64,000 nucleotides of DNA from Ginglymostoma cirratum (taxonomy: Eukaryota): positions 1,159,659 through 1,223,658 of the forward strand of contig JAHRHZ010000109.1 of the NCBI GenBank assembly GCA_024137785.1, given 5' to 3'. Shown here piece after piece: positions 1-64,000 of the stretch. Position 1 is the first letter of the stretch. Each line of letters starts with the position of its first letter. The notes beneath the pieces are model-generated. The model did not search any database and had not been told where the DNA came from. It saw only the letters and a list, made by a program, of their open reading frames with translations. The position numbers and the translations under genes are program-made.

Positions 1-862
1 GATTATCTCCATGTGTCAGTCGTTACCTGGTTGCCATGGGAGTGGCGGATCTACTGGTCATCATCCTGGACCTGATATTGAGACAGATTCCGATTGTTTT
101 TCAGGAACAGTTTCATTTCCTGAAGACCATCCCCATGTGTAATATACATGCCGTCCTGCTTTCTGCAGCCACCGACGGTTCTGTCCGGTTCACCATTACT
201 TTCACCATTGATCGACTTGTGGCCATTTGTTGCCAGAAGCTGAAAAGTAAATATTGCAGTGAGAAAACGGCGGCTGTGGTTCTGGGAACAGTGACTGCGC
301 TGAGCTGTTTAAAGAACATTTTCTGGTATTTTATGCTCACAGCTCGCTATCGGTGCTGAACGACCCCTGGTTTTGTGATGTAACAGCCGATGTTGCATTC
401 TCTCTTGTCTGGGTCACAATCGAGTTCCTCAACCACATTCTAAATCCGAATCTCCCATTTCTTCTGATTCTGCTGCTCAATGTTTTCACCCTCAGACACA
501 TTTTAGTGACCAGCAGAGCCCGCAGGAGACTCCGGGCTCGCACCAGTGGGGATGCTCAGAGTGACACAGAAATGCAAAATCGAAAAAAATCCATCATTTT
601 ACTATTTGTGATCTCGGCCAATTTCATCCTGTTATGGTCAACGCTAATGCTATATTCTGTATCGCACCGGATGAATAATATTGGGTATATTTCTGTGTAC
701 CTAGATTACTCTGTGCTGGAATTAGGCTTCAAGATTCAGCTCCTCAGTTGCTGCACAAATACCACGATTTGTGCCGTGAGCCAGACTAAGTTCAGGCAGC
801 ACCTGAAGAATGTGCTGAAATACCCCTTCATCCAAATTCAGTCAATCAAATTCACTTATTAA
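1..862 (+). pseudogene. GPR139/GPR142-like class A GPCR, frameshifted near 340-360, 5' end outside window
   Basis: ORF 36-359 has TM2 (MGVADLLVII), a TM3 DRY-like motif (FTIDRLVAICC) and TM4 (KTAAVVLGTV). ORF 353-862, in another frame, continues with TM5 (PFLLILLLNVFT), ICL3 (RARRRLR..EMQNRKKSIILL), TM6, TM7 (LLSCCTNTTI) and helix 8 (QTKFRQHLKNVLKYPF). Family assigned from motif recognition. Confidence 0.8.
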
Positions 863-1249
863 ACAATCCATCCAGCATTTTCTCATTTCAGTTCAATGTT
901 TCAGCAATGAAGCGGCCTGTTGCTATGGTAACAGATTGCGGGTAGTCCGAGTTTGTCCAACCTTGTCACACAGGTTACAAAAACACATTTTAAATTTTCT
1001 CTCAACTCAGGGGCTTGTGACGAAAAAGGCACCATTCCACTAACTAGACATAAAAACTGCATTTTGTATATATAATAAAAAGGTTCATTTTTAAAAATTG
1101 CCAAGCAGCCGAGTTAACAATACTTTGTTTGTTTATTTGTCGAAGAAGCTTAGCTGGTGAGAGACAGACCAAGTCCCAAGTCTGGATCCTCTGGGAAGGG
1201 AAGGGGACAGGCTTCGAGCTCAGGAGTTGGGTTTAAGTCACTCTGTCTT

Positions 1250-1700
1250 TGTTTTCACCTCTGGTGACACTGATTATAACCCCTCGCTTCATATCTGCCT
1301 CCCACTCATTCTGCCCCAAACTGGAACTTCCCTCTTTTTCCTCGAACAATCTCCCTCTAATTTTGTCACTGTCTTTCATTGTCTCTCTCACTCTCATTCT
1401 CATTCAAACTGCTTCCCTCCCGCGATCTCTATCTATCTAGCACCCTCCCTTTCTCACAAATTCCTGACTCTCTCCAAACCTCTTTCCCTCTGACTTTCCT
1501 TCCTATCTTTCCTCTCCGTAATTTTTCTGTCATTCTCCCTCCCTCAATCTGTCTCCATCTCTTTTCATCCCTTCCCTTTTTTCTGCTTTTTGTATCTTTC
1601 CCTCCTCTTCCAACACACTCTATCCATTCTCGCTTCCTCTCGATTTCATTTTCTGCTCCTTCCCTCTCCCTGCCCCTCAGTCATACTGACACACCTCTCA
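1250..1700. repeat. Low-complexity polypyrimidine (CT-rich) tract
   Basis: Strong C/T bias on the + strand, which explains the S/L/F/P-rich spurious ORFs. Confidence 0.8.
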
Positions 1701-2119
1701 CAGCCCTGTGGGATGGGAATCCGACCCTGTCTTCTGGATGGTGTTACTTCAGGGGAGCAAGCTCCTCTGTAGAAAGGACGGAGCCTTGTATTCCACTTGA
1801 CTCACTCACTGGCTCATAGCCTGGTGCCCCACAACCTCCAGTAAATCAGAGCCTGTTTACACATCATGGACAATGGGATATCCCGTTACTTAGTTCGGCC
1901 AGATAAAGGCCTTTGGCCCAAATGGTATCGCACTTTGACAGACGGAAGACGAACCTTCGTCTGTGCAAATAGGAGATACTGGCCAGCTGGATTTGGTGAC
2001 CATTAGAGTGCCATTTAGTGGGCGAGATGGTAAACGTCGTGGGCTAAATGGCTTGCTTTGTCAGATCAGATAAGGGCCTTAGACAACTGGAAAGGTGTCT
2101 ATAGAGGTCATGATTCAAA

Positions 2120-2225
2120 GTGGGTCGGCTTTATTGCCCATCCCGAGTTCCTCTCGAGAAAGTGGTGATGAGACGTCTTCTTGAACCACTGCAGTTCATG
2201 CAGATGCCAATAGGCCATTGCTCAA
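2120..2225 (-). mobile_element. Short interspersed repeat fragment
   Basis: tttattgcccatcc...gtggtgatgag..cttcttgaaccactgcag resembles the repeat end at about 50120-50350. Confidence 0.45.
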
Positions 2226-2319
2226 GTAGAAGTCTGCCACTGGATCTACAGGCCGTTCCCCAGAGAAAAATGTGGATGATCAATCATTAGCATTGCTAGA
2301 GAAAGACAGTCAGATTTGG

Positions 2320-3035
2320 ACAGCAGGCTGTTGGCTCAGAAGCATAGTGAGGTTGTGGCTAGCAGGCCAATTATTGGGAATAGTGTGGAAGCTTAATTTC
2401 TGTGGCGAGAGAGGTGAGAGCCCAAGACAGGGCAGCCGAGAAGGTAAGGTTCCCGTGTAAAAAAAAAACTAGCCTTTTGAGTCGGCGGCCTTCTTAATTG
2501 CCAGGGGGTAGCTGGGAAACGAAAAAATGTATTCGGGCATTGACTAAGCCCAAAACATTGCACGTGTAGTGTCTCCCACGAATCCTCCTCCTTTCAGCAA
2601 AAACAAGACTGTGTTGAGGGTCGGTAAGGGAAGTTTCTTTACCCTTTATTCTTTTGGCAATCTAGAGTAGACGGGATGGGAGCTAGCATATTTGCTTGCT
2701 CCTCTTGTAGGATGTGGGAGGTAAGGGAGGCTACCCATGTCCCTTCTGACTTCACCTGCGAGATGTGCACCCAACTCCAGCTCCTCACTGACCTCATTAG
2801 TGAGCTGGAGCTGGATGAACTCCTGATCATTCGGGAGGCTGAGGGAATGATAGATAGAAGTTATAGGGAGGTTGTCACACCCAAGTTACAGGATAAAGGC
2901 AGCTGGGTGACCGTCAGGAGAGGGAAAGGAAATAGGCAGACAGTACAGGGATCCCCTGTGGACGTTCCCTTCAATAATAAGTATACTGCTTTGGATACTG
3001 TTGTGGAGACGGAACGACCTACCGGGGAAAGCCAT
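2320..3035 (+). mobile_element. CR1 LINE 5' region / ORF1 fragment
   Basis: ORF 2676 encodes CSSCRMWEV...FTCEMCTQLQLL..ISELELDEL...SWVTVRRGKG...FNNKYTALD, a CxxC...CxxC finger plus coiled coil typical of vertebrate CR1 ORF1p. It is truncated. Confidence 0.8.
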
Positions 3036-3509
3036 AGCAGCCATACAATTTTACGCGAATATATTCTCCGAGGTGATGACTTTGTCCCTTCAGACCCTCA
3101 CTCTCAGATATTTGCGTTTGATACATCAGAATTTAAGCTCACCTCTTGGAGAATTCTTTCTCTTCCACAATCACTAACTCTCCATTCCGGCCCTCCTCCC
3201 ACTTCACTAAGGCACTGCACAATCGGACACTCATTTTCATATTAACATCGTTCAGTCTGCCCTGTTTTGGTCAATGATGCTGGGTGGATGTGTCCCAGTT
3301 TCACCACTGGGACCTTCAAGCCAGTCGATCCATTTAGGTCCCGCGGTCGTGAAATAAAATGGCATGCAGCAGGTTTTACTGACGTGGACCAGTGATTATA
3401 AAGAGCATCAGACCCAGGTAAAAGGGCACAGGGCAATATTGGTCAAAAGAGACTCCGTTGGAAAAGACCATTTTCTGTGGATTTCTGAGTCATTTTTTTA
3501 ATTTGTTCA

Positions 3510-4040
3510 TTCGGCTATAGCTAGAATGTTGTGTGCAGTCCTGTAATACCCATGGGAGCAGGGATGTGATAGCACTGGAAACGATGCAGAAGAGATGTAC
3601 CGGGATATGGTCTGGGCTGAAGAGTTTCCGTTATGAAAAGAGATTGGACAGACTGGAGTTGTTTTATTTAGAGCAGAGCAGATTTACAGGAGACAAGATT
3701 GAGATGTGCAAAATAAGAAGAGATTTTCATTGGATAGACTGAAATAAATGTATCCTCTTGATGGAAGGGTCGATCACAGGGGGGAATAGCTTTAAAGTTA
3801 GATGTAGGAAGGTTGGAGGAGATGGGTGTAAAAACCTTTTCAACCAATGTGTGTGTTTAATCTGCAAACCACTGCCAGTAAGTGTCCTAGAGTCAGATAC
3901 CGTAATAACTTTAAGAAGCATTCGGATATGAATTCGTGATGCTAAGGCATACAAAGCTATGGGCCAAGCGATGGACAATAGAATTCGAATAGTGAAGCAG
4001 TTTTAATTGACTAGTGCACTCATAAAGGACTCAAGGTGGA
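3510..4040 (+). mobile_element. CR1 LINE 3' fragment, decayed
   Basis: Translates as RDVIALETMQKRCT..GLKSFRYEKRLDRLELFYLEQSR, the CR1 ORF2 C-terminus. Confidence 0.8.
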
Positions 4041-4056
4041 GTGCACTTATCTGCCG

Positions 4057-4128
4057 TCTTTGGTCGTATAGTGGTTAGTATCCCCGCCTGTCATGCAGGA
4101 AGCCAGGGTTCCATTCGCTGTTATGAAG
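4057..4128 (+). pseudogene. tRNA-Asp(GTC) pseudogene
   Basis: gtatagtggttagtatccccgcctGTCatgcagga..gggttccatt matches the Asp-GTC body. The B-box and acceptor stem are damaged. Confidence 0.75.
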
Positions 4129-4164
4129 GCTCTGAACATTTTTGGAAACTTTCAGCAAAAGGGA

Positions 4165-4520
4165 CTCAGCCTCGATTCTCCCTCAGGAGACGTCTGTGTG
4201 GAATTTGTGCCTTCTCCCCTCTCTCTGTTTTGGGGTTTCCTCCCACAGACGAAACACATGCAGGTGAGGTGAATTGGCTGTGGGAAATTTCCCCGTCGTT
4301 TGTAAACTAGATAGTCCATCTGTGGTAAATGCAGGTTTACGAAAAGCTCTTGTAGGGTCTGAGGAAGGGTCACCGGTCCCGACACCTTAACTTTTTTCTG
4401 CACAGATGCTGCCAGTCCTGCTGAGCTTTTCCAGGAACTTTGCTTTTCTTTGAGGATGGATGCAGCTTCAATGGGGCGGGAGGTTCTCAGTCTATATGGT
4501 AGGGTTTCTATGATGTTATG
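4165..4520 (+). mobile_element. HE1/V-SINE-like fragment interrupted by a short repeat (~4345-4450)
   Basis: gtctgtgtggaatttg..ttctcccc..ggtttcctcccaca..gtgaattggctgtgggaaatt is a V-domain-like core, followed by an insert containing cacagatgctgccag..ctgctgagcttttccag. Confidence 0.65.
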
Positions 4521-5879
4521 CGTTTTTGTCTCATTTAGGATATTGAAATTGTCTTCACCAAAATGTACAGCTCCTTAATATCTGTTCAGAAGAGAGGTGG
4601 TCACAATACAACTCCATGGAACAACGCTGTGCATTGTCCTAGAGCCTGGAAAACAATTCCACACAGACAATTCTGCATCCCAGCTGTCACGGTGCTTTTC
4701 ATTCCATGACATGACCCACACCGCACCAACTGTCATCATCATTTCTACGTTAAAGAATACACAGATATTTACATATATCTCTCAAAGATGAGCGAAATTA
4801 GTGTCAGTACACCTCGCTAATCGGATACGAAATTGCATCAAGAAACAACAGGTTATTGTTGCTCGGTGTTTTTGTCACGGGTAGCTTGTTTCCAGGTACG
4901 GTGCGAGATCCCAAGATATCTGTGATTGGAATATGGACGTTGAAGCAGGAATTTGCCAATCTGTTCTTACAGTCTGCTCCATTATTCAATATGATTATGG
5001 AGATCACCCAATTTAGTACCCTGTTTCAATGTTCACTCCATATCCGTTTGTCCTTCGGGCCCGATGAACAATAACTAACAGTTTCTTGTAAAAATAATCA
5101 ATGTTTTAGCTTCAAATGCTATCTGCAGCAGAGAATCCTTCAGGCTTGTAGCCCTCTGGGTGGTGATTTTCCCCTTACCCCAGTCCTAATTCGCTTACAG
5201 GTTATTGTAAAGTGTGATCTCTGGTTATGGACTCTCCAGTGATCGTGAACATGCATCCTTTGTTTACCTTGCCCAGTTCTGTTGGTTTTTTTAGGTTGTC
5301 GTGAAATTCCCCTCATTGGCCTACAGATATGTCTAATGATGTGTGAATCAATATCGGAAGCATGATTAAGAAGTTTGCAGGCGACATGATACTTGTTAAC
5401 TTCATTGTGTATGAAGAGGGATGATGCAGAGTGCAGGAAGATATCAATAGACTGGTCATGTGAGCAGAAAAATGACGAATGGAATTCAACCCGGGAAAGA
5501 ATGATATATTTGAAGAAGTCCAACAAGGCAATGGAATGCGCAATTAAAGAGAGAATACCGAGTGTTGTATGGGAAGTTTTGAAAATGGATATAAACGAAC
5601 TGAGTCAGAAAGACTTGGGGGACAAGGACAAACACTTTTTTTTTCAGCTAGGAGGTGATAATTATATGGACCTCACTGCCTGAAATATAGAACAGACAGA
5701 AACACTGAATTCATTTAAAACCTCCCTGGATTTTCCACTCATGTTCAACAATTGCATGTCTACAGCTGCAATTCTGGAAGGTGGGCTTAAGTAAGGGTTC
5801 CGTTTCTCCTTCAACACTAATACACTGGACAGCTACAACTTTCTGTTCTACATGTTCTACAAAATTTTCGGATATAATT

Positions 5880-6157
5880 ACTTGGGTTCGAGTCCACCCT
5901 CAGGCGACTGCCCATGTGGAGTTTGTACATTCTCCCCGTGTCTGCGTGGGTTTCCTTCGGGTGGTCCAATTTCCTCCTTCAGTCCAAAGATGTGTCAGCT
6001 GGGTGGATTGGCCATACAAAATTGCCTGTAGTGTGCAGGGATGTGTGGATTAGGTGGGTTTATAGGGGGATGGGTTTGGGTGGGATGCTGTGATGTTCGG
6101 TGTGGACGAAGTTGGGCCGAAAGGCCTGTTTCCACACAGATTGGATTCTATGATTCA
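5880..6157 (+). mobile_element. HE1-type V-SINE, 5' truncated
   Basis: gggttcgagtcc..ggcgactg..tgtggagtttgtacattctccccgtgtctgcgtgggtttcc..gtccaaagatgtg..ggattggccat; ends gggccgaaaggcctgtttcc..ggattctatgattc (CR1-like tail). Confidence 0.85.
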
Positions 6158-7641
6158 TGTCAGAGAGAAGGCACCATTACATAACTGATCATTTTATGAT
6201 ATCAGTGAGTTGATGGTTCTCTCAACAGGTTTGACGACCTGTCATTGTGCATCTCCTGACCATAAGTTGTTGCTGTTGTGTGGAATGAACATGTGAATAT
6301 TTGTCTCCTTCAGCGAGCTTTCACTAAACAGCGAGCAAGCGCATTCATTGTGCAGTGTGTGCGCGCTAGGCCCATTAACGCTGTTTTGGCCCTGTGCAGT
6401 TCATATTTTCTCCAAGGATCCACTATACCGGAAACTCTTGTATCCTGACCTGCCAGTTTAATTTGTTTCCTCGACAGTGATTTCCCACAAACTAACAGTA
6501 AGCCCTTCAATCTAAATACCATCTCTCAAACTGTTTCTATTCCTCATGAGTGTTGTGACACTGTCAGGTTGTGCAGACAGGAGCAGCTTCCCACTCAAAT
6601 TCTCTGAATCAAATGCAAAGCACTGCCTGCCAGAGGAAGTAACTGGGTAAATACATCCGGGAACGGGCAAACACCGACTAAAAAGAGAAAGGGCGCAAAC
6701 AGCAGGCTCATAGGAGCACGGAGACAGTAAGGGAAAAGGTTGTTATTGAAACTGTTTGGTGTCTTTTCTCCCCAAGCAATGGGGAATTGGTTTACTTTAG
6801 GAAGATCTGCAGCAAATTTGTGATTCAGACCATTATAGTGATGATGCCTCAAATTGTGGGCACACCCCGGCTGCTTGCCTTCATTTTGACAAACACTCCG
6901 ATCAGATTTTCGAAAAAGGCTGCACTCAATGATGTCGGTCAGTTCCAGGAAATTCCATTTTTGTTCGTAAAGTTGTTGGAAAAGCTCAGCATGTCTGGCA
7001 GCATCTGTGAAAAAAAAAACATCGGAGTTCACGTTTCAAGTCCAGTGATGCTTCCGCAGAACTTGATACAACCCTTGTTAACTCTGGGAGAGGCTTATTT
7101 CTTAGATTCAATGCAGACGCTTGAGGCAAGGCCAGGGAAATTCATTCCATTGGCAGTCGTGGGACAAGTGGTGATAGACATCAGGCAAAATAATTTTGAA
7201 TAGATTCTTTCGATTTGAAACACTAACTTTGCTTCTCTACCAGATTATGCCAGGTCAGCTTTAGCTTGTACAGACATTCTTTTTCCTGTTATTTTCATAA
7301 GTTGGTGAGGAGCAGTGAGCCCTGATCCGTTTGCTGCTCTGGTCAAAGTTGCGATGATGAGTCCGGTTAGTAATTGCTTACACTGTTGCTTTTGAATGTG
7401 ACATTGTGCAGTGGACATTTATTGTTTTGTGGCTGCACGTTGGCAAATTGCGTGAAAATGCAGCATCTCCGTTGCGGGGTGAATCAGATCAAATGAAAGT
7501 GCTCCAATTGCTGTCTGTGGCGCAGCAACGAAAATACTCAGTAACATACTTCATCTGTGTGCCAATGGCGAAGAGCAAAAGTAGACACTGCATCATAAGT
7601 CTACAAAGAGAACACAAAGTGTGCACAAAGCAAAATGGGCT

Positions 7642-7715
7642 TGACCAGAATGGCAAACAAACCCATGATCTTAGCGTTACCAGCAACACGCGCTTACTAG
7701 CTGAGCTAACTGACC
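7642..7715 (-). pseudogene. tRNA-Ile(AAT)-type pseudogene (anticodon now GGT)
   Basis: Reverse complement ggtcagttagctcagctagtaagcgcgtgttgctGGTaacgctaagatcatgggtttg.. aligns to the Ile-AAT body. B-box broken. Confidence 0.75.
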
Positions 7716-8756
7716 ACAACACGGAAGGTACCCTTGAGTAACCTCACCTCTTTATCCATGTCAATCACGGCATTGTCTGCAACCACATTTCAGCCTTTAA
7801 CATTGATCAGTTCATAGTCAATGGTAGAATCGCACATATTCGAAATAACCGTTTGACCTGCAGTCCAAATTGCTTACAAATAGCCAAAACAAGCAATTTC
7901 AGGCACAAAGCCACTAACCCGCTTCATGCATGTGGTTTTCATCGCTGTGTTGAGAAGCACTTCAGATTCTACAGACGCACGCTGTGTTTCTTCAAGCTCG
8001 CTCACAGACATTTTTACTCGTGAGAATCTGCTGAGGTACTTGTCACAAAGTTCATGCCAAATAGATTTCAATTGAAACTGGTGAGCCAGACAGTCTCGGC
8101 TCCAGAACGGTAAAATTTCTTTGTCAGTAAAAACCAAAAGAACTGCGATGCTGTCATTCACAGACAAAAACACAAGTTGCTGGAAAATAACATCAGTTGT
8201 GGCAGTATGGGTTGCGAAAAATAAAATCGGAGTTAACGTTTCAAGTCCAGCGATGCCTCCGCAGAATGTGCTACAAGCTTGTTAACTCCGGAAGAGGCTT
8301 ATTTGTTTTTAATCAGACGTTTGAGGTCTGACCAGAAACACTAACTCTGCTCCTCGTCCAGGTGATGCCAGGTCTGATTATTTTCTGCAGCATTTTTTTC
8401 CTGTTATTTTCATAAGTTGGTTAGGAGCAGTGAGCCCTGAGCCGTTTGCTGCACTGGTCAACGTTGCGATCATGGGTCCCATTTGACGTTGCTTACACTG
8501 TCGCTTTTGAATGTGACATTGTGCAATGGAGGTTTACTGTCTTGTGGTTGCACATTGGCAATTTGTATGAAAATGCAGCATCTCAGCTGTGGGGTGTATC
8601 CGAACAACAGAAACTGCTCCGATCGCAATCTGCGGCGCAGCAGCGAAAATACTCAGGAACATACCGCACTTGCGCGCCAATGCAGATAAGCGAAAGCAGG
8701 CACTGCCCCACAAGGCTCTAATGAGAGCATAAAGGATGGTCAAAGCAACATGCACT

Positions 8757-8830
8757 CAATCAGGATGCCGATCAAACCCATGTCCTTGGCATTATTAGCA
8801 CCTTTCTCTAACTTGCTGAGCTAGCCAACC
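8757..8830 (-). pseudogene. tRNA-Ile(AAT) pseudogene
   Basis: Reverse complement ggttggctagctcagcaagttagagaaaggtgctAATaatgccaaggacatgggtttgatc. Confidence 0.8.
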
Positions 8831-9966
8831 ACAATGGCGCACTGCGCCCTTGAGTAACCTTATCTCTTTACCCATGACGATCACAGCATTGGCTGCCTCT
8901 ACATTTCTGACTTTAACATTGATCAGTTCATAGCCAATGGTAGAATCGCACACATTCGTGTTAACCTTTTGAAATGCAATTCAAATTGTCTGCAACAACC
9001 CGAAACAAGCAAATTCAGGCACAAAGCCACCAACCCGCTTTATGTATGGCGTATTGATCATTGTGCTGAGAAACATCTCAGATTCTACAGACGCATGCTA
9101 TGTTTCTTCAAGCTCGCTCACAGACGTTCTTACTCGTGTTGAGACTCTGCTGAGGTACTTGTCACGAAGCACATACCAAATAAATTTCAATTGAAACTGG
9201 TGAGCTAGATTATTTGGGTTCCCGAATGGTAAAATTTCTTTGTCAGTAAAAATGGAAAGAACTGCGATACTGTTTTTCACGGACAAAAACACAAGTTGTT
9301 CGAATATCGCATCACTCCTGGAAGCATGTGTTGAGAAAAATAAAATCGGAATTAACGTTTCCAGTCCAGTGACGCTTCCACAGAATTTGATACCACGCTT
9401 GGTAACTCTGGAAGAGGCTTATTTGTTACCTTCAAAACAGACGCTTGAGGCAAGACAAGGGAAGTTGGTTTCACTGGCAGTCGTGGGAAAAGTGGTGATA
9501 GACATCCGACAAAATGAATTTGAATTTTTTTTTCAATTGGAAATACTATCTCTGCTTATCTTCCACATTATGCCAGGTCTGCTTAGTTTCTATGACATTT
9601 TATTCCTGTTATTTTCATAAGTTGGTGAGGAACAGTAAGCCCTGATCCGTTTGCTGCACTGGGCAAAGTTTTGATCATGGGTCCAGTTAGTAATTGTTTA
9701 CACTATCGCTTTTGAATGTGACATTGTGCAGTGGAGGTTTACTGTTTTGTGGCTGCACGTTGGCAAGCTGTGTGGAAATGCAGCATCTCAGTTGCGGGAT
9801 GAATCAGATCAAACATAACTGCTCCTATCGCAATCTGCAGTACAGCAGCGAAAATACCCAGCAATATACCTCACTTGCATGCCGATGGCTAAAGGCAAAA
9901 GTGAAGACTGCACCACAACCCTCCAAGAAGAACAGAAACCATGCACATCACAAGTTTAATGCACTT

Positions 9967-10040
9967 TGTCAGCATCGGGGAGCAAACACATAACCTTGGT
10001 GCTCTTAACATGGCACTTTAAACAGCTGAGCTTACCGACC
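9967..10040 (-). pseudogene. tRNA-Ile-type pseudogene, heavily decayed
   Basis: Reverse complement ggtcggtaagctcagctg...caccaaggttatgtgtttgctcccc, at the same position in the third tandem unit. Confidence 0.65.
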
Positions 10041-10869
10041 TCCACAACTCAGCAGCCTCTTAAGTAAACTAATCTCTTTACTCATGACGACCACGGCATT
10101 GGCAGCCTCCAAATTTCTGTCTTTAACATTGTTCATGCGATAGACAGATGTAATTCGTTCTGTTTCATTTTTTTCCACGAATAATTGTGAATGGTATGAT
10201 CGCACATATTCGAGATAACCGTTTGACTTGCAATACAAATTATCTACAAAGAGCGGAGACAAGCAAAGTTGTGAGCCCACTTCATGTATGTCCGAAGGAG
10301 CACTGTGCTGAGAATGACATCAGATTCTACGGGCGCACGCTATGTTTCTTCAAGCTCACAGACAACTTTACTCATACTGATACTCTGCTGAGTTACTTGC
10401 TACTAAACTCATGCCAAATAGATTTGAATTAAAGCTTGTGAGCCGGATTGTTCCCACTTTTCAAAGAGAAAGATTATTTGTCGTCAGCAGCATCTCAGAT
10501 CTGTTTTTCGTTTTGTAAAAAGACATATTGCTTATGCAATGTTTGTTTGAATGCATTTATTAGCAAGTTATCACACCTTCCCGGCCCGTTGGTTAAACAC
10601 ATACGAGCTGAAAAATTATTGCTTCAGATTGCATGTTACGTCGTATTACTGAAACGCCAAGTTATTGATGGAAATGTTCCTGTCGGCATCAAAGAAGAGG
10701 AAAATATTGATACGTGTGTTGTTACTTCCAAGAGCGGCTTATTTGTTACCTTCAAGGTAGATGTTTGAGGAGAGACCAGGGAAATTAGTCCTACTTTTCG
10801 CTCACGCAAAAAGTGGTGATAGACATCTGGCAAATTGTTTTTAAAAAGACACTGCTGAAGCCTGTTCTC

Positions 10870-11410
10870 GCATTCTGTTTAGAGTTCTGTTCGCCTAGGT
10901 AGAAGAAGGTTTTTTTTAAGCTGGATAAGGTTCAGAAGATGCCATGATGCGTTGCATGGAAAGTTTCAGGTGTACAGAGAGGTTGCATAGGCTGTGACGT
11001 TTTTCACTCGAGCGTGGGAAATTGAGAGATGACCTTATAGCACTTTATAAATAACGAGAGCTGTGGACGGTGTTAATTGTGGGTTTTTATTTCCTCCTGT
11101 GATGGGAGATTTCAAGACGATGGAACACATTTCTTAGTAGAGATGAGAGATATTTTAAAAAGATTTGAGAAGGGAAATATTTTACACAGAGTGGCTTGCG
11201 TGTAGAATGAACTTCTTGAGGAAGTGAGGGATACGGGTACAATTGCAACTTTTAGGGCATTGGACAAGTACAAGAATAGGAAACGCATGGGTGAATATGG
11301 ACCAGGAGCTGGCAGGTGGAACTATTTTAGTTTAGGATTCTATTCAGCATGGAATGAATGGACTGAAGGGTCTACTTCCGTGCTGTGTGGCTGTTTGACT
11401 CTATGCTCAT
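10870..11410 (+). mobile_element. CR1 LINE 3' fragment, decayed
   Basis: ORF2 C-terminal remnants (ggataagggttcag-like, gagatgaccttatag, ttttacacagagtgg) and a 3' UTR ending ggactgaagggtct..gtgctg..tgactctatg. Confidence 0.7.
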
Positions 11411-12894
11411 GTGTCTTTTAAGGCATTCTGGAATCAGTTTCTCTATTTTGTTTCTGGAAAGTCGTTCAGGACTTAATAACACTCTAAGCGAAAGACACTC
11501 TTCTCGAAAGTTTTCTTCCTCATTCACATTTTAAATCTGGTTGTTAATTTACCCGAAAGAGGGAATTCCCTTCCTATTCAGTCGCTTCAATCCTCACGTT
11601 ATCTGAAAATTCTGCGTTAGTTTACATCTCAATTTTCACTGTTTCTGGTACAGTATTTCCGACATTTCATGACTAAAATCTTTCATTCTTTCCACTGTTC
11701 CGATAAACACACGTCTGTGTTCTTTATAGTGACTTTATGTCTCAGTAAACCCGTCGATATCCTTTTTAATGTCTCTATTTCCCAGTAAACACGCCTGGGG
11801 CCTCTCTGAACTCTTTACATTTTTGTTGAAGAATAAGCATCATGATTGCATACAATGCTCTAAATGATGCTGAATCACAGATATTACAATTGCACTATGA
11901 TCATACTTTTTTATTCAATATAACTTCTCCAGTTTTCAACTCAGCTAACCTAAATGATTATCTAACTGCATGATGAACATCGTCTCTATAGGGGTCAGGT
12001 TTTCTCTATTGGTATACTTTTATAAGGCTTGTAAGGCCAATCCCCGTGACCTGACTGACTCTCAACTGTTTCAAAATGTAACTGAAATTGAACTGCTGCG
12101 GTACAGTCACTTCCAGTATAGACTGGAAAAGGGCAGTAGATTCCTTCACCAAATGTCAAAGTGATTCTGAAATCTACATTTTCAAAATAAAACTGTCCTA
12201 TTTGTTTTGTACAATGTTTCTATGTTAGTGCCCCTTTTGCGCATGACTTCTTGTTTCCCTGTATGGAGTTCTACCAATGATCAATCTGTGAATGGAGACA
12301 TTCTCCTCAACTGTCATTATTCTAAATTACATGGCACATTCAGTGATTTTATTGTTTACTCTTGGAGGACAATCCTCTCATCTCTGTGCTAAATCCAGTG
12401 AACATCCCTGATATGACCTTGAAGGCAAGTATCTCCTTTCCCGGGTAAGGAGATCACCATTGCACCGAACTGTATTTTTGTCCTTATTATCACCAAGACA
12501 AGTGCAGCAAGTCTTTCGTATCCAAATTTTACAATCTGATTCCGGCAAATGTTGTCCCAACAGTTACATTCTTCATTGTCCTTTCTCTGTAAATAGTAGG
12601 CTTTCCTGAATCGTGTACAATGACATTCAAATCTGTCTGACACTGACATTCGCAGTTCTCTCTTTACCATTCCGTCCTGTGTTTTAACATCAAGTACTCT
12701 GTCAATTTATCTTACTTTTCCACCTATTTTAAACAATCTCACTCGCGCTTACGATGTGGAGCTGCAGGTATTAGATGGGCGTGGACAAAGTCAGAAGTCT
12801 CACGACACCGAGGTATAGTTTATTTGAAATCAGAAGCTTTCTCTGCTCCTTCATCATGATAAATTATTAATTTACGAGAACAGTACTTTCAAGA

Positions 12895-13165
12895 AGCAAT
12901 CAGGATAAGGAAATAGGAGTAATTAATGACCTCAGAGTGCAGGAACCCCTACTCAGCAGTGATCACAGTGTGACTGAATTTCATGTTTCCATTGGGGGAA
13001 GGCAGTTTGGATCGACGACGAGCGCTCAAAACTAAATAAGGGCAATGGTATCAGTATGATGTTAGGGCTGCATGAAATGAAGTGAAAAAGTAAGTTAAGA
13101 GATGGCTCAGCTGAGATGCAATTGCAGACTCTGAAGGAGTGATTCACAATGTTCAAAAAAACCTC
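12895..13165 (+). mobile_element. CR1 ORF2 endonuclease-region fragment
   Basis: aattaatgacctcagagtgcaggaacccct..cagtgatcac gives the SDH motif context, followed by ctaaataagggcaat. Confidence 0.55.
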
Positions 13166-13999
13166 CAATGACTTTGTCAGTTTTCCATCGGTTTTAAGGA
13201 TGAGAACGCGTTTTTTGCAGCCTAACTGTAGTTTCACAATACCACTGCATCACATCATCCAGTAGGTAAGGGTCACGCACAATGCCAGGTAAAGTGCTAA
13301 GGAGATATGCAATACGTTGAGATGAAATGTAACTATCTGTGTGAAAGGGTTCCTTCTGTGACGTTTGTTCCATAAAGACTCCTCTCACGTTGGAAAAATG
13401 AATTTCCTGTAGTGTAACTGTGATGAAACGCTAAATATTTGCCTCACTACTTCACAACTCTGAGAGGCAGTGACACGATACCTTCTATTACAGCGTGGTC
13501 TCGTGAAAGCAAGTCGCCCATCAACAGGAATTCAATACATCAAATGTCTCCAACTGCCTGTACAATGTATGTGCTGCTCTTGCAGTCAGATTTCAGTTGC
13601 TTTACTTTACATCTCCTCAGCTTGCTTCTTCCAGTAAACACATCCGACCCTGACAAATCTATCATGTATTTCCACTTTCACACATCTTTTGTACCCACTC
13701 GACCTGACATAGGTACGATGGATAGATCGAACTTTTCTGGCTCTCTCATTCTGGCAGTACATGAATGGTAAAGCGCACTGTGTCTGTTCTACAGGACACC
13801 CTGCAGTATTTCACCACGTTGATTCCGGCTGCACAGTGCTTGCTGTGAAATGTACATGTGTAGTATTCTGTTGTCCAGCTGTGTCCCGACTGTGTCAATA
13901 TAACCTTTAACTAACTTCCCACATGGTGCTGGTCGAACTCTAAGTTCACTCAGAATCACAAACTCGTCACAGCGCAGACAGAATCCATGAAGCCTACCT

Positions 14000-14340
14000 T
14001 AGCTGTGCCGGTTCTCCATAATGAGGAAATGGGGATATCTTTTAGCGTCATTATCTTGAATTCTCCCTGTAAATCTGCACATTGTTAGTTTTAACCTAAC
14101 TGTCGAATTCGTTTGTCAAAAACTCAATTATTTCTGCATGAAAACATTTTTCCGGATATCACTTTTATTTCTTTTCCAAACGACTTGAAACCTCTGGCTA
14201 ACCGCTCTGGGTCCTTTCATGTATGGGAGCATTTCCTCCTTGTTGCCTCTGTGTCGACCCCTCATAACTTTGAAAACTTCAATCAGGCGAGCTTTTAGTC
14301 TTCTGTTCTCCAACCTTCCAATCTATCTTCATAGCTGACA
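14000..14340 (-). mobile_element. CR1 LINE 3' fragment
   Basis: Minus ORF 14128-14313 reads ENRRLKARLIEVFKVMRG...DIRKNVFMQ. Confidence 0.7.
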
Positions 14341-14352
14341 TCTTTACAGACA

Positions 14353-14690
14353 AGGGTGGTGATGGCCTAGTGGAATTGACGTTGGCATGTTAATCCAGAG
14401 ACGTAGGTAACATTTTGGTGTCCTGCGTTCGAAGCCCACTAGCGTGAAGGGTGGAAGTTAAAAGGAAAAAAAAAACTACAATTAAGAATCTGGGGATGAG
14501 TGGGAGTCAATTGTGAGTGAAATTCATCTCGTTCATTAACATCCTTTAGGCAATGAAATTACCATCCTTGCCTGGTCTGTGATCTTACATGTGAATCTAG
14601 ACACTGAAGTGTCCGCTGGGCAGGCAGGGGCGCGCAGTAAAGACGGCTTAGCCAGTGGCGAGCTCGACCTAGTAATGATTTTTTTTTAAA
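14353..14690 (+). mobile_element. tRNA-derived SINE (shark family distinct from HE1)
   Basis: Head ggtgatggcctagtgg...taatccagag...gttcgaagcccac; body catcctttagg..accatccttgcctggtctg..catgtga. Similar copies at 47870-47990(-), 49120-49430(+) and 50790-50940(-). Confidence 0.7.
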
Positions 14691-14975
14691 AAAAAATCTG
14701 TTCTGCACTAACTCCAATCACTTCATGTCTCCGCTTCCTGACGTTTACCGCCCAAATAATTGCAAGAATCCAGATTTATTCAATGTCAGATTGCATGGGC
14801 GAAACCCCAAACTTGCACTTTTCACGTTCCATATTCGCTATGTCGCCATGCTCGCGACAATGACATTGTTGCTCTCGAAGTTTAATCCTGTTTCAAGAAG
14901 TACAACTTCATGACGTGAAGCTTTTTTTTTGAAAACCTGATCAGGCGACCTGGGAAAACTAAAATGAAACAATCA

Positions 14976-15070
14976 GAGCTTGCCCGGAATTTGAATCCGG
15001 GACCTCTCAAATGCTAGTTAAATGCAAACCCCTGAGCTAAGCGCGAATCATACTTCTGGACCAACGAGCC
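14976..15070 (-). pseudogene. tRNA-Pro-type gene/pseudogene with 23-nt insert after nt 37 (anticodon reads AGC)
   Basis: Reverse complement GGCTCGTTGGTCCAGAAGTATGATTCGCGC TT AGC T [CAGGGGTTTGCATTTAACTAGCA] T TTGAG AGGTCCCGGATTCAAATTCCGGGCAAGCTC; 95 nt against 72 nt canonical. Confidence 0.8.
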
Positions 15071-16112
15071 AGTAAAACCCCTGCATTTCTGCCACGTGAC
15101 CCGGGTGTGAAGCAAATGACCATTTCAAGAACATCTTTTCATTCTGTCTCTTGGCTCCCAGAATGGTATTGTTAATCCCCTGCCCTGTGACCGGGCATTC
15201 TCCATTGGCGGATTATGAAACTGTTTTCTTCCTCTTGCAAAAAATACTGAGGGAAGGAAATGCACATGTTCTTTTCAGCTCCCTCCCAAACACATGGGGT
15301 TCAGTGACTTGAATGCGGTGTGACTCGGCAAATTTGATTGCGAACTTCCTCTAAATGTTTGTTATCCGAGATAGAAAAAGATGCTGAGCTGGTGGGAAAG
15401 AGAGAAAAGGACACCAGAGATTTCCCTCAGTTAAGTCAATGTGGGTTTTTCTTTTCTGTGCAGCCTATTGATGTTCAAGATTCGTCTTCACACAGAAATC
15501 CTGCAAAAGACTGATACAACGCAAGAGTCGGTTTGTTTGCTGCAGCCGGACAGGCGTTAATATCTGAAACCAACAACCCCAAATTAAGAGGAGCCGAGTG
15601 AAACTCTCACTCATGCCGTCATTCCCGTACAGAAGAGAGCCGTTCAGCTCATCGATCCCATCGAAACTCTGTCGCTTATATCTCTCTGGTATTATTCAGG
15701 AGCGGGGATATCTGTCCCAATGATGGTACCTGTTTATGATTCTGCGTCTGATATACTGATTCTCAAGTTGATTTACTATTGTCGCTTGACCCTCTTGTTA
15801 TTCACAACTTGCCATGTCAACAGGAGGAAGCTGCGGTCCAAAAGTTTGGGGAATTGCTGCAGGATGTCCTCAGCATCTAACAGACTGCAAATAACGTGTT
15901 TCAACTTCACCAGATTTTATGGAGGACTTATTCAATGTTAGATTGCGTGCACAAACGTGCTGAGGCATTTGTTCCCATTTTCAATAAGTTTCCGTTTGCC
16001 ATCTTCGCTGCATTGACACTTCTGCCCCATCCTGACTTCAGGAAGTCCGACCTCATTGGAAACCGCCTTTTTTTCCCCAGAAAGCTGATCGTGCGAGTAG
16101 GCTACAAGAAGA

Positions 16113-16203
16113 CCAGAAATCCCAGCATTCAACCCAGTACCTCTCGCATAATCCACACTGTATAATCCCCAAAGCGAGAATCATACCCCGAGGTCAATGA
16201 GTC
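16113..16203 (-). pseudogene. tRNA-Pro(TGG) pseudogene with 19-nt intron-like insert (16149-16167)
   Basis: Reverse complement ..GGGGTATGATT CTCGC TT TGG G [GATTATACAGTGTGGATTA] T GCGAG AGGTACTGGGTTGAAT. The anticodon stem is perfect on both sides of the insert. The 3' acceptor strand is lost. Confidence 0.85.
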
Positions 16204-17019
16204 ATTGCCTGAGCAGCATCAGCAGCCCCGGACCAGCTGAGAGTCACTCAGAGCAAAATACATTCCACGTTGCTCCTGGGATTCAAAGCACCAAAGAATT
16301 TCCAGAACATCTTCATTCTGTATCCCTGCTCTCGACACAGAGTATAACATTCAGATTCACCGTTAATGTGAAGAGAGATAGTGGGACTGTGGCTTCCGCG
16401 GTTGTATAAAATTCACTGTACCTGTGTCCACTAGCTGGAAAAGAACTGCAGTTGATTGGAAACATCTCTTTCTGAACTCACTGTCACTCTGCTACAAAGG
16501 GACGAGCTGGGAAATCCTGATGCATTGAAAAATAAAATTTAGCGCCGATAGATTAAGTAATTTAAGATCAGTATAATATTATTTACACCGCGCCATCACC
16601 AACTGAATGAAGCCGCTGCCCAGGGGTGGCGACTGTGTTTAAACCCCATGATGAATAGGTTGTGTTTTACTTCTCACACTAGGGGAAGTGAGCATTTACC
16701 CAAACAATTGGCACACCACAGCTCTGAAACATTGTTCAAATGGAAAACCTGGAGAGCAATAGGAAACAAGCTTTACGATACACACACACACCATCGCCAA
16801 AAGCCACTGCCTAACATGTATTCCAGGAAAGCTAGCCGACATTTGAGCAGCGTAAGCCTGACATGATTCAAAAACGGAGCGCTGTTATCTGGAGCCAAAT
16901 AGGCTCCCTTTGCGACGCAAGGTCACACATGCTGTAAGCCTACTGTATAGGGTTAAGGGAAGTGATCGCACCACAATGATTTTAAACTATTGTTGACAAA
17001 GGAGGTCAAAAGATAGTGC

Positions 17020-17190
17020 TCTTTCTCTCTTAAACCATCCCCACATCACCCCGCCTTTCTCTCTCTCTCTCCATTCCTCTTTTTTCTCTCCCTGCTTGTC
17101 TGTCTGGCCCTCTGTCTCCTTCATTTCACCCTTCTCTAATTCATTGCCTCAATTTCTCTCTCTTCATTCTCTACCTATCTTCGTACGTTC
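17020..17190. repeat. CT-rich low-complexity tract
   Basis: (CT)n and polypyrimidine runs. Confidence 0.7.
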
Positions 17191-18689
17191 TGTTTTGAAT
17201 TTGCGGGACACTGGGGAGATTGATTCTAACCGGCACAGGGCGGATCCAGGACTTGTTCCTTAACCTCCTTCAAATACAACGAGAGGGAGAGGATCTGAGA
17301 GGGATGAAACACTTGACGAGATTCCAGTTCCTCTTTCCGAATATCGTTCAGTAAATTCAGACACCAAAACCCCCCAATATTTCTCCAATTTCACCAAGAA
17401 AAAGCATCATGAATATCATTGATAGAAATATAGATTCCCAAAGATTGCTTAACTTAAGTGTCTGAGATTGTAATGTATAAATGTAAATACCTGGGGATGT
17501 AATTACATTTCATTGAAAGGTTCAGCACCACGTGACCCACGACTAATCCATATTCACATTCCAGGAGCCAGCATCATTGGTGCATCACAATAGTTGACGG
17601 CTATTACCGTTCATGCCATATGACGTCATGTTGCAGCTAGAAGCCACAAGGACAGTTAATGAAAGAAATCTCACTAAGGGTCAGACATCCTTGCGTCGGG
17701 AAACATTTTGATGGCCAACCACAATCATTTCACGTGAATACAAAATCTCAAAATTAAACAAGCTCGAAGCATCCTCCTTTATTCTCATTTAATGTTCGAT
17801 ACCCTTTAAGCTAGATAATGATTTCTGTGGGCAATTGGTTAAAGTCTGAACTGATGAAAAGCGATGTCAAAACTTTTTAAATGGAACATCCCCGTCTTGA
17901 TTTCTAAACTCATCGCTTGATCCAGTACTAAACCAAGCATGTTACCATGTAATCAAGCCCGACTACAGCAAAGGCTCCATTCGGTCTATCCATTTTGTTA
18001 TCCTGAACAGAGGCACATTTCACACTTGAATTTAAACTGAGAAAATTGGAGACAGACTGCGGAATCAGTTTCTATGTATCAACACACATGGCTAGTTCCT
18101 GGTGACATAGGCGTGTTTGTAGTGGTTGAGGTGACACAGCTATGTCTCCGTAACGAATGCCTCAGCCTTTATTTTGGAATAGTAAAAGTGAAAGAGGAAA
18201 ACTGTCATTTTGGTAGTTGCAATATGACGTTTGAACTTGCTGACACCCGGGTTTCGGGGATCGTTCAGGTTTGTTTCACATCAGTCTCCGTATTGTTTTT
18301 AGTCAACAAGTTCAGCTGTTGACCAAAATTTTTTGAGAGTTGAAATTTTTAGTTTCCTGGTCAGACATTTCCGACCCGTCAATTAGCTGTGAGAAAGTCT
18401 TCTCCAATCATTGGAACAGTTTTTGGATATACAGTACATTCAGGCTTCGACATCTTATACCAATATTCTTTCAAACTCAACATGGAAACAATTAACCGAC
18501 CACACACCGAGAGATAATTTATGCGAAATCTACGGAGCTCTCGGTTTCGACCAAACTCGATAATGACTCTTTCCTCATCAAGGAAAACAGAGAAGAGCAC
18601 AAGGCCAGCAATATTCCAAACCCACACACTCCAATTATTTTCTACCAGCGACAAGCAGTAACTGCAGCTTCTTTGAAGTCCCATTCAGT

Positions 18690-19340
18690 GACTTCTGATC
18701 GTCCATAGCTCCTCATAGATGCCCACACCTGAGTTCTAGATGTGTTTGCAGTCTGTCCTATTTAGCACGGTGATAATGCCATATGACACAATGGATGGTA
18801 GCCACAATGTGAAGGCGAGACTTCGGCCCGACCGTAACTACATACTGGTCGCCTCCTGCCGTTACTGTCATGGACAGATGCATCTGCTGAGGACAGATTG
18901 GTGAAGATGAGGTGAAACATGTTTTCACTCTTCCTGGTTCTCTCGCCACCTGCACACCCAGTCGAACAGCTTTCGGATCTGACCAGCTGCTGCCGAGCCA
19001 CTCTGGACGATGGACATTGAAATCGCTAATACAGAGTTCATTTTGCGCTCTTACCTGCCTCAGAGCTCCGTCCAAGAACTGTTCAACATGAAGGATCACT
19101 GATTCATCAGCCTAGTGAGAACGGTACGTGGCAATCATCAGGAGGCTTCCTTGTCCATGTGTAACTTGATGCCCTGAGACTTAATGGGATCGTGACTCCA
19201 TGTTGAGAACTCTGAGTCAACTTCCCCCCGACAGTGTTGCAATGTGTGGCCACCTGTACTGGGTCTTTCATGAATATTGAACAGGACACATCCAGGGATC
19301 GTGATGGTGAATCTGGGATATTGTCTGTAATATATGTTTC
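18690..19340 (-). mobile_element. Non-LTR retrotransposon (CR1/L2-group) AP-endonuclease fragment
   Basis: Minus-strand frames give ILHVEQFLDGALRQVRAQN..SDFNVH, HLIFTNLSSADASVHDS and VIWHYHRAK, degenerate APE motifs with several frameshifts. Confidence 0.75.
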
Positions 19341-20169
19341 TGTGATTTCAGATTGGTTGTAATTTTACAAGTATGACAACTGTCCTTTGCCAGTTTTTCT
19401 CTCACAAAATATAGTCTGTGGCATTCATTGTGAATACACTGCAACTGTCTGACCTCCCACCCCTGCAGAGACATCTGTGTCACTGTGAACCAGCTCTCCT
19501 GAACCCCAGGACATCTCCCGTTGAGCCTGTCCACTTGTCTCTTCCAAAATATCGGATTGTGCTGCAGCAGAGAATCCGTTTGAATTCCTGATAATTTCAA
19601 AGAATGTTGATTATTTCAATGTCTCAGATCAGGCAATGACACCGAGAACATCAGAGTCAATGACCCAGCGTCTTAAAGAAGGGAAAAGAGCTATGAAGGG
19701 CTCTGCTCAATCAAACAATTCAACCTGCCCTGAATCTGCTTCACAAAGAGTTTTGAAAGATTCACGAAGCTGGAGACTGGATTTTCTGTTTTGTTTCCTT
19801 TCCAAGTTTCCAACCACCAACAGACAATTTTGGCGCTGTTTATAATGTTGGGCATGGGCAGCTTGTTCGAGCTGACAGTGAGAAATTCTTGCCACAGGCG
19901 AAAGTGAGTCAGCAGAGCACTTGGATTTAGGAAAGAATTATTTGTATTCAGATCGCACTTTTCCAAAGCAGAGATGAAGCCAGTTTGCCCATGGGCAGGT
20001 GTTCTTTCAAAGTTGATTCTTTGTTTTCTGAAAATGCATGTCCACTGCAAAGACCCGAGGGACATCTCAGACTGACATTGATTTGGAATGAGGGGCTTTC
20101 ATATGCGTTTGAAGTTTTTCCTCCAGAGTACGCTAACCAGCGAGTAAAGGATATGTTTGGAGCTAATAA

Positions 20170-20254
20170 TGGCTCAGCTGTAGTTTGAAGGGGAGACCTC
20201 TCGCATTCTCTAGATTAGGCCCAAGGGAGAATCATATCTCTAGACCAATGAGCC
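20170..20254 (-). pseudogene. tRNA-Pro-type pseudogene with 13-nt insert
   Basis: Reverse complement GGCTCATTGGTCTAGAGATATGATT CTCCC TT GGG C [CTAATCTAGAGAA] T GCGAG AGGTC..TGAGCCA; 85 nt. Confidence 0.8.
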
Positions 20255-21621
20255 AGTCACTGTTCCGGTGCTTAATCGGAAACTAGGTGACACTCATTCA
20301 GTGATATTTTCCCTATTTTTGATATCAGAGTCGCGGATTCAAGTTTCTTCTGCTCCAGAGGTGTGTCATAACATCTCTGAACAAGCTGATTACAATAAAA
20401 AGGCACATTTGCTTCTGCAAGTGAAAGCAGCAATGAACTGCTTCTTCCCATTCTCTCTCCATGCTCCCGGGAATCTGTTCCTTGCTCCCTTCCTCCTAGG
20501 ACCAGCTCTCTGCATCAGCAGATAGATTAAACCATTTCCCTCCACGGGCTGACAGTGCTGGGAGACGGTACGCTGTGCAGCTCCCTTTCAAACACTGGCA
20601 GAGGAAAGGAACAGAAGAAGCAGAATCAGATTTGTGTAGGAAATTATAAACAACGATTGGGAACTTCCATCGAATGACATTTATCAGAGAAGAGAGAGAA
20701 TGCAAACCCGCTGGAAAAGAGAGAAGTCGAACCTGGACACTGTTACCTTTGGAAACTCAATATGGCACATTTCTGTGCAGCCTGTTTGGTGCTCAGGATT
20801 CACATAACAATCTTGCAGAAAGGTTTGCAAAGCGGACGTCTGTTTCTTTTCTGTGACTGGGTAGGATTTAAAATCTGACAGCAACAGTCCCAGTTTAAAA
20901 GGATCCGAGTGAAACACTCACTCACTGAGAGTCATCTCCTGTGACCCTGACCTGCGAGGCTGCACACAGTTCAACGCGGAAGGTGGCGTGGTTGGCGGGA
21001 TAGGGGTGGGAGGATTAAAATGAGCCATCGTTTCTCACTTGCTCTGTCGCAGAAACAGTGAACAATGTCAGAAGTCACACAACACCAGTTTATAGTCCAA
21101 CAGCTTAATGTGAAATCACACGCTTTCTGAGCGTTGCTCCTCCATCAGGTGAAGTGACAATCTTCACTGGCATCTCCACGCCACAGACATAGGGAGAATG
21201 ACGTCATAAACCAATGGCGTCATTCCCGTGCAGGAAGAAGCAGTTCAGCACATCGGGTCCACGGCCACTCCCTGTCACTTGTATCTCTCTGTAGGTTTTC
21301 ACCATCGGTGATATCTGTCCGAATAATGGTGAACTGTGTCTGAGTCGTGATGTTGTCTCTTACGTGAAGATCCTCTTACTGTTAACGAATGTTGACTTCA
21401 CCGGGAGATCACCACCGTCTGAAACAGCGTGGGCAATTATTACAGGGCATCCTCTGCATGAAACACACCGCAATTCATGTGCATCAATATAAAAGAAATA
21501 CTTCTGAGGCATGCAGTCCCGGGAAGCAGATCAAAGTGCAGTGCACCGCACAACGGCGCTTTGTGCTAGAAGATCCCTGGGAGGCACCAGTACAGGCAAA
21601 TCGCAACACGAAGCTCCTAAA

Positions 21622-21692
21622 GAACAGAGGATGGTTTCGATCTCCCGATCTTTACTTAAAGGCCCAGCATGATCACACTGTACCATTCTGAT
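21622..21692 (-). pseudogene. Initiator tRNA-Met pseudogene (anticodon reads TTT)
   Basis: Reverse complement ..tgctgggccTTTaa..gatcgaaaccatcctctg carries the iMet-diagnostic GATCGAAACCATCCTCTG 3' end. Confidence 0.75.
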
Positions 21693-22599
21693 AGCGTGCA
21701 GTACTGTGCTTTAAGGGAAGTATTGGGATTTTCGTCTGCCGCGTGACAAGTACATTTGAGAATGATGTCAAAAGACTGTAATAATTTCCTGGCTGTGTTT
21801 GGATATTTTTTGTCTAACTTCCCACCTTCTGTTATTTGAACTCAGATTTCACGCAGAATCACAACATTCAAGAAACATTCGGAGTCGGGTTGCATGGGCG
21901 AACATCCTGAAACACTTGTTTTCCCTTTGAGAAAGTGTTTCCCTTTGCCGTGTTCGCTGTCCTGGTAGCTCTGACCCGTCCCTACTTCAGGCAGTCCGAC
22001 CTCATTTAACGAAGCTGCGTTTTCGGAAAGCTGCTCGGCGATTTGGTAAAATTGAAGACATTGGGACCACCTCTTTCATGGACGTATATTAACAACACGC
22101 ACTTGTGAACGGGGCGGACGATTTCAACATCCTAAAATGAGGCAAAACTCACAAATGAACTAATCAACGCAGAATGCCATAAAAACTGTTTTTTTGCAAC
22201 GAAGTTCATTTCGCTTAACATCGCTTGATTATCCTGAGCCTGATCCTCCAAAAATAATGGTTCAAGTTAATAAAAGCTGCTCTGTGTGAGATTTGATTGC
22301 ACAACCTTGCATTTCACACGCCTCTCTCTGCATGTCTTCTTGCTATATTAATTGATCTCTTACTGTGTTCTTTTAACACATGCTAAGAGGAATAAATGGG
22401 AACAGCAGTGATTACAAAGGTTACTGTGATCATAACGCAAAATACGTACAACTACACGATCGCAACACCACAGAAAATATGAAACGCTAGAAAGCTCCAG
22501 ACACACAACGCGCGTACTTTCCAAACAGCGGGCTGATATTAGGGAACACGGAATGGGGAGAACCTTTGCAGTTCGTGACTCCAAAGTTTATGAATGCTC

Positions 22600-22960
22600 C
22601 GCATTGAGTCTGTGAAAGACTGAGATTGTTAGATTGCTTCAGATTAAAATCGTCAAGAGCTCAGGGGATAGTGCAGAAAAATTATGTTAAAGTAAAAGGT
22701 CATTCGTGATGTCAGTGAACATCGAGGCGGGCTTGCAGTTTGCAACGTGTGTCCATGTCGAATGAAAATACATTGACAGGTTTGTTCCAAATTGAAGTGT
22801 TCAGTGGAAGCAGGAGGCTGAGGGAGGTGCAGGGCAAACCAATTCAGATGGGACTGCAGGACCTGCAAAGACCTTGTACAGGAGATTGTACAGCACAGAA
22901 GAGAGAATTGATGCATTGAATTTGGGTTGAGGGGCCCAGCATCCTTTCACAAGTGAGGGT
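22600..22960 (+). mobile_element. LINE (CR1-like) 3' remnant
   Basis: gagattgttagatt..aggggata.. resembles a CR1 3' UTR. Highly decayed. Confidence 0.4.
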
Positions 22961-23169
22961 TTACTGGGATATAAGACATTATAGCGACCATGGATAGCGT
23001 CTAGTTGGATATAAAGACAACAGAAAAGACACGGACTGGGTTTACTCGGATATGAAAATGTTAGGAAGGACACCGACAGGGTTTACTGGGGTTTCAGAAA
23101 CACGCTAAACTTTGTCAACTGTTTCTTGTTGTCTCTAACAGAATCAATTTCTCAAATTGATTTTATTAT

Positions 23170-24020
23170 CACACGGACCAAGGTTGTAAATGCTGAAACT
23201 ATGCACTAGTCGATGCTGTCTGCTCTCACGCATCGCAGTTCTCTCCAGGAGCTGTGAAGTTGATGGTCTGAATTGCCTTCTCCCATTCTCTGTCACTTTG
23301 GGATCATTTGAATCATGAAATCTATTCTCTAAGCTGTGAACAACGTGTTGAAGTTGATACACATCAGGTGCAGTGTGTTTGAAAGACAGGACTCCCTGAA
23401 GTAGCACCCCACGCTGAATTAGACAGCTGCGCCATCCCTGTGACATCGAGAAGGACACGGACAATGCTCCCCATTATGATGAGAGATTTTTTTCTTTTCC
23501 AGCAACTCTGCATTTTTCGCCGTGTCTCAGATGGAGTAATTTGGATAAGATTCCCAACAGAATGCTAGATTCTGTGCATGTGCGGTCTCCTTTTTGTACA
23601 GCCTTCACACTTCCCATATGTCTCATTCCCACCACACCCCTCCCCTGTGCTGTAAGTCCGTATTGACAGGGAGCTGAAGAGCGCATTCATGCTGTTCTCC
23701 TCCAGCACGGACTTCCAGTGGAAGATCGTTTACTCCAGCCGCCAATGGAGAGAGCGTATTCCCGGGGAAAGAGAGCTGACAGAGCCTCCCGGGAGAATGG
23801 GCTCAGAATGGGAAGAAGCTGTTAGTAAAACTCAGTGCTTCTTTAGTGTTAACGGCACCGAGCTGTTGCTGATTCATTGGTTTAAATGTATGATTCCTTA
23901 TACGTATGGATTGAGTAGGTAGGAACGTCTCTCGCATTCAAATCACGGGCGATCCCTGGTGTCATGTATCTTGCTCCATTCTTCACTTGGGAAGAAGAAG
24001 TCGGTCTTCTATAAATTGGG
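23170..24020. repeat. Segment duplicated in inverted orientation at ~63150-64000
   Basis: agctgaagagcgcattc (23673) vs gaatgcgctcttcagct (63518); ttctctgtcactt vs aagtgacagagaa; cagaatgggaagaagctg vs cagcttcttcccattctg. Confidence 0.85.
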
Positions 24021-25083
24021 ATTAAACTGGAGAAGCTGAAACACATTACTTTCAGTTATTTTACCAAGACCTGCAGTAATTGCACATGCAGTTTCAGACG
24101 TGAAGAACAAGAGGATCATCATGTTGGAGACAGCATCACGACACAGACACAGTTCACCATTATTTGGACAGATATCACCAATTGTGAATAATCTCAGAGA
24201 AATACAATCGACAGGCAGTCACCGTGGACTCGATGGGCTGAACGGCTTCTTTCTTAACAGGGATGACGCCACGGGTTTATGACTTCACTCTCCCTGTCTC
24301 TGTGACAGAGCGGGTTGGGAAGAAATAATGGCTCATTATTAACCCTCCCTTCTGCGTTCTACTGTCTGCAACCGCGCAACTCAGGGCCGATGTGGGTGAC
24401 TGTCAGTGAGTGAGTGTTTCACTCGGATTCTCTTAATCTGGGACTGTTGGTGTCAGATATTAACTCCTGCTTTGGATGCAGCAAACGAACAGACGCCCGC
24501 GTTGCCAAAGTGGTATTTGCAGTGTTTCTGTGTGCAGACGAATCCTGAGCACCAACGGGATTTTACAGGAAGATTCAATTTTAAATTGCTGAAGGAATTA
24601 ATCTTCAGTTTCGACTTCTCTCTTTCCCAGCAGCTCTCCATCCTTCGGCTTCTCTCTCATAAATGTCATTTGACAAAAGTTCCAAATCGCTGTTAATAAT
24701 TTGCTGCACAAGCCTGATTCCACCCCTTCTGCTCCTTCCATCTTCCACTTCTTGGGAGGGAGCTATAGACCGTATACGATCTCCCAACACCGCCTGCCCA
24801 TGGAGGGAATTAGTTTAATGCATCTGAGAATGGAGACAACACTGTCCCTGCGGAAAGGACAAATAGCACTGGGAGACAGAATGAGAAGAAAACGTTTTTT
24901 GCTGCTTTCACTGCCTGAAGCAATGGGGAACAATATTTTCTTTCTTAGCAACATGTTCACCTATGTTATTGCACACCCCGGGAGCAGATAGAACTTGAAC
25001 CTTGGTCTCCTAAGTCCGAGGAAGGGACACTATCGCTGCCTGAGTGGCCCCTGATTTATTGTTAAGTGGGGCTTCACCAGGCT

Positions 25084-25168
25084 GGGCCATTGGTCTTGTT
25101 GTCTGATTCTTACTTCACGTGGATATTGGGAACGTGAGAAGTTGCAGGTTTGAATCCTGCACGAACCC
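25084..25168 (+). pseudogene. tRNA-Pro-scaffold sequence with CAC anticodon and 13-nt insert
   Basis: GGGCCATTGGTCTTGTTGTCTGATT CTTAC TT CAC G [TGGATATTGGGAA] C GTGAG AAGTT GCAGG TTTGAAT CCTGC ACGAACC C; 85 nt; inverted paralogue of the 20170 locus. Confidence 0.7.
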
Positions 25169-25622
25169 TTGTTGCATTTGACGTGTTTTTAAATGCTCGG
25201 GAGAGCATGGAGGTTTTTTTTTTTATGAAATAGATTTCGGTCCATGATCCCAAAGGGTGTTTGCTGTGAATATATCACATGCACCTACTTCACCTGACGA
25301 AGGTTTAGGGCTAGTATTAATGTGAAAGTACGTTTCACTGGATTGGGTCGTTAACTAGAGCAGTTACTGTGAATAAAATGATGGCAATTTTCAGCAGAGA
25401 AACAGGTGACAGCGAAACAGGCATCTGTTTTTGTTTTTTATTTGATTATTTTATTAGTTTTTTTATTGCCAGTGAAATTTAACGCATCGCAAAGTGGGGA
25501 CCATCGAAGTGAAACAGTGACAGCGATTATCTCTGCTGGTGTTCACCTCATGAATCACATTTCCACCTTGGTCCCTGTTAACATCACAACTCGACCGGAG
25601 GTAACTTATACAGCCAGGCAAT

Positions 25623-25695
25623 AGGCTAGTAACGTAATAGATAACGCATCTGACTCCGGGTTAGAAGATTACGAATTCGAGTCCTTCCTGGCTCG
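25623..25695 (+). pseudogene. tRNA-Arg(ACG)-type pseudogene (anticodon reads CCG)
   Basis: gataacgcatctgactCCGggttagaagatt..ttcgagtcct.cctggctcg matches the Arg-ACG body. Confidence 0.8.
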
Positions 25696-26000
25696 AGCTC
25701 AGAAGAAGGGCCCAGGCCCGAAACGTCAGCTTTCTTGCTCCTCTGATGCTGCTTGGCCTGCTATGTTCATGCAGCTCTACACCTTGTTATCTCAGATTAT
25801 CCAGCATCGGCAATTCCTACTATCCCTGTGAGGTAATTAACTTTGTCCTAAAGGATATTCAAGCTATCGTGAAACAAAGAACCGCGGATGCTGGAAATCT
25901 GAAACAAAAACAGGAAACGATAGAGGAACCGAGCAGGCTTGGCAGCATCTGTGGAGAGAAACAGAGTTAACGTTTCAGATCCACTGACCGTTGGTCCTAA
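25696..26000. mobile_element. Two short shark-type interspersed repeat fragments in opposite orientations (possibly Penelope-derived)
   Basis: gaagaagggcc..cccgaaacgtcagc..gctcctctgatgctgcttggcctgct and gatgctggaaatctgaaacaaaaaca..ggcagcatctgtggagagaaacagagttaacgtttc. Related pieces at about 4350, 6970, 8175, 48090, 52860, 53520, 55020 and 58015. Family assignment is from memory only. Confidence 0.6.
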
Positions 26001-26981
26001 CCAGGGTAGTTATGCACTTCTTTATTAATGCCGGGGAAATTATCACTTTTATCTGTCGAATCAGCACATTCATCAAAATATCGCATTAGTTTGCAAACGC
26101 CAACTTTCCAGCTTCAAAAACATTTTATCAGCTCTCATGCTACTTCTGTCGCCCTGAGGTAGTGAAAGGTTCTGTTTAAATGTTTACCGTTTTCTTTCCT
26201 CTCAGTAAGTTAGCAGCCACATCGAATAGAGCCTTGGTCCTTTCAGTGTCTGCCTCCATATGTGTTGCTACTTGTGTCTCTCTGTCTCTGTGTATCCACA
26301 TCACCCTGTTTCATATGCTCTGACTCTCTGCCCGTCCATATCCCTCATTTCCCATTTCTGCCCTTTGAAAAGCCTGACATCTGGAGGAAGTTTGAGAGTG
26401 GGTCTGATGAGTGGCTTTTTCCTACTGGTTGGCGTGTCTCGAACTGGTCTCGCATTCCCCAGATAACGTGACTATCACTTAGGCCTGAGGCAAGGAAAAA
26501 ATTCTTCCTCAAAAGATTGTGAATCTTGCGAATTCTAATCCACCAGAAAAAAAAAAGTCCACCACAAATATAGGATCATAGCGATGTCTTTACTGTTGGC
26601 GGAACATGAACGAATTGGACAACGGAGAATGAGGGTGATCAGCTCATTCTGTCTCTGCCATTACCACAACATTCCCCGCTATGTCAGCAGTTTATCCCGC
26701 CTCACCTCGTTACTCCTACCAAACTGGGAATGAAGGAGTGAGAACAGAAGAAGAGGAGAAGCAGAACCGCTTGTGCAACTGTCGAAAGGAACTTCAGGAT
26801 GAATCCAGTAGAGAAAGAGGTGACACTGAAGCAGCTTCCTGAGTACAAATGTGTTTTCTTTGCCAGTAAAACTCACCATCTCACAAGCTGTGGACCATAG
26901 AAGTGAAGCAGTGACAGTGATTGCTTCTCATGTCCGTGTTAACACCTCAAATCTGCTGCAGAGAACGAAAGTGTATGGACG

Positions 26982-27054
26982 GGGTTAGTGGCGTGATGGA
27001 TAACGCAGCTGACTACGCATCAGTAGATTGTAGTTTCAACTCCTATCTGACAGT
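26982..27054 (+). pseudogene. tRNA-Arg(ACG) pseudogene
   Basis: gggttagtggcgtgatggataacgcagctgactACGcatcagtagattgtagtttcaactcct. Confidence 0.8.
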
Positions 27055-27522
27055 GTTGTCATTTCTTCGCAGTTTGCAACTAAACTTTCTCGCTACCTGA
27101 AAGCCCACAATGAGCTTCGAATTCCTGACCTCCAATAAGTAGAGACTTTTCAATGTCTCACATCAGTAAATATCAGCCAGAATCAGTGGAGAAGCTGAAC
27201 AAGTCTGCAAGTTGCTCGTGGGCACGTTTAAATTTCCAACACCCACCAATCCAATCACTGGAATTTCTTGGAATAAGAAGGAAACAAAACATAAAACCCA
27301 GTGTCAGCTTTCTGTTTCTTTGGAAAGCAGAATCAGAGGACAATGAAGGGTGACCTGTCCGACTGAGCAGAGACAGACAATGCAGTTTCGCCTTATTTAA
27401 GAGGCTGGAACATTTAGTCTGATATTGTCACGGACATTAATTGACCCGAGACATTGAAAGGATTCCAGTCAAATACTGACACAAAAGCACTGTTGTTGCT
27501 AAAGCCCAGCAAGTCAGGCAAC

Positions 27523-28870
27523 AGGGTGGTGGTTGATGGGAAATGTTCATCCTGGAGTTCAGTTACTAGTGGTGTACCACAAGGATCTATTTTGGGGCCA
27601 CTGCTGTTTGTCATTTTTATAAAGGACCTGGATGAAATTTGCAGATGACACTAAAGTCGGTGGAGTGGTGGATAGTGCGGAAGGATGTTGCAGGTTACAG
27701 AGGGACATAGATAAGCTGCAGAGCTGGGGTGNNNNNNNNNNNNNNNNNNNNNNNNNNNNNNNNNNNNNNNNNNNNNNNNNNNNNNNNNNNNNNNNNNNNN
27801 NNNNNNNNNNNNNNNNNNNNNNNNNNNNNNNTAGGGTGGTGGTTGATGGGAAATGTTCATCCTGGAGTTCAGTTACTAGTGGTGTACCACAAGGATCTAT
27901 TTTGGGGCCACTGCTGTTTGTCATTTTTATAAAGGACCTGGATGAAATTTGCAGATGACACTAAAGTCGGTGGAGTGGTGGATAGTGCGGAAGGATGTTG
28001 CAGGTTACAGAGGGACATAGATAAGCTGCAGAGCTGGGCTGAGAGGTGACAAATGGAGTTTAATGCGGAAAAGTGTGAGGTGATTCATTTTGGAAGGAGT
28101 AACAGGAATACAGAGTACTGGCCTAATGGTAAGATTCTTGGTAGTGTGGACGAGCAGAGAGATCTCGGTGTCCATGTGCATAGATCCCTGAAAGTTGCCA
28201 CCCAGGTTGGTAGGGTTGTTAAGAAGACGTACGGTGTATTAGGTTTTATTGGTAGAGGGATTGAGTTTCGGAGCCGTGAGGTCACGTTGCAGCTGTACAA
28301 AACTCTGGTGCAGCCGCAATTGGAGTATTGCGTACAGTTCTGGTCACCGCATTATCGGAAGGATGTGGAAGCATTGGAAAGAGTGCAGAGGAGATTTACC
28401 AGGATGTTGCCTGGTATGGAAGGAAGGTCTTATGAGGAAAGGCTGAGGGACTTGAGTCTGTTTTCGTTAGAGAGAAGAAGGTTAAGAGGTGACATAATAG
28501 AGACATACAAGATGATCAGAGGATTAGATAGGGTGGACTGTGAGAGCCTTTTTGCTCGGATGGTGACGGCTAGCACGAGGGGACATAGCTTTAAATTGAG
28601 GAGTGATAGATGTAGGACAGATTTCAGAGGTAGATTCTTTACTTAGAGAGTAGTAAGGGCGTGGAATTCCTCGCCTGCAGCAGTTGTAGACTCGCCAACT
28701 TTAAGGGCATTTAAATGGTCATTGGATAAACATATGGATGATAATGGTATAGAGTAGGTTAGATGGGCTTCAGATTGGTTTCACAGGTCGGCGCAACATA
28801 GAGGGCCGAAGGGCCTGTACTGTCCTGTAATGTTCTATGTTCTATGTTCTATGTTCTATGTTCTATGTTC
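27523..28870 (+). mobile_element. Relatively young 5'-truncated CR1 LINE with (ATGTTCT)n tail, spanning an assembly gap
   Basis: RT motifs [14 protein letters not shown] and KFADDTK; ORF 28053-28646 is the ORF2 C-terminus; heptamer tail at 28830-28870; contains internal stops and a deletion. Confidence 0.95.
27732..27831. other. Assembly gap (100 N)
   Basis: Run of N. About 205 bp left of the gap (27523-27728) is repeated identically right of it (27833-28038). Confidence 0.98.
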
Positions 28871-28984
28871 ATCTGTGGAGGCAAAAAACAGAGTTAACGT
28901 TTCGTATCATGTGACCTTTTCTCAGATCAGGTCAGATACTAGTCTGTGTTTGATCTTGTCACTGTCAGGAACAATAAATCCTGT

Positions 28985-29056
28985 TTTCCTGGCCGGAAGT
29001 CGAGCCCAGGCTACGGCTGTCAGAGCGCCAAATCACAACCACGAGACCACCAGAGA
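28985..29056 (-). pseudogene. tRNA-Glu(CTC)-type pseudogene (anticodon reads CTG)
   Basis: Reverse complement tctctggtggtctcgtggttgtgatttggcgctCTGacagccgtagcctgggctcgacttccggccaggaa. Confidence 0.8.
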
Positions 29057-30060
29057 TGACAGTGGGAATGCATGCTTATATTCTCACTGACACAGCATTT
29101 GGCCTTTTTTTTACACTGGAGATAACTTTCTCCTCCAAAATTAGCGAGTTATTGAGTTTTTACTGCATAGAAAGAGGCCCATCATTCCAGTTTCCCGCAC
29201 TTGGCCTGTATTCTTGTGTGCTCTGAAGATTCAAATGTTCATCTCGATGATATTTTCCCTGTAATGCTTTAATCTCAAATGACGCAACGAATGGAACTGA
29301 GGTTGGGGATGGTAAAACTGCGTTCATGCCCCTCTAGTTAAACTGAACCTCATTTTCACCCACAGAGGAAAACACACAGACACATTGCCCCGAGAATTAT
29401 AGAGACCTCAGGAAAGACAAAACTCCAGAAAACAAGGATTTCACCTCTTGGCTTATATTATCCCTTTTCAGACATCGAAATCAGAGTGTGTTTACAGCAA
29501 GGAAAGGAAACATTCGGCAGCTCGCCTGTCCGTGTTACTCTCCCATTGTTTCCTTCGTCACTCTGCAGTTTATTCTGCTCCACCCATTCTTCTTGCCAAA
29601 CTGGAACTTTGCTCACATCAGCTGCTTCTGAAAGATCTTCCTCAAATACTTGGAATGACATACAGAAATGTTATCTTTCAAACGCATTTCTGGCTGGTGG
29701 GCGAAATGACATGGTAGTGCTAATGCTGTTTCATCAATAATTATTTCAAACGGCTTTAAAGAGCTTCTTTGGATGTTTGATGCACAGGTGGTGAAAATTA
29801 TCTCAGCCCCTAGAAAGAATCGAGCTCGCAGCCACTGGGCGAAACACCAAACCAAAAGCCAAAGCTGCAAATATAGATGTTCTCTCAGAAAGGCTTTGGT
29901 GCATTAGAAACTACAATATAACAGATGACTGAATAGCCTGTACATCAGACACCAAGACAATGTAACAGTTTCAAGACACAGCCGAGGGGAACGTGTGCAG
30001 AAGGATGGGAGAATGCAATGCCGAAACTGACAGTGTACAGGGTGATATGAACAGAGATCT

Positions 30061-30110
30061 TCCTCAGTCGTCTCGTGATTATGATTCAGGGCCTTCATTG
30101 TCATGGCCTG
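30061..30110 (+). pseudogene. tRNA-Glu 5' fragment
   Basis: gtcgtctcgtgattatgattcagggccTTCattgtcatggcctg; T-arm missing. Confidence 0.55.
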
Positions 30111-30469
30111 TTAATGGTTAACATTTATAGTCATAAATATGAAATACTGACAAATCTTTAGAAGCAGGACCAGCCAATCAGAATCGCTTCAGTCTACGTT
30201 ACAGATCCACATCAGCAACATCAGCTGCAATTGCCCCGTTTGTGAGAGCTCACTCTCGGCCTATCAGAGCCAGGCCCAATGAGGGTGCTGAATATTTGTT
30301 TTCACTGTTTCCCCTGGTACACAGATCACTCCGGATCAATCACCCACAATGACTGTCCTTTGTGTGTTGCCTTTTGCATATATCACCTCGGTTCAGTACC
30401 CAAAGGGGATTGACGCATTTTAACTTGGCACATTTTGCTCAGGTCAGTTTTAAGTCACGTATTAAGACC

Positions 30470-30850
30470 ATAAATTTTACGAGAAGAAAGAGACCATTCA
30501 GCCCATTCAATCTGCTGAGCCATTGAATGAGCTTGTGCCTGACATGATAATTCTGAGCTGTAAATTCTTGCTTTTCCCCATAACCCTTGATAACTTTACA
30601 GATTAAAAATATGTCTATCTCACCCTTGAATATACTTAATGATTCAGACCTGACACCCCTCTGCTGGAGGGAATTCCAACGATTCACACCATCTGAGAGA
30701 ATAAATCCTTCTTCATCTGTCTTAAATGTGCGACCCCATTTCTGGTATTAGGCACTCTAGTTCAAGACTGTCCTTGACGGCAAACCAACTTTTCTGCGTC
30801 GGCCCTGTTAAATCTCCAAGAAACCTGTGTGTTTCAAGAAGGAAAAGGTA
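30470..30850 (-). mobile_element. CR1 LINE 3' end
   Basis: Minus ORF 30439-30687 reads WNSLQQRGVRSESLSIFKGEIDIFLICKVIKGYGEK, followed by a 3' UTR. Confidence 0.8.
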
Positions 30851-31026
30851 TTTTTACAGTGCGGTATTTAAACACACGAAGTCAATGTATTTCAGCGTTT
30901 CCTCCCATTTGTTCTAATCTTTGACATGAAACTTCCAATGCATCTGACAGAGCTGTTTCCTTTACTGATTTTAACATCAGGAATTCATGTTCATTTTAAG
31001 AGTTTGAGCAGGGACAATAAATCTTC

Positions 31027-31095
31027 ATTCTTGGCTGGAAATCAAACCGGGAAAACAATAGTTGTAGTTCTGAACTCCAACAATGAAGGCAATGT
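31027..31095 (-). pseudogene. tRNA-Glu remnant
   Basis: The flank ataaatc and ttcttggctggaaatcaaaccggg parallel the 28985 copy. Very decayed. Confidence 0.4.
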
Positions 31096-33632
31096 TTGCA
31101 ACTTCCCTTCTTGACACTGCTTTTGACCTTTTCTTCACTGAAAAAATGATAATGAATTTGAGGAGCATGGAGAGAGACCGTTCTATCCAATATATCAGTG
31201 CCACTCATCAAACTGCTCATTTCTAAAGACAGTTTCCAGCACTTGCCCATTGTCTTGTTTGCTCTGAAATTTCAAATGATTATCTAAATAGTTCTTCAAT
31301 GTCTTGAGGGTTTCAGTAGAGCAAAGCCAATTCCTTCAAACGATGGCAAGAGACATTGCTATTTGCTGGAACAGGAAATCTGCATTTTCCTCTTTGAAAC
31401 AGTCAAGAAAGCCAAACTCCTTCTCGGAGCAGTTTATCAGTTTTCCTCATCAAGCCAACAATGTCGATTTAAGTCCCACACCATCTGAGGTTACCACTAA
31501 TGACTCTTCTTTTCATCCTCTCTGCTCACCTGAAGTACAATGTCTCTCAGGCAAAACAAACGCCAGTTATCTCTCTCTAACAAGAAAGCAACCGTATCGC
31601 CCACAACGGGTGTGGCAACTTTACCAATTAATGCGTGGCTCAGTGTCAGACTTTGTGATATTGTGATATCACTAATTCTGATTAAGGGTGTAAACCCAAA
31701 ACTTCGCCTTTGCTGCTCCTCTGACCATGCTTGACATGCTGCGTTCCTCCAGCTACACGCTATATTGACTTTAACTCTGGCATCTGAAATTCTCGCTATC
31801 TCCTAATTCTGCTCCTGCCTGCCATGTCTCCAAATGCCTGAATGTAAACCAGAAATCCTCAGTCGTGGTTCTGAGTAGAGAAACATGCTTGCATTTCGAA
31901 GTACCGAACACATTAGCGGCTCATTCAGTCAACAACAGGAATGAACTGATTTACAGACTCAGATGAACCTTTGACTCGCGCTGTTTGAGAATCACTAACA
32001 TTAACGTCGACTCTGAAATCTAAGAGTTCTTGTAACGGAAAGCGAGGAAGTCACAAGAAGCAAAAATGAAGCATTTTCAGAAACACAATTACTCACGCAA
32101 TGGGTAGCGATGCAATTGCAATCTGTGCTTCTGGACATACTGGAGTGTTAGTCCACTGCCACTTTCCAGAAAGTGTTCAAATAAGCAAAAGCAGAACGGC
32201 ACAAGAATGACCCAAGAAAAATGAAGATTACCGATTCCTCTCTCAGTTAGATTATTTTTCCCTTCCAATCAACAATGTGAGTGTCCCTGCGCCGCAACGA
32301 CTGCACTGGATCAAGAAAGCGACTCACCAGTCCCTCTCTCTGGGACAACAATGAAGAAAGTGAGAGAAATTTCACAAAATTTCGCATCGCAATTAATTGG
32401 AATTACCATCTTTTTTGCCATGTCGGCAAGTAATGACAAGTAGATTTACTGGAAGACTTTGCTATGCAACAGCAGGGAAATGACAGTCTCCGTTCACTTT
32501 CAGCAAAATGGGGATACAAGGCAATTTGCCTGGTACATCAAGCAGCAGGAGAGACTCTCCTTGAGACAGGGGCCTTTTCCATACGCGGCGAATGGGATAA
32601 CCACTGGCACAATGGAAATGAGGAGTGACTTTTTTGTTGCATCACAGAGGAGAAAGAAAATCTAAACAAGGAGCGAGAGGAAAGTGAGCCACGTGCGGGT
32701 CTGGTGATACACCTTCTATCTTATTCAGTCAGCAGCAAGAGACGTGAAGGTAACTCCGACGCAAGAGCTTTTCACTTCTTGAAAGAAAAGCAATCACATG
32801 CTATTAGCACCTCTTTGACGTCTCTGATCTCCTTTTACCTTCTGTCGATATGGTTCGAAACTGCCTTTTGTGCATCTCCAAATAAGCATCGTGGAAGTTA
32901 GTAAAATTTGGTAAGCCACTTTTCTTCGTTTCCGACACAGGTTTCCAGCTCAACTGGCAGCCACATGACATTTATTCCCGTCCAGGACTGGAAAGCTCTG
33001 CAGGAAAATGTACTGTTAAGGAGAAAGTCAAGGAAAGGAGCAACTCGGACCTGCACCGAGGCTTCAACAGCCTCGCAATGTGATCTGTGATTCTCGGATT
33101 CAAACGCTGGCTCAGGTTTTCATACAGAAGATTATCATAGAGCCACTTATTCTTCAAAACCGGCATTGTAATTGTAAGTGTGCTGCAAGGGATCATGTGG
33201 TACATGGGCTGCTCAGTTTGTTGCATTTTCCGGGTAGTCCAGTGTTATTCATGCGACATGTAAACGCGAAAGTTGTTCTGCTTCGAACAGAGGGCAAAAT
33301 CATTTATCAAAGCGAAAATCTAAATTCCAGAAATGTCATGTAGCTCATGTTTTCTTTATCCAAGCATTACCGATTACATTTCCTCCCAACTGCATTATAT
33401 TTATTGTCTAACCGAGTCTCAGAGCTTGCGTTCGGCTTTCCGTTGATTTTTGCTTTGATCGAATGCCTATCAGCATCTGGTGCGAAAATAATGTTGTGGC
33501 TGGGCATTGCCGAGCAGCTAAAAAAATGGACGAAGAAGACAGGGATACTTGAAACCTTTCTGTGTGCCTTTGTTTTAATAGTGTTGCAGTAGCAACGTCA
33601 GAAAGAGTCATATTTGACCTCCGCAGAGCTCG

Positions 33633-33714
33633 GGTAATGTAGCCGAGCGGTTTAAGGTGCTGGATTCACATTCCAATCAAAACAACGGTGCAGGCTTGGA
33701 TCCCACGGCTACCT
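33633..33714 (+). pseudogene. tRNA-Leu (NAG family) pseudogene
   Basis: ggtaatgtagccgagcggtttaaggtgctggatt...atcccacggctacc; 82 nt with a long variable arm. Confidence 0.8.
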
Positions 33715-33869
33715 CTTGGGCTGGCTGGTTGGCTGTTATGGATGAGCTGCGTTTACATTAAAAGTAAGAGAGTTAAATAGTCCACTTCAAATCAATGTGG
33801 GAGATGGCAGAGCATCCGCCCCCCATTTCCGTTGTGCCAGTGGTTCCACTTTCATCCAAGAAACAGAGA

Positions 33870-34330
33870 GAGTCGACACGCTACCTTCAGCCTACCTGGC
33901 TAAAGTAGACCAGGTGTACTAAATTAATGCAGCCACATTTGGCCCATATCTCTCTAAACCCTTCTGATTCATATCAGCATCCACATGCCATGGAAATGTT
34001 GTATTTTTACTGGGCTCCACCACTTCATCTGGCAGTTCAATGCATACTTGCACCACCATCTGTATGGAGAAAATGGCCCTCAGGTCGCTTTTAAATTATA
34101 GCCCCTCACCTCAATTATACGCGCTCCAGTTTTGGAGTCACCCACCGTGTGATAAAGACGTTGATAATGCGCCCTTTCCATATGCCTCTTGATTTTATAA
34201 ACTTCTTTCAGGTCGACCCTCAGCCTCCAGCGCTCCAGGAAAAACTGTCCCAGCTTATTCAGATTCGCCGTACAGTTCGAACCCTGCCACCATGGCAACG
34301 TCCTCGTGATTCTTTTTTGGGCAGCTTTAC
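33870..34330 (-). mobile_element. CR1 3' fragment inside cassette
   Basis: Minus ORF 34080-34298 reads LNKLGQFFLERWRLRVDLKEVYKIKR. Confidence 0.8.
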
Positions 34331-34473
34331 GTGATATCTTTTATTTTTTCAATAATACCAATAACGCTAGACTACATTGATCTATTTGAAAGAGAGAGAT
34401 CACCCGTTGAACGGCGGCCAATTTTTCTGCTGTAGGAAGGACGGGTGGGGAGAACACCGTAATGAGGCGCTCT

Positions 34474-34546
34474 GTTTCTGTATCATAGCGGGTAGCAAGT
34501 TCGTCTCACACGCGGAAAGTCCCCGGTTGGAGGCCGGGCCGAAACT
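34474..34546 (+). pseudogene. tRNA-Val(CAC) pseudogene
   Basis: gtttctgtatcatagcgggtagcaagttcgtctCACacgcggaaagtccccggttggaggccgggccgaaact; 73 nt; B-box mutated. Confidence 0.85.
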
Positions 34547-34785
34547 ATGCTGCTCCTTTGTTGCAGCGATATGTTTCTTGATGGACATGGATGGAACATC
34601 CTAATTTGATGTTCTCGTCAGCAAACATTTCTTTGAATGAAGTCGCCCATATATGCTTTTGTTGTGGAACGAAGGATAATTCTATTTGATTGCGGTATGA
34701 ATCTTAGTCAAATTTCTCTCCTTCCTGGTCCTGAATGTGCACAGATGGTCATCCTTTTTGAGAGTGCATTTGGTGTGCCCTCATT

Positions 34786-34857
34786 CTTTCTGTAGCGTCG
34801 CGGTATCACATTAGCTATACGTGTTAAAGCTCCCCGGTTCAAAGTCAAGGAGTAGCC
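34786..34857 (+). pseudogene. tRNA-Val-type pseudogene
   Basis: tttctgtagcgtcgcggtatcaca...tccccggttcaaa. Confidence 0.6.
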
Positions 34858-36207
34858 TTATTTGCCGGTGTCGCAGTGCACCTCACATTCCTCTCTGTGA
34901 AACGCATCTCAAAGTAATCTCTGAAAGCCCTAGTTCTGTTGGCCTCTGCCACGTCTCAACGTGAATGAATCAACACCAGAAGCCCTCAGTCACGTTTGGG
35001 AATAGAGAAACATGCCTGCATTTCTGAGCAGCGGACACAGTAGTGGCCCATTCAGTCAACAACAGGAATGAAGGGATTTACAGACTCAGACGAACCTCTT
35101 GACTCACGCTCACGTAGAGTCACTAACATTAACATGTGCTCTGAAGTGGAAGCCGTGTTGCAATTGAAACTGAGGAAATGACAAGACAGGCTACTAATTG
35201 ACATTATGTCTATTATTTTCTCTTTATGTCACAGAGGAGCAAGAAAATCGAAACAAGGAGTGTTTGGGAAGAGAGCCACGTGCAGCTGAAGTGAAACAAC
35301 TTCTATCTTAATTAGTCAGCAGCAAGAGACGTGAAGGTGACTCAGGCGCGAGAGCTTTTCACTTCTTGAACAAAAAGCAAACACATGCTGTAAGCACCTC
35401 TTTGACAACTCTGATCGCCTTTTCCGTCCTGTACATATGCTTAGAAATTATCTTCTGTGCATCTCTATATCTGCACCATGGAATTTAGTAAAATGTAGTG
35501 AGTCGCTTTTCTTCGTTTCCCACACAGGTTTCAAACTCAGCGGGCTGCCGTCTGACATTTGCTCATGTCCAGGCCTGGAAAGTTCTGCAGGAAAGTGCAC
35601 GGTTAAGGGGAAAGAGAAGAAAAATGTCAACTCATACGTGGACCGAGGTTTGAACAGCCTCACATTGTGATGTGTCATTCTCGGATTCGAATGCTAACTC
35701 ACAGAATTATCATTAAGCTACTTATTCTGAAAAACCGGAGTGGCAACTGTAAGTGTGCTGCACGGTATCATCTGGTACACGGCCTGCCCAGCTTGGTGCA
35801 TTTTCCAGTCAGTCAGGTGTTTTTCATGCTACGTGTAAACGCGAAAGTTATTCTTTTTCGAGCAAAGGGCGGAATCATTTCCCAAAGCGCAAATCTAAAT
35901 TCCAGAAATGTCGTGAAAGTCATGTTTTCTTTATCCAAGCGTAAGCGAATTTACTTTCTCCCAGGCACATTACATTTGTCACCTAACTGAGCATCACAAG
36001 ATGCGTTCAGCTTTACGTTGATTTTCGCTTTGATTGAAGTGCTGTCAGCATCTGGTGGGAAAATAATATTGTAGCTGGGCATTGGCAAGCAGCGAAGAAA
36101 ATGGATGACCAAGACAGGGATCCTTGAAAACTTTCCCTGTGCCTTCGCAGTTGTTGTGTTGGAGTAGCAACATCAGAAAGAGTTATATTTGGCAGGATTC
36201 CTGGTGG

Positions 36208-36289
36208 GTTAATGTGGCCAAGTGGTCCAAAGCGTTGAGTTATGATTCCAGCTTCCATAGAGGCGTGGCTTTGAATCCCACCGCTGCCG
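36208..36289 (+). pseudogene. tRNA-Leu pseudogene
   Basis: gtggccaagtggtccaaagcg...aggcgtggctttgaatcccaccgctgcc. Confidence 0.8.
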
Positions 36290-36469
36290 ATTCTGCCGGT
36301 AGCCTGTTGTGTTGGTCAGCTGTCATGCCTATGCTTGGTATGGATGTGCTGCGTTTAAGTGCCAAGTAACCAAAGCAAGTGTTTTCTTACAAATCACTGT
36401 ACCATGTAGGATAGCACAGAGCATCTGCACCTCGTTTCCATTGTGCAGCGAACATCACTTTCGTCGCAG

Positions 36470-36950
36470 AAATGTAGAGATCAAACACACAAGCTTCGGT
36501 CCACCTCGATAACGTCGACCAGATATCCTGAATTAATCTCGCCCCATTTGCCAGCATTTGGCCCCATCCCTCACAATCCTTCAGATTCATACACACTTCC
36601 AGATGGCTTGGAAATGTTGTAATTTCATGACCCTCCAACCATTTCATCTGGCAGTTCATTAAATACACGCACCACCATCTGCATGAAGAAAATGGCCCTC
36701 AGGTCGCTTTTAATTTTCCCCCTTCTCACCTCAATTATACGCCCTCCAGTTTTGGAGTCACCCACCGTGTGATAAAGTCCTTGACTACTCAGCCTGTCCA
36801 TATGCCTCTTGATTTTATAAACTTCTTTCAGGTCGACCCTCAGCCCCCGAAGCTCCAGGGAAAACTGCCCCAGCCTTTTCAGATTTGCCATACAGTTCGA
36901 ACCCTGCCACCCTGGCAACGGCCTCGTGAATCTTTTTTGGGAAGATTTAC
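36470..36950 (-). mobile_element. CR1 3' fragment inside cassette
   Basis: Minus ORF 36625-36918 reads LKRLGQFSLELRGLRVDLKEVYKIKRHMDR; paralogue of 33870-34330. Confidence 0.8.
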
Positions 36951-37089
36951 GTGATATCTTTTATTTTTTTCAATAATGCCAATAACGCTGGACGACATGG
37001 ATCTATTTGAAAGAGAGAGATCACCCGTTGAACGGCGGTCAATTTTTCTGCTGTAGGAAGGTCGGTGGGGAGGGCAATATTCTGCTCCT

Positions 37090-37162
37090 GTTCCTGCCGT
37101 CTAGTGGTTGTCACGTTCGTCTACCGCGCGACATGTGCTTGACTCAAAATCAGTTAGAAACA
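37090..37162 (+). pseudogene. tRNA-Val-type pseudogene
   Basis: tagtggttgtcacgttcgtct..cgcga...agaaaca; same cassette position as 34474. Confidence 0.7.
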
Positions 37163-37397
37163 GTGGTGCTCCATTGCTACAGCGGTATCTTTTGGCACGG
37201 ACTTGGACGGAGCTTCCTAATTTGCTGTTTGCACCAGTGAACCTTTCTTTGAATGAAATCACACATATCTGCTTTTGTTGTGGAACGGAGGATAATTCTA
37301 TTTAATTGCGGTATTGATCTTTGTTAAATTTCTCTCCTTCCTGGTCCTGAATGTGCCCGGTCATCCTTTTTGAGAGAGCATTTGGTGTGCCCTCATT

Positions 37398-37469
37398 CTT
37401 TCTGTAGCGGAGCAGTATCACATTTGCTTTACGTGCGAAAGCCTCCCGGTTCACAGTCCGGGGGAGGTC
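37398..37469 (+). pseudogene. tRNA-Val(TAC)-type pseudogene
   Basis: tttctgtagcggagcagtatcacatttgcttTACgtgcgaaagcctcccggttcaca. Confidence 0.65.
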
Positions 37470-38816
37470 TCATTTGCCAGTGTCGTAGTCCACTTCGCAT
37501 TCCTCTCTGTCAAATGCATCTCAAAGTAATCTCTGAAAGCCCTAGTTCCGTTGGCCTCTGCCATATCTCAAAGTGTGTGAATCAAAACCAGAAGACCTCA
37601 AGCAAGCTTTGGTATAAACATATTTGCATTTCTGAGCAGCGGAGACAGTAGCAGCCCATTCAGTCAACAACAGGAATGAAGGGATTTACAGACTCAGACG
37701 AACCTCTTGACTCGCGCTCTCGTAGAGTCACTAACATTAACGTGTGCTCTGAAGTGGAAGCCGTGTCGCAATTGAAACTGAGGAAATGACGAGACAGGCT
37801 ACCAATTGACATTGTGTCCATTATTTTCTCTTTATGTCTCAGAGGAGCAAGAAAATCGAAACAAGGAGTAATAGGAAAGAGAGCCACATGCAGCTCAAGT
37901 GAAACAACTTCTATCTTAATTAGTCAGCAGCAAGAGACGTGAAGGTGACTCAGGCGCGAGAGCTTTTCACTTCTTGAACAAAAAGCTCTCACATGATTTT
38001 AGCACCTCTTTAACATCTTAGATCGCCTTTTACGTTCTTTCGATATGTTTACAAAGTGCCTTTCGTGCAACTCTGAGCAAGTGCCGTGGGATTTAATAAA
38101 ATGTAGTGAGTCGCTTTTCTTCATTTCCCACCCAGGTTTCCAAATCAGCTGGCTGCCGTCTGACAGTTGCTCATGTCCAGGCCTGGAAAGTTCTACAGGA
38201 AAATGGACGGTTTAGGAGAAAGACAAGAAAAGTAGAAACGTGTACCTGCACCGAGGTTTGAACAGCCTCGCAATGTGATCTGTTGTTCTCGGATTCTAAT
38301 GCCAACCCGGATTTAGCTAATGGAGGGATTTCTGCGAGCCACTTTGTCTGCTAAACCGGCGCGGTAACTCGAAGTATGCTGCACTGCAACATCTAGTACA
38401 CGGCCTGCTCAGCTTGGTGCATTTTCCCGCAGTCCAGTGCCTTTCATGTTCCGTGTAAATGCGAAAGTCGTTCTGCTTCGAGCAATGAACGAAACCATTG
38501 ACCAAAGCGAAAATCTAAATTCCAGAAATCAGATGCAGTCATGTGTTCTTTGTCGAAGTATAACAGAGCATACTTTCTCACGAGCTCATTACATTTTTTG
38601 CTCAACCGAATCTCACAAGATACTTTCAGCTTTCCGTTGGTATTTGTTTTGATTGAAGGGCTATCGGCATCTTTTGCAAAATTAATATTGTAGCCGGGCA
38701 TGCTGACCAGCTAAGAAAATGGACGAGGAGAATCGCGTTCCTCCAAGCATTTCCCTGTGCCTTCTCTTTAGTTGTGTGCAGTAGCAATGTTGGAAAATGT
38801 CACAGTTCAGATGTCT

Positions 38817-38898
38817 GGTAGTGTGGCTGAGGGGTGCAAGGCGCTGGATTAAAGTTTCTGTCTCTGAAGAGGTGTGGCTTCGAATCCCACCAGAGTGA
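38817..38898 (+). pseudogene. tRNA-Leu pseudogene
   Basis: ggtagtgtggctgaggggtgcaaggcgctggatt..tctct..ggtgtggcttcgaatcccac. Confidence 0.8.
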
Positions 38899-38994
38899 AC
38901 TAGGATGGGCACTGTTGAGATTATCTTTGTTTCGCTCAATGTAATCTTTGATGTGGGAGAGCACAAACAATTCATCGGGTCAGCATCCACAGCG

Positions 38995-39065
38995 TGTTCC
39001 CGGGTGCAGTGGTTAACACATGCAGAATTCCCACAGCATGACAGCGGGAATAAGCAGGCTGCGCT
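38995..39065 (+). pseudogene. tRNA-Val remnant
   Basis: gttcccgggtgcagtggttaacaca; only the 5' half is recognisable. Paralogue at about 58650. Confidence 0.4.
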
Positions 39066-39759
39066 GCTGCTTCACATTCCAGGCAAGTTGCATTGCTTAC
39101 CCTTTCGCTGCAAGTGAATGCAGATCATTATTTTGCTGTGGCTGTGAAACAAAATCCGGCATTGAACCTACCCACAGTTATTTGCATTTTTTTATTAAAA
39201 GGAGGGTAATTGAGATGTGAAATTCCTTTGATTTCTTTCAAGAAGGGAGCTGATGAGCCACTTTCTTGATACGCTGAAATCGGTGTGGTGCAGGCACACC
39301 CACATTGTTGACCAGAAGGGAAACCTAATCTAATCGAGACTGTGATTGCTTGCATTCACTTTTCGTGGGATCTTCTTACTCTGTCCTTTTATTTCCTGAC
39401 TTGAGTACTTTCCAGTAAGTGGCGTTGAACTAAACCTCCAGCGCATTTGGAGGAGCATTTTGGAATTGCCCCGGTGCCAGGTGTGTGAGTAGTTCATAAC
39501 CCAGAGAACTGGAGGTGTTTCACAGAAAGCATTTGTGCTTCGGTATGTGTGGAAATGCATTCGCCTTGCCAATTTTGCTTCTTTTGCTCGTTAAGATCAG
39601 TCTGTTTGGGGATTCGCTCAAGACCTGAGTTGCAAACACGGTTTGTGAGGAATCTTCCTGAATCCAAAATCCTCACTGAGAACCTGGGAAGGTGTCACAG
39701 AGAATGGTCATTTTTGGCAAAAGTGATCGAACACTTCACCTGTGAGAGGCTCTCATTCC

Positions 39760-40060
39760 TTTTAGCCCAACCGATTCATACACGCATTCAGGTGCCTTTG
39801 AAATGTTATAATTTTTTACGAGCCTTCATCGTTTCCTCAGGCAGTTCACTCCATACACGCGCCACCTTCAGCGTGAAAAATGTCCCTCAGAATTTTTTTA
39901 AAATTTATTCCCCTCTCATTTTAAACATATGCCCTCTCGTTTTGCGCTTGGGACCATTCTGGGAAAATGACATTGACTATTCCCCCTGTCCATATCCCTC
40001 ATGATTTTACAAATAACTATAACGTCGTTCCTCAGCTTCTGATGCTCCAGGAAATCTTGA
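39760..40060 (-). mobile_element. CR1 3' fragment
   Basis: Minus ORF reads LEHQKLRNDVIVICKIMRDMDRGNSQCHFPRM; paralogous to 60500-60960. Confidence 0.65.
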
Positions 40061-41319
40061 CCTGGAATTGAAGGGCTATCGGCATCTTTTGCAAAATTAA
40101 TATTGTAGCCGGGCATGCCGAGCAGCTGAGAAAACGACCAATAGGCTACGAGACACACGTAGCGATCCAACCCTTGACCTTCGACTTACCAGACCAACGC
40201 ACTCCCACCTGGTTCTGTGGCGTTTACGAACTGACTAAACCAATACATTCTATTGGTTTCGTTACTATGAGTGAGATTGTTCGAAAACATCGGAAAAGTA
40301 AGACAAACTGACAAATTACGTGATGTTCAAATACATAAAGGGATGATGAATATATAACAATGAATGGTCGGGTTCAGACAAATTTGGATGTCATTCTAAA
40401 CGATTCAGGAAATGTAACCATGCGTAGACAAACGACAATGAAGGGTTGGGTCAACCTTTACAGAAATCAGATTGCAAAAGCTGAATGTAAAAGTCTTCCT
40501 GAAACTGGCTTGGTTTTAATGAGCACACAAATGCAGGTCAGTGCAGTAATGATTTCCTAGCCCAGAGAAGGGAATACTTGCCTTCAAGGTCGCGTCATGA
40601 ATGTTCACTGGATTCATCCAAGGGATGTGAGGACTGTACTCTGGGAGCATACAAAGAACAGCAGTCAATGCCCTATAGAGTTTAGAATATCGAGAGGTGA
40701 GGAAAATACTTTCATTCACAAAGTAAGCGTTTGGTAGCATTCAATACAGGGAAGCACGAAATGATGCTCAAACGGGGCATCAACACAGAAAGACAATACC
40801 CAATAAGCAGGAGAGTTTTTTTTTTCTTAAATGTAGATTTCAGATTCAGTTTGACCTTTGATGAAGGAATTTACTGTCCTTGCCCAGTCTGCACTGGAAG
40901 TGACTACAGCCCCACAGAGAGGTGGTTGAATATCACTTAGCTCGGAAATGGCTGAGAGTCTTTCGGGTTATGGGGATTTAGGGATGTTGACCTTACAAGC
41001 CATTCCCACATTCCATGAAAGTACCAAAGTTGATGAGTCAAGATGTTTTGGTCCCCACAGAGACGATGTCCATGATGTGGTTAGACAATAATTTGAGTTA
41101 GTTGAGTTTAGTATTGAAATAAATCACATTAATTAAGCGAAACGATCATTATACAACTGTAATATCTGTAGTTCAGTCTCAATTGGATCATTGTATGTAA
41201 TCTTTGTCATCAGTCTTCACCAACAATGCAGAGATTTGAAAGGACACAGACGATTACATCGGCACAGTGGACACGATGCAGGATTATATTCAAGTGATGT
41301 TGCAAAAGTTGGAAAAGTT

Positions 41320-41715
41320 GCACCCTTCCATTCCTTCATCCAAATCGGTTACAGAAATCACGAATAGAAGAGGATCCAGAACAGATCCTTGTTGTAAACC
41401 ACTCGTAACTGAGCACCATGTTGAACATTTTCTGCCCACTGCCACCAATTCTGAATCCATTCTGCCACATTTCTCCCTATACCATGCCTCCTTACCTTCT
41501 GCATGAGCCTACCGTGGGGAATTTTATCAAACGCCTTACTTAAATCCATGTATACCACATCCACTGCTCTACCTTCATCCAAGTATTTGGTCACCTCTTC
41601 AAAGAATTCAATAAGGTTTGTAAGGCATGATCTACCCCTCACAAATCCCTGCTGACTATCACGAATCAAACTGTGCCTTTCCAAGTGATCATAAATACTA
41701 TCTCTTAGAGCCCAT
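41320..41715 (-). mobile_element. CR1 reverse-transcriptase fragment
   Basis: Minus ORF 41358-41684 reads LIRDSQQGFVRGRSCLTNLIEFFEEVTKYLDEGRAVDVVYMDLSKAFDKIPHGRL. Confidence 0.95.
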
Positions 41716-42264
41716 GATGAACAGTCAGTATTTTACCTTACACACAATGGGAACCAAGCAATCTTTCCAAAGCCATGGGCACACCACATCCTGAAACATT
41801 GTTCTCGTGTAAAAGTGTAGGAAATTTGTGATCAGTCAAAAACAAGACTTTGATCAATCTACGCAGTCGCCAACAACCTCCATCCTTGCATCGACTCCAG
41901 GGCAGATCCAAACTTATTCTCGACGCTCTTTCAGGTACAACGAGAGAGGACGTATATAAGAGGGAAGAAACAACTGACGGGATTCCTCTATCCGGATATT
42001 GTTCGGTTAATTCAGCCACCAAAACAAAATATTTCTCTCATTTCGACAAGAAAAGCGTCATGAATATCATTAATAGAAATATAGAATCCTCAGAGTTGCT
42101 TGCTTGAGGCCAGATGCGAAAGTGCCTGTGATTGTGATGCACTACAAAACGCTTTGGGATATCCGGCATACTTCGATTTCACAATGAACCATGTTCACAA
42201 GCTCTCGAAGACTTTTGTGAAAAGAAGCCAAACATCAAATAGAGAACATTGCTGCAGATAATAA

Positions 42265-42349
42265 GCGTTCATCCGGGCTTAGAACGCGGAACCTTACGCA
42301 GCCGCCTCAACGACCCAAAGGGAGAACCGTGCCTCGAGACCAACAAGGT
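42265..42349 (-). pseudogene. tRNA-Pro(TGG) pseudogene with 13-nt intron-like insert (42301-42313)
   Basis: Reverse complement ACCTTGTTGGTCTCGAGGCACGGTT CTCCC TT TGG G [TCGTTGAGGCGGC] T GCGTA AGGTTCCGCGTTCTAAGCCCGGATGAACGC; 85 nt. Confidence 0.78.
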
Positions 42350-44270
42350 AATTGCAGCCACTTACCGCTTTCACTTGTAATCTAGATGACGGTCGTACAG
42401 TGTTATTTTCCCAAACTTGTATATCGGAGGCTGGGTTCAAGTTCCATCTGCTCAAGAGCTTTGTAATAACATGTTTGACCAGGCTGATTATATTTTCAAA
42501 AAATCCCAGTTCGGGCAGTGAAAACAATAACGAACAGTTTCTTCCCATTCTGTCTCCCTGCTCCCGGCTGCTGCTGTTTGCTCCTTTCACCGAGGACCGG
42601 GCTCTTTTCAATAGCAGGTGAATTAAACTATTTCCCTTCACGGGCAGGCTGTGCTTGAGGATGGTCTTCGTTTTGCAGCTCCTTCTTAAACACTGGAAGG
42701 GCGAATAAGCGGAAGAGGCAGAATCAGATGTCAGGAAATTATTAACGACCATTGGGAACTTTCGTCAAATGACATTTATCAGAGACAGAGAGAATGATGC
42801 AGAGCTGCTAGAAAAGATAGAAGTCTAAACTGGGGACGATTCCATTTTGAAGCTTAATATGGGATCTTTCTGTGCAGTCTGTTTGATTTCAGGATTCGAT
42901 TTCACACAGCAATCTTGCAGACAAAACTTTTACAATGCAGACATCGGTTTCTTTGCTGCAAACCGGCAGGAGTTAATTTGTGACACCAATAGTCCGAGGT
43001 TAAGAGAATCCGAGTGAAACATTTATTCAGTGAGTGTCATCCCCGACGGCCCTGAGTTGCGGGGCTGCAGACAGTTCAACGCAGAAGGGAAGGTTAAAAT
43101 GAGCCGTTGTTTCTCCCTCACCCGCCCCCTCACAAAGGCAGGAAGAGTGATGTCATAAGCTCTTGGCTTCATTCCCGCGCAGAAAGAAGCCGTTCAGCCC
43201 CTGGAGTCCACGGCGACTCTCTGACTCTTGTATCTCTCTGAGGTTATTCACTTTCGGTGATGGCTGTCCTAGTAATGGTGAACTGTGACTGTGCCGTGAC
43301 GTTTTCTCCGACATGATGATCTTCTTGTTATTCACGACTTTTCATTTCACCGGGAGGACGCTGCTGTCTGAAACAACTAGGACAACTACTGCAGGGCGTC
43401 CTGTGCATGGAACACACCGAAACTGATGTGTTTCAAATTCAACAATTTACTCCTGCCATGTCAGAGAACAGCTTTAATCAGGTCATCGCAGACTGACAGA
43501 GAATAAGAGAAGACCATTCAGACCTTCACAAGTGTGTCACGTCACCAGCGTAAACTTGGCCCGGATATCAATATGAGATATTTATTTCAGACGCATGGTG
43601 TTTCGGGAAGCAAACCAAAATGCGTCAAAATGATGACGTCAGATTTCGATGAGATCGAGGTCACTCTGAGATGCCTGAGAGTCTTTGCAGTCTCCACAGG
43701 AGGAAGAAGGAAGCAAGATTTAAACCACCTCTGCCCATAGTCAACTGACATCATCACTGGTGGTGAAAAGTCCGATATAAATGCAAATCTCTGTATCTTC
43801 AATGTTCTAAAATCCCATCCCCCGTTTACTGATCCTGATCTGTGGAAACAGTTTCTCACTGTCTGCTTCATTCAAACACGAACGCCATGAAATCTTTATT
43901 TAATCTTCTTTGCACTAACCAGAAGAATCCCGGCCTTTGGCGTCTCTCCACAAATCTAAATTCCCTCTTCCCTCGGCATGGTGAGGCTAGAGAATTTGCC
44001 GCGATTTTGGGAACAAAATTCATATGGTAGGTAGAAACATGGAGGGGTATTCAAAACTTTTCGTCATCCAACTGGAAGAAAATTGTATAATTATGTGTCA
44101 ATTGAGAGAACCCGCTGCCCGGAGAAGGGGCAAACAGAAACGTCCTGGGATCAGGGAGACAGACTGAGGAGGAAACTTTCTCCTGTTTCGAATTCCTGGG
44201 ACAATGTGGGATGTATGTCACACGAAGCGAGTCTTAGCTGGTTGAGGAATGGCCCCTGTAGTCGACAGGT

Positions 44271-44360
44271 GGCTCGTTGGTCCAGGGGTATGAATCTCCC
44301 TTTGGGTCTTCCAGCATTTATAAATTCCAGAAGTCCCGGTTTTACATCGGAAACAACCAC
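44271..44360 (+). pseudogene. tRNA-Pro(TGG) pseudogene with 18-nt intron-like insert (44307-44324)
   Basis: GGCTCGTTGGTCCAGGGGTATGAAT CTCCC TT TGG G [TCTTCCAGCATTTATAAA] T TCCAG AAGTCCCGGTTTTACAT; 3' half decayed. Confidence 0.8.
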
Positions 44361-44689
44361 ACGTGTTTTGCCAAAGTACCCAATTAATTATCTCAAAAAG
44401 CAGCTTCGTGAAATGAAGTTCAACTGCTTGACTTTGGGATAGGGTAGAGGCACCGTTGCACCGAACACGGCCAAGGGATACATTTGTTTAAAGGAAAAAC
44501 AAGAGTTTTAGAATGTTTACACAGGCAATCCGACTCGGAATGAATTCTTAGGCTGAAGTATTGCTCAATTGTGAGTGTGAAACTTCAGAAAGTAAAAACG
44601 TGAATTGATTGGAGATAGCAGTGAACAGGTTCATGTGAATGGCAGACAAATAGGTGACTGGAAGATCAAAACAGGCCAGGCTGCATCAA

Positions 44690-45110
44690 AGGAATTGTTT
44701 CTGGAGGCATTGAAGGTGTTGTAAGTATGGAGCATCGAAGATAGGTCCAAATTTTGAAGTTTTAAAATGTAGTTGTATGTCAGAATGAAGGTGGGTTGGA
44801 AAGTTGAGACAGTTCTCCTTGGGGAACAGAAGGCTGTAAAGTGATCCGAATGAAGTTTTCCAAGTCACGAAGAGCATGGGCAGAGGAAATAAAGGCGTAA
44901 AAGTGCTACCACGCCACACCTGAAAGGATTGAGAACGATTAGGCAGAGATTTGAAGGCATGAGGAAAACGAAGTAAAAGTGACATGAGGAAGAGCGTTCT
45001 CACAAAAGGAGTGGTAAGGGTCGGTAAATCACGATCGGACAGCGACAGACGCAGATTCAATCAATACAAAATGGAATTCGACGGTTATGTTAAAAGTATC
45101 TGTGAAGATG
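44690..45110 (+). mobile_element. CR1 3' fragment, decayed
   Basis: ggcattgaaggtgttg..ttctccttggggaacagaaggctg..gacatgaggaagagcgttctcacaaaaggagtggt are ORF2 C-terminal remnants. Confidence 0.6.
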
Positions 45111-45418
45111 TTACATGGAGAAGGCAAAAGATTGATACTAAAAGAGATAATCATTTGCTTATTGTGGAGACGCGGCATAACTAAAGTAGGGCGCATGGCC
45201 TCCGTCTGAGCTGGGAAAAGTTTTGTGATTCTGCGTGAAACCATAGATCGACCAACAGAATGTGGGAAATTAGACAAAGGCTATATTTATACAGCTGTGA
45301 CACGTCTGTGCAACAAAATAACAGTGAAGAACTTTTAACATCTTACTCGAATGGAAATGCTGCACTCCAGATGAAAAGCCGAATACTTGTCTGCGAAGAA
45401 TGCAGTTGATGTAGCAAC

Positions 45419-45490
45419 GTCGCAGTGGTGCAGTGGGAGCGGGCTGGGTCTTTAACCCAGACGTCGGTAGATCAAAACCGTCCTCTGTTA
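45419..45490 (+). pseudogene. Initiator tRNA-Met pseudogene (anticodon reads TTT)
   Basis: agtggtgcagtgggagcgggctgggtcTTTaacccagacgtcggtagatcaaaaccgtcctctgtta; the CTGGG/CCCAG anticodon stem of iMet is intact. Confidence 0.82.
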
Positions 45491-46636
45491 ATTTCTATGG
45501 TTGAGCCTCCAGTCGGTGCTTTGCTTCGTGTATCTGAAGTAGATATCTCATGTTGATGCACTGGCCGAGTTCACACAGCTGAGCTGATGCACCTGTGAAG
45601 GCCTAATGGTCTGCTCCAAACTGAACGTAAAGCTCCCTGTCTGAGAGGGGAAGAAACTGGTGAAGCCAAAACACCTTGCTTGCTGGTTTTTTTCATGCCT
45701 GGCAGTAATTCCCCACGCTGTTTCAGACGTGAATGACAAAAGGATCAGGACGTCAGAGACAGCATCATGACACAGATACAGTGCGCCATTCTTAGTGACA
45801 GATATCACCGATTGTCAGTAACGACAGAGAAATACAAGAGGCAGAGAGTCGCTATGGACTTGATCGGCTGAACGGCTTCTTTCTGCGCGGGAATGACGCC
45901 ATGGGTTTATGACGTCACTCTCCCTGTCTCTGCTACGGAGCGGGTGAGGGAGAAACAAAGGCTCATTCATAACCCTCCCTTTTGCGGTTGTACTGTCTGC
46001 AGCCCCGCAACTCAGGGACGTTGGCGATGACACTCAGTGCGTGAGTGTTTCACTCAGATTCACTTAACGCGGACTGTTGGTATCAGACATTAACTCCTGC
46101 CGTGGAGGTCACAAACGAACGGACGCCCTGTGTGCAGACGAATTCTGAACATCAAACAGGCTGCACAGAAAGATCGCATTTTAAGTTGCTGAAGAGACTA
46201 ATCTCTAGTTTCGACTTCTATCTTTCCCAGCAGCTCTCCATCTTTCTGTCTGCCTCCGATAAATGTCACTTGATGAAAGTTCCAAATCGCCTTTAAAATT
46301 TGCTGCACAAGTCTGATTCCACCCCTTCTTCTCCTTCCTTCTTCGAGTGCTTGAGAGACAGCGACAAAGCGTATACGACGCCCCCAGCACTGCCTGCCGG
46401 TGGCCAAACGGTTTAATGCATCTGTTAAGGGAGAGAGATCTGTCCTCGGGGAAGGGAGACAGAACGAGAAGATGTTCATTGAAGCGACGGGGAACAGAAC
46501 TTTTTTTAAGCAAAATGTTCAGATATGCTATTACAGAGCAGATAGAACTTGAATTCTGTCTCCTACCTCCGAGGAAGAGACACTATCACTGCCTGAGTGG
46601 CACCTTATTTATTGTTAAGTGGGCCATCAGAAAACT

Positions 46637-46721
46637 GCGTCTTTCGTCTTGTGGTCTAATTCTCACATCACGTGGTTGTTAGAAATGCGAGAAGTTGCTG
46701 CCTTGAATCCTGCATGAGTCG
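46637..46721 (+). pseudogene. tRNA-Pro-scaffold sequence with CAC anticodon and 13-nt insert (paralogue of 25084)
   Basis: ..GTCTTGTGGTCTAATT CTCAC AT CAC G [TGGTTGTTAGAAA] T GCGAG AAGTT GCTGC CTTGAAT CCTGC ATGAGTC. Confidence 0.65.
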
Positions 46722-47146
46722 TTGTTGCCTCTGACATTTTTTTTTAAATGTTCGGGAGAGCATGGGTCTGGTTCTTTATGAAATCGATTTCAGTCTATGT
46801 TGCCAAAGGGTGTTTGCTGCGAATATATCACATGCATCCACTTCACCTGACGAAGGTTTAGGGTTAGTAATCGTATGAAATTACGTTTCGTTGGATTGAT
46901 TCGTAAACTCGGGCAGCAACTGAATAAAACGATGGCAAGTCTCAGAGGAGAAAGAAGTGACAGTGAATCAAGCATCTGAGGGCAAGCTTGCTTCTTTTGC
47001 AAGTGAAATTTACTGCTTCCCAAAGTGCGATCCATTGAAGTGAAGTCGTGATAGAGATTACTTTTGCTGGTGTTTCCCTCGTGAATCACATTTCCACCTT
47101 GGTCCCTGTTAACATCACAACTGGACAAATGCTCCAGATGTCCTGT

Positions 47147-47219
47147 TGGTCAGTAGCGTAATGGATAACGCATCTGACTGAGAGTCAGAAAATTGTAGGT
47201 TCCAATCCTGCCTGGCTCA
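47147..47219 (+). pseudogene. tRNA-Arg(ACG)-type pseudogene
   Basis: ggtcagtagcgtaatggataacgcatctgact..gtcagaaaattgtaggttccaatcctgcctggctc; paralogue of 25623. Confidence 0.8.
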
Positions 47220-47717
47220 AGCATAGTTGACAGCTTTTTGACACTTGCAGGTGGACACATTCTTCCAAAGCAGGAATGTATGGCAGGTGCTTTTGTTGCC
47301 AAATTCCGATGGTCTGAAGTGATTGGAAATGAAAAGTTGCTCATGCGCAGCGTTTGGGACCCTTTCATCTCACAGTCCGTTACATTTCCGAGCTCAACAT
47401 GAGGATGAGTTCCATAAGTGGGCTGTAACACAGTTTTACTGTCACGAAACCTCAGTCCCGTTCGCAGATTACAGAGTTAATCTCATTGATACTTGCCCTT
47501 AATACGTCAGAATGCACAACACGGTGGGCCAAATGCTGAAACTGAGAGTAGAATAGATAGATATCTGATGACACGCACCGACACAATGGGCCGGATGGTC
47601 TTTGTCGACGCTATAAAAACTCGAAGACAGGGAGATAATGACCTATCGCCAAACGTAGCAAAAATGGAAAGGCAAAAACAATGTCGTTGAGAAATGATAC
47701 AAGCACCTTCGACGCGT

Positions 47718-47789
47718 TCTCTGGTTGTCCAGTGGTTCGGATTTTGCGCTTTTGGAACCACGACCGTGGTTTGATCTATCGAGTGGGAG
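47718..47789 (+). pseudogene. tRNA-Glu-type pseudogene
   Basis: tctctggttgtccagtggttcggattttgcgctttt..; flanks are paralogous to 54812. Confidence 0.65.
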
Positions 47790-49119
47790 TTCTTCACTCC
47801 TAGCTTTTAGTGATGACAGCTTTGCTGTCTCATTGTACTTTTATTCATTAACTGTCTTCGCTGGCTAGGCAGCATTTATTCCATCAACCACATTGCTGTG
47901 GGTCTGGAGTCACATGTAGGCCAGACCAGGTAAGGGTGGCAGTTTCCATCCTGAAAGGATATTAATGTACCGGATGAGTTCTTCTGACATTCGATTGCAT
48001 GGGTTGCATCGCCTTCTCTATGAGGAAGAGAAAAGGGGCTGTGAGGTAACTTGCTGTGTCCCAAACGATATTCAAGCTGACATGAAACAATGAACTGCGG
48101 ATGCTGGAAATCTGAAATAAAAACAGGAATTGAAAGAGAAACCCAGCAGGCCTGGCAGCATCTGTGGAGAGGTACAGTGTTAACGTTTCAGATCCACTGA
48201 CCTTTCGTCAGAACCAGGTCAGTTATGCCCTTCTATATTATAATGCAAGGGAAATTGTCACTGCTATCTCTCGAATCAGTATATTTATCAAAATATCGCA
48301 TTAGTTTCCAGTCGTCAACTTTGCAACTTTAACAGACTTTTATCGGATGTAATGCTGCTTCCGTCGCCCTCAGGTGGTGAGAGGCTCTGCTTAAATGGTT
48401 TTATTTGTCTTTTCCTTTCAGTTAGTTAGCAGCGATGTCGAATGGAGAATTGGTCCTTTTAACGTCTACCTCAATATGCGTCTCTATTTGTCTCTCTTTG
48501 TCTCTGGGTATTCACCTCACACCTTTTATATTCTTCGAGTCTTTGTCCGTCTATATCCTTCATTTCCCATTTCTGATCTTTGAAGAGTCTGAAAATCGGA
48601 GAGTGTTTGAGAGTGGAGCTGCTGAGAAGCTTCCTCAACACAACCACCACTCCCAACCCGATTGTAAAGACTGGAACTGGGCGCACATTCTTCAAACAGT
48701 GTTTCTGTCACTTAGGACTGAGACATGGAGACATTTATTCCCTCAAAACATGATAATGGTTTCGACTTCTAAATAAAATTCCTAATCCACGAGAAAAGAA
48801 ACAAAATGCCACAATTATATGATGGCAGTGATGTTTTTATTGTTTTTGTAAAATGAATGAATGGTGACAGCAGAGAATGAGGGTGATCAGTTCGTGGTGT
48901 TTGTGTCATTACCACAATATTCCGCAGTAAAGCTGCGGTTTATACTGTCTCACCTTGTTATTCCTACCAAACCTCAGGATGAATTAATTGTTAGCAGGAA
49001 ACCATTCCCTGAAGGGGACAAAATAGGCGAAAGGAGTGCCAGCACCGAATGATAACTGTCTGCACTCAAACATAGTAACCATGCTCAGTTCTATCCACAG
49101 ACATGGCAAGTAATGTCTG

Positions 49120-49432
49120 AGTGATATTTTTCCTGGACTGTTTACTCAGAAAGCCAGGTAACGTTCTGGAGACCGAGGTTCAAATACCGCCCCCAGAAGA
49201 TGATGGGATTTGAATTCAATAAATATCTGGAATTAAGAATGTAACGATGAGCGTGAATTCATTGTCAGGGGACCAAAACCCCTCTGTTTCCCTAATGTCC
49301 TTTAAACATCATTGATCCTTACCTGATCGCGCCTACATCTGACTCCGGACCTACAACAAATATGGTGGGTCATTAGGGGTGGACAATAGATGTTGGCCTA
49401 GCCAGTGACACCTTCATTCCGTAAATTAATAA
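49120..49432 (+). mobile_element. tRNA-derived SINE
   Basis: ggactg..ccaggtaacgttctggagacc.aggttcaaat..gatttgaattcaataaatatctggaattaag...ggcctagccagtgaca; same family as 14353. Confidence 0.75.
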
Positions 49433-49522
49433 AGGAGGGGGGAAGGTGAGAACCTTTGCTGTTTAGATCAACAATATGGCATTTCAGAGAAGTTGAAACG
49501 AGTAATCTTCAATGTAAAGCTC

Positions 49523-49594
49523 AGGCACCGCTGGGATTTTAACTCAAGATCGCCTGTTTCCTAGACACTGTTTTTTTACCCAACCATTAGGGCA
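49523..49594 (-). pseudogene. tRNA-Thr(AGT)-type pseudogene
   Basis: Reverse complement tgtctaggaaacaggcgatcttgagttaaaatcccagcggtgcct matches the Thr-AGT 3' half. Confidence 0.7.
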
Positions 49595-51142
49595 TTGTCT
49601 TAGCCATGCAATCACAGTAACTTGGGGAACTTTCCTGTCTCAGTGTTACTCAGTGAGAATTTCAATCTAACCCCACTTTTCAAACACGGACTGTTCACAG
49701 CTGAATATTCTCCCATGAAAATACACGAAAAGAGACAATATCCTCCTGCTTTGTTTTAACACTGACATTTTCACCTGTTTAAGATGACTGGATAAAAATC
49801 ATGGGCTCATGCTCTCTGGGCCCATGAACAACATTAACACACGCTGAGGGAATCTTACAAGAGGAATAGGTTCATTTTGGTTAATTGAGCAGGTATAAAG
49901 CCTGACCCATTGGAACTAACATTGAGCCTTGCACCAATAGCTCCACACTCACTTCCTGCCTCATGACCCCGCCCCCCTCCCAGCCATCATTGCTTTTCAC
50001 TTCTGTTTCATTCCCACGCTTTGCTTCTGAACGTGTTCCTGACTGATTGTAGGTTTTCAGTTAGAAACTGCACCTTGAACACGGATGCCTGGGTTAGGGC
50101 TTCATTCAATGGAATTGGATTTGCTGCCCATCCCTAATTACCTCACAGATGGAGGTGACGAGTTACTTCCTTGAACACTTGAACTCCTTGGCACGTAGGT
50201 ACAGCTTTGATGCCATTAGGAAGGGAGCTCCAGGATTTAGAAGCAGCGACACTGAAGGAACAGCAGCATATTTCAAACTCAGATAGGTGAGAAACTTGGA
50301 GGGCAGTTTGTGGTGAATGTATTCCCGTGCATCTGTTGCCATTATCCTTCAACATGAAGGAAAACTCGTATCGGACTGATTCTGGTAGATTCAGGATGTG
50401 TGTTCTGTGCATAACCAGGAGTTCATTCTCATTCCTACATTTAACAGGAAGAGATATAAATCTTCATTCCCTAACTAGGAATTGTACCCACACCTGAGCG
50501 GTGCAAACCCTGAATGCCAACCAGCTTACTTGACACTAATCCGTGCGACCTGACTTGTACACACTCTCGCGCCTGTTCTTACACCAGAAGCACCGTCACC
50601 AGCGAAGTGTCTCTCTCCAAGTTTCGAAATGATTCATATTATCGCCCTGGGTTTCAAAGTGGAGAAAGCGGAGCGATGTTGTTCAGTAGACGTATTGCAG
50701 AAAAGTACAACGCAGGCTGCTGTTAACAGGAGATAGCAAGAACTGCAGATCCTTTCTTCGTATACAGGATGAGGGCGATGTTTGGCTGAGCCAACATTTA
50801 TCACCCATTCGTAGTTGCCAGAGAGGGCAGTAAAGAGTCAACCACATTGCTGTGGGTCTGGACTAATATGTTGGCCATACCAGGTAAGGATGGCAGTTTC
50901 CTTCCCTAAAAAATATTAGTGAACCAGATAGGTTTTTCCCTACTTTCGACTTGACTCCCGAAATGACTAAACGTCTGTCTATCTCAGCCTTGAATATACC
51001 TAGGCTTGGCAGCCTCTGTTTTTCAAGAATTCCACAGATTTTCTTCTCTCTGAGCGTGAGGGCATCCACCTTACCTCTGATTTAAATGGGCAACTCGTTT
51101 CGCTGAGATAACACACCAGGGTACAAATCAGAGCACAACAAG

Positions 51143-51232
51143 CGTCAAAAGTTAGGTATGAACTCACCGGCGTCTCCAGCGCCATGTGTAAGTATTTAAA
51201 ACATTTTGTTTTTAGACCTCTGGTTAAACCAA
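51143..51232 (-). pseudogene. Possible tRNA-Leu(CAA/CAG) remnant
   Basis: The ends gtcaaaagttagg..gaactcac and ttagacctct resemble the reverse complement of a GTCAGGATGG..CCCACTTCTGACA-type Leu. The middle is unrecognisable. Confidence 0.3.
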
Positions 51233-51568
51233 ATGCCCTGATCTGCACATTAAATTTGCCAAAGCGGAATATGCTCCAAACATACTTCATTGGCTGTGAT
51301 TTGGGTGGTGGTGAAAGGCGCGATAAAGATACAAGGACATAATTCTTTCTCAATCCATTGCCCTGATAAATAATTTCTCCACTCATGGAACTGGATCCGT
51401 TGCATTGACTCTCTCTCATCAATGTATCTAGTTCAATTCAATCCCCCAACAGCTTACTCCGTTCTGATCAAGTACAGGATGACAGTAAATATTACGGTCG
51501 TGGCACAGACATCACTAATCAAATACTCGTCTTTCCTCTTAGAACCATTTCATGAAATGGACCAGAGA

Positions 51569-51650
51569 GTAGGTTGTGGCTGAGTGGTTAGGCAATGGAT
51601 TCGAAATCCTTTGTGGTATTTATGTGCAGGTTCAAATCCGGACAGCTACA
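51569..51650 (+). pseudogene. tRNA-Ser pseudogene (anticodon reads CGA)
   Basis: gtaggttgtggctgagtggttaggcaatggattCGAaatcc...gcaggttcaaatcc..ctaca. Confidence 0.8.
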
Positions 51651-52618
51651 TTTCTGCATCTTGTTTTAAACGACTTCGTGATGTCAAAACAAACTCATGT
51701 TTTCTCCGGTATGGTAGTTTGTTGACATTCAGGAAAGATGCGGTCTGAACAAGAATCTAACTGTACTCGAAATCTTAGCTGTTTCTCTGTCCACCAATAA
51801 AGCTGGACCTGTTGAGTTTCTGCAGTATTCTATGTGTTTATTCTGCATAACTGCTGTTTTTCATGAAATATCTCCAATCCCAGTCCTCTGGCGACTGACC
51901 CTTGTAATTGGCACAGTTTCTCCGACGATCAACCGGCCAATCCCCACCCCCAGCCAACCCCATCATTACATACAGCTCCAGGAAATCTCCGGTTTTGCTC
52001 CAAAGAGAACATTCCCAGCCCCGGGATTCTGTCCACCAAACGGGATTTCCTCATCTCTGGACATGATGCAAGAGATTTTGGGAAAATATTGTCAGCTGTC
52101 GAGGAGAAAAGTATTAAGGAAGCAAAGCAGAAAGCCCAGTCTCCAGCAATGTGAATCTTTAGAACCGTTTTGGGAACTGGAATCACAGGAGAATGAAGAG
52201 TGAACTTTCCGACTGAGCACAAAGAGTCCAGACACCTGCCACTTCTTTCAGAGGCCGGGGCATTTATTCGGATGTTCTCGAGACATGAACTGATCTGAGA
52301 CATTGAAAGAATTCCCGTTCCTGCACATCAGGAATTCAAATCTCATCTCGACTCCGGGACAATGAGAAAACTCGGAAATAGACAAGACACTGAAAGGGTC
52401 GAAGGGAGAAGGGCCCAGTTGTAGGATTGCTGGTTCCCGGTGATATGGACTGGTCTCCAATGGGTAGGATTAGACTGATCCCATGTCTTCTCAATGAATG
52501 TCCCAGGTTTTAGTTTGGAAAATTACAACTGATACAAGACAATTGCCATTCCAAGCGAGGCAGTTGGAAGTTTGAATTCACTAAGAGCCCGCTTTATGTG
52601 CTGCTGCAAGAGCTCGCC

Positions 52619-52692
52619 ATTTTCTGTGGTGCAATTGGCTGGCGCTTCGACTATGAAATGTGAAGTTGGGGGTTTGAGGCCACTGAGGAAGG
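52619..52692 (+). pseudogene. tRNA-Asn-type pseudogene
   Basis: tctgtggtgcaattggctggcgcttcgact..gaagttgggggtttgag.ccac aligns to the Asn-GTT body. Confidence 0.6.
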
Positions 52693-53201
52693 AACAAGTG
52701 CTGTTCTCACTCTACCAGTTCCCTTTTGACTGTACAGTTACGGGTTTTAATGCAGTCAGGAAAATATTCCCCAAATGGAAAACTTGTCCAGTGAGTGACA
52801 AGAAAGGTATTTCAACGTTGCTTTAATAGTTATAGTAATTAGCTGGGGATGTTTGGAACATGAAAGAAAAGCAGAAACTGCTGGAGAAACTCAACAGGTC
52901 TGACAGTACCGAAGGGAGAGAACAAAGTTCTGAAGAAGTTCTGAAACGTGGACTCAAAATCTCTTCCCACAGATGCTGCCAGACTTGCTGAAGTTTTCCT
53001 GCAATTTATATGTTCGCTTTTAAATGAACATTTATTTTATTATTGGGATGAAACAACCTGAATCACCATGTACTGGATTTAACACTTTAGAAATCTGTGA
53101 AGTAATTGGATTCAAACAAGGCCAGCGAAGATTCATTCATTCACAGCTCGACTGGGCAGGAAAAGTGACCTGAAAAGGTAAGCGGCGTAGCATTTGTTTC
53201 T

Positions 53202-53284
53202 GTAGTCGTAGTCGAGTGTTTAAGGTGATGGACTTGAAATCCGTTGGGGTGTTCCTGTGCAGGTTCATACTCCTGCTGACTATG
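53202..53284 (+). pseudogene. tRNA-Ser(TGA) pseudogene, relatively well preserved
   Basis: gtagtcgtagtcgagtgtttaaggtgatggactTGAaatccgttggggtgttcctgtgcaggttcatactcctgctgactatg; D-loop GG and T-loop altered. Confidence 0.85.
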
Positions 53285-54811
53285 GCTAAGAGCTGAGAGT
53301 AAATCCAAAGCAAGCTTGCTCACCTTTGTTTGCGGCAGGGAGTGCAAAACTTTTCACTCAGATCACCAATGGTGGGAATAAGCAACTCACTGGCTGTCAT
53401 AATAGAACAAGCACAATAGTTCATCAAAGTTAAGGTGCTTTTAGATATACACTTGCAGGGCCAACCTTGGTGAGGCAGTGAGGACATGAGCCATGTGCTG
53501 GGAAATTAGACTAGAACATTCAGTTCTGAGAAAGGGTCACCAGGCCTGAAACGTTAACTCTGATATTTCTTCACAAATGCTTCCAGACCTCCTGAGCTTT
53601 TCCAGCAACTTTGTTTTTGTTCCGAGAACAGTCAGGGTCTTGATTTCAACTAGTCAGACCCGATGGACTGAAGGGTTTTTTCTACGGTGGAGACCTCTAT
53701 GAACAGCTGTGGCCAGCTCAGTGTGTGAAGTGATAGGACAACGTTTGCAAAATGCACCCAGAGCCAGGAAGGGATAGAACCGACTCTCCCCGATCTCCCC
53801 TGATCTGGCTTGATAACATGGTCAGACATGTTATCCATTGGGATTGGGGATAACCGATCCTATGTATATTCCTGGAATCAGTATCTGGGAGAATCAGAAA
53901 GATGCAATGCTATTGTCGCTTTGCTCAGCCGTGTGCAAACCCATCGCTTCTCAATCCCTTCCTTGTGCCTTACATTCTCTGGACCTATTGTCAAGGTAAA
54001 GATTGACTTCACTATCTGCCTGTATTTTTATCAAACAGCTCATTGACCTCGGGGCTGGGTGGTCAGAGGGAGCTGGAGGTGAGACAGGGACAGAAGCAGG
54101 AAAGATGCCACATGAAAGTGTTTAGAGTTTGCCGTATGTCGGTTGTTTTTAGCGAGGGATGTCTGCCGGTCGCTGTCCTGTCGGATTCCCAGGAGCTGCA
54201 GGGATCGGGTCGGTGATGTTTCGAAGTTGAAAGCCCACTCGCAGCTTGTGGGAGTAATTCAACTCACTGTCCATTACATATCGCAGCTCACGGTAACGGT
54301 TCTTGTTGTCTAGAGAAGTCGCTTGTGATCCACTGAAACTGATCTTCTGTCAGAGAAACCTATGTGTGAGAAGGGAGAGAAGACGTGAAGCAGACGGAGC
54401 GGGTATAATCCTGAGGCCCCTGTCACTCTCCGGGGATGTGTCTGTGCGCCTCCCTCTGTGGGTGAAGATGAGAATCAGATCCTCAAGAGGGCTTCAACAC
54501 AGTTTTACCATCTCAAACTTCAGTCCCATTCGTTGCGTCATTTGAGATCACAGGGATAAGCTCATTGACATTTGCCCCCAAAACGCCAGAGCACACAAGG
54601 CTGTGGGCCAAATGCTGGAAGCTGGGACTAGGTAAGTGGAGGATGAATGTCCTGAATGGAAACGATGGGCCGAATGGTCTTCTTCCACCTTGTAAAAACT
54701 CGGAGAGAGAGAAACCGATCTCCAGCGAAAATGATCATAACCGAACATGCAAATGCAGTGTCATAGAGAAAATGCACAGCCCCACCACCACACCACACCC
54801 CTTTGTCTTGC

Positions 54812-54883
54812 TCCCTAGTAGTCCAGTGGTGTGGGCTTGGTGCTTTTACCACTGCGGCCTGGGTTCAATTCCCAGTCAGGGAT
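54812..54883 (+). pseudogene. tRNA-Glu-type pseudogene (anticodon reads TTT)
   Basis: tccctagtagtccagtggtgtgggcttggtgctTTTaccactgcggcctgggttcaattcccagtcaggga; T-arm and most of the acceptor stem intact. Confidence 0.85.
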
Positions 54884-54949
54884 TAAAACGACATTTATAT
54901 TAGTTTATCATGGTGACAGCCTTCCTTCCTGATGTTTCAAGAGCTGTCA

Positions 54950-56090
54950 GCTCATTTGTTTTGTCCGAAAAGTTATTCAGTTAACATTAAACAAAGAGAT
55001 GTGGCAATCTGACACAAAAGCATGAATTGACAGAGAAACTCAGCAGGTCTCACAGCATTTGTGGAAAGAAACAAGTTATCGTTTCAAATCCTCTGCCTGT
55101 ACGTCAGTACCAGGTTAATTATGCATTTCTATATCATAATTCCGGGAGAAATTATCACCATTATCTGTCGAATCAGCGTATTTATCAAAATTTCTTTCTC
55201 TCATGAGCTTACTCACACCAACTTTACAACTTTAAAGGTACTTCATCGTCTCTAATGCTGCTTCCGCTACCCTGAGGCGGTGAAAGGCTCTGCTTAAACG
55301 GTTGCCTTTTCCTTTCTGTAAGTGCAGCCATATCGCATGGAGAATTGGTCCTTTCTGCGTCTACCTCAGTATGCGCCTCTATCTGTCTCTCTTTGTCTCT
55401 GTGTATCCACCTCGCCCCCTTTCACATTCTCTGACACTCCATCTGTCCATATCACTCATTTCCCATTTCTGCTCTTGATGAGTCTGAAATTTGGAGACTT
55501 CTTGAGAGTGGAGAGTCTGGTCCTGGGATCAAAGTTCCCCGGAGGATGTGCCTGGCATTTATGACTGAGATAAGGAGAAATTTCTTCTCTGAAAGGATTG
55601 CGAATCTTCAGAATTCTAAAAAAAATTCCTAACTCACCAAAAAAAAATGCCACTACAATTATAGGATTATAGGTCTTTATTGCTGTAGTAAAATGACTGT
55701 ATGTGGACAGTAGAGAATGAGAGTGATCAGCTCGTGGTGTCTGTGCCATTACCACAATATTCCCCGCTAAATCTGCACTTTATCCTGCCTCACCTCATTA
55801 TTCCTACCTAGGTGAAAATGAAGCGTTGAGAATACAAGAAAAGGAAAAGTAGAGTGCTTGTGGAACAGCAGAAAGGAACATCATAATGAACCCAGCAGAA
55901 AAAGAGGAGACACTGAAGCAGCATCCTCATGACAAATGTGTTTTCTTTGTCAGCAAAACTCACGGCATCAGAAAGCAGGGACTTTTGAAGTGAAGCAGTG
56001 ACGGTGATTATCTTTGTTGGTTGTTCACGCTGTGAATGTTACCGTTCTTGCTCATGTCGGTGTTAATGCCACAACGCTGCCTCATATAAA
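54950..56090. repeat. Segment paralogous to ~25860-26960 and ~48060-48970
   Basis: Shared atctgtcgaatcagc..atcaaaat, gagaatgag.gtgatcag and ccattaccacaa.attcc in all three. Confidence 0.85.
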
Positions 56091-56196
56091 GCAACATGCA
56101 GAAACTGGAGATAGGTTCTGAAAACTGAGTAAACTCCCGCTGCGCAACGAGGCTGACTCTCGGCGTTAGGAGCTTTTGCAGAGCCTAATCTCAACA

Positions 56197-56270
56197 GTTT
56201 CTGTTTTGCAATATTTCAGCGCATTCGGGTATTGAGAAAAAGATTGGTGTTTCAAGACTACCCAGGAACG
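56197..56270 (+). pseudogene. tRNA-Asn-type pseudogene
   Basis: gtttctgttttgcaat..agcgcattcgg..aaagattggtgtttcaagactacccaggaacg; 74 nt, colinear with Asn-GTT. Confidence 0.65.
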
Positions 56271-57382
56271 CAGCCCCTTCTATTTTACTACCCATTAACG
56301 TTTCCCGTGACACAGAAGATTGTCAATCGGGATTATGCCTTCCAGAGATAGCTTCAAAACTTTGTAAGCTCCACTGTTATCCAGTCAGACCCCGGATATA
56401 CAGGTTTTAATGCAGTTCTTCTCAACACAATGATCAAACTATTAAACCGGCTATGTACTTGCATTTAATTCATAGAAGTCTATGAAAAGATTGGACTGGA
56501 ACAAACCCATCGATGATTGTTTCTTCCCCAATTCCGCACGGAGTGAGACAGGGACAAGCAGTAGGATTTGACCCTGCATCCTCCAATCCCCCACTGCCAG
56601 CAGATAGCGGCCACTGCAGCTTTAATCAGCCGCTTGCTGCCGATCCCTGGGAGGCAAGATCGTCCAACTGGGGCCAAACCTTCCAATGCACCCAGCACAG
56701 GCTCAGGAAAATACAGGGTAACTACATCCCGCTCAGTATACCTCAGAGCAACATTGACGCAATATCCAAGCGAGTGGAATTTTCTCTGAGCCTCACTTGG
56801 GAAACCTCAACTGATACAACTAGTGGAAACCTGTTCCCTATGAAAGGTTCTTCCCATGTGAAAAGGGGCGAAAATCCTTTTACATTTCACAATGCTTGCA
56901 GCAAATTCTCCTTGACCTTCGAATCTTTTCATCTGAACTCTGAAAATCCAGTCCCCAAATGCGAAGCAGCAGAAGCTGCTGATATACTGAGCAAACAGAG
57001 TGCTGAATGTTTTCAATGAGACTTGGCAGATAGATATGCAATTCACACAGTCTGTAACAAAAATGACTGAGTTTATTGAAGCTGATTCACCAGTTCTCAG
57101 AGTGACCTTCAATCAGATGGGGTGCTGAGCGATGAGGGCACCAACATTAAAATATGAATTTTGAATGTTAAATCCCGGAACAAGCGCTGAAAATGGGTTA
57201 GAATGGTCTGAAGGAAAAAACAGCCGATAAGTGGAAGGTATAAATGATGTTATTTGTAATTGAAAGGAATGAAACGGAAACTTGAGATTTTCGAAGTGGA
57301 ACATCTTCAGCAACTTGAAATGAAGAAACAGACGATTTTGGTTCAACATGGGGAAATGGGAAACCGAGGAAAGCTAGCACCC

Positions 57383-57455
57383 GCCTGGCTAGCTCAGTTA
57401 GTAGAGTATGATACCTTTAATCTCAGGGTTATGAGTTTGAGCCCCATGCTAGGCG
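57383..57455 (+). pseudogene. tRNA-Lys pseudogene (Lys-CTT-type body, anticodon reads TTT)
   Basis: gcctggctagctcagttagtagagtatgataccTTTaatctcagggttatgagtttgagccccatgctaggcg; acceptor stem paired, boxes mutated mostly at CpG. Confidence 0.88.
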
Positions 57456-58354
57456 CCGTTATTGCTTTGCAAATTCACTTCTTGAGTTGAAGCTAAGTAC
57501 TTCATTCCGCCAGCAGGCTCAGTGCTCAAAACATCGTTTCCCTCGTGCTGCTTTCTTTGAGATTGGTTTCCAGTTTTTGAGTGAAAACTATCTCCATTTT
57601 CCTGGAAGTCCCAAGGATCAGTTTGTAGGTGCAGCTGCACGTGAAATAAATGATATTTCGAAGAAGCAAGCCCTACTCCAATCCTCCACCATCAAAATTG
57701 TTTTGAGAATGGGAATAGTCAGTTCCTGGGCGGCTCCATGTCAAATGGAGCTGAACCAGAATTACCTAATTCTGAGGGTTCCATGGAAAACGTCAGCGAA
57801 ATCTCCATGAAGGTTAACCACTTCACAAGGAAAATTATCTTCTTTTGTGACCGTGTGGGTTTACTCAATAAAATCTGTATTCTCGGTAACAGAGGGGAAA
57901 GATTATGAGTTTTCAGTCCGTGATAGAAGTGACCTGGGTGAAAGTGGAAGTAAAATATCCCCAGAGAAGAGAGAGTCGAGTGGTCCAGATTGGCTCACTC
58001 ATCTTCTCTTTAACAGAACAGAAATTGCTGGAAAAACTCAGCAGGTCCAGCAGCACCTGTGGAGAGAGGGCAGAGTTAACATTTTGGGTCGAGTAAGCCT
58101 TTTTCACAACTTGTGTTTTTTTTTGTTGTAACTTGTTCCATTTACATCTCCCTCTGCCTTTCAGTACCCTCCGTATTTTTTATTGAAACCCTCCTGTTCA
58201 CCACACTCTCACAGAGTTTCTCTTTTATTATTTCCTCTTCTGTCCATTTCCCTGTATGTATATTTGGTTCAAACCCGTTCCATTTCTTAATTTTCCCAGT
58301 TCTGACGCTGAACAATTAACTGTATTTCTATCACCCTAGGTACCAGAAGACCCG

Positions 58355-58490
58355 AGGCCATAAGATATAGGGACAGAATTAGGCCTTTCGGCCCATCTAG
58401 CTTTCTCTGCCATTCAGTGGTGGGTTATATGGCTCTCAATCCCATTCTGCAGACTTCTCCTGGTCACATTTTATCTTCCCAGATATAGTA
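58355..58490 (-). mobile_element. CR1/SINE 3' tail fragment
   Basis: ccataagatatagggacagaattaggcc.ttcggcccatc is a reversed CR1-type 3' UTR. Confidence 0.65.
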
Positions 58491-58533
58491 CCCAGTCTCT
58501 TTTCCAGCGTGGATTCGAATCCCCCCGCTACCA
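58491..58533 (+). pseudogene. tRNA-Leu 3' half
   Basis: ccagtctct..gcgtggattcgaatccccccgctacca; the 5' half is replaced by the repeat. Confidence 0.65.
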
Positions 58534-59220
58534 ACTGTTATGCCGAAGCTTGGCAGGGATGATTTGCGTTTAACTTCTCTTTGTTTAGCCCAAAGCAATC
58601 TTTGATGTGGGACAGCACAAAGCCTCCATCGGGTCAGCGTCCACGCATTGTTTGCATCGTGCAGTGGTTATCATATGCGGAATGCTCCCAGCATAATAGC
58701 GGGGACAAGCAGACTGCGCTGCTGCTTCATGTTCCAGGCAAATTACGTTGCTCACCCTTTTCGCTAAAGGTAAATAGAGGTCGCTATTTCGCTGCTGATG
58801 TGAAGCAAAATCCCGCTTTGAATCTACTCGCAGTTATTTGCCTTTTTTGGCGAAAAGGAGGGTAATTAGAATGTGAAATTTCTTTCTTCTCCTTCATTTC
58901 AGTCCTGGAGAAGGCAGTGCCTGAACCACCTTCTTGATACCCTGCAACCGTTGCGGTGCAGGCCCAACCGCGTTGTTAATCAGAAGGGAAACCGATCCTA
59001 ATCGAGACTGTGATTGCTTGCATTCATTTTTGTGAGTGATTCTTAATCTGTTCTTTTTTTTTCCCCTTATTTGAGAACTTTCCGGTAAGTGGTGTTGGGC
59101 TAAGCTTCCAGTATATTTGGAAGAGCTGTTTGGTTTGGCCCCGATGCCAGTTGTGTGAGTAGTTCATGACCCAGAGAACTGGAGGTGTTTCACAGAAAGC
59201 ATTAGTGTTTCTGTGTGTCT

Positions 59221-60175
59221 GCAAATTAGCAAATTTGCAGATGACACAAAGCTGGGTGGCAGTGTGAAATGAGAGGAGGATGTTATGAGAATACAGAGTG
59301 ACTTGGACAGGCTAGGTGAGTGGGTGGATGCATGGCAGATGCAGTTAAATGTGGACAAATGTGAGGTTATCCACTTTGGTGGCAAGAACAGGAAGGCAGA
59401 TTACTACCTAAATGGAGTCAAGTTAGGTAAAGGGGAAGTACAACGAGATCTAGGTGTTCTTGTACATCAGTCTATGAAAGCAAGCATGCAGGTACAGCAG
59501 GCAGTGAAGAAAGCTAATGGCATGCTGGCCTTCATAACAAGAGGAATTGAGTATAGAAGCAAAGAGGTCCTTCTGCAGCTGTACAGGGCCCTGGTGATAC
59601 CGCACCTGGAGTATTGTGTGCAGTTTTCGTCTCCAAATTTGAGGAAGGACATTCTTGCTATTGAGGGAGTTCAGCGTAGGTTCACGAGGTTAATTTCCAG
59701 AATGGCGGGACTATCATATGTTGAAAGATTGGAGCGTCTGGGCTTGTATACACTTGAGTTTAGAAGGATGAGAGGGGATCTGATTGAGACGTATAAGATT
59801 ATTAAGGGATTGGACACTCTGGAGGCAGGGAGCATGTTTCTGCTGATAGGTGAGTCCAGAACCAGAGGACACAGTTTAAAAATAAGGGGTAGGTCATTTA
59901 GAACAGAGTTGAGGAAAAACTTCTTCACCCAGAGAGTGGTGGTTATATGGAATGCTCTGCCCCAGAAGGCAGTGGAGGCCAAGTCTCTGGATACTTTCAA
60001 GAAAGAGATGGATAGAGCTCATATAGATAATGGAATCAAGGGTTATGGGGATAAGGCAGGAGCAGGATACTGATTGTGGATGATCAGCCATGATCATAAT
60101 GAATGGTGGTGCTGGATCAAAGGGCCGAATGGCCTACTCCTGCACCCATTGTCTATTGTCTATTGTCTGTTGTCT
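59221..60175 (+). mobile_element. Young 5'-truncated CR1 LINE; open ORF2 C-terminal 262 codons (59285-60073); (TATTGTC)n tail
   Basis: KFADDTKLGG start; WQMQLNVDKCEVIHFG, RDLGVLV, LYRALVIPHLEYCVQF, RKNFFTQRVV; 3' UTR and heptamer tail. Absent from the paralogous site at about 39550. Confidence 0.97.
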
Positions 60176-60361
60176 AGAAATGCGTTTGCCTTGTCATTTT
60201 TGCTTCAGTTGCGCGTTAAGAACTGTCTGTGTGAGGATTCGCTCGAAACCTGAGGTGCTAACACAGTTTGTGAGGAATTTTCCTGAATCCAAAATCCTCA
60301 CTGAGAACCTGGGAAGATGTCACAGAGAATGGACTTTGGGGGTAAAAGTGAACAGACTCTT

Positions 60362-60435
60362 CGCCTCTGGGTGGTCGCCAACCACGAACCTTCTGCTTAA
60401 GAGCCAAACGCGCTAACCTATTGAGCCACAGAGAC
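60362..60435 (-). pseudogene. tRNA-Asn-type pseudogene (anticodon reads CTT)
   Basis: Reverse complement gtctctgtggctcaataggttagcgcgtttggctCTTaagcagaaggttcgtggttggcgaccacccagaggcg. Confidence 0.85.
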
Positions 60436-60499
60436 AGGAGCCAGGCATGCTGCAAGTCATCACTTAAACCGGGGGTCAGCAACTGCAGCATCGAAGAGA

Positions 60500-60960
60500 T
60501 ATACAGCATGGAAACAAAGCCTTCAGTCCACCTCTTCGATGCCGACTAGATATCCTAAATTAGTCTATCTCCATTCGCCAGCACATGGCCCTCATCCATC
60601 TAAACACTTAAATTCATACACGCATTCAGGTGTCTTTGAAATGTAGTAATTTTTACGAGCCCTCACCACTTTCTCTGGCGGTTCATTCCATACATACACC
60701 ACCTTCGGCCCTCAGGTCCCTGTTAATTCAGTCCCGACTACCTTACATATATACCCTCTCGTTTTGCACTCGCCCACTCTGGGAAAATGACATTGTCTAT
60801 TCACCCAATCCGTATCCCTCATGATTAGACAAACTTCTGTAAGGTCATCACTTAGCTTCTTACGCTCCAGGAAAAATTACCCCAAGCCGTTCAGCCTCGC
60901 CCAACAGCCCAAAACCTGCAACCCTGGCAAAATTCTAGTGAACATTTTCTGGGCAATTTT
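60500..60960 (-). mobile_element. CR1 3' fragment (cassette copy)
   Basis: acagcatggaaacaaagccttcagtcc..cttctgtaaggtcatcacttagc..cgctccagg is paralogous to 33870 and 36470. Confidence 0.7.
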
Positions 60961-61095
60961 ACGCGGTATATTTTATTTTTAACAATGTCAATAACTCTGG
61001 ACAGCATCGAAACTTGAAACCGAGAGATGAAGTGTTGAACGCCTGCAAATTTCAATGCTGTACGAAGGACAGCGGGTAGACAGCTTTGGCAATGC

Positions 61096-61168
61096 GTTTC
61101 TGTAATGCAGTGGCTATCAAGTTCCCCGAGCATGCGAAAGGTCCCCGATCCGAAATTGGGAAGAAACA
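61096..61168 (+). pseudogene. tRNA-Val-type pseudogene
   Basis: gtttctgtaatgcagtggctatcaagttc...gcgaaaggtccccgatccgaaattgggaagaaaca. Confidence 0.8.
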
Positions 61169-61437
61169 GTTGCGCTCCATTTATTTCAGTAACAGATGTT
61201 CGGATTGCTGTAGACAGAGCTACCTTGCTGGCTGCTCTCAACGGTGAAACTTGCTTTCTGTTAAGTCAGCCAAACCTGCTGCTGTCGTTACTTTTTTGTT
61301 GTGGAAAAGAGGGTAATTCCACTGCATTGCGGTGGAAAGCTTTGTGAAATTTCTCTCCTTCCTGCTCCTGAGTATGGACCGATTTATACAGCACAGATGC
61401 TCATCTTTTTTGTGAGTGCATTCAGAGTGCCCGTATT

Positions 61438-61509
61438 ATTTCTGCAGTGCAGTCGTGTCTCATTTGATTTAGGTACGATAGCGTCTCGGTTCAAAGTCAA
61501 GGAGAAGCC
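61438..61509 (+). pseudogene. tRNA-Val remnant
   Basis: Cassette position and cggttcaaagtcaaggag match the 34786 copy. Confidence 0.5.
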
Positions 61510-62439
61510 TAGTATGCTGGTGTCATCGTGCCCCCGCGCATTCCTGATTTACCCTCTCTGTCAAATACATCTCAAAGTAATCTCTGATAGGCTTAATTCC
61601 GCGGCTGTCTGTCCTGTCTGGAAAGCTCTGCAGCCAAATGCACAGCTGAGGAGAAAGACAAGGAAAATAGCAACTTGTACCTAAATCGAGGTTCGAATAG
61701 CCTCGCAATGTTCTCGGATTCTAATGTCAACTCAGCTTTTCAGATGGAGGATCATCTTTGAGCTACTCATTCTGCAAAACAGTAGTGCCTGGCCCGCTGT
61801 GCTCATCGAGCTCCACACTGTGTTATCTCTGACACCAGCATCGGCAGTCTTACTATCCCCTCGTGGTAACTGTAATTACGCTGAACGGTATCATCTGGTA
61901 CACGGCCTGCTCGGCTTTGTGCATTTTCACTGCATTCCGATGTTTTTTCAGGTTACCTGCAAATGAGAAAGCATACCCGTTTATAATTTCTCACAGGCAC
62001 GTTACATTAGTTGTTCAACTGAGTCTCGAAATATGCATTCAGGTTTCCATTGATTTTTGCTTTAATTAAAGTGTTATCGGCATTTAGTGGGAGGCCTTTC
62101 CCTTTGCCTTCGCTTTTGTTGTGTTCCAGTAGCAACATTGGAAAAATCATTGCCCGGTGCGGTAATCTTCGCCGGAATACAGCCAGCTAAGCAGAAAGAC
62201 AAGGAAAGTGAAAGGAATTATGTTAATGTGGGTCGTACCTTCACTGCCTTTAAAACAATTTCGCAATGGGATCTGCCTTTTTCGGATTTGAAATCTGCTT
62301 ACCATTCGAGACGAAAGTTTTTTTCGGAGCCGCTTATTTTGCCATACAGGCTTAGTACCTGTAGGTATGTTGCACGGTATCATCTTGTACACGGCTCGCT
62401 CAACTTTGTGCATTTTCCCTGCAGTCCGGAGCTGATCAT

Positions 62440-62507
62440 TTTTCACTTATACATGCCAACGCTGTATAATACCCTGAGGAAGAATCATGCCTCTGGACCA
62501 ACAAGCC
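62440..62507 (-). pseudogene. tRNA-Pro(AGG) 5' half plus intron-like sequence, 3' half lost
   Basis: Reverse complement GGCTTGTTGGTCCAGAGGCATGATT CTTCC TC AGG G [TATTATACAGCGTTGG...]. The insert start and upstream flank are homologous to the 16203 copy. Confidence 0.75.
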
Positions 62508-63582
62508 GCTCCCATTGTTTGCTTGCCCAGCTCTGAACCAGCTGAGACTTGCTCAGAGCGAAGTACTTCGGACGTTGCTCCAGGATTTCGAAGCAGCAAA
62601 CAGTTTCAAGAACATTTGCCTCTCATTCTTTCTCCCTGCTCCTGGGCCGGTGCTGTTTGCACTTTCCCTGGGACTGGGTTCTCTCCATTGGTGAATTCAA
62701 TCAATTTCTTCCACTTGGATCACAAAATATTTTGTAAGATTCGCAAAGCTGGAGACTGAGTTTTTCTTTTTCTTTTCCTTTCCATGTTTCCACCTACCAA
62801 TTGATTTTTCCCCCAAAATCTCGTCGCAATCCTCCGGCTTCATCATGCCCACAACTTAGGGAATTCGGTTGTGTGGAGAGATTCCAGAGGCCGGGATTGT
62901 TCTGTTTAAGGCTTGAATGAATAAATGGAGATTTGTTGGCATAAGTGTTTTGATGAAGCAGACAGCGAGAAACTGTTTCTAGGGGACTGGCATTTTAGAA
63001 CATAGAAGATAAAGACAGTTGCGTTAATGTGGGACATTTCACCACCCGTGATGAGGTCTGTTGATCACGGGCAGATGTTCTTAAAACTTGCTTCCTGTTT
63101 CTCCACACATGATATATTCACCATCGAGAGACTGAGGGATCTCGATCTCATCGAAACCAGTCCTCATTAATGAAGATTGGAGATACTCAACGTCCGGAAT
63201 TGCCCGCGCTTTAAAAGCGAAAACTGCTACGATTGACGCTATCCACATAAAACAGGATTCATACCCTAGATCAATTAGCCAGCAACAGCACAGAGCTGTT
63301 AACACTAAATCAAGTGAGTTTTCTTGTAAAGTAAGAATTTTCCGTTGCTTCGGGAAGTGAAAGCAGCACTGAGTATTAAGAGCAGCTTCTTCCCATTCTG
63401 ACCACCTGCTCCCAAGAGGCTGAGTCAGCTCCCTCCTCCCCCGGGACTGGCCCCTCTCCATTGGCGGCTGCAGTAAATCATCTTCCACTGGCTGGCCGTT
63501 CTGAAGGAGAACAGCACGAATGCGCTCTTCAGCTGCCTGTCATACACGCGCTTGCGGGGCATGGAAGCGGGGTGGTGGCAGT

Positions 63583-63802
63583 GGGAGGTATGCAAAGTGT
63601 GGCAGGTATGCAAAGTGTGGAAGGCTGTGCAAAAGAGAGATTGCGCATGCATAACAACTAAAATTCTGTTGGGAACCTCTTCCAAATTGTGCATCTGAGA
63701 CAATGCAAAAAATGCAGAGCTGCTCGGAAGGAGAGAATATTCCCCAATAAAGGAGATTTCCATCTGTGTCTTTCTGGATGTCCATCTGTGTCTTTCTGGA
63801 TG
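63583..63802. repeat. Two short perfect local duplications
   Basis: aggtatgcaaagtgtgg twice with an 18-nt period (~63583-63620), and tccatctgtgtctttctggatg twice (~63760-63802). Confidence 0.8.
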
Positions 63803-64000
63803 TCACAGAGAGGTCGATGCAACCTGAAACAGCGTTGGGTGATACTGCAGGGAGTTCTGTCTCTCAGACACACTGCCCCTGAAGTGCATAAACTTCACCA
63901 CGTTGTTCTCAGCTCAGAGAATACATCTTACTATTCAAACCATCCCGAAGTGACAGAGAACGGGAAAAGGCATCACAGTCCACGATCCTGACAGCTCCTG

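Follow-up and report, generated by a model that had tools for sequence, protein, structure and literature searches.

Decayed intron-bearing tRNA-Pro copies in a Ginglymostoma cirratum tRNA cluster and two intact intron-bearing Pro-AGG genes in the same genome

The window (the whole stretch of 64,000 nucleotides of Ginglymostoma cirratum DNA that was analysed) contains a decayed tRNA gene cluster whose modules, mostly 0.7-1.7 kb long, are duplicated at 65-84% identity. Its tRNA-Pro copies have flanks in common and, as judged from the sequences, are duplicates of a few old modules; they are not independent of one another. The non-Pro tRNA-like genes found in the cluster carry no insert. The cluster and its Pro copies lie at the following positions of the window:

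11792..64000, no strand assigned: decayed tRNA gene cluster, a mosaic of tRNA-plus-spacer modules in both orientations
14976..15070, minus strand: decayed tRNA-Pro, originally AGG; insert 15012-15034, made up of an 18-nt intron and a local duplication of 5 nt
16113..16203, minus strand: decayed tRNA-Pro(TGG); 19-nt intron 16149-16167; 3' acceptor strand degraded; unique best breakpoint at 37/38
20170..20254, minus strand: decayed tRNA-Pro, anticodon now GGG; 13-nt intron 20206-20218
23871..23956, plus strand: possible ninth Pro-like copy, heavily decayed; 14 extra nt; 48/72 positions matched; best break at index 26
25084..25168, plus strand: decayed tRNA-Pro of the 13-nt intron class; intron 25120-25132; paralogues CAG or CGG
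42265..42349, minus strand: decayed tRNA-Pro(TGG); 13-nt intron 42301-42313
44271..44360, plus strand: decayed tRNA-Pro(TGG); 18-nt intron 44307-44324; T-stem lost
46637..46721, plus strand: strongly decayed tRNA-Pro, paralogue of the 25084 copy; 13-nt intron 46673-46685
62440..62507, minus strand: truncated tRNA-Pro(AGG); 5' exon 62472-62507; 18-nt intron-like stretch 62454-62471; 3' exon lost

An earlier sequence-only reading had listed eight of these loci as Pro-type sequences with extra bases at the canonical 37/38 site. The loci were aligned to an intact intronless tRNA-Pro from the same genome (L008), leaving the breakpoint and an insert of 0-40 nt free. The score cut was passed by six of the eight and by the possible ninth copy at 23871-23956, whose break does not fall cleanly at 37/38, and the reversed-window control gave 0 matches. 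With the break fixed at 37/38, allowing the insert raised the 3' exon matches from 6-13 to 22-29 of 36 in all seven complete copies. The 46637 copy fell below the cut on its own (23 and 23 of 36 exon matches) and is paralogous to the 25084 copy (74.6% over 1,686 bp), and the truncated copy at 62440-62507 matches 29 of 36 positions in its 5' exon. This confirms the eight loci as decayed copies of tRNA-Pro that carry extra bases at 37/38, and the insert lengths first given for the seven complete copies (23, 19, 13, 13, 13, 18 and 13) agree with the realignment. The 23 nt at 14976 are correct as a length but do not form a single intron class, as the paralogue at L004:2616-2705 has an AGG anticodon and an 18-nt intron and lacks the 5-nt duplication.

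All window copies are non-functional; none keeps an intact cloverleaf body, and the eight loci received no calls from default ARAGORN or Rfam. A Pro anticodon is still present only at 16113, 42265 and 44271 (TGG) and at 62440 (AGG), the anticodons at 14976, 20170, 25084 and 46637 now being AGC, GGG, CAC and CAC. Given the anticodons of its paralogues, the 25084 copy is likely a former Pro-CGG gene that decayed at CpG. The claim that no Pro copy lacks an insert holds for the window and the surrounding 464 kb, where 16/16 Pro copies carry one and 11,300 bases are given as N. It fails genome-wide, intact intronless Pro-AGG and Pro-TGG genes being present elsewhere. The Pro family is therefore mixed, with intron-bearing and intronless genes coexisting. 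An intact Pro-CGG 5' exon was not found in the assembly, whose masked stretches could conceal it.

Inserts were found in 72 of 78 Pro-like copies gathered from the genome, although 72:6 is not a genome-wide ratio, given that the searches were biased towards copies with an intron and that some genes are hidden by masking (L069 runs into N). Position 37/38 was among the best breakpoints in 56 of the 72 insert-bearing copies and exactly at the break in 19 of the 27 with a single best one. In 65/72 the insert lay no more than 1 nt from 37/38, so the boundaries are fixed rather than scattered. Insert lengths range from 11 to 23 nt and peak at 18 nt (35 copies) and at 13 nt (17 copies), and there is no terminal consensus. 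The proposal of at least four intron length classes survives in altered form, the lengths being mainly 18-19 and 13 nt, to which the 12- and 19-nt introns of an intact gene pair described below are added. Nearly all insert-bearing copies (70/72) are decayed, matching 48-69 of the 72 exon positions.

The inserts keep the anticodon-intron helix that is read by TSEN, the splicing endonuclease. Across 65 copies, positions 32-35 are paired with intron positions -3 to -6 in 204 of 260 cells, compared to a shuffle expectation of 127.7 ± 7.8 (maximum 155 in 2,000 shuffles), and a five-position helix scores 224/325 in the TSEN register versus 140-172 in six other registers. A purine occupies intron position -3 in 58/65 copies, and the helix geometry that is kept matches the human TSEN-pre-tRNA structure as described in PMC10539383. 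Intron position -5 also follows the wobble base, being T in 13/15 AGG copies and G or A in 21/23 TGG copies, while position -2 likewise differs between the AGG and TGG groups (p=0.0009). As the copies are related, the wobble covariation may go back to a single event or to a few.

Two intact intron-bearing Pro-AGG genes, with 12- and 19-nt introns, lie 1 kb apart on another contig (C46). Their exons are identical to each other and match intronless Pro-AGG at 71/72 positions, the single difference being a D-loop base common to both, a C at gene position 19 that sets them apart from the other Pro-AGG genes visible in this genome. Compared over 200 nt, the flanks of the two genes are unrelated, with scores of just 37 and 27 that are near the 19-31 given by 300-nt flanks against unrelated Pro genes, and the exon identity could stem partly from gene conversion. 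Acceptor, anticodon and T-stem are fully paired in both genes (7/7, 5/5 and 5/5), A and B boxes are present, and T4 runs or a T10 follow within 13 nt downstream. ARAGORN places the 12-nt intron at 37/38, and both genes were missed by Rfam at its gathering score. All six helix pairs form in one gene and four of six in the gene with the 12-nt intron, in which A34 is unpaired and the minimum-energy fold uses a different pairing. In both genes U32 pairs with the third-last intron base, which leaves a 3-nt bulge at the 3' splice site. No relation of the C46 introns to the 18-nt family was detectable (57 and 283 of 300 shuffles scored as well), so the pair is not established as the source of the window copies. 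TSEN catalytic subunits are expected in the genome; an exon-by-exon search with PF01974, which represents them, gave 0 matches from 2 candidates.

Together, the fixed 37/38 boundaries, the kept helix and the intact C46 pair support the earlier proposal of spliced tRNA-Pro genes in this lineage, with functional source genes outside the window. With good confidence, we read the window as dead copies of an intron-bearing tRNA-Pro family in which the two intact C46 members are likely transcribed and predicted to be spliced into tRNA-Pro(AGG), likely by the normal tRNA machinery. Pol III would make the precursor from the C46 genes, TSEN would cut both sites and RtcB would join the exons, and the resulting tRNA would be distinguished from the product of the intronless AGG genes by a single D-loop base. 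The family would formerly have been large, spanning AGG, TGG and CGG anticodons, and would have spread with whole tRNA clusters like that in the window, which later decayed; unspliced precursors would also have been retrocopied and fused to a SINE.

A much less probable history is that the family was once spliced and is now wholly dead or silent, the C46 pair remaining intact by gene conversion or chance and contributing no tRNA. The decay of 70/72 insert-bearing copies fits such an end, and decoding does not require the intron-bearing pair, as the tRNA is available from the intact intronless Pro-AGG and Pro-TGG genes. Moreover, human tRNA-Pro-AGG-3-1 (chr16:3,160,384-3,160,479, 95 nt, score 36.6), which is repressed with near-zero tRNA reads (PMC10791582 supplements), illustrates that a long Pro gene can be nearly silent. 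This human gene exceeds the normal length of a vertebrate Pro-AGG gene by 23 nt, but it is single and low-scoring, whereas the shark has two genes with perfect exons and a large family. Its extra bases are presumably annotated as an anticodon-loop intron. Against a wholly silent family, the two C46 genes, which lie at a single-copy locus and have unrelated flanks, both keep their stems perfect along with promoter boxes and T-runs, and their common base is absent from the intronless AGG genes, which argues against simple overwriting by the latter.

An improbable alternative makes the loci the head portions of a SINE derived from tRNA-Pro, or of a composite retroposon, and the insert a feature of the element rather than an intron. 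Such an origin is suggested by 25/78 copies, dispersed outside the window, that directly precede the same ~310-nt SINE, which starts 5-24 nt past the tRNA end (23 of these copies have the intron, and in one the SINE interrupts the tRNA). However, the SINE body is absent from the window copies and the C46 genes, so the alternative fails for the window, and intact stand-alone genes exist. The SINE is also complete at its own 5' end, is found behind two intronless Pro copies too and begins at a variable distance; together with the C46 pair, these variable junctions already largely refute the idea. Among 17 fused copies the 18-nt inserts are 55% alike compared to 82% for the exons, pointing to many source genes rather than one master. 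Under the preferred reading, the 23 unspliced SINE-fused copies are likely retrocopied pre-tRNAs. Fused copies have a short leader and trailers resembling those of cluster copies, and a shared upstream flank was absent in 22/22 tested tRNA+SINE copies. Anchored target-site duplications scoring at least 8 were found for 3/20 tRNA+SINE units versus 2.6% of controls (overall p=0.08), and unanchored ones of at least 10 nt for 3/22 versus 5.4% of controls. The fused SINE is presumably HE1. HE1 is a SINE of sharks and rays (PMC3747384), and chimeric retrocopies of small RNAs and retroposons, such as U6-L1, have been described (PMC4476161; bioRxiv 2025.02.02.635956). The shark fusions resemble the latter in joining a 5' Pol III RNA copy to a 3' retroposon, but what they join is an unspliced pre-tRNA, trailer included, on the 5' side to a SINE on the 3' side.

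One insert could also have landed by chance in a pseudogene's anticodon loop, been copied along as the cluster duplicated and never been spliced. The window copies, which share flanks as duplicates of few modules, would suit such an origin, but it is highly implausible given 12-, 13-, 18- and 19-nt classes at one position with the helix kept and the wobble base of different anticodons matched. Unless every class should turn out to derive from a single insert in the absence of selection, the structure test refutes it.

The C46 pair is flanked at ~38 kb by a TNPO3 exon and, on the opposite side, at ~31 kb by a calumenin exon (97-98% to the proteins of skate and stingray); of the frames near C46 and C16, Pfam scans covered the longest 90 out of 302 and 80 out of 278, respectively. 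The positions of human CALU, OPN1SW and TNPO3 relative to the human tRNA gene Pro-AGG-2-3 are assumed here. A figure legend places these three genes in one locus, and Pro-AGG-2-3 is a 72-nt gene at chr7:128,783,449-128,783,521 classed as housekeeping (PMC10791582 supplement). The C46 pair is probably at the locus of this intronless human gene, and the intron was therefore probably gained or lost at the TNPO3-CALU locus after the split of cartilaginous and bony fish. Gain and loss of tRNA introns in eukaryotes are still debated, chiefly on evidence from yeasts (PMC4090602), and a probable orthologue pair with and without the intron, together with many fossil copies, makes gain versus loss testable across lamprey, chimaera, ray and bony fish.

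The intron-bearing human tRNA families are Tyr-GUA, Ile-UAU, Arg-UCU and Leu-CAA, whose precursors are TSEN/RtcB substrates (PMC10275265). These four families and the shark Pro genes have in common a short N37/N38 intron of variable sequence, the anticodon-intron helix and the 3-nt bulge, and shark Pro resembles human Arg-UCU and Leu-CAA in mixing intron-bearing and intronless genes. In contrast, the shark isotype is Pro, across AGG, TGG and probably CGG, most shark copies are dead, and A34, found in the intact C46 genes, is absent from all four human families. Chances seem about even that a live spliced tRNA-Pro forms a fifth vertebrate family, the first with A34, with the C46 genes as Pro-AGG-2-3 orthologues and the retrocopies as a record of rise and collapse. 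The splicing mechanism itself would be standard; an A34 precursor allows asking if inosine-34 editing or m1G37 methylation depends on splicing. In yeast, tRNA-Pro(UGG) has 10 genes with 30-33 nt introns (PMC13079951), likewise a proline tRNA with an intron, there removed by the SEN endonuclease. The fungal introns are longer, restricted to UGG, present in every gene of the family and followed by Trl1 ligation, and no homology is implied.

Literature searches on tRNA introns brought up no description of these Pro introns, term look-ups in PMC2888827, PMC8044555, PMC7954030 and PMC10485636 returned nothing on vertebrate Pro introns, and the matches listed from the tRNAscan-SE 2.0 supplement included no shark rows; automated annotation may already flag intron-bearing Pro genes. 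A tRNAscan-SE survey reported that sharks have an expanded set of intron-containing tRNA loci, along with tRNA genes in clusters (bioRxiv 10.1101/2025.06.08.657570). Its tRNA section gives no isotypes and does not distinguish live genes from decayed or retrocopied ones. The Pro family may account for part of that excess, which suggests that some of the counted loci are decayed Pro copies and retrocopies and bears on how such counts are read.

Each of the eight Pro-like loci in the window (14976, 16113, 20170, 25084, 42265, 44271, 46637 and 62440) had been described in the sequence-only reading as carrying extra sequence at the 37/38 site, between tRNA nt 37 and 38. All eight were missed by ARAGORN and Rfam at default settings. 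Free-breakpoint alignment to an intact tRNA-Pro of this 4.36 Gb genome that has no intron (L008), allowing inserts of 0-40 nt, brought six of these loci and a possible ninth over the score cut; the reversed window, used as a control, gave 0 matches. With a break at 37/38, the 3' exon matched at 22-29 of 36 positions with the insert versus 6-13 of 36 without it in 7/7 complete copies, while the eighth locus breaks off past an 18-nt intron-like stretch. The observation is confirmed, and insert lengths agreed in the seven complete copies, although the reported 23-nt insert is an 18-nt intron lengthened by a 5-nt duplication not present in its paralogue. The proposal of spliced tRNA-Pro genes is likewise supported at the sequence level.

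The window, at C109:1,159,659-1,223,658, is itself a graveyard, built as a mosaic of duplicated modules (tRNA plus spacer; 65-84% identity) that extends past both window ends. The window copies have as much as 400 nt of upstream sequence in common with one another and with copies on other contigs; these are dead duplicates and not independent genes. The alternative that they are heads of a tRNA-Pro-derived SINE with a common body fails, as no SINE body was found on any window copy. Across 464 kb of the contig (C109; 11,300 bases are N), inserts were present in 16/16 Pro-like copies, with AGG, TGG and CGG anticodons, so that the reported lack of insert-free Pro copies holds locally but not for the genome, where intronless Pro genes exist elsewhere. 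The remaining tRNA-like genes found in the 464 kb had no insert, apart from two decayed copies in the same cluster with anticodon-loop inserts, which we take to resemble Ile-TAT, a known intron family:

L070:5962-6055, minus strand, decayed tRNA-like gene with insert
L072:801-896, plus strand, decayed tRNA-like gene with insert

The best-kept TGG copy (L039:1501-1590; C109:1,305,777) lies 82 kb past the window and ~1.5 kb before a 10-kb N run. It is intron-bearing and near-intact (69/72 exon matches), with all stems paired and one D-loop and one T-loop change. Within the window, a 209 bp repeat (27523-27731 and 27833-28041; 99.5%) on either side of a run of 100 N appears to be an artefact of the assembly gap, and three tandem units of ~1.1-1.2 kb (6970-10452; 72-81% identity) had no tRNA called inside.

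Pattern and DNA searches of the genome recovered 78 distinct Pro-like copies over the score cut, which 46637, 62440 and one N-truncated gene did not reach. The insert was present in 72 and absent in 6, counts that are lower bounds and not a true ratio, as the searches were biased to intron-bearing copies. Insert boundaries were fixed rather than scattered: 37/38 was among the best breakpoints in 56/72 insert-bearing copies and within 1 nt in 65/72, and 19/27 copies with a single best break had it exactly there. Visible intact Pro genes are very few, and no intact Pro-CGG was found genome-wide, masked stretches being present; live tRNA clusters are probably hidden by masked stretches or collapsed arrays. 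Two insert-bearing copies are fully intact, compared with 48-69/72 exon matches in the other 70:

C46:19,769,922-19,770,005, minus strand, intact Pro-AGG gene with a 12-nt intron
C46:19,771,021-19,771,111, plus strand, intact Pro-AGG gene with a 19-nt intron

These genes lie back to back, ~1 kb apart, and account for half of the four AGG genes seen to be fully intact. The two have the same exon sequence, set apart from that of intronless AGG genes by a single D-loop base; an intronless TGG gene has that base too. Every stem is complete, T-runs lie downstream, and the two sets of flanks are little alike. The anticodon-intron helix forms 6/6 pairs with the 19-nt intron and 4/6 with the 12-nt intron. 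Taken together, the pair is quite likely to be spliced and functional. No relatedness of either intron to the 18-nt family was detectable, which points to several intron lineages, so that the window copies need not descend from the pair. Retroelement fragments with reverse transcriptase and RNase H sequence (L019:8010-8954 and L021:3030-3593) lie within ~12 kb and ~2 kb of the pair.

In the human TSEN (tRNA splicing endonuclease) structure, the intron base third from the 3' end pairs with base 32; a 4-bp helix comes next, and a three-base bulge forms at the 3' splice site (PMC10539383). After leaving out 7 copies with more distant breakpoints, 58 of 65 carried a purine at intron -3 (counted back from the intron 3' end). 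Positions 32-35 paired with intron -3 to -6 in 204/260 cells, against 127.7 ± 7.8 (maximum 155) in 2,000 shuffles, and this register scored above six others. Intron -5, opposite the wobble base, was T in 13/15 AGG copies, whereas 21/23 TGG copies had G or A there; because the copies are related and position -2 also differs, this match is taken as supporting evidence and not as many independent events. The Pro introns are thus predicted TSEN substrates that would work like canonical TSEN introns, fitting the class by every sequence criterion tested. Human intron-bearing families are Tyr-GUA, Ile-UAU, Arg-UCU and Leu-CAA (PMC10275265), whereas the Ginglymostoma cirratum family is Pro; yeast Pro introns are in Pro-UGG (PMC13079951), unlike the AGG pair here. 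Literature searches on tRNA introns, with GtRNAdb and RefSeq outside their scope, found no description of vertebrate tRNA-Pro introns.

Of the 78 Pro-like copies, 25, including 23 with the intron, run into a ~310-nt SINE, which we take to be HE1-like, starting 5-24 nt past the tRNA end in 24/25:

L001, L005, L040, L041, L043-L045, L047, L050-L055, L057, L059-L061, L063, L125, L129, L134 and others, tRNA-Pro copies whose short trailers are joined directly to the SINE 5' end

No common upstream flank was found among 22 fused copies tested; the upstream side of most ends in a short common motif, and their trailers are similar to those of cluster copies. In L015 (decayed, intronless, SINE-fused), leader and trailer match an evident source gene on C16, the intact intronless Pro-TGG at L006:2383-2454, whose anticodon stem carries a compensatory change from C-G to G-C. 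The 18-nt introns of 17 fused copies are 55% alike versus 82% for exons, which suggests many source genes. A likely origin is that unspliced pre-tRNA-Pro was joined to SINE RNA and reverse-transcribed; if so, the retrocopied precursors would be a sign of germline transcription of the family. Target-site duplications gave a weak signal (3/20 fused units versus 2.6% of controls; p=0.08). Fused copies are less decayed at non-CpG sites than cluster copies (7% versus 18%), suggesting that active sources outlasted clusters like the window's. Pre-tRNA/SINE chimeras may be a general class in this genome.

The C46 pair is flanked by a TNPO3 exon on one side and a calumenin exon on the other. At 97-98% identity to the proteins of skate and stingray, the calumenin exon identifies the genome as that of a cartilaginous fish. 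TNPO3 and CALUA are flanking genes of SWS1 opsin in teleosts (PMC3116502), and the vertebrate IRF5 locus includes TNPO3, OPN1SW and CALU (PMC2885996). No opsin domain was found between TNPO3 and calumenin (C46:19.73-19.81 Mb, L017-L024) in the 90 longest of 302 frames, a weak negative as exons are short. Human Pro-AGG-2-3, at chr7:128.78 Mb, presumably adjoins OPN1SW and CALU. The human gene at this position is 72 nt and housekeeping (PMC10791582 supplement). The intact C46 pair, together with its probable intronless human orthologue, is our main result.

On C16, a wnt gene is found ~13 kb away from the intronless AGG/TGG pair, and on human chr11 Pro-AGG-2-4 and Pro-TGG-2-1 adjoin each other, we assume near WNT11; intronless Pro genes are therefore probably old in jawed vertebrates. 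The intron state of the TNPO3-CALU Pro gene probably differs between this fish and human, with gain and loss (both treated for tRNA introns in PMC4090602) as possible directions. Another human gene, Pro-AGG-3-1, has a length of 95 nt and a low score, and is repressed (PMC10791582 supplement).
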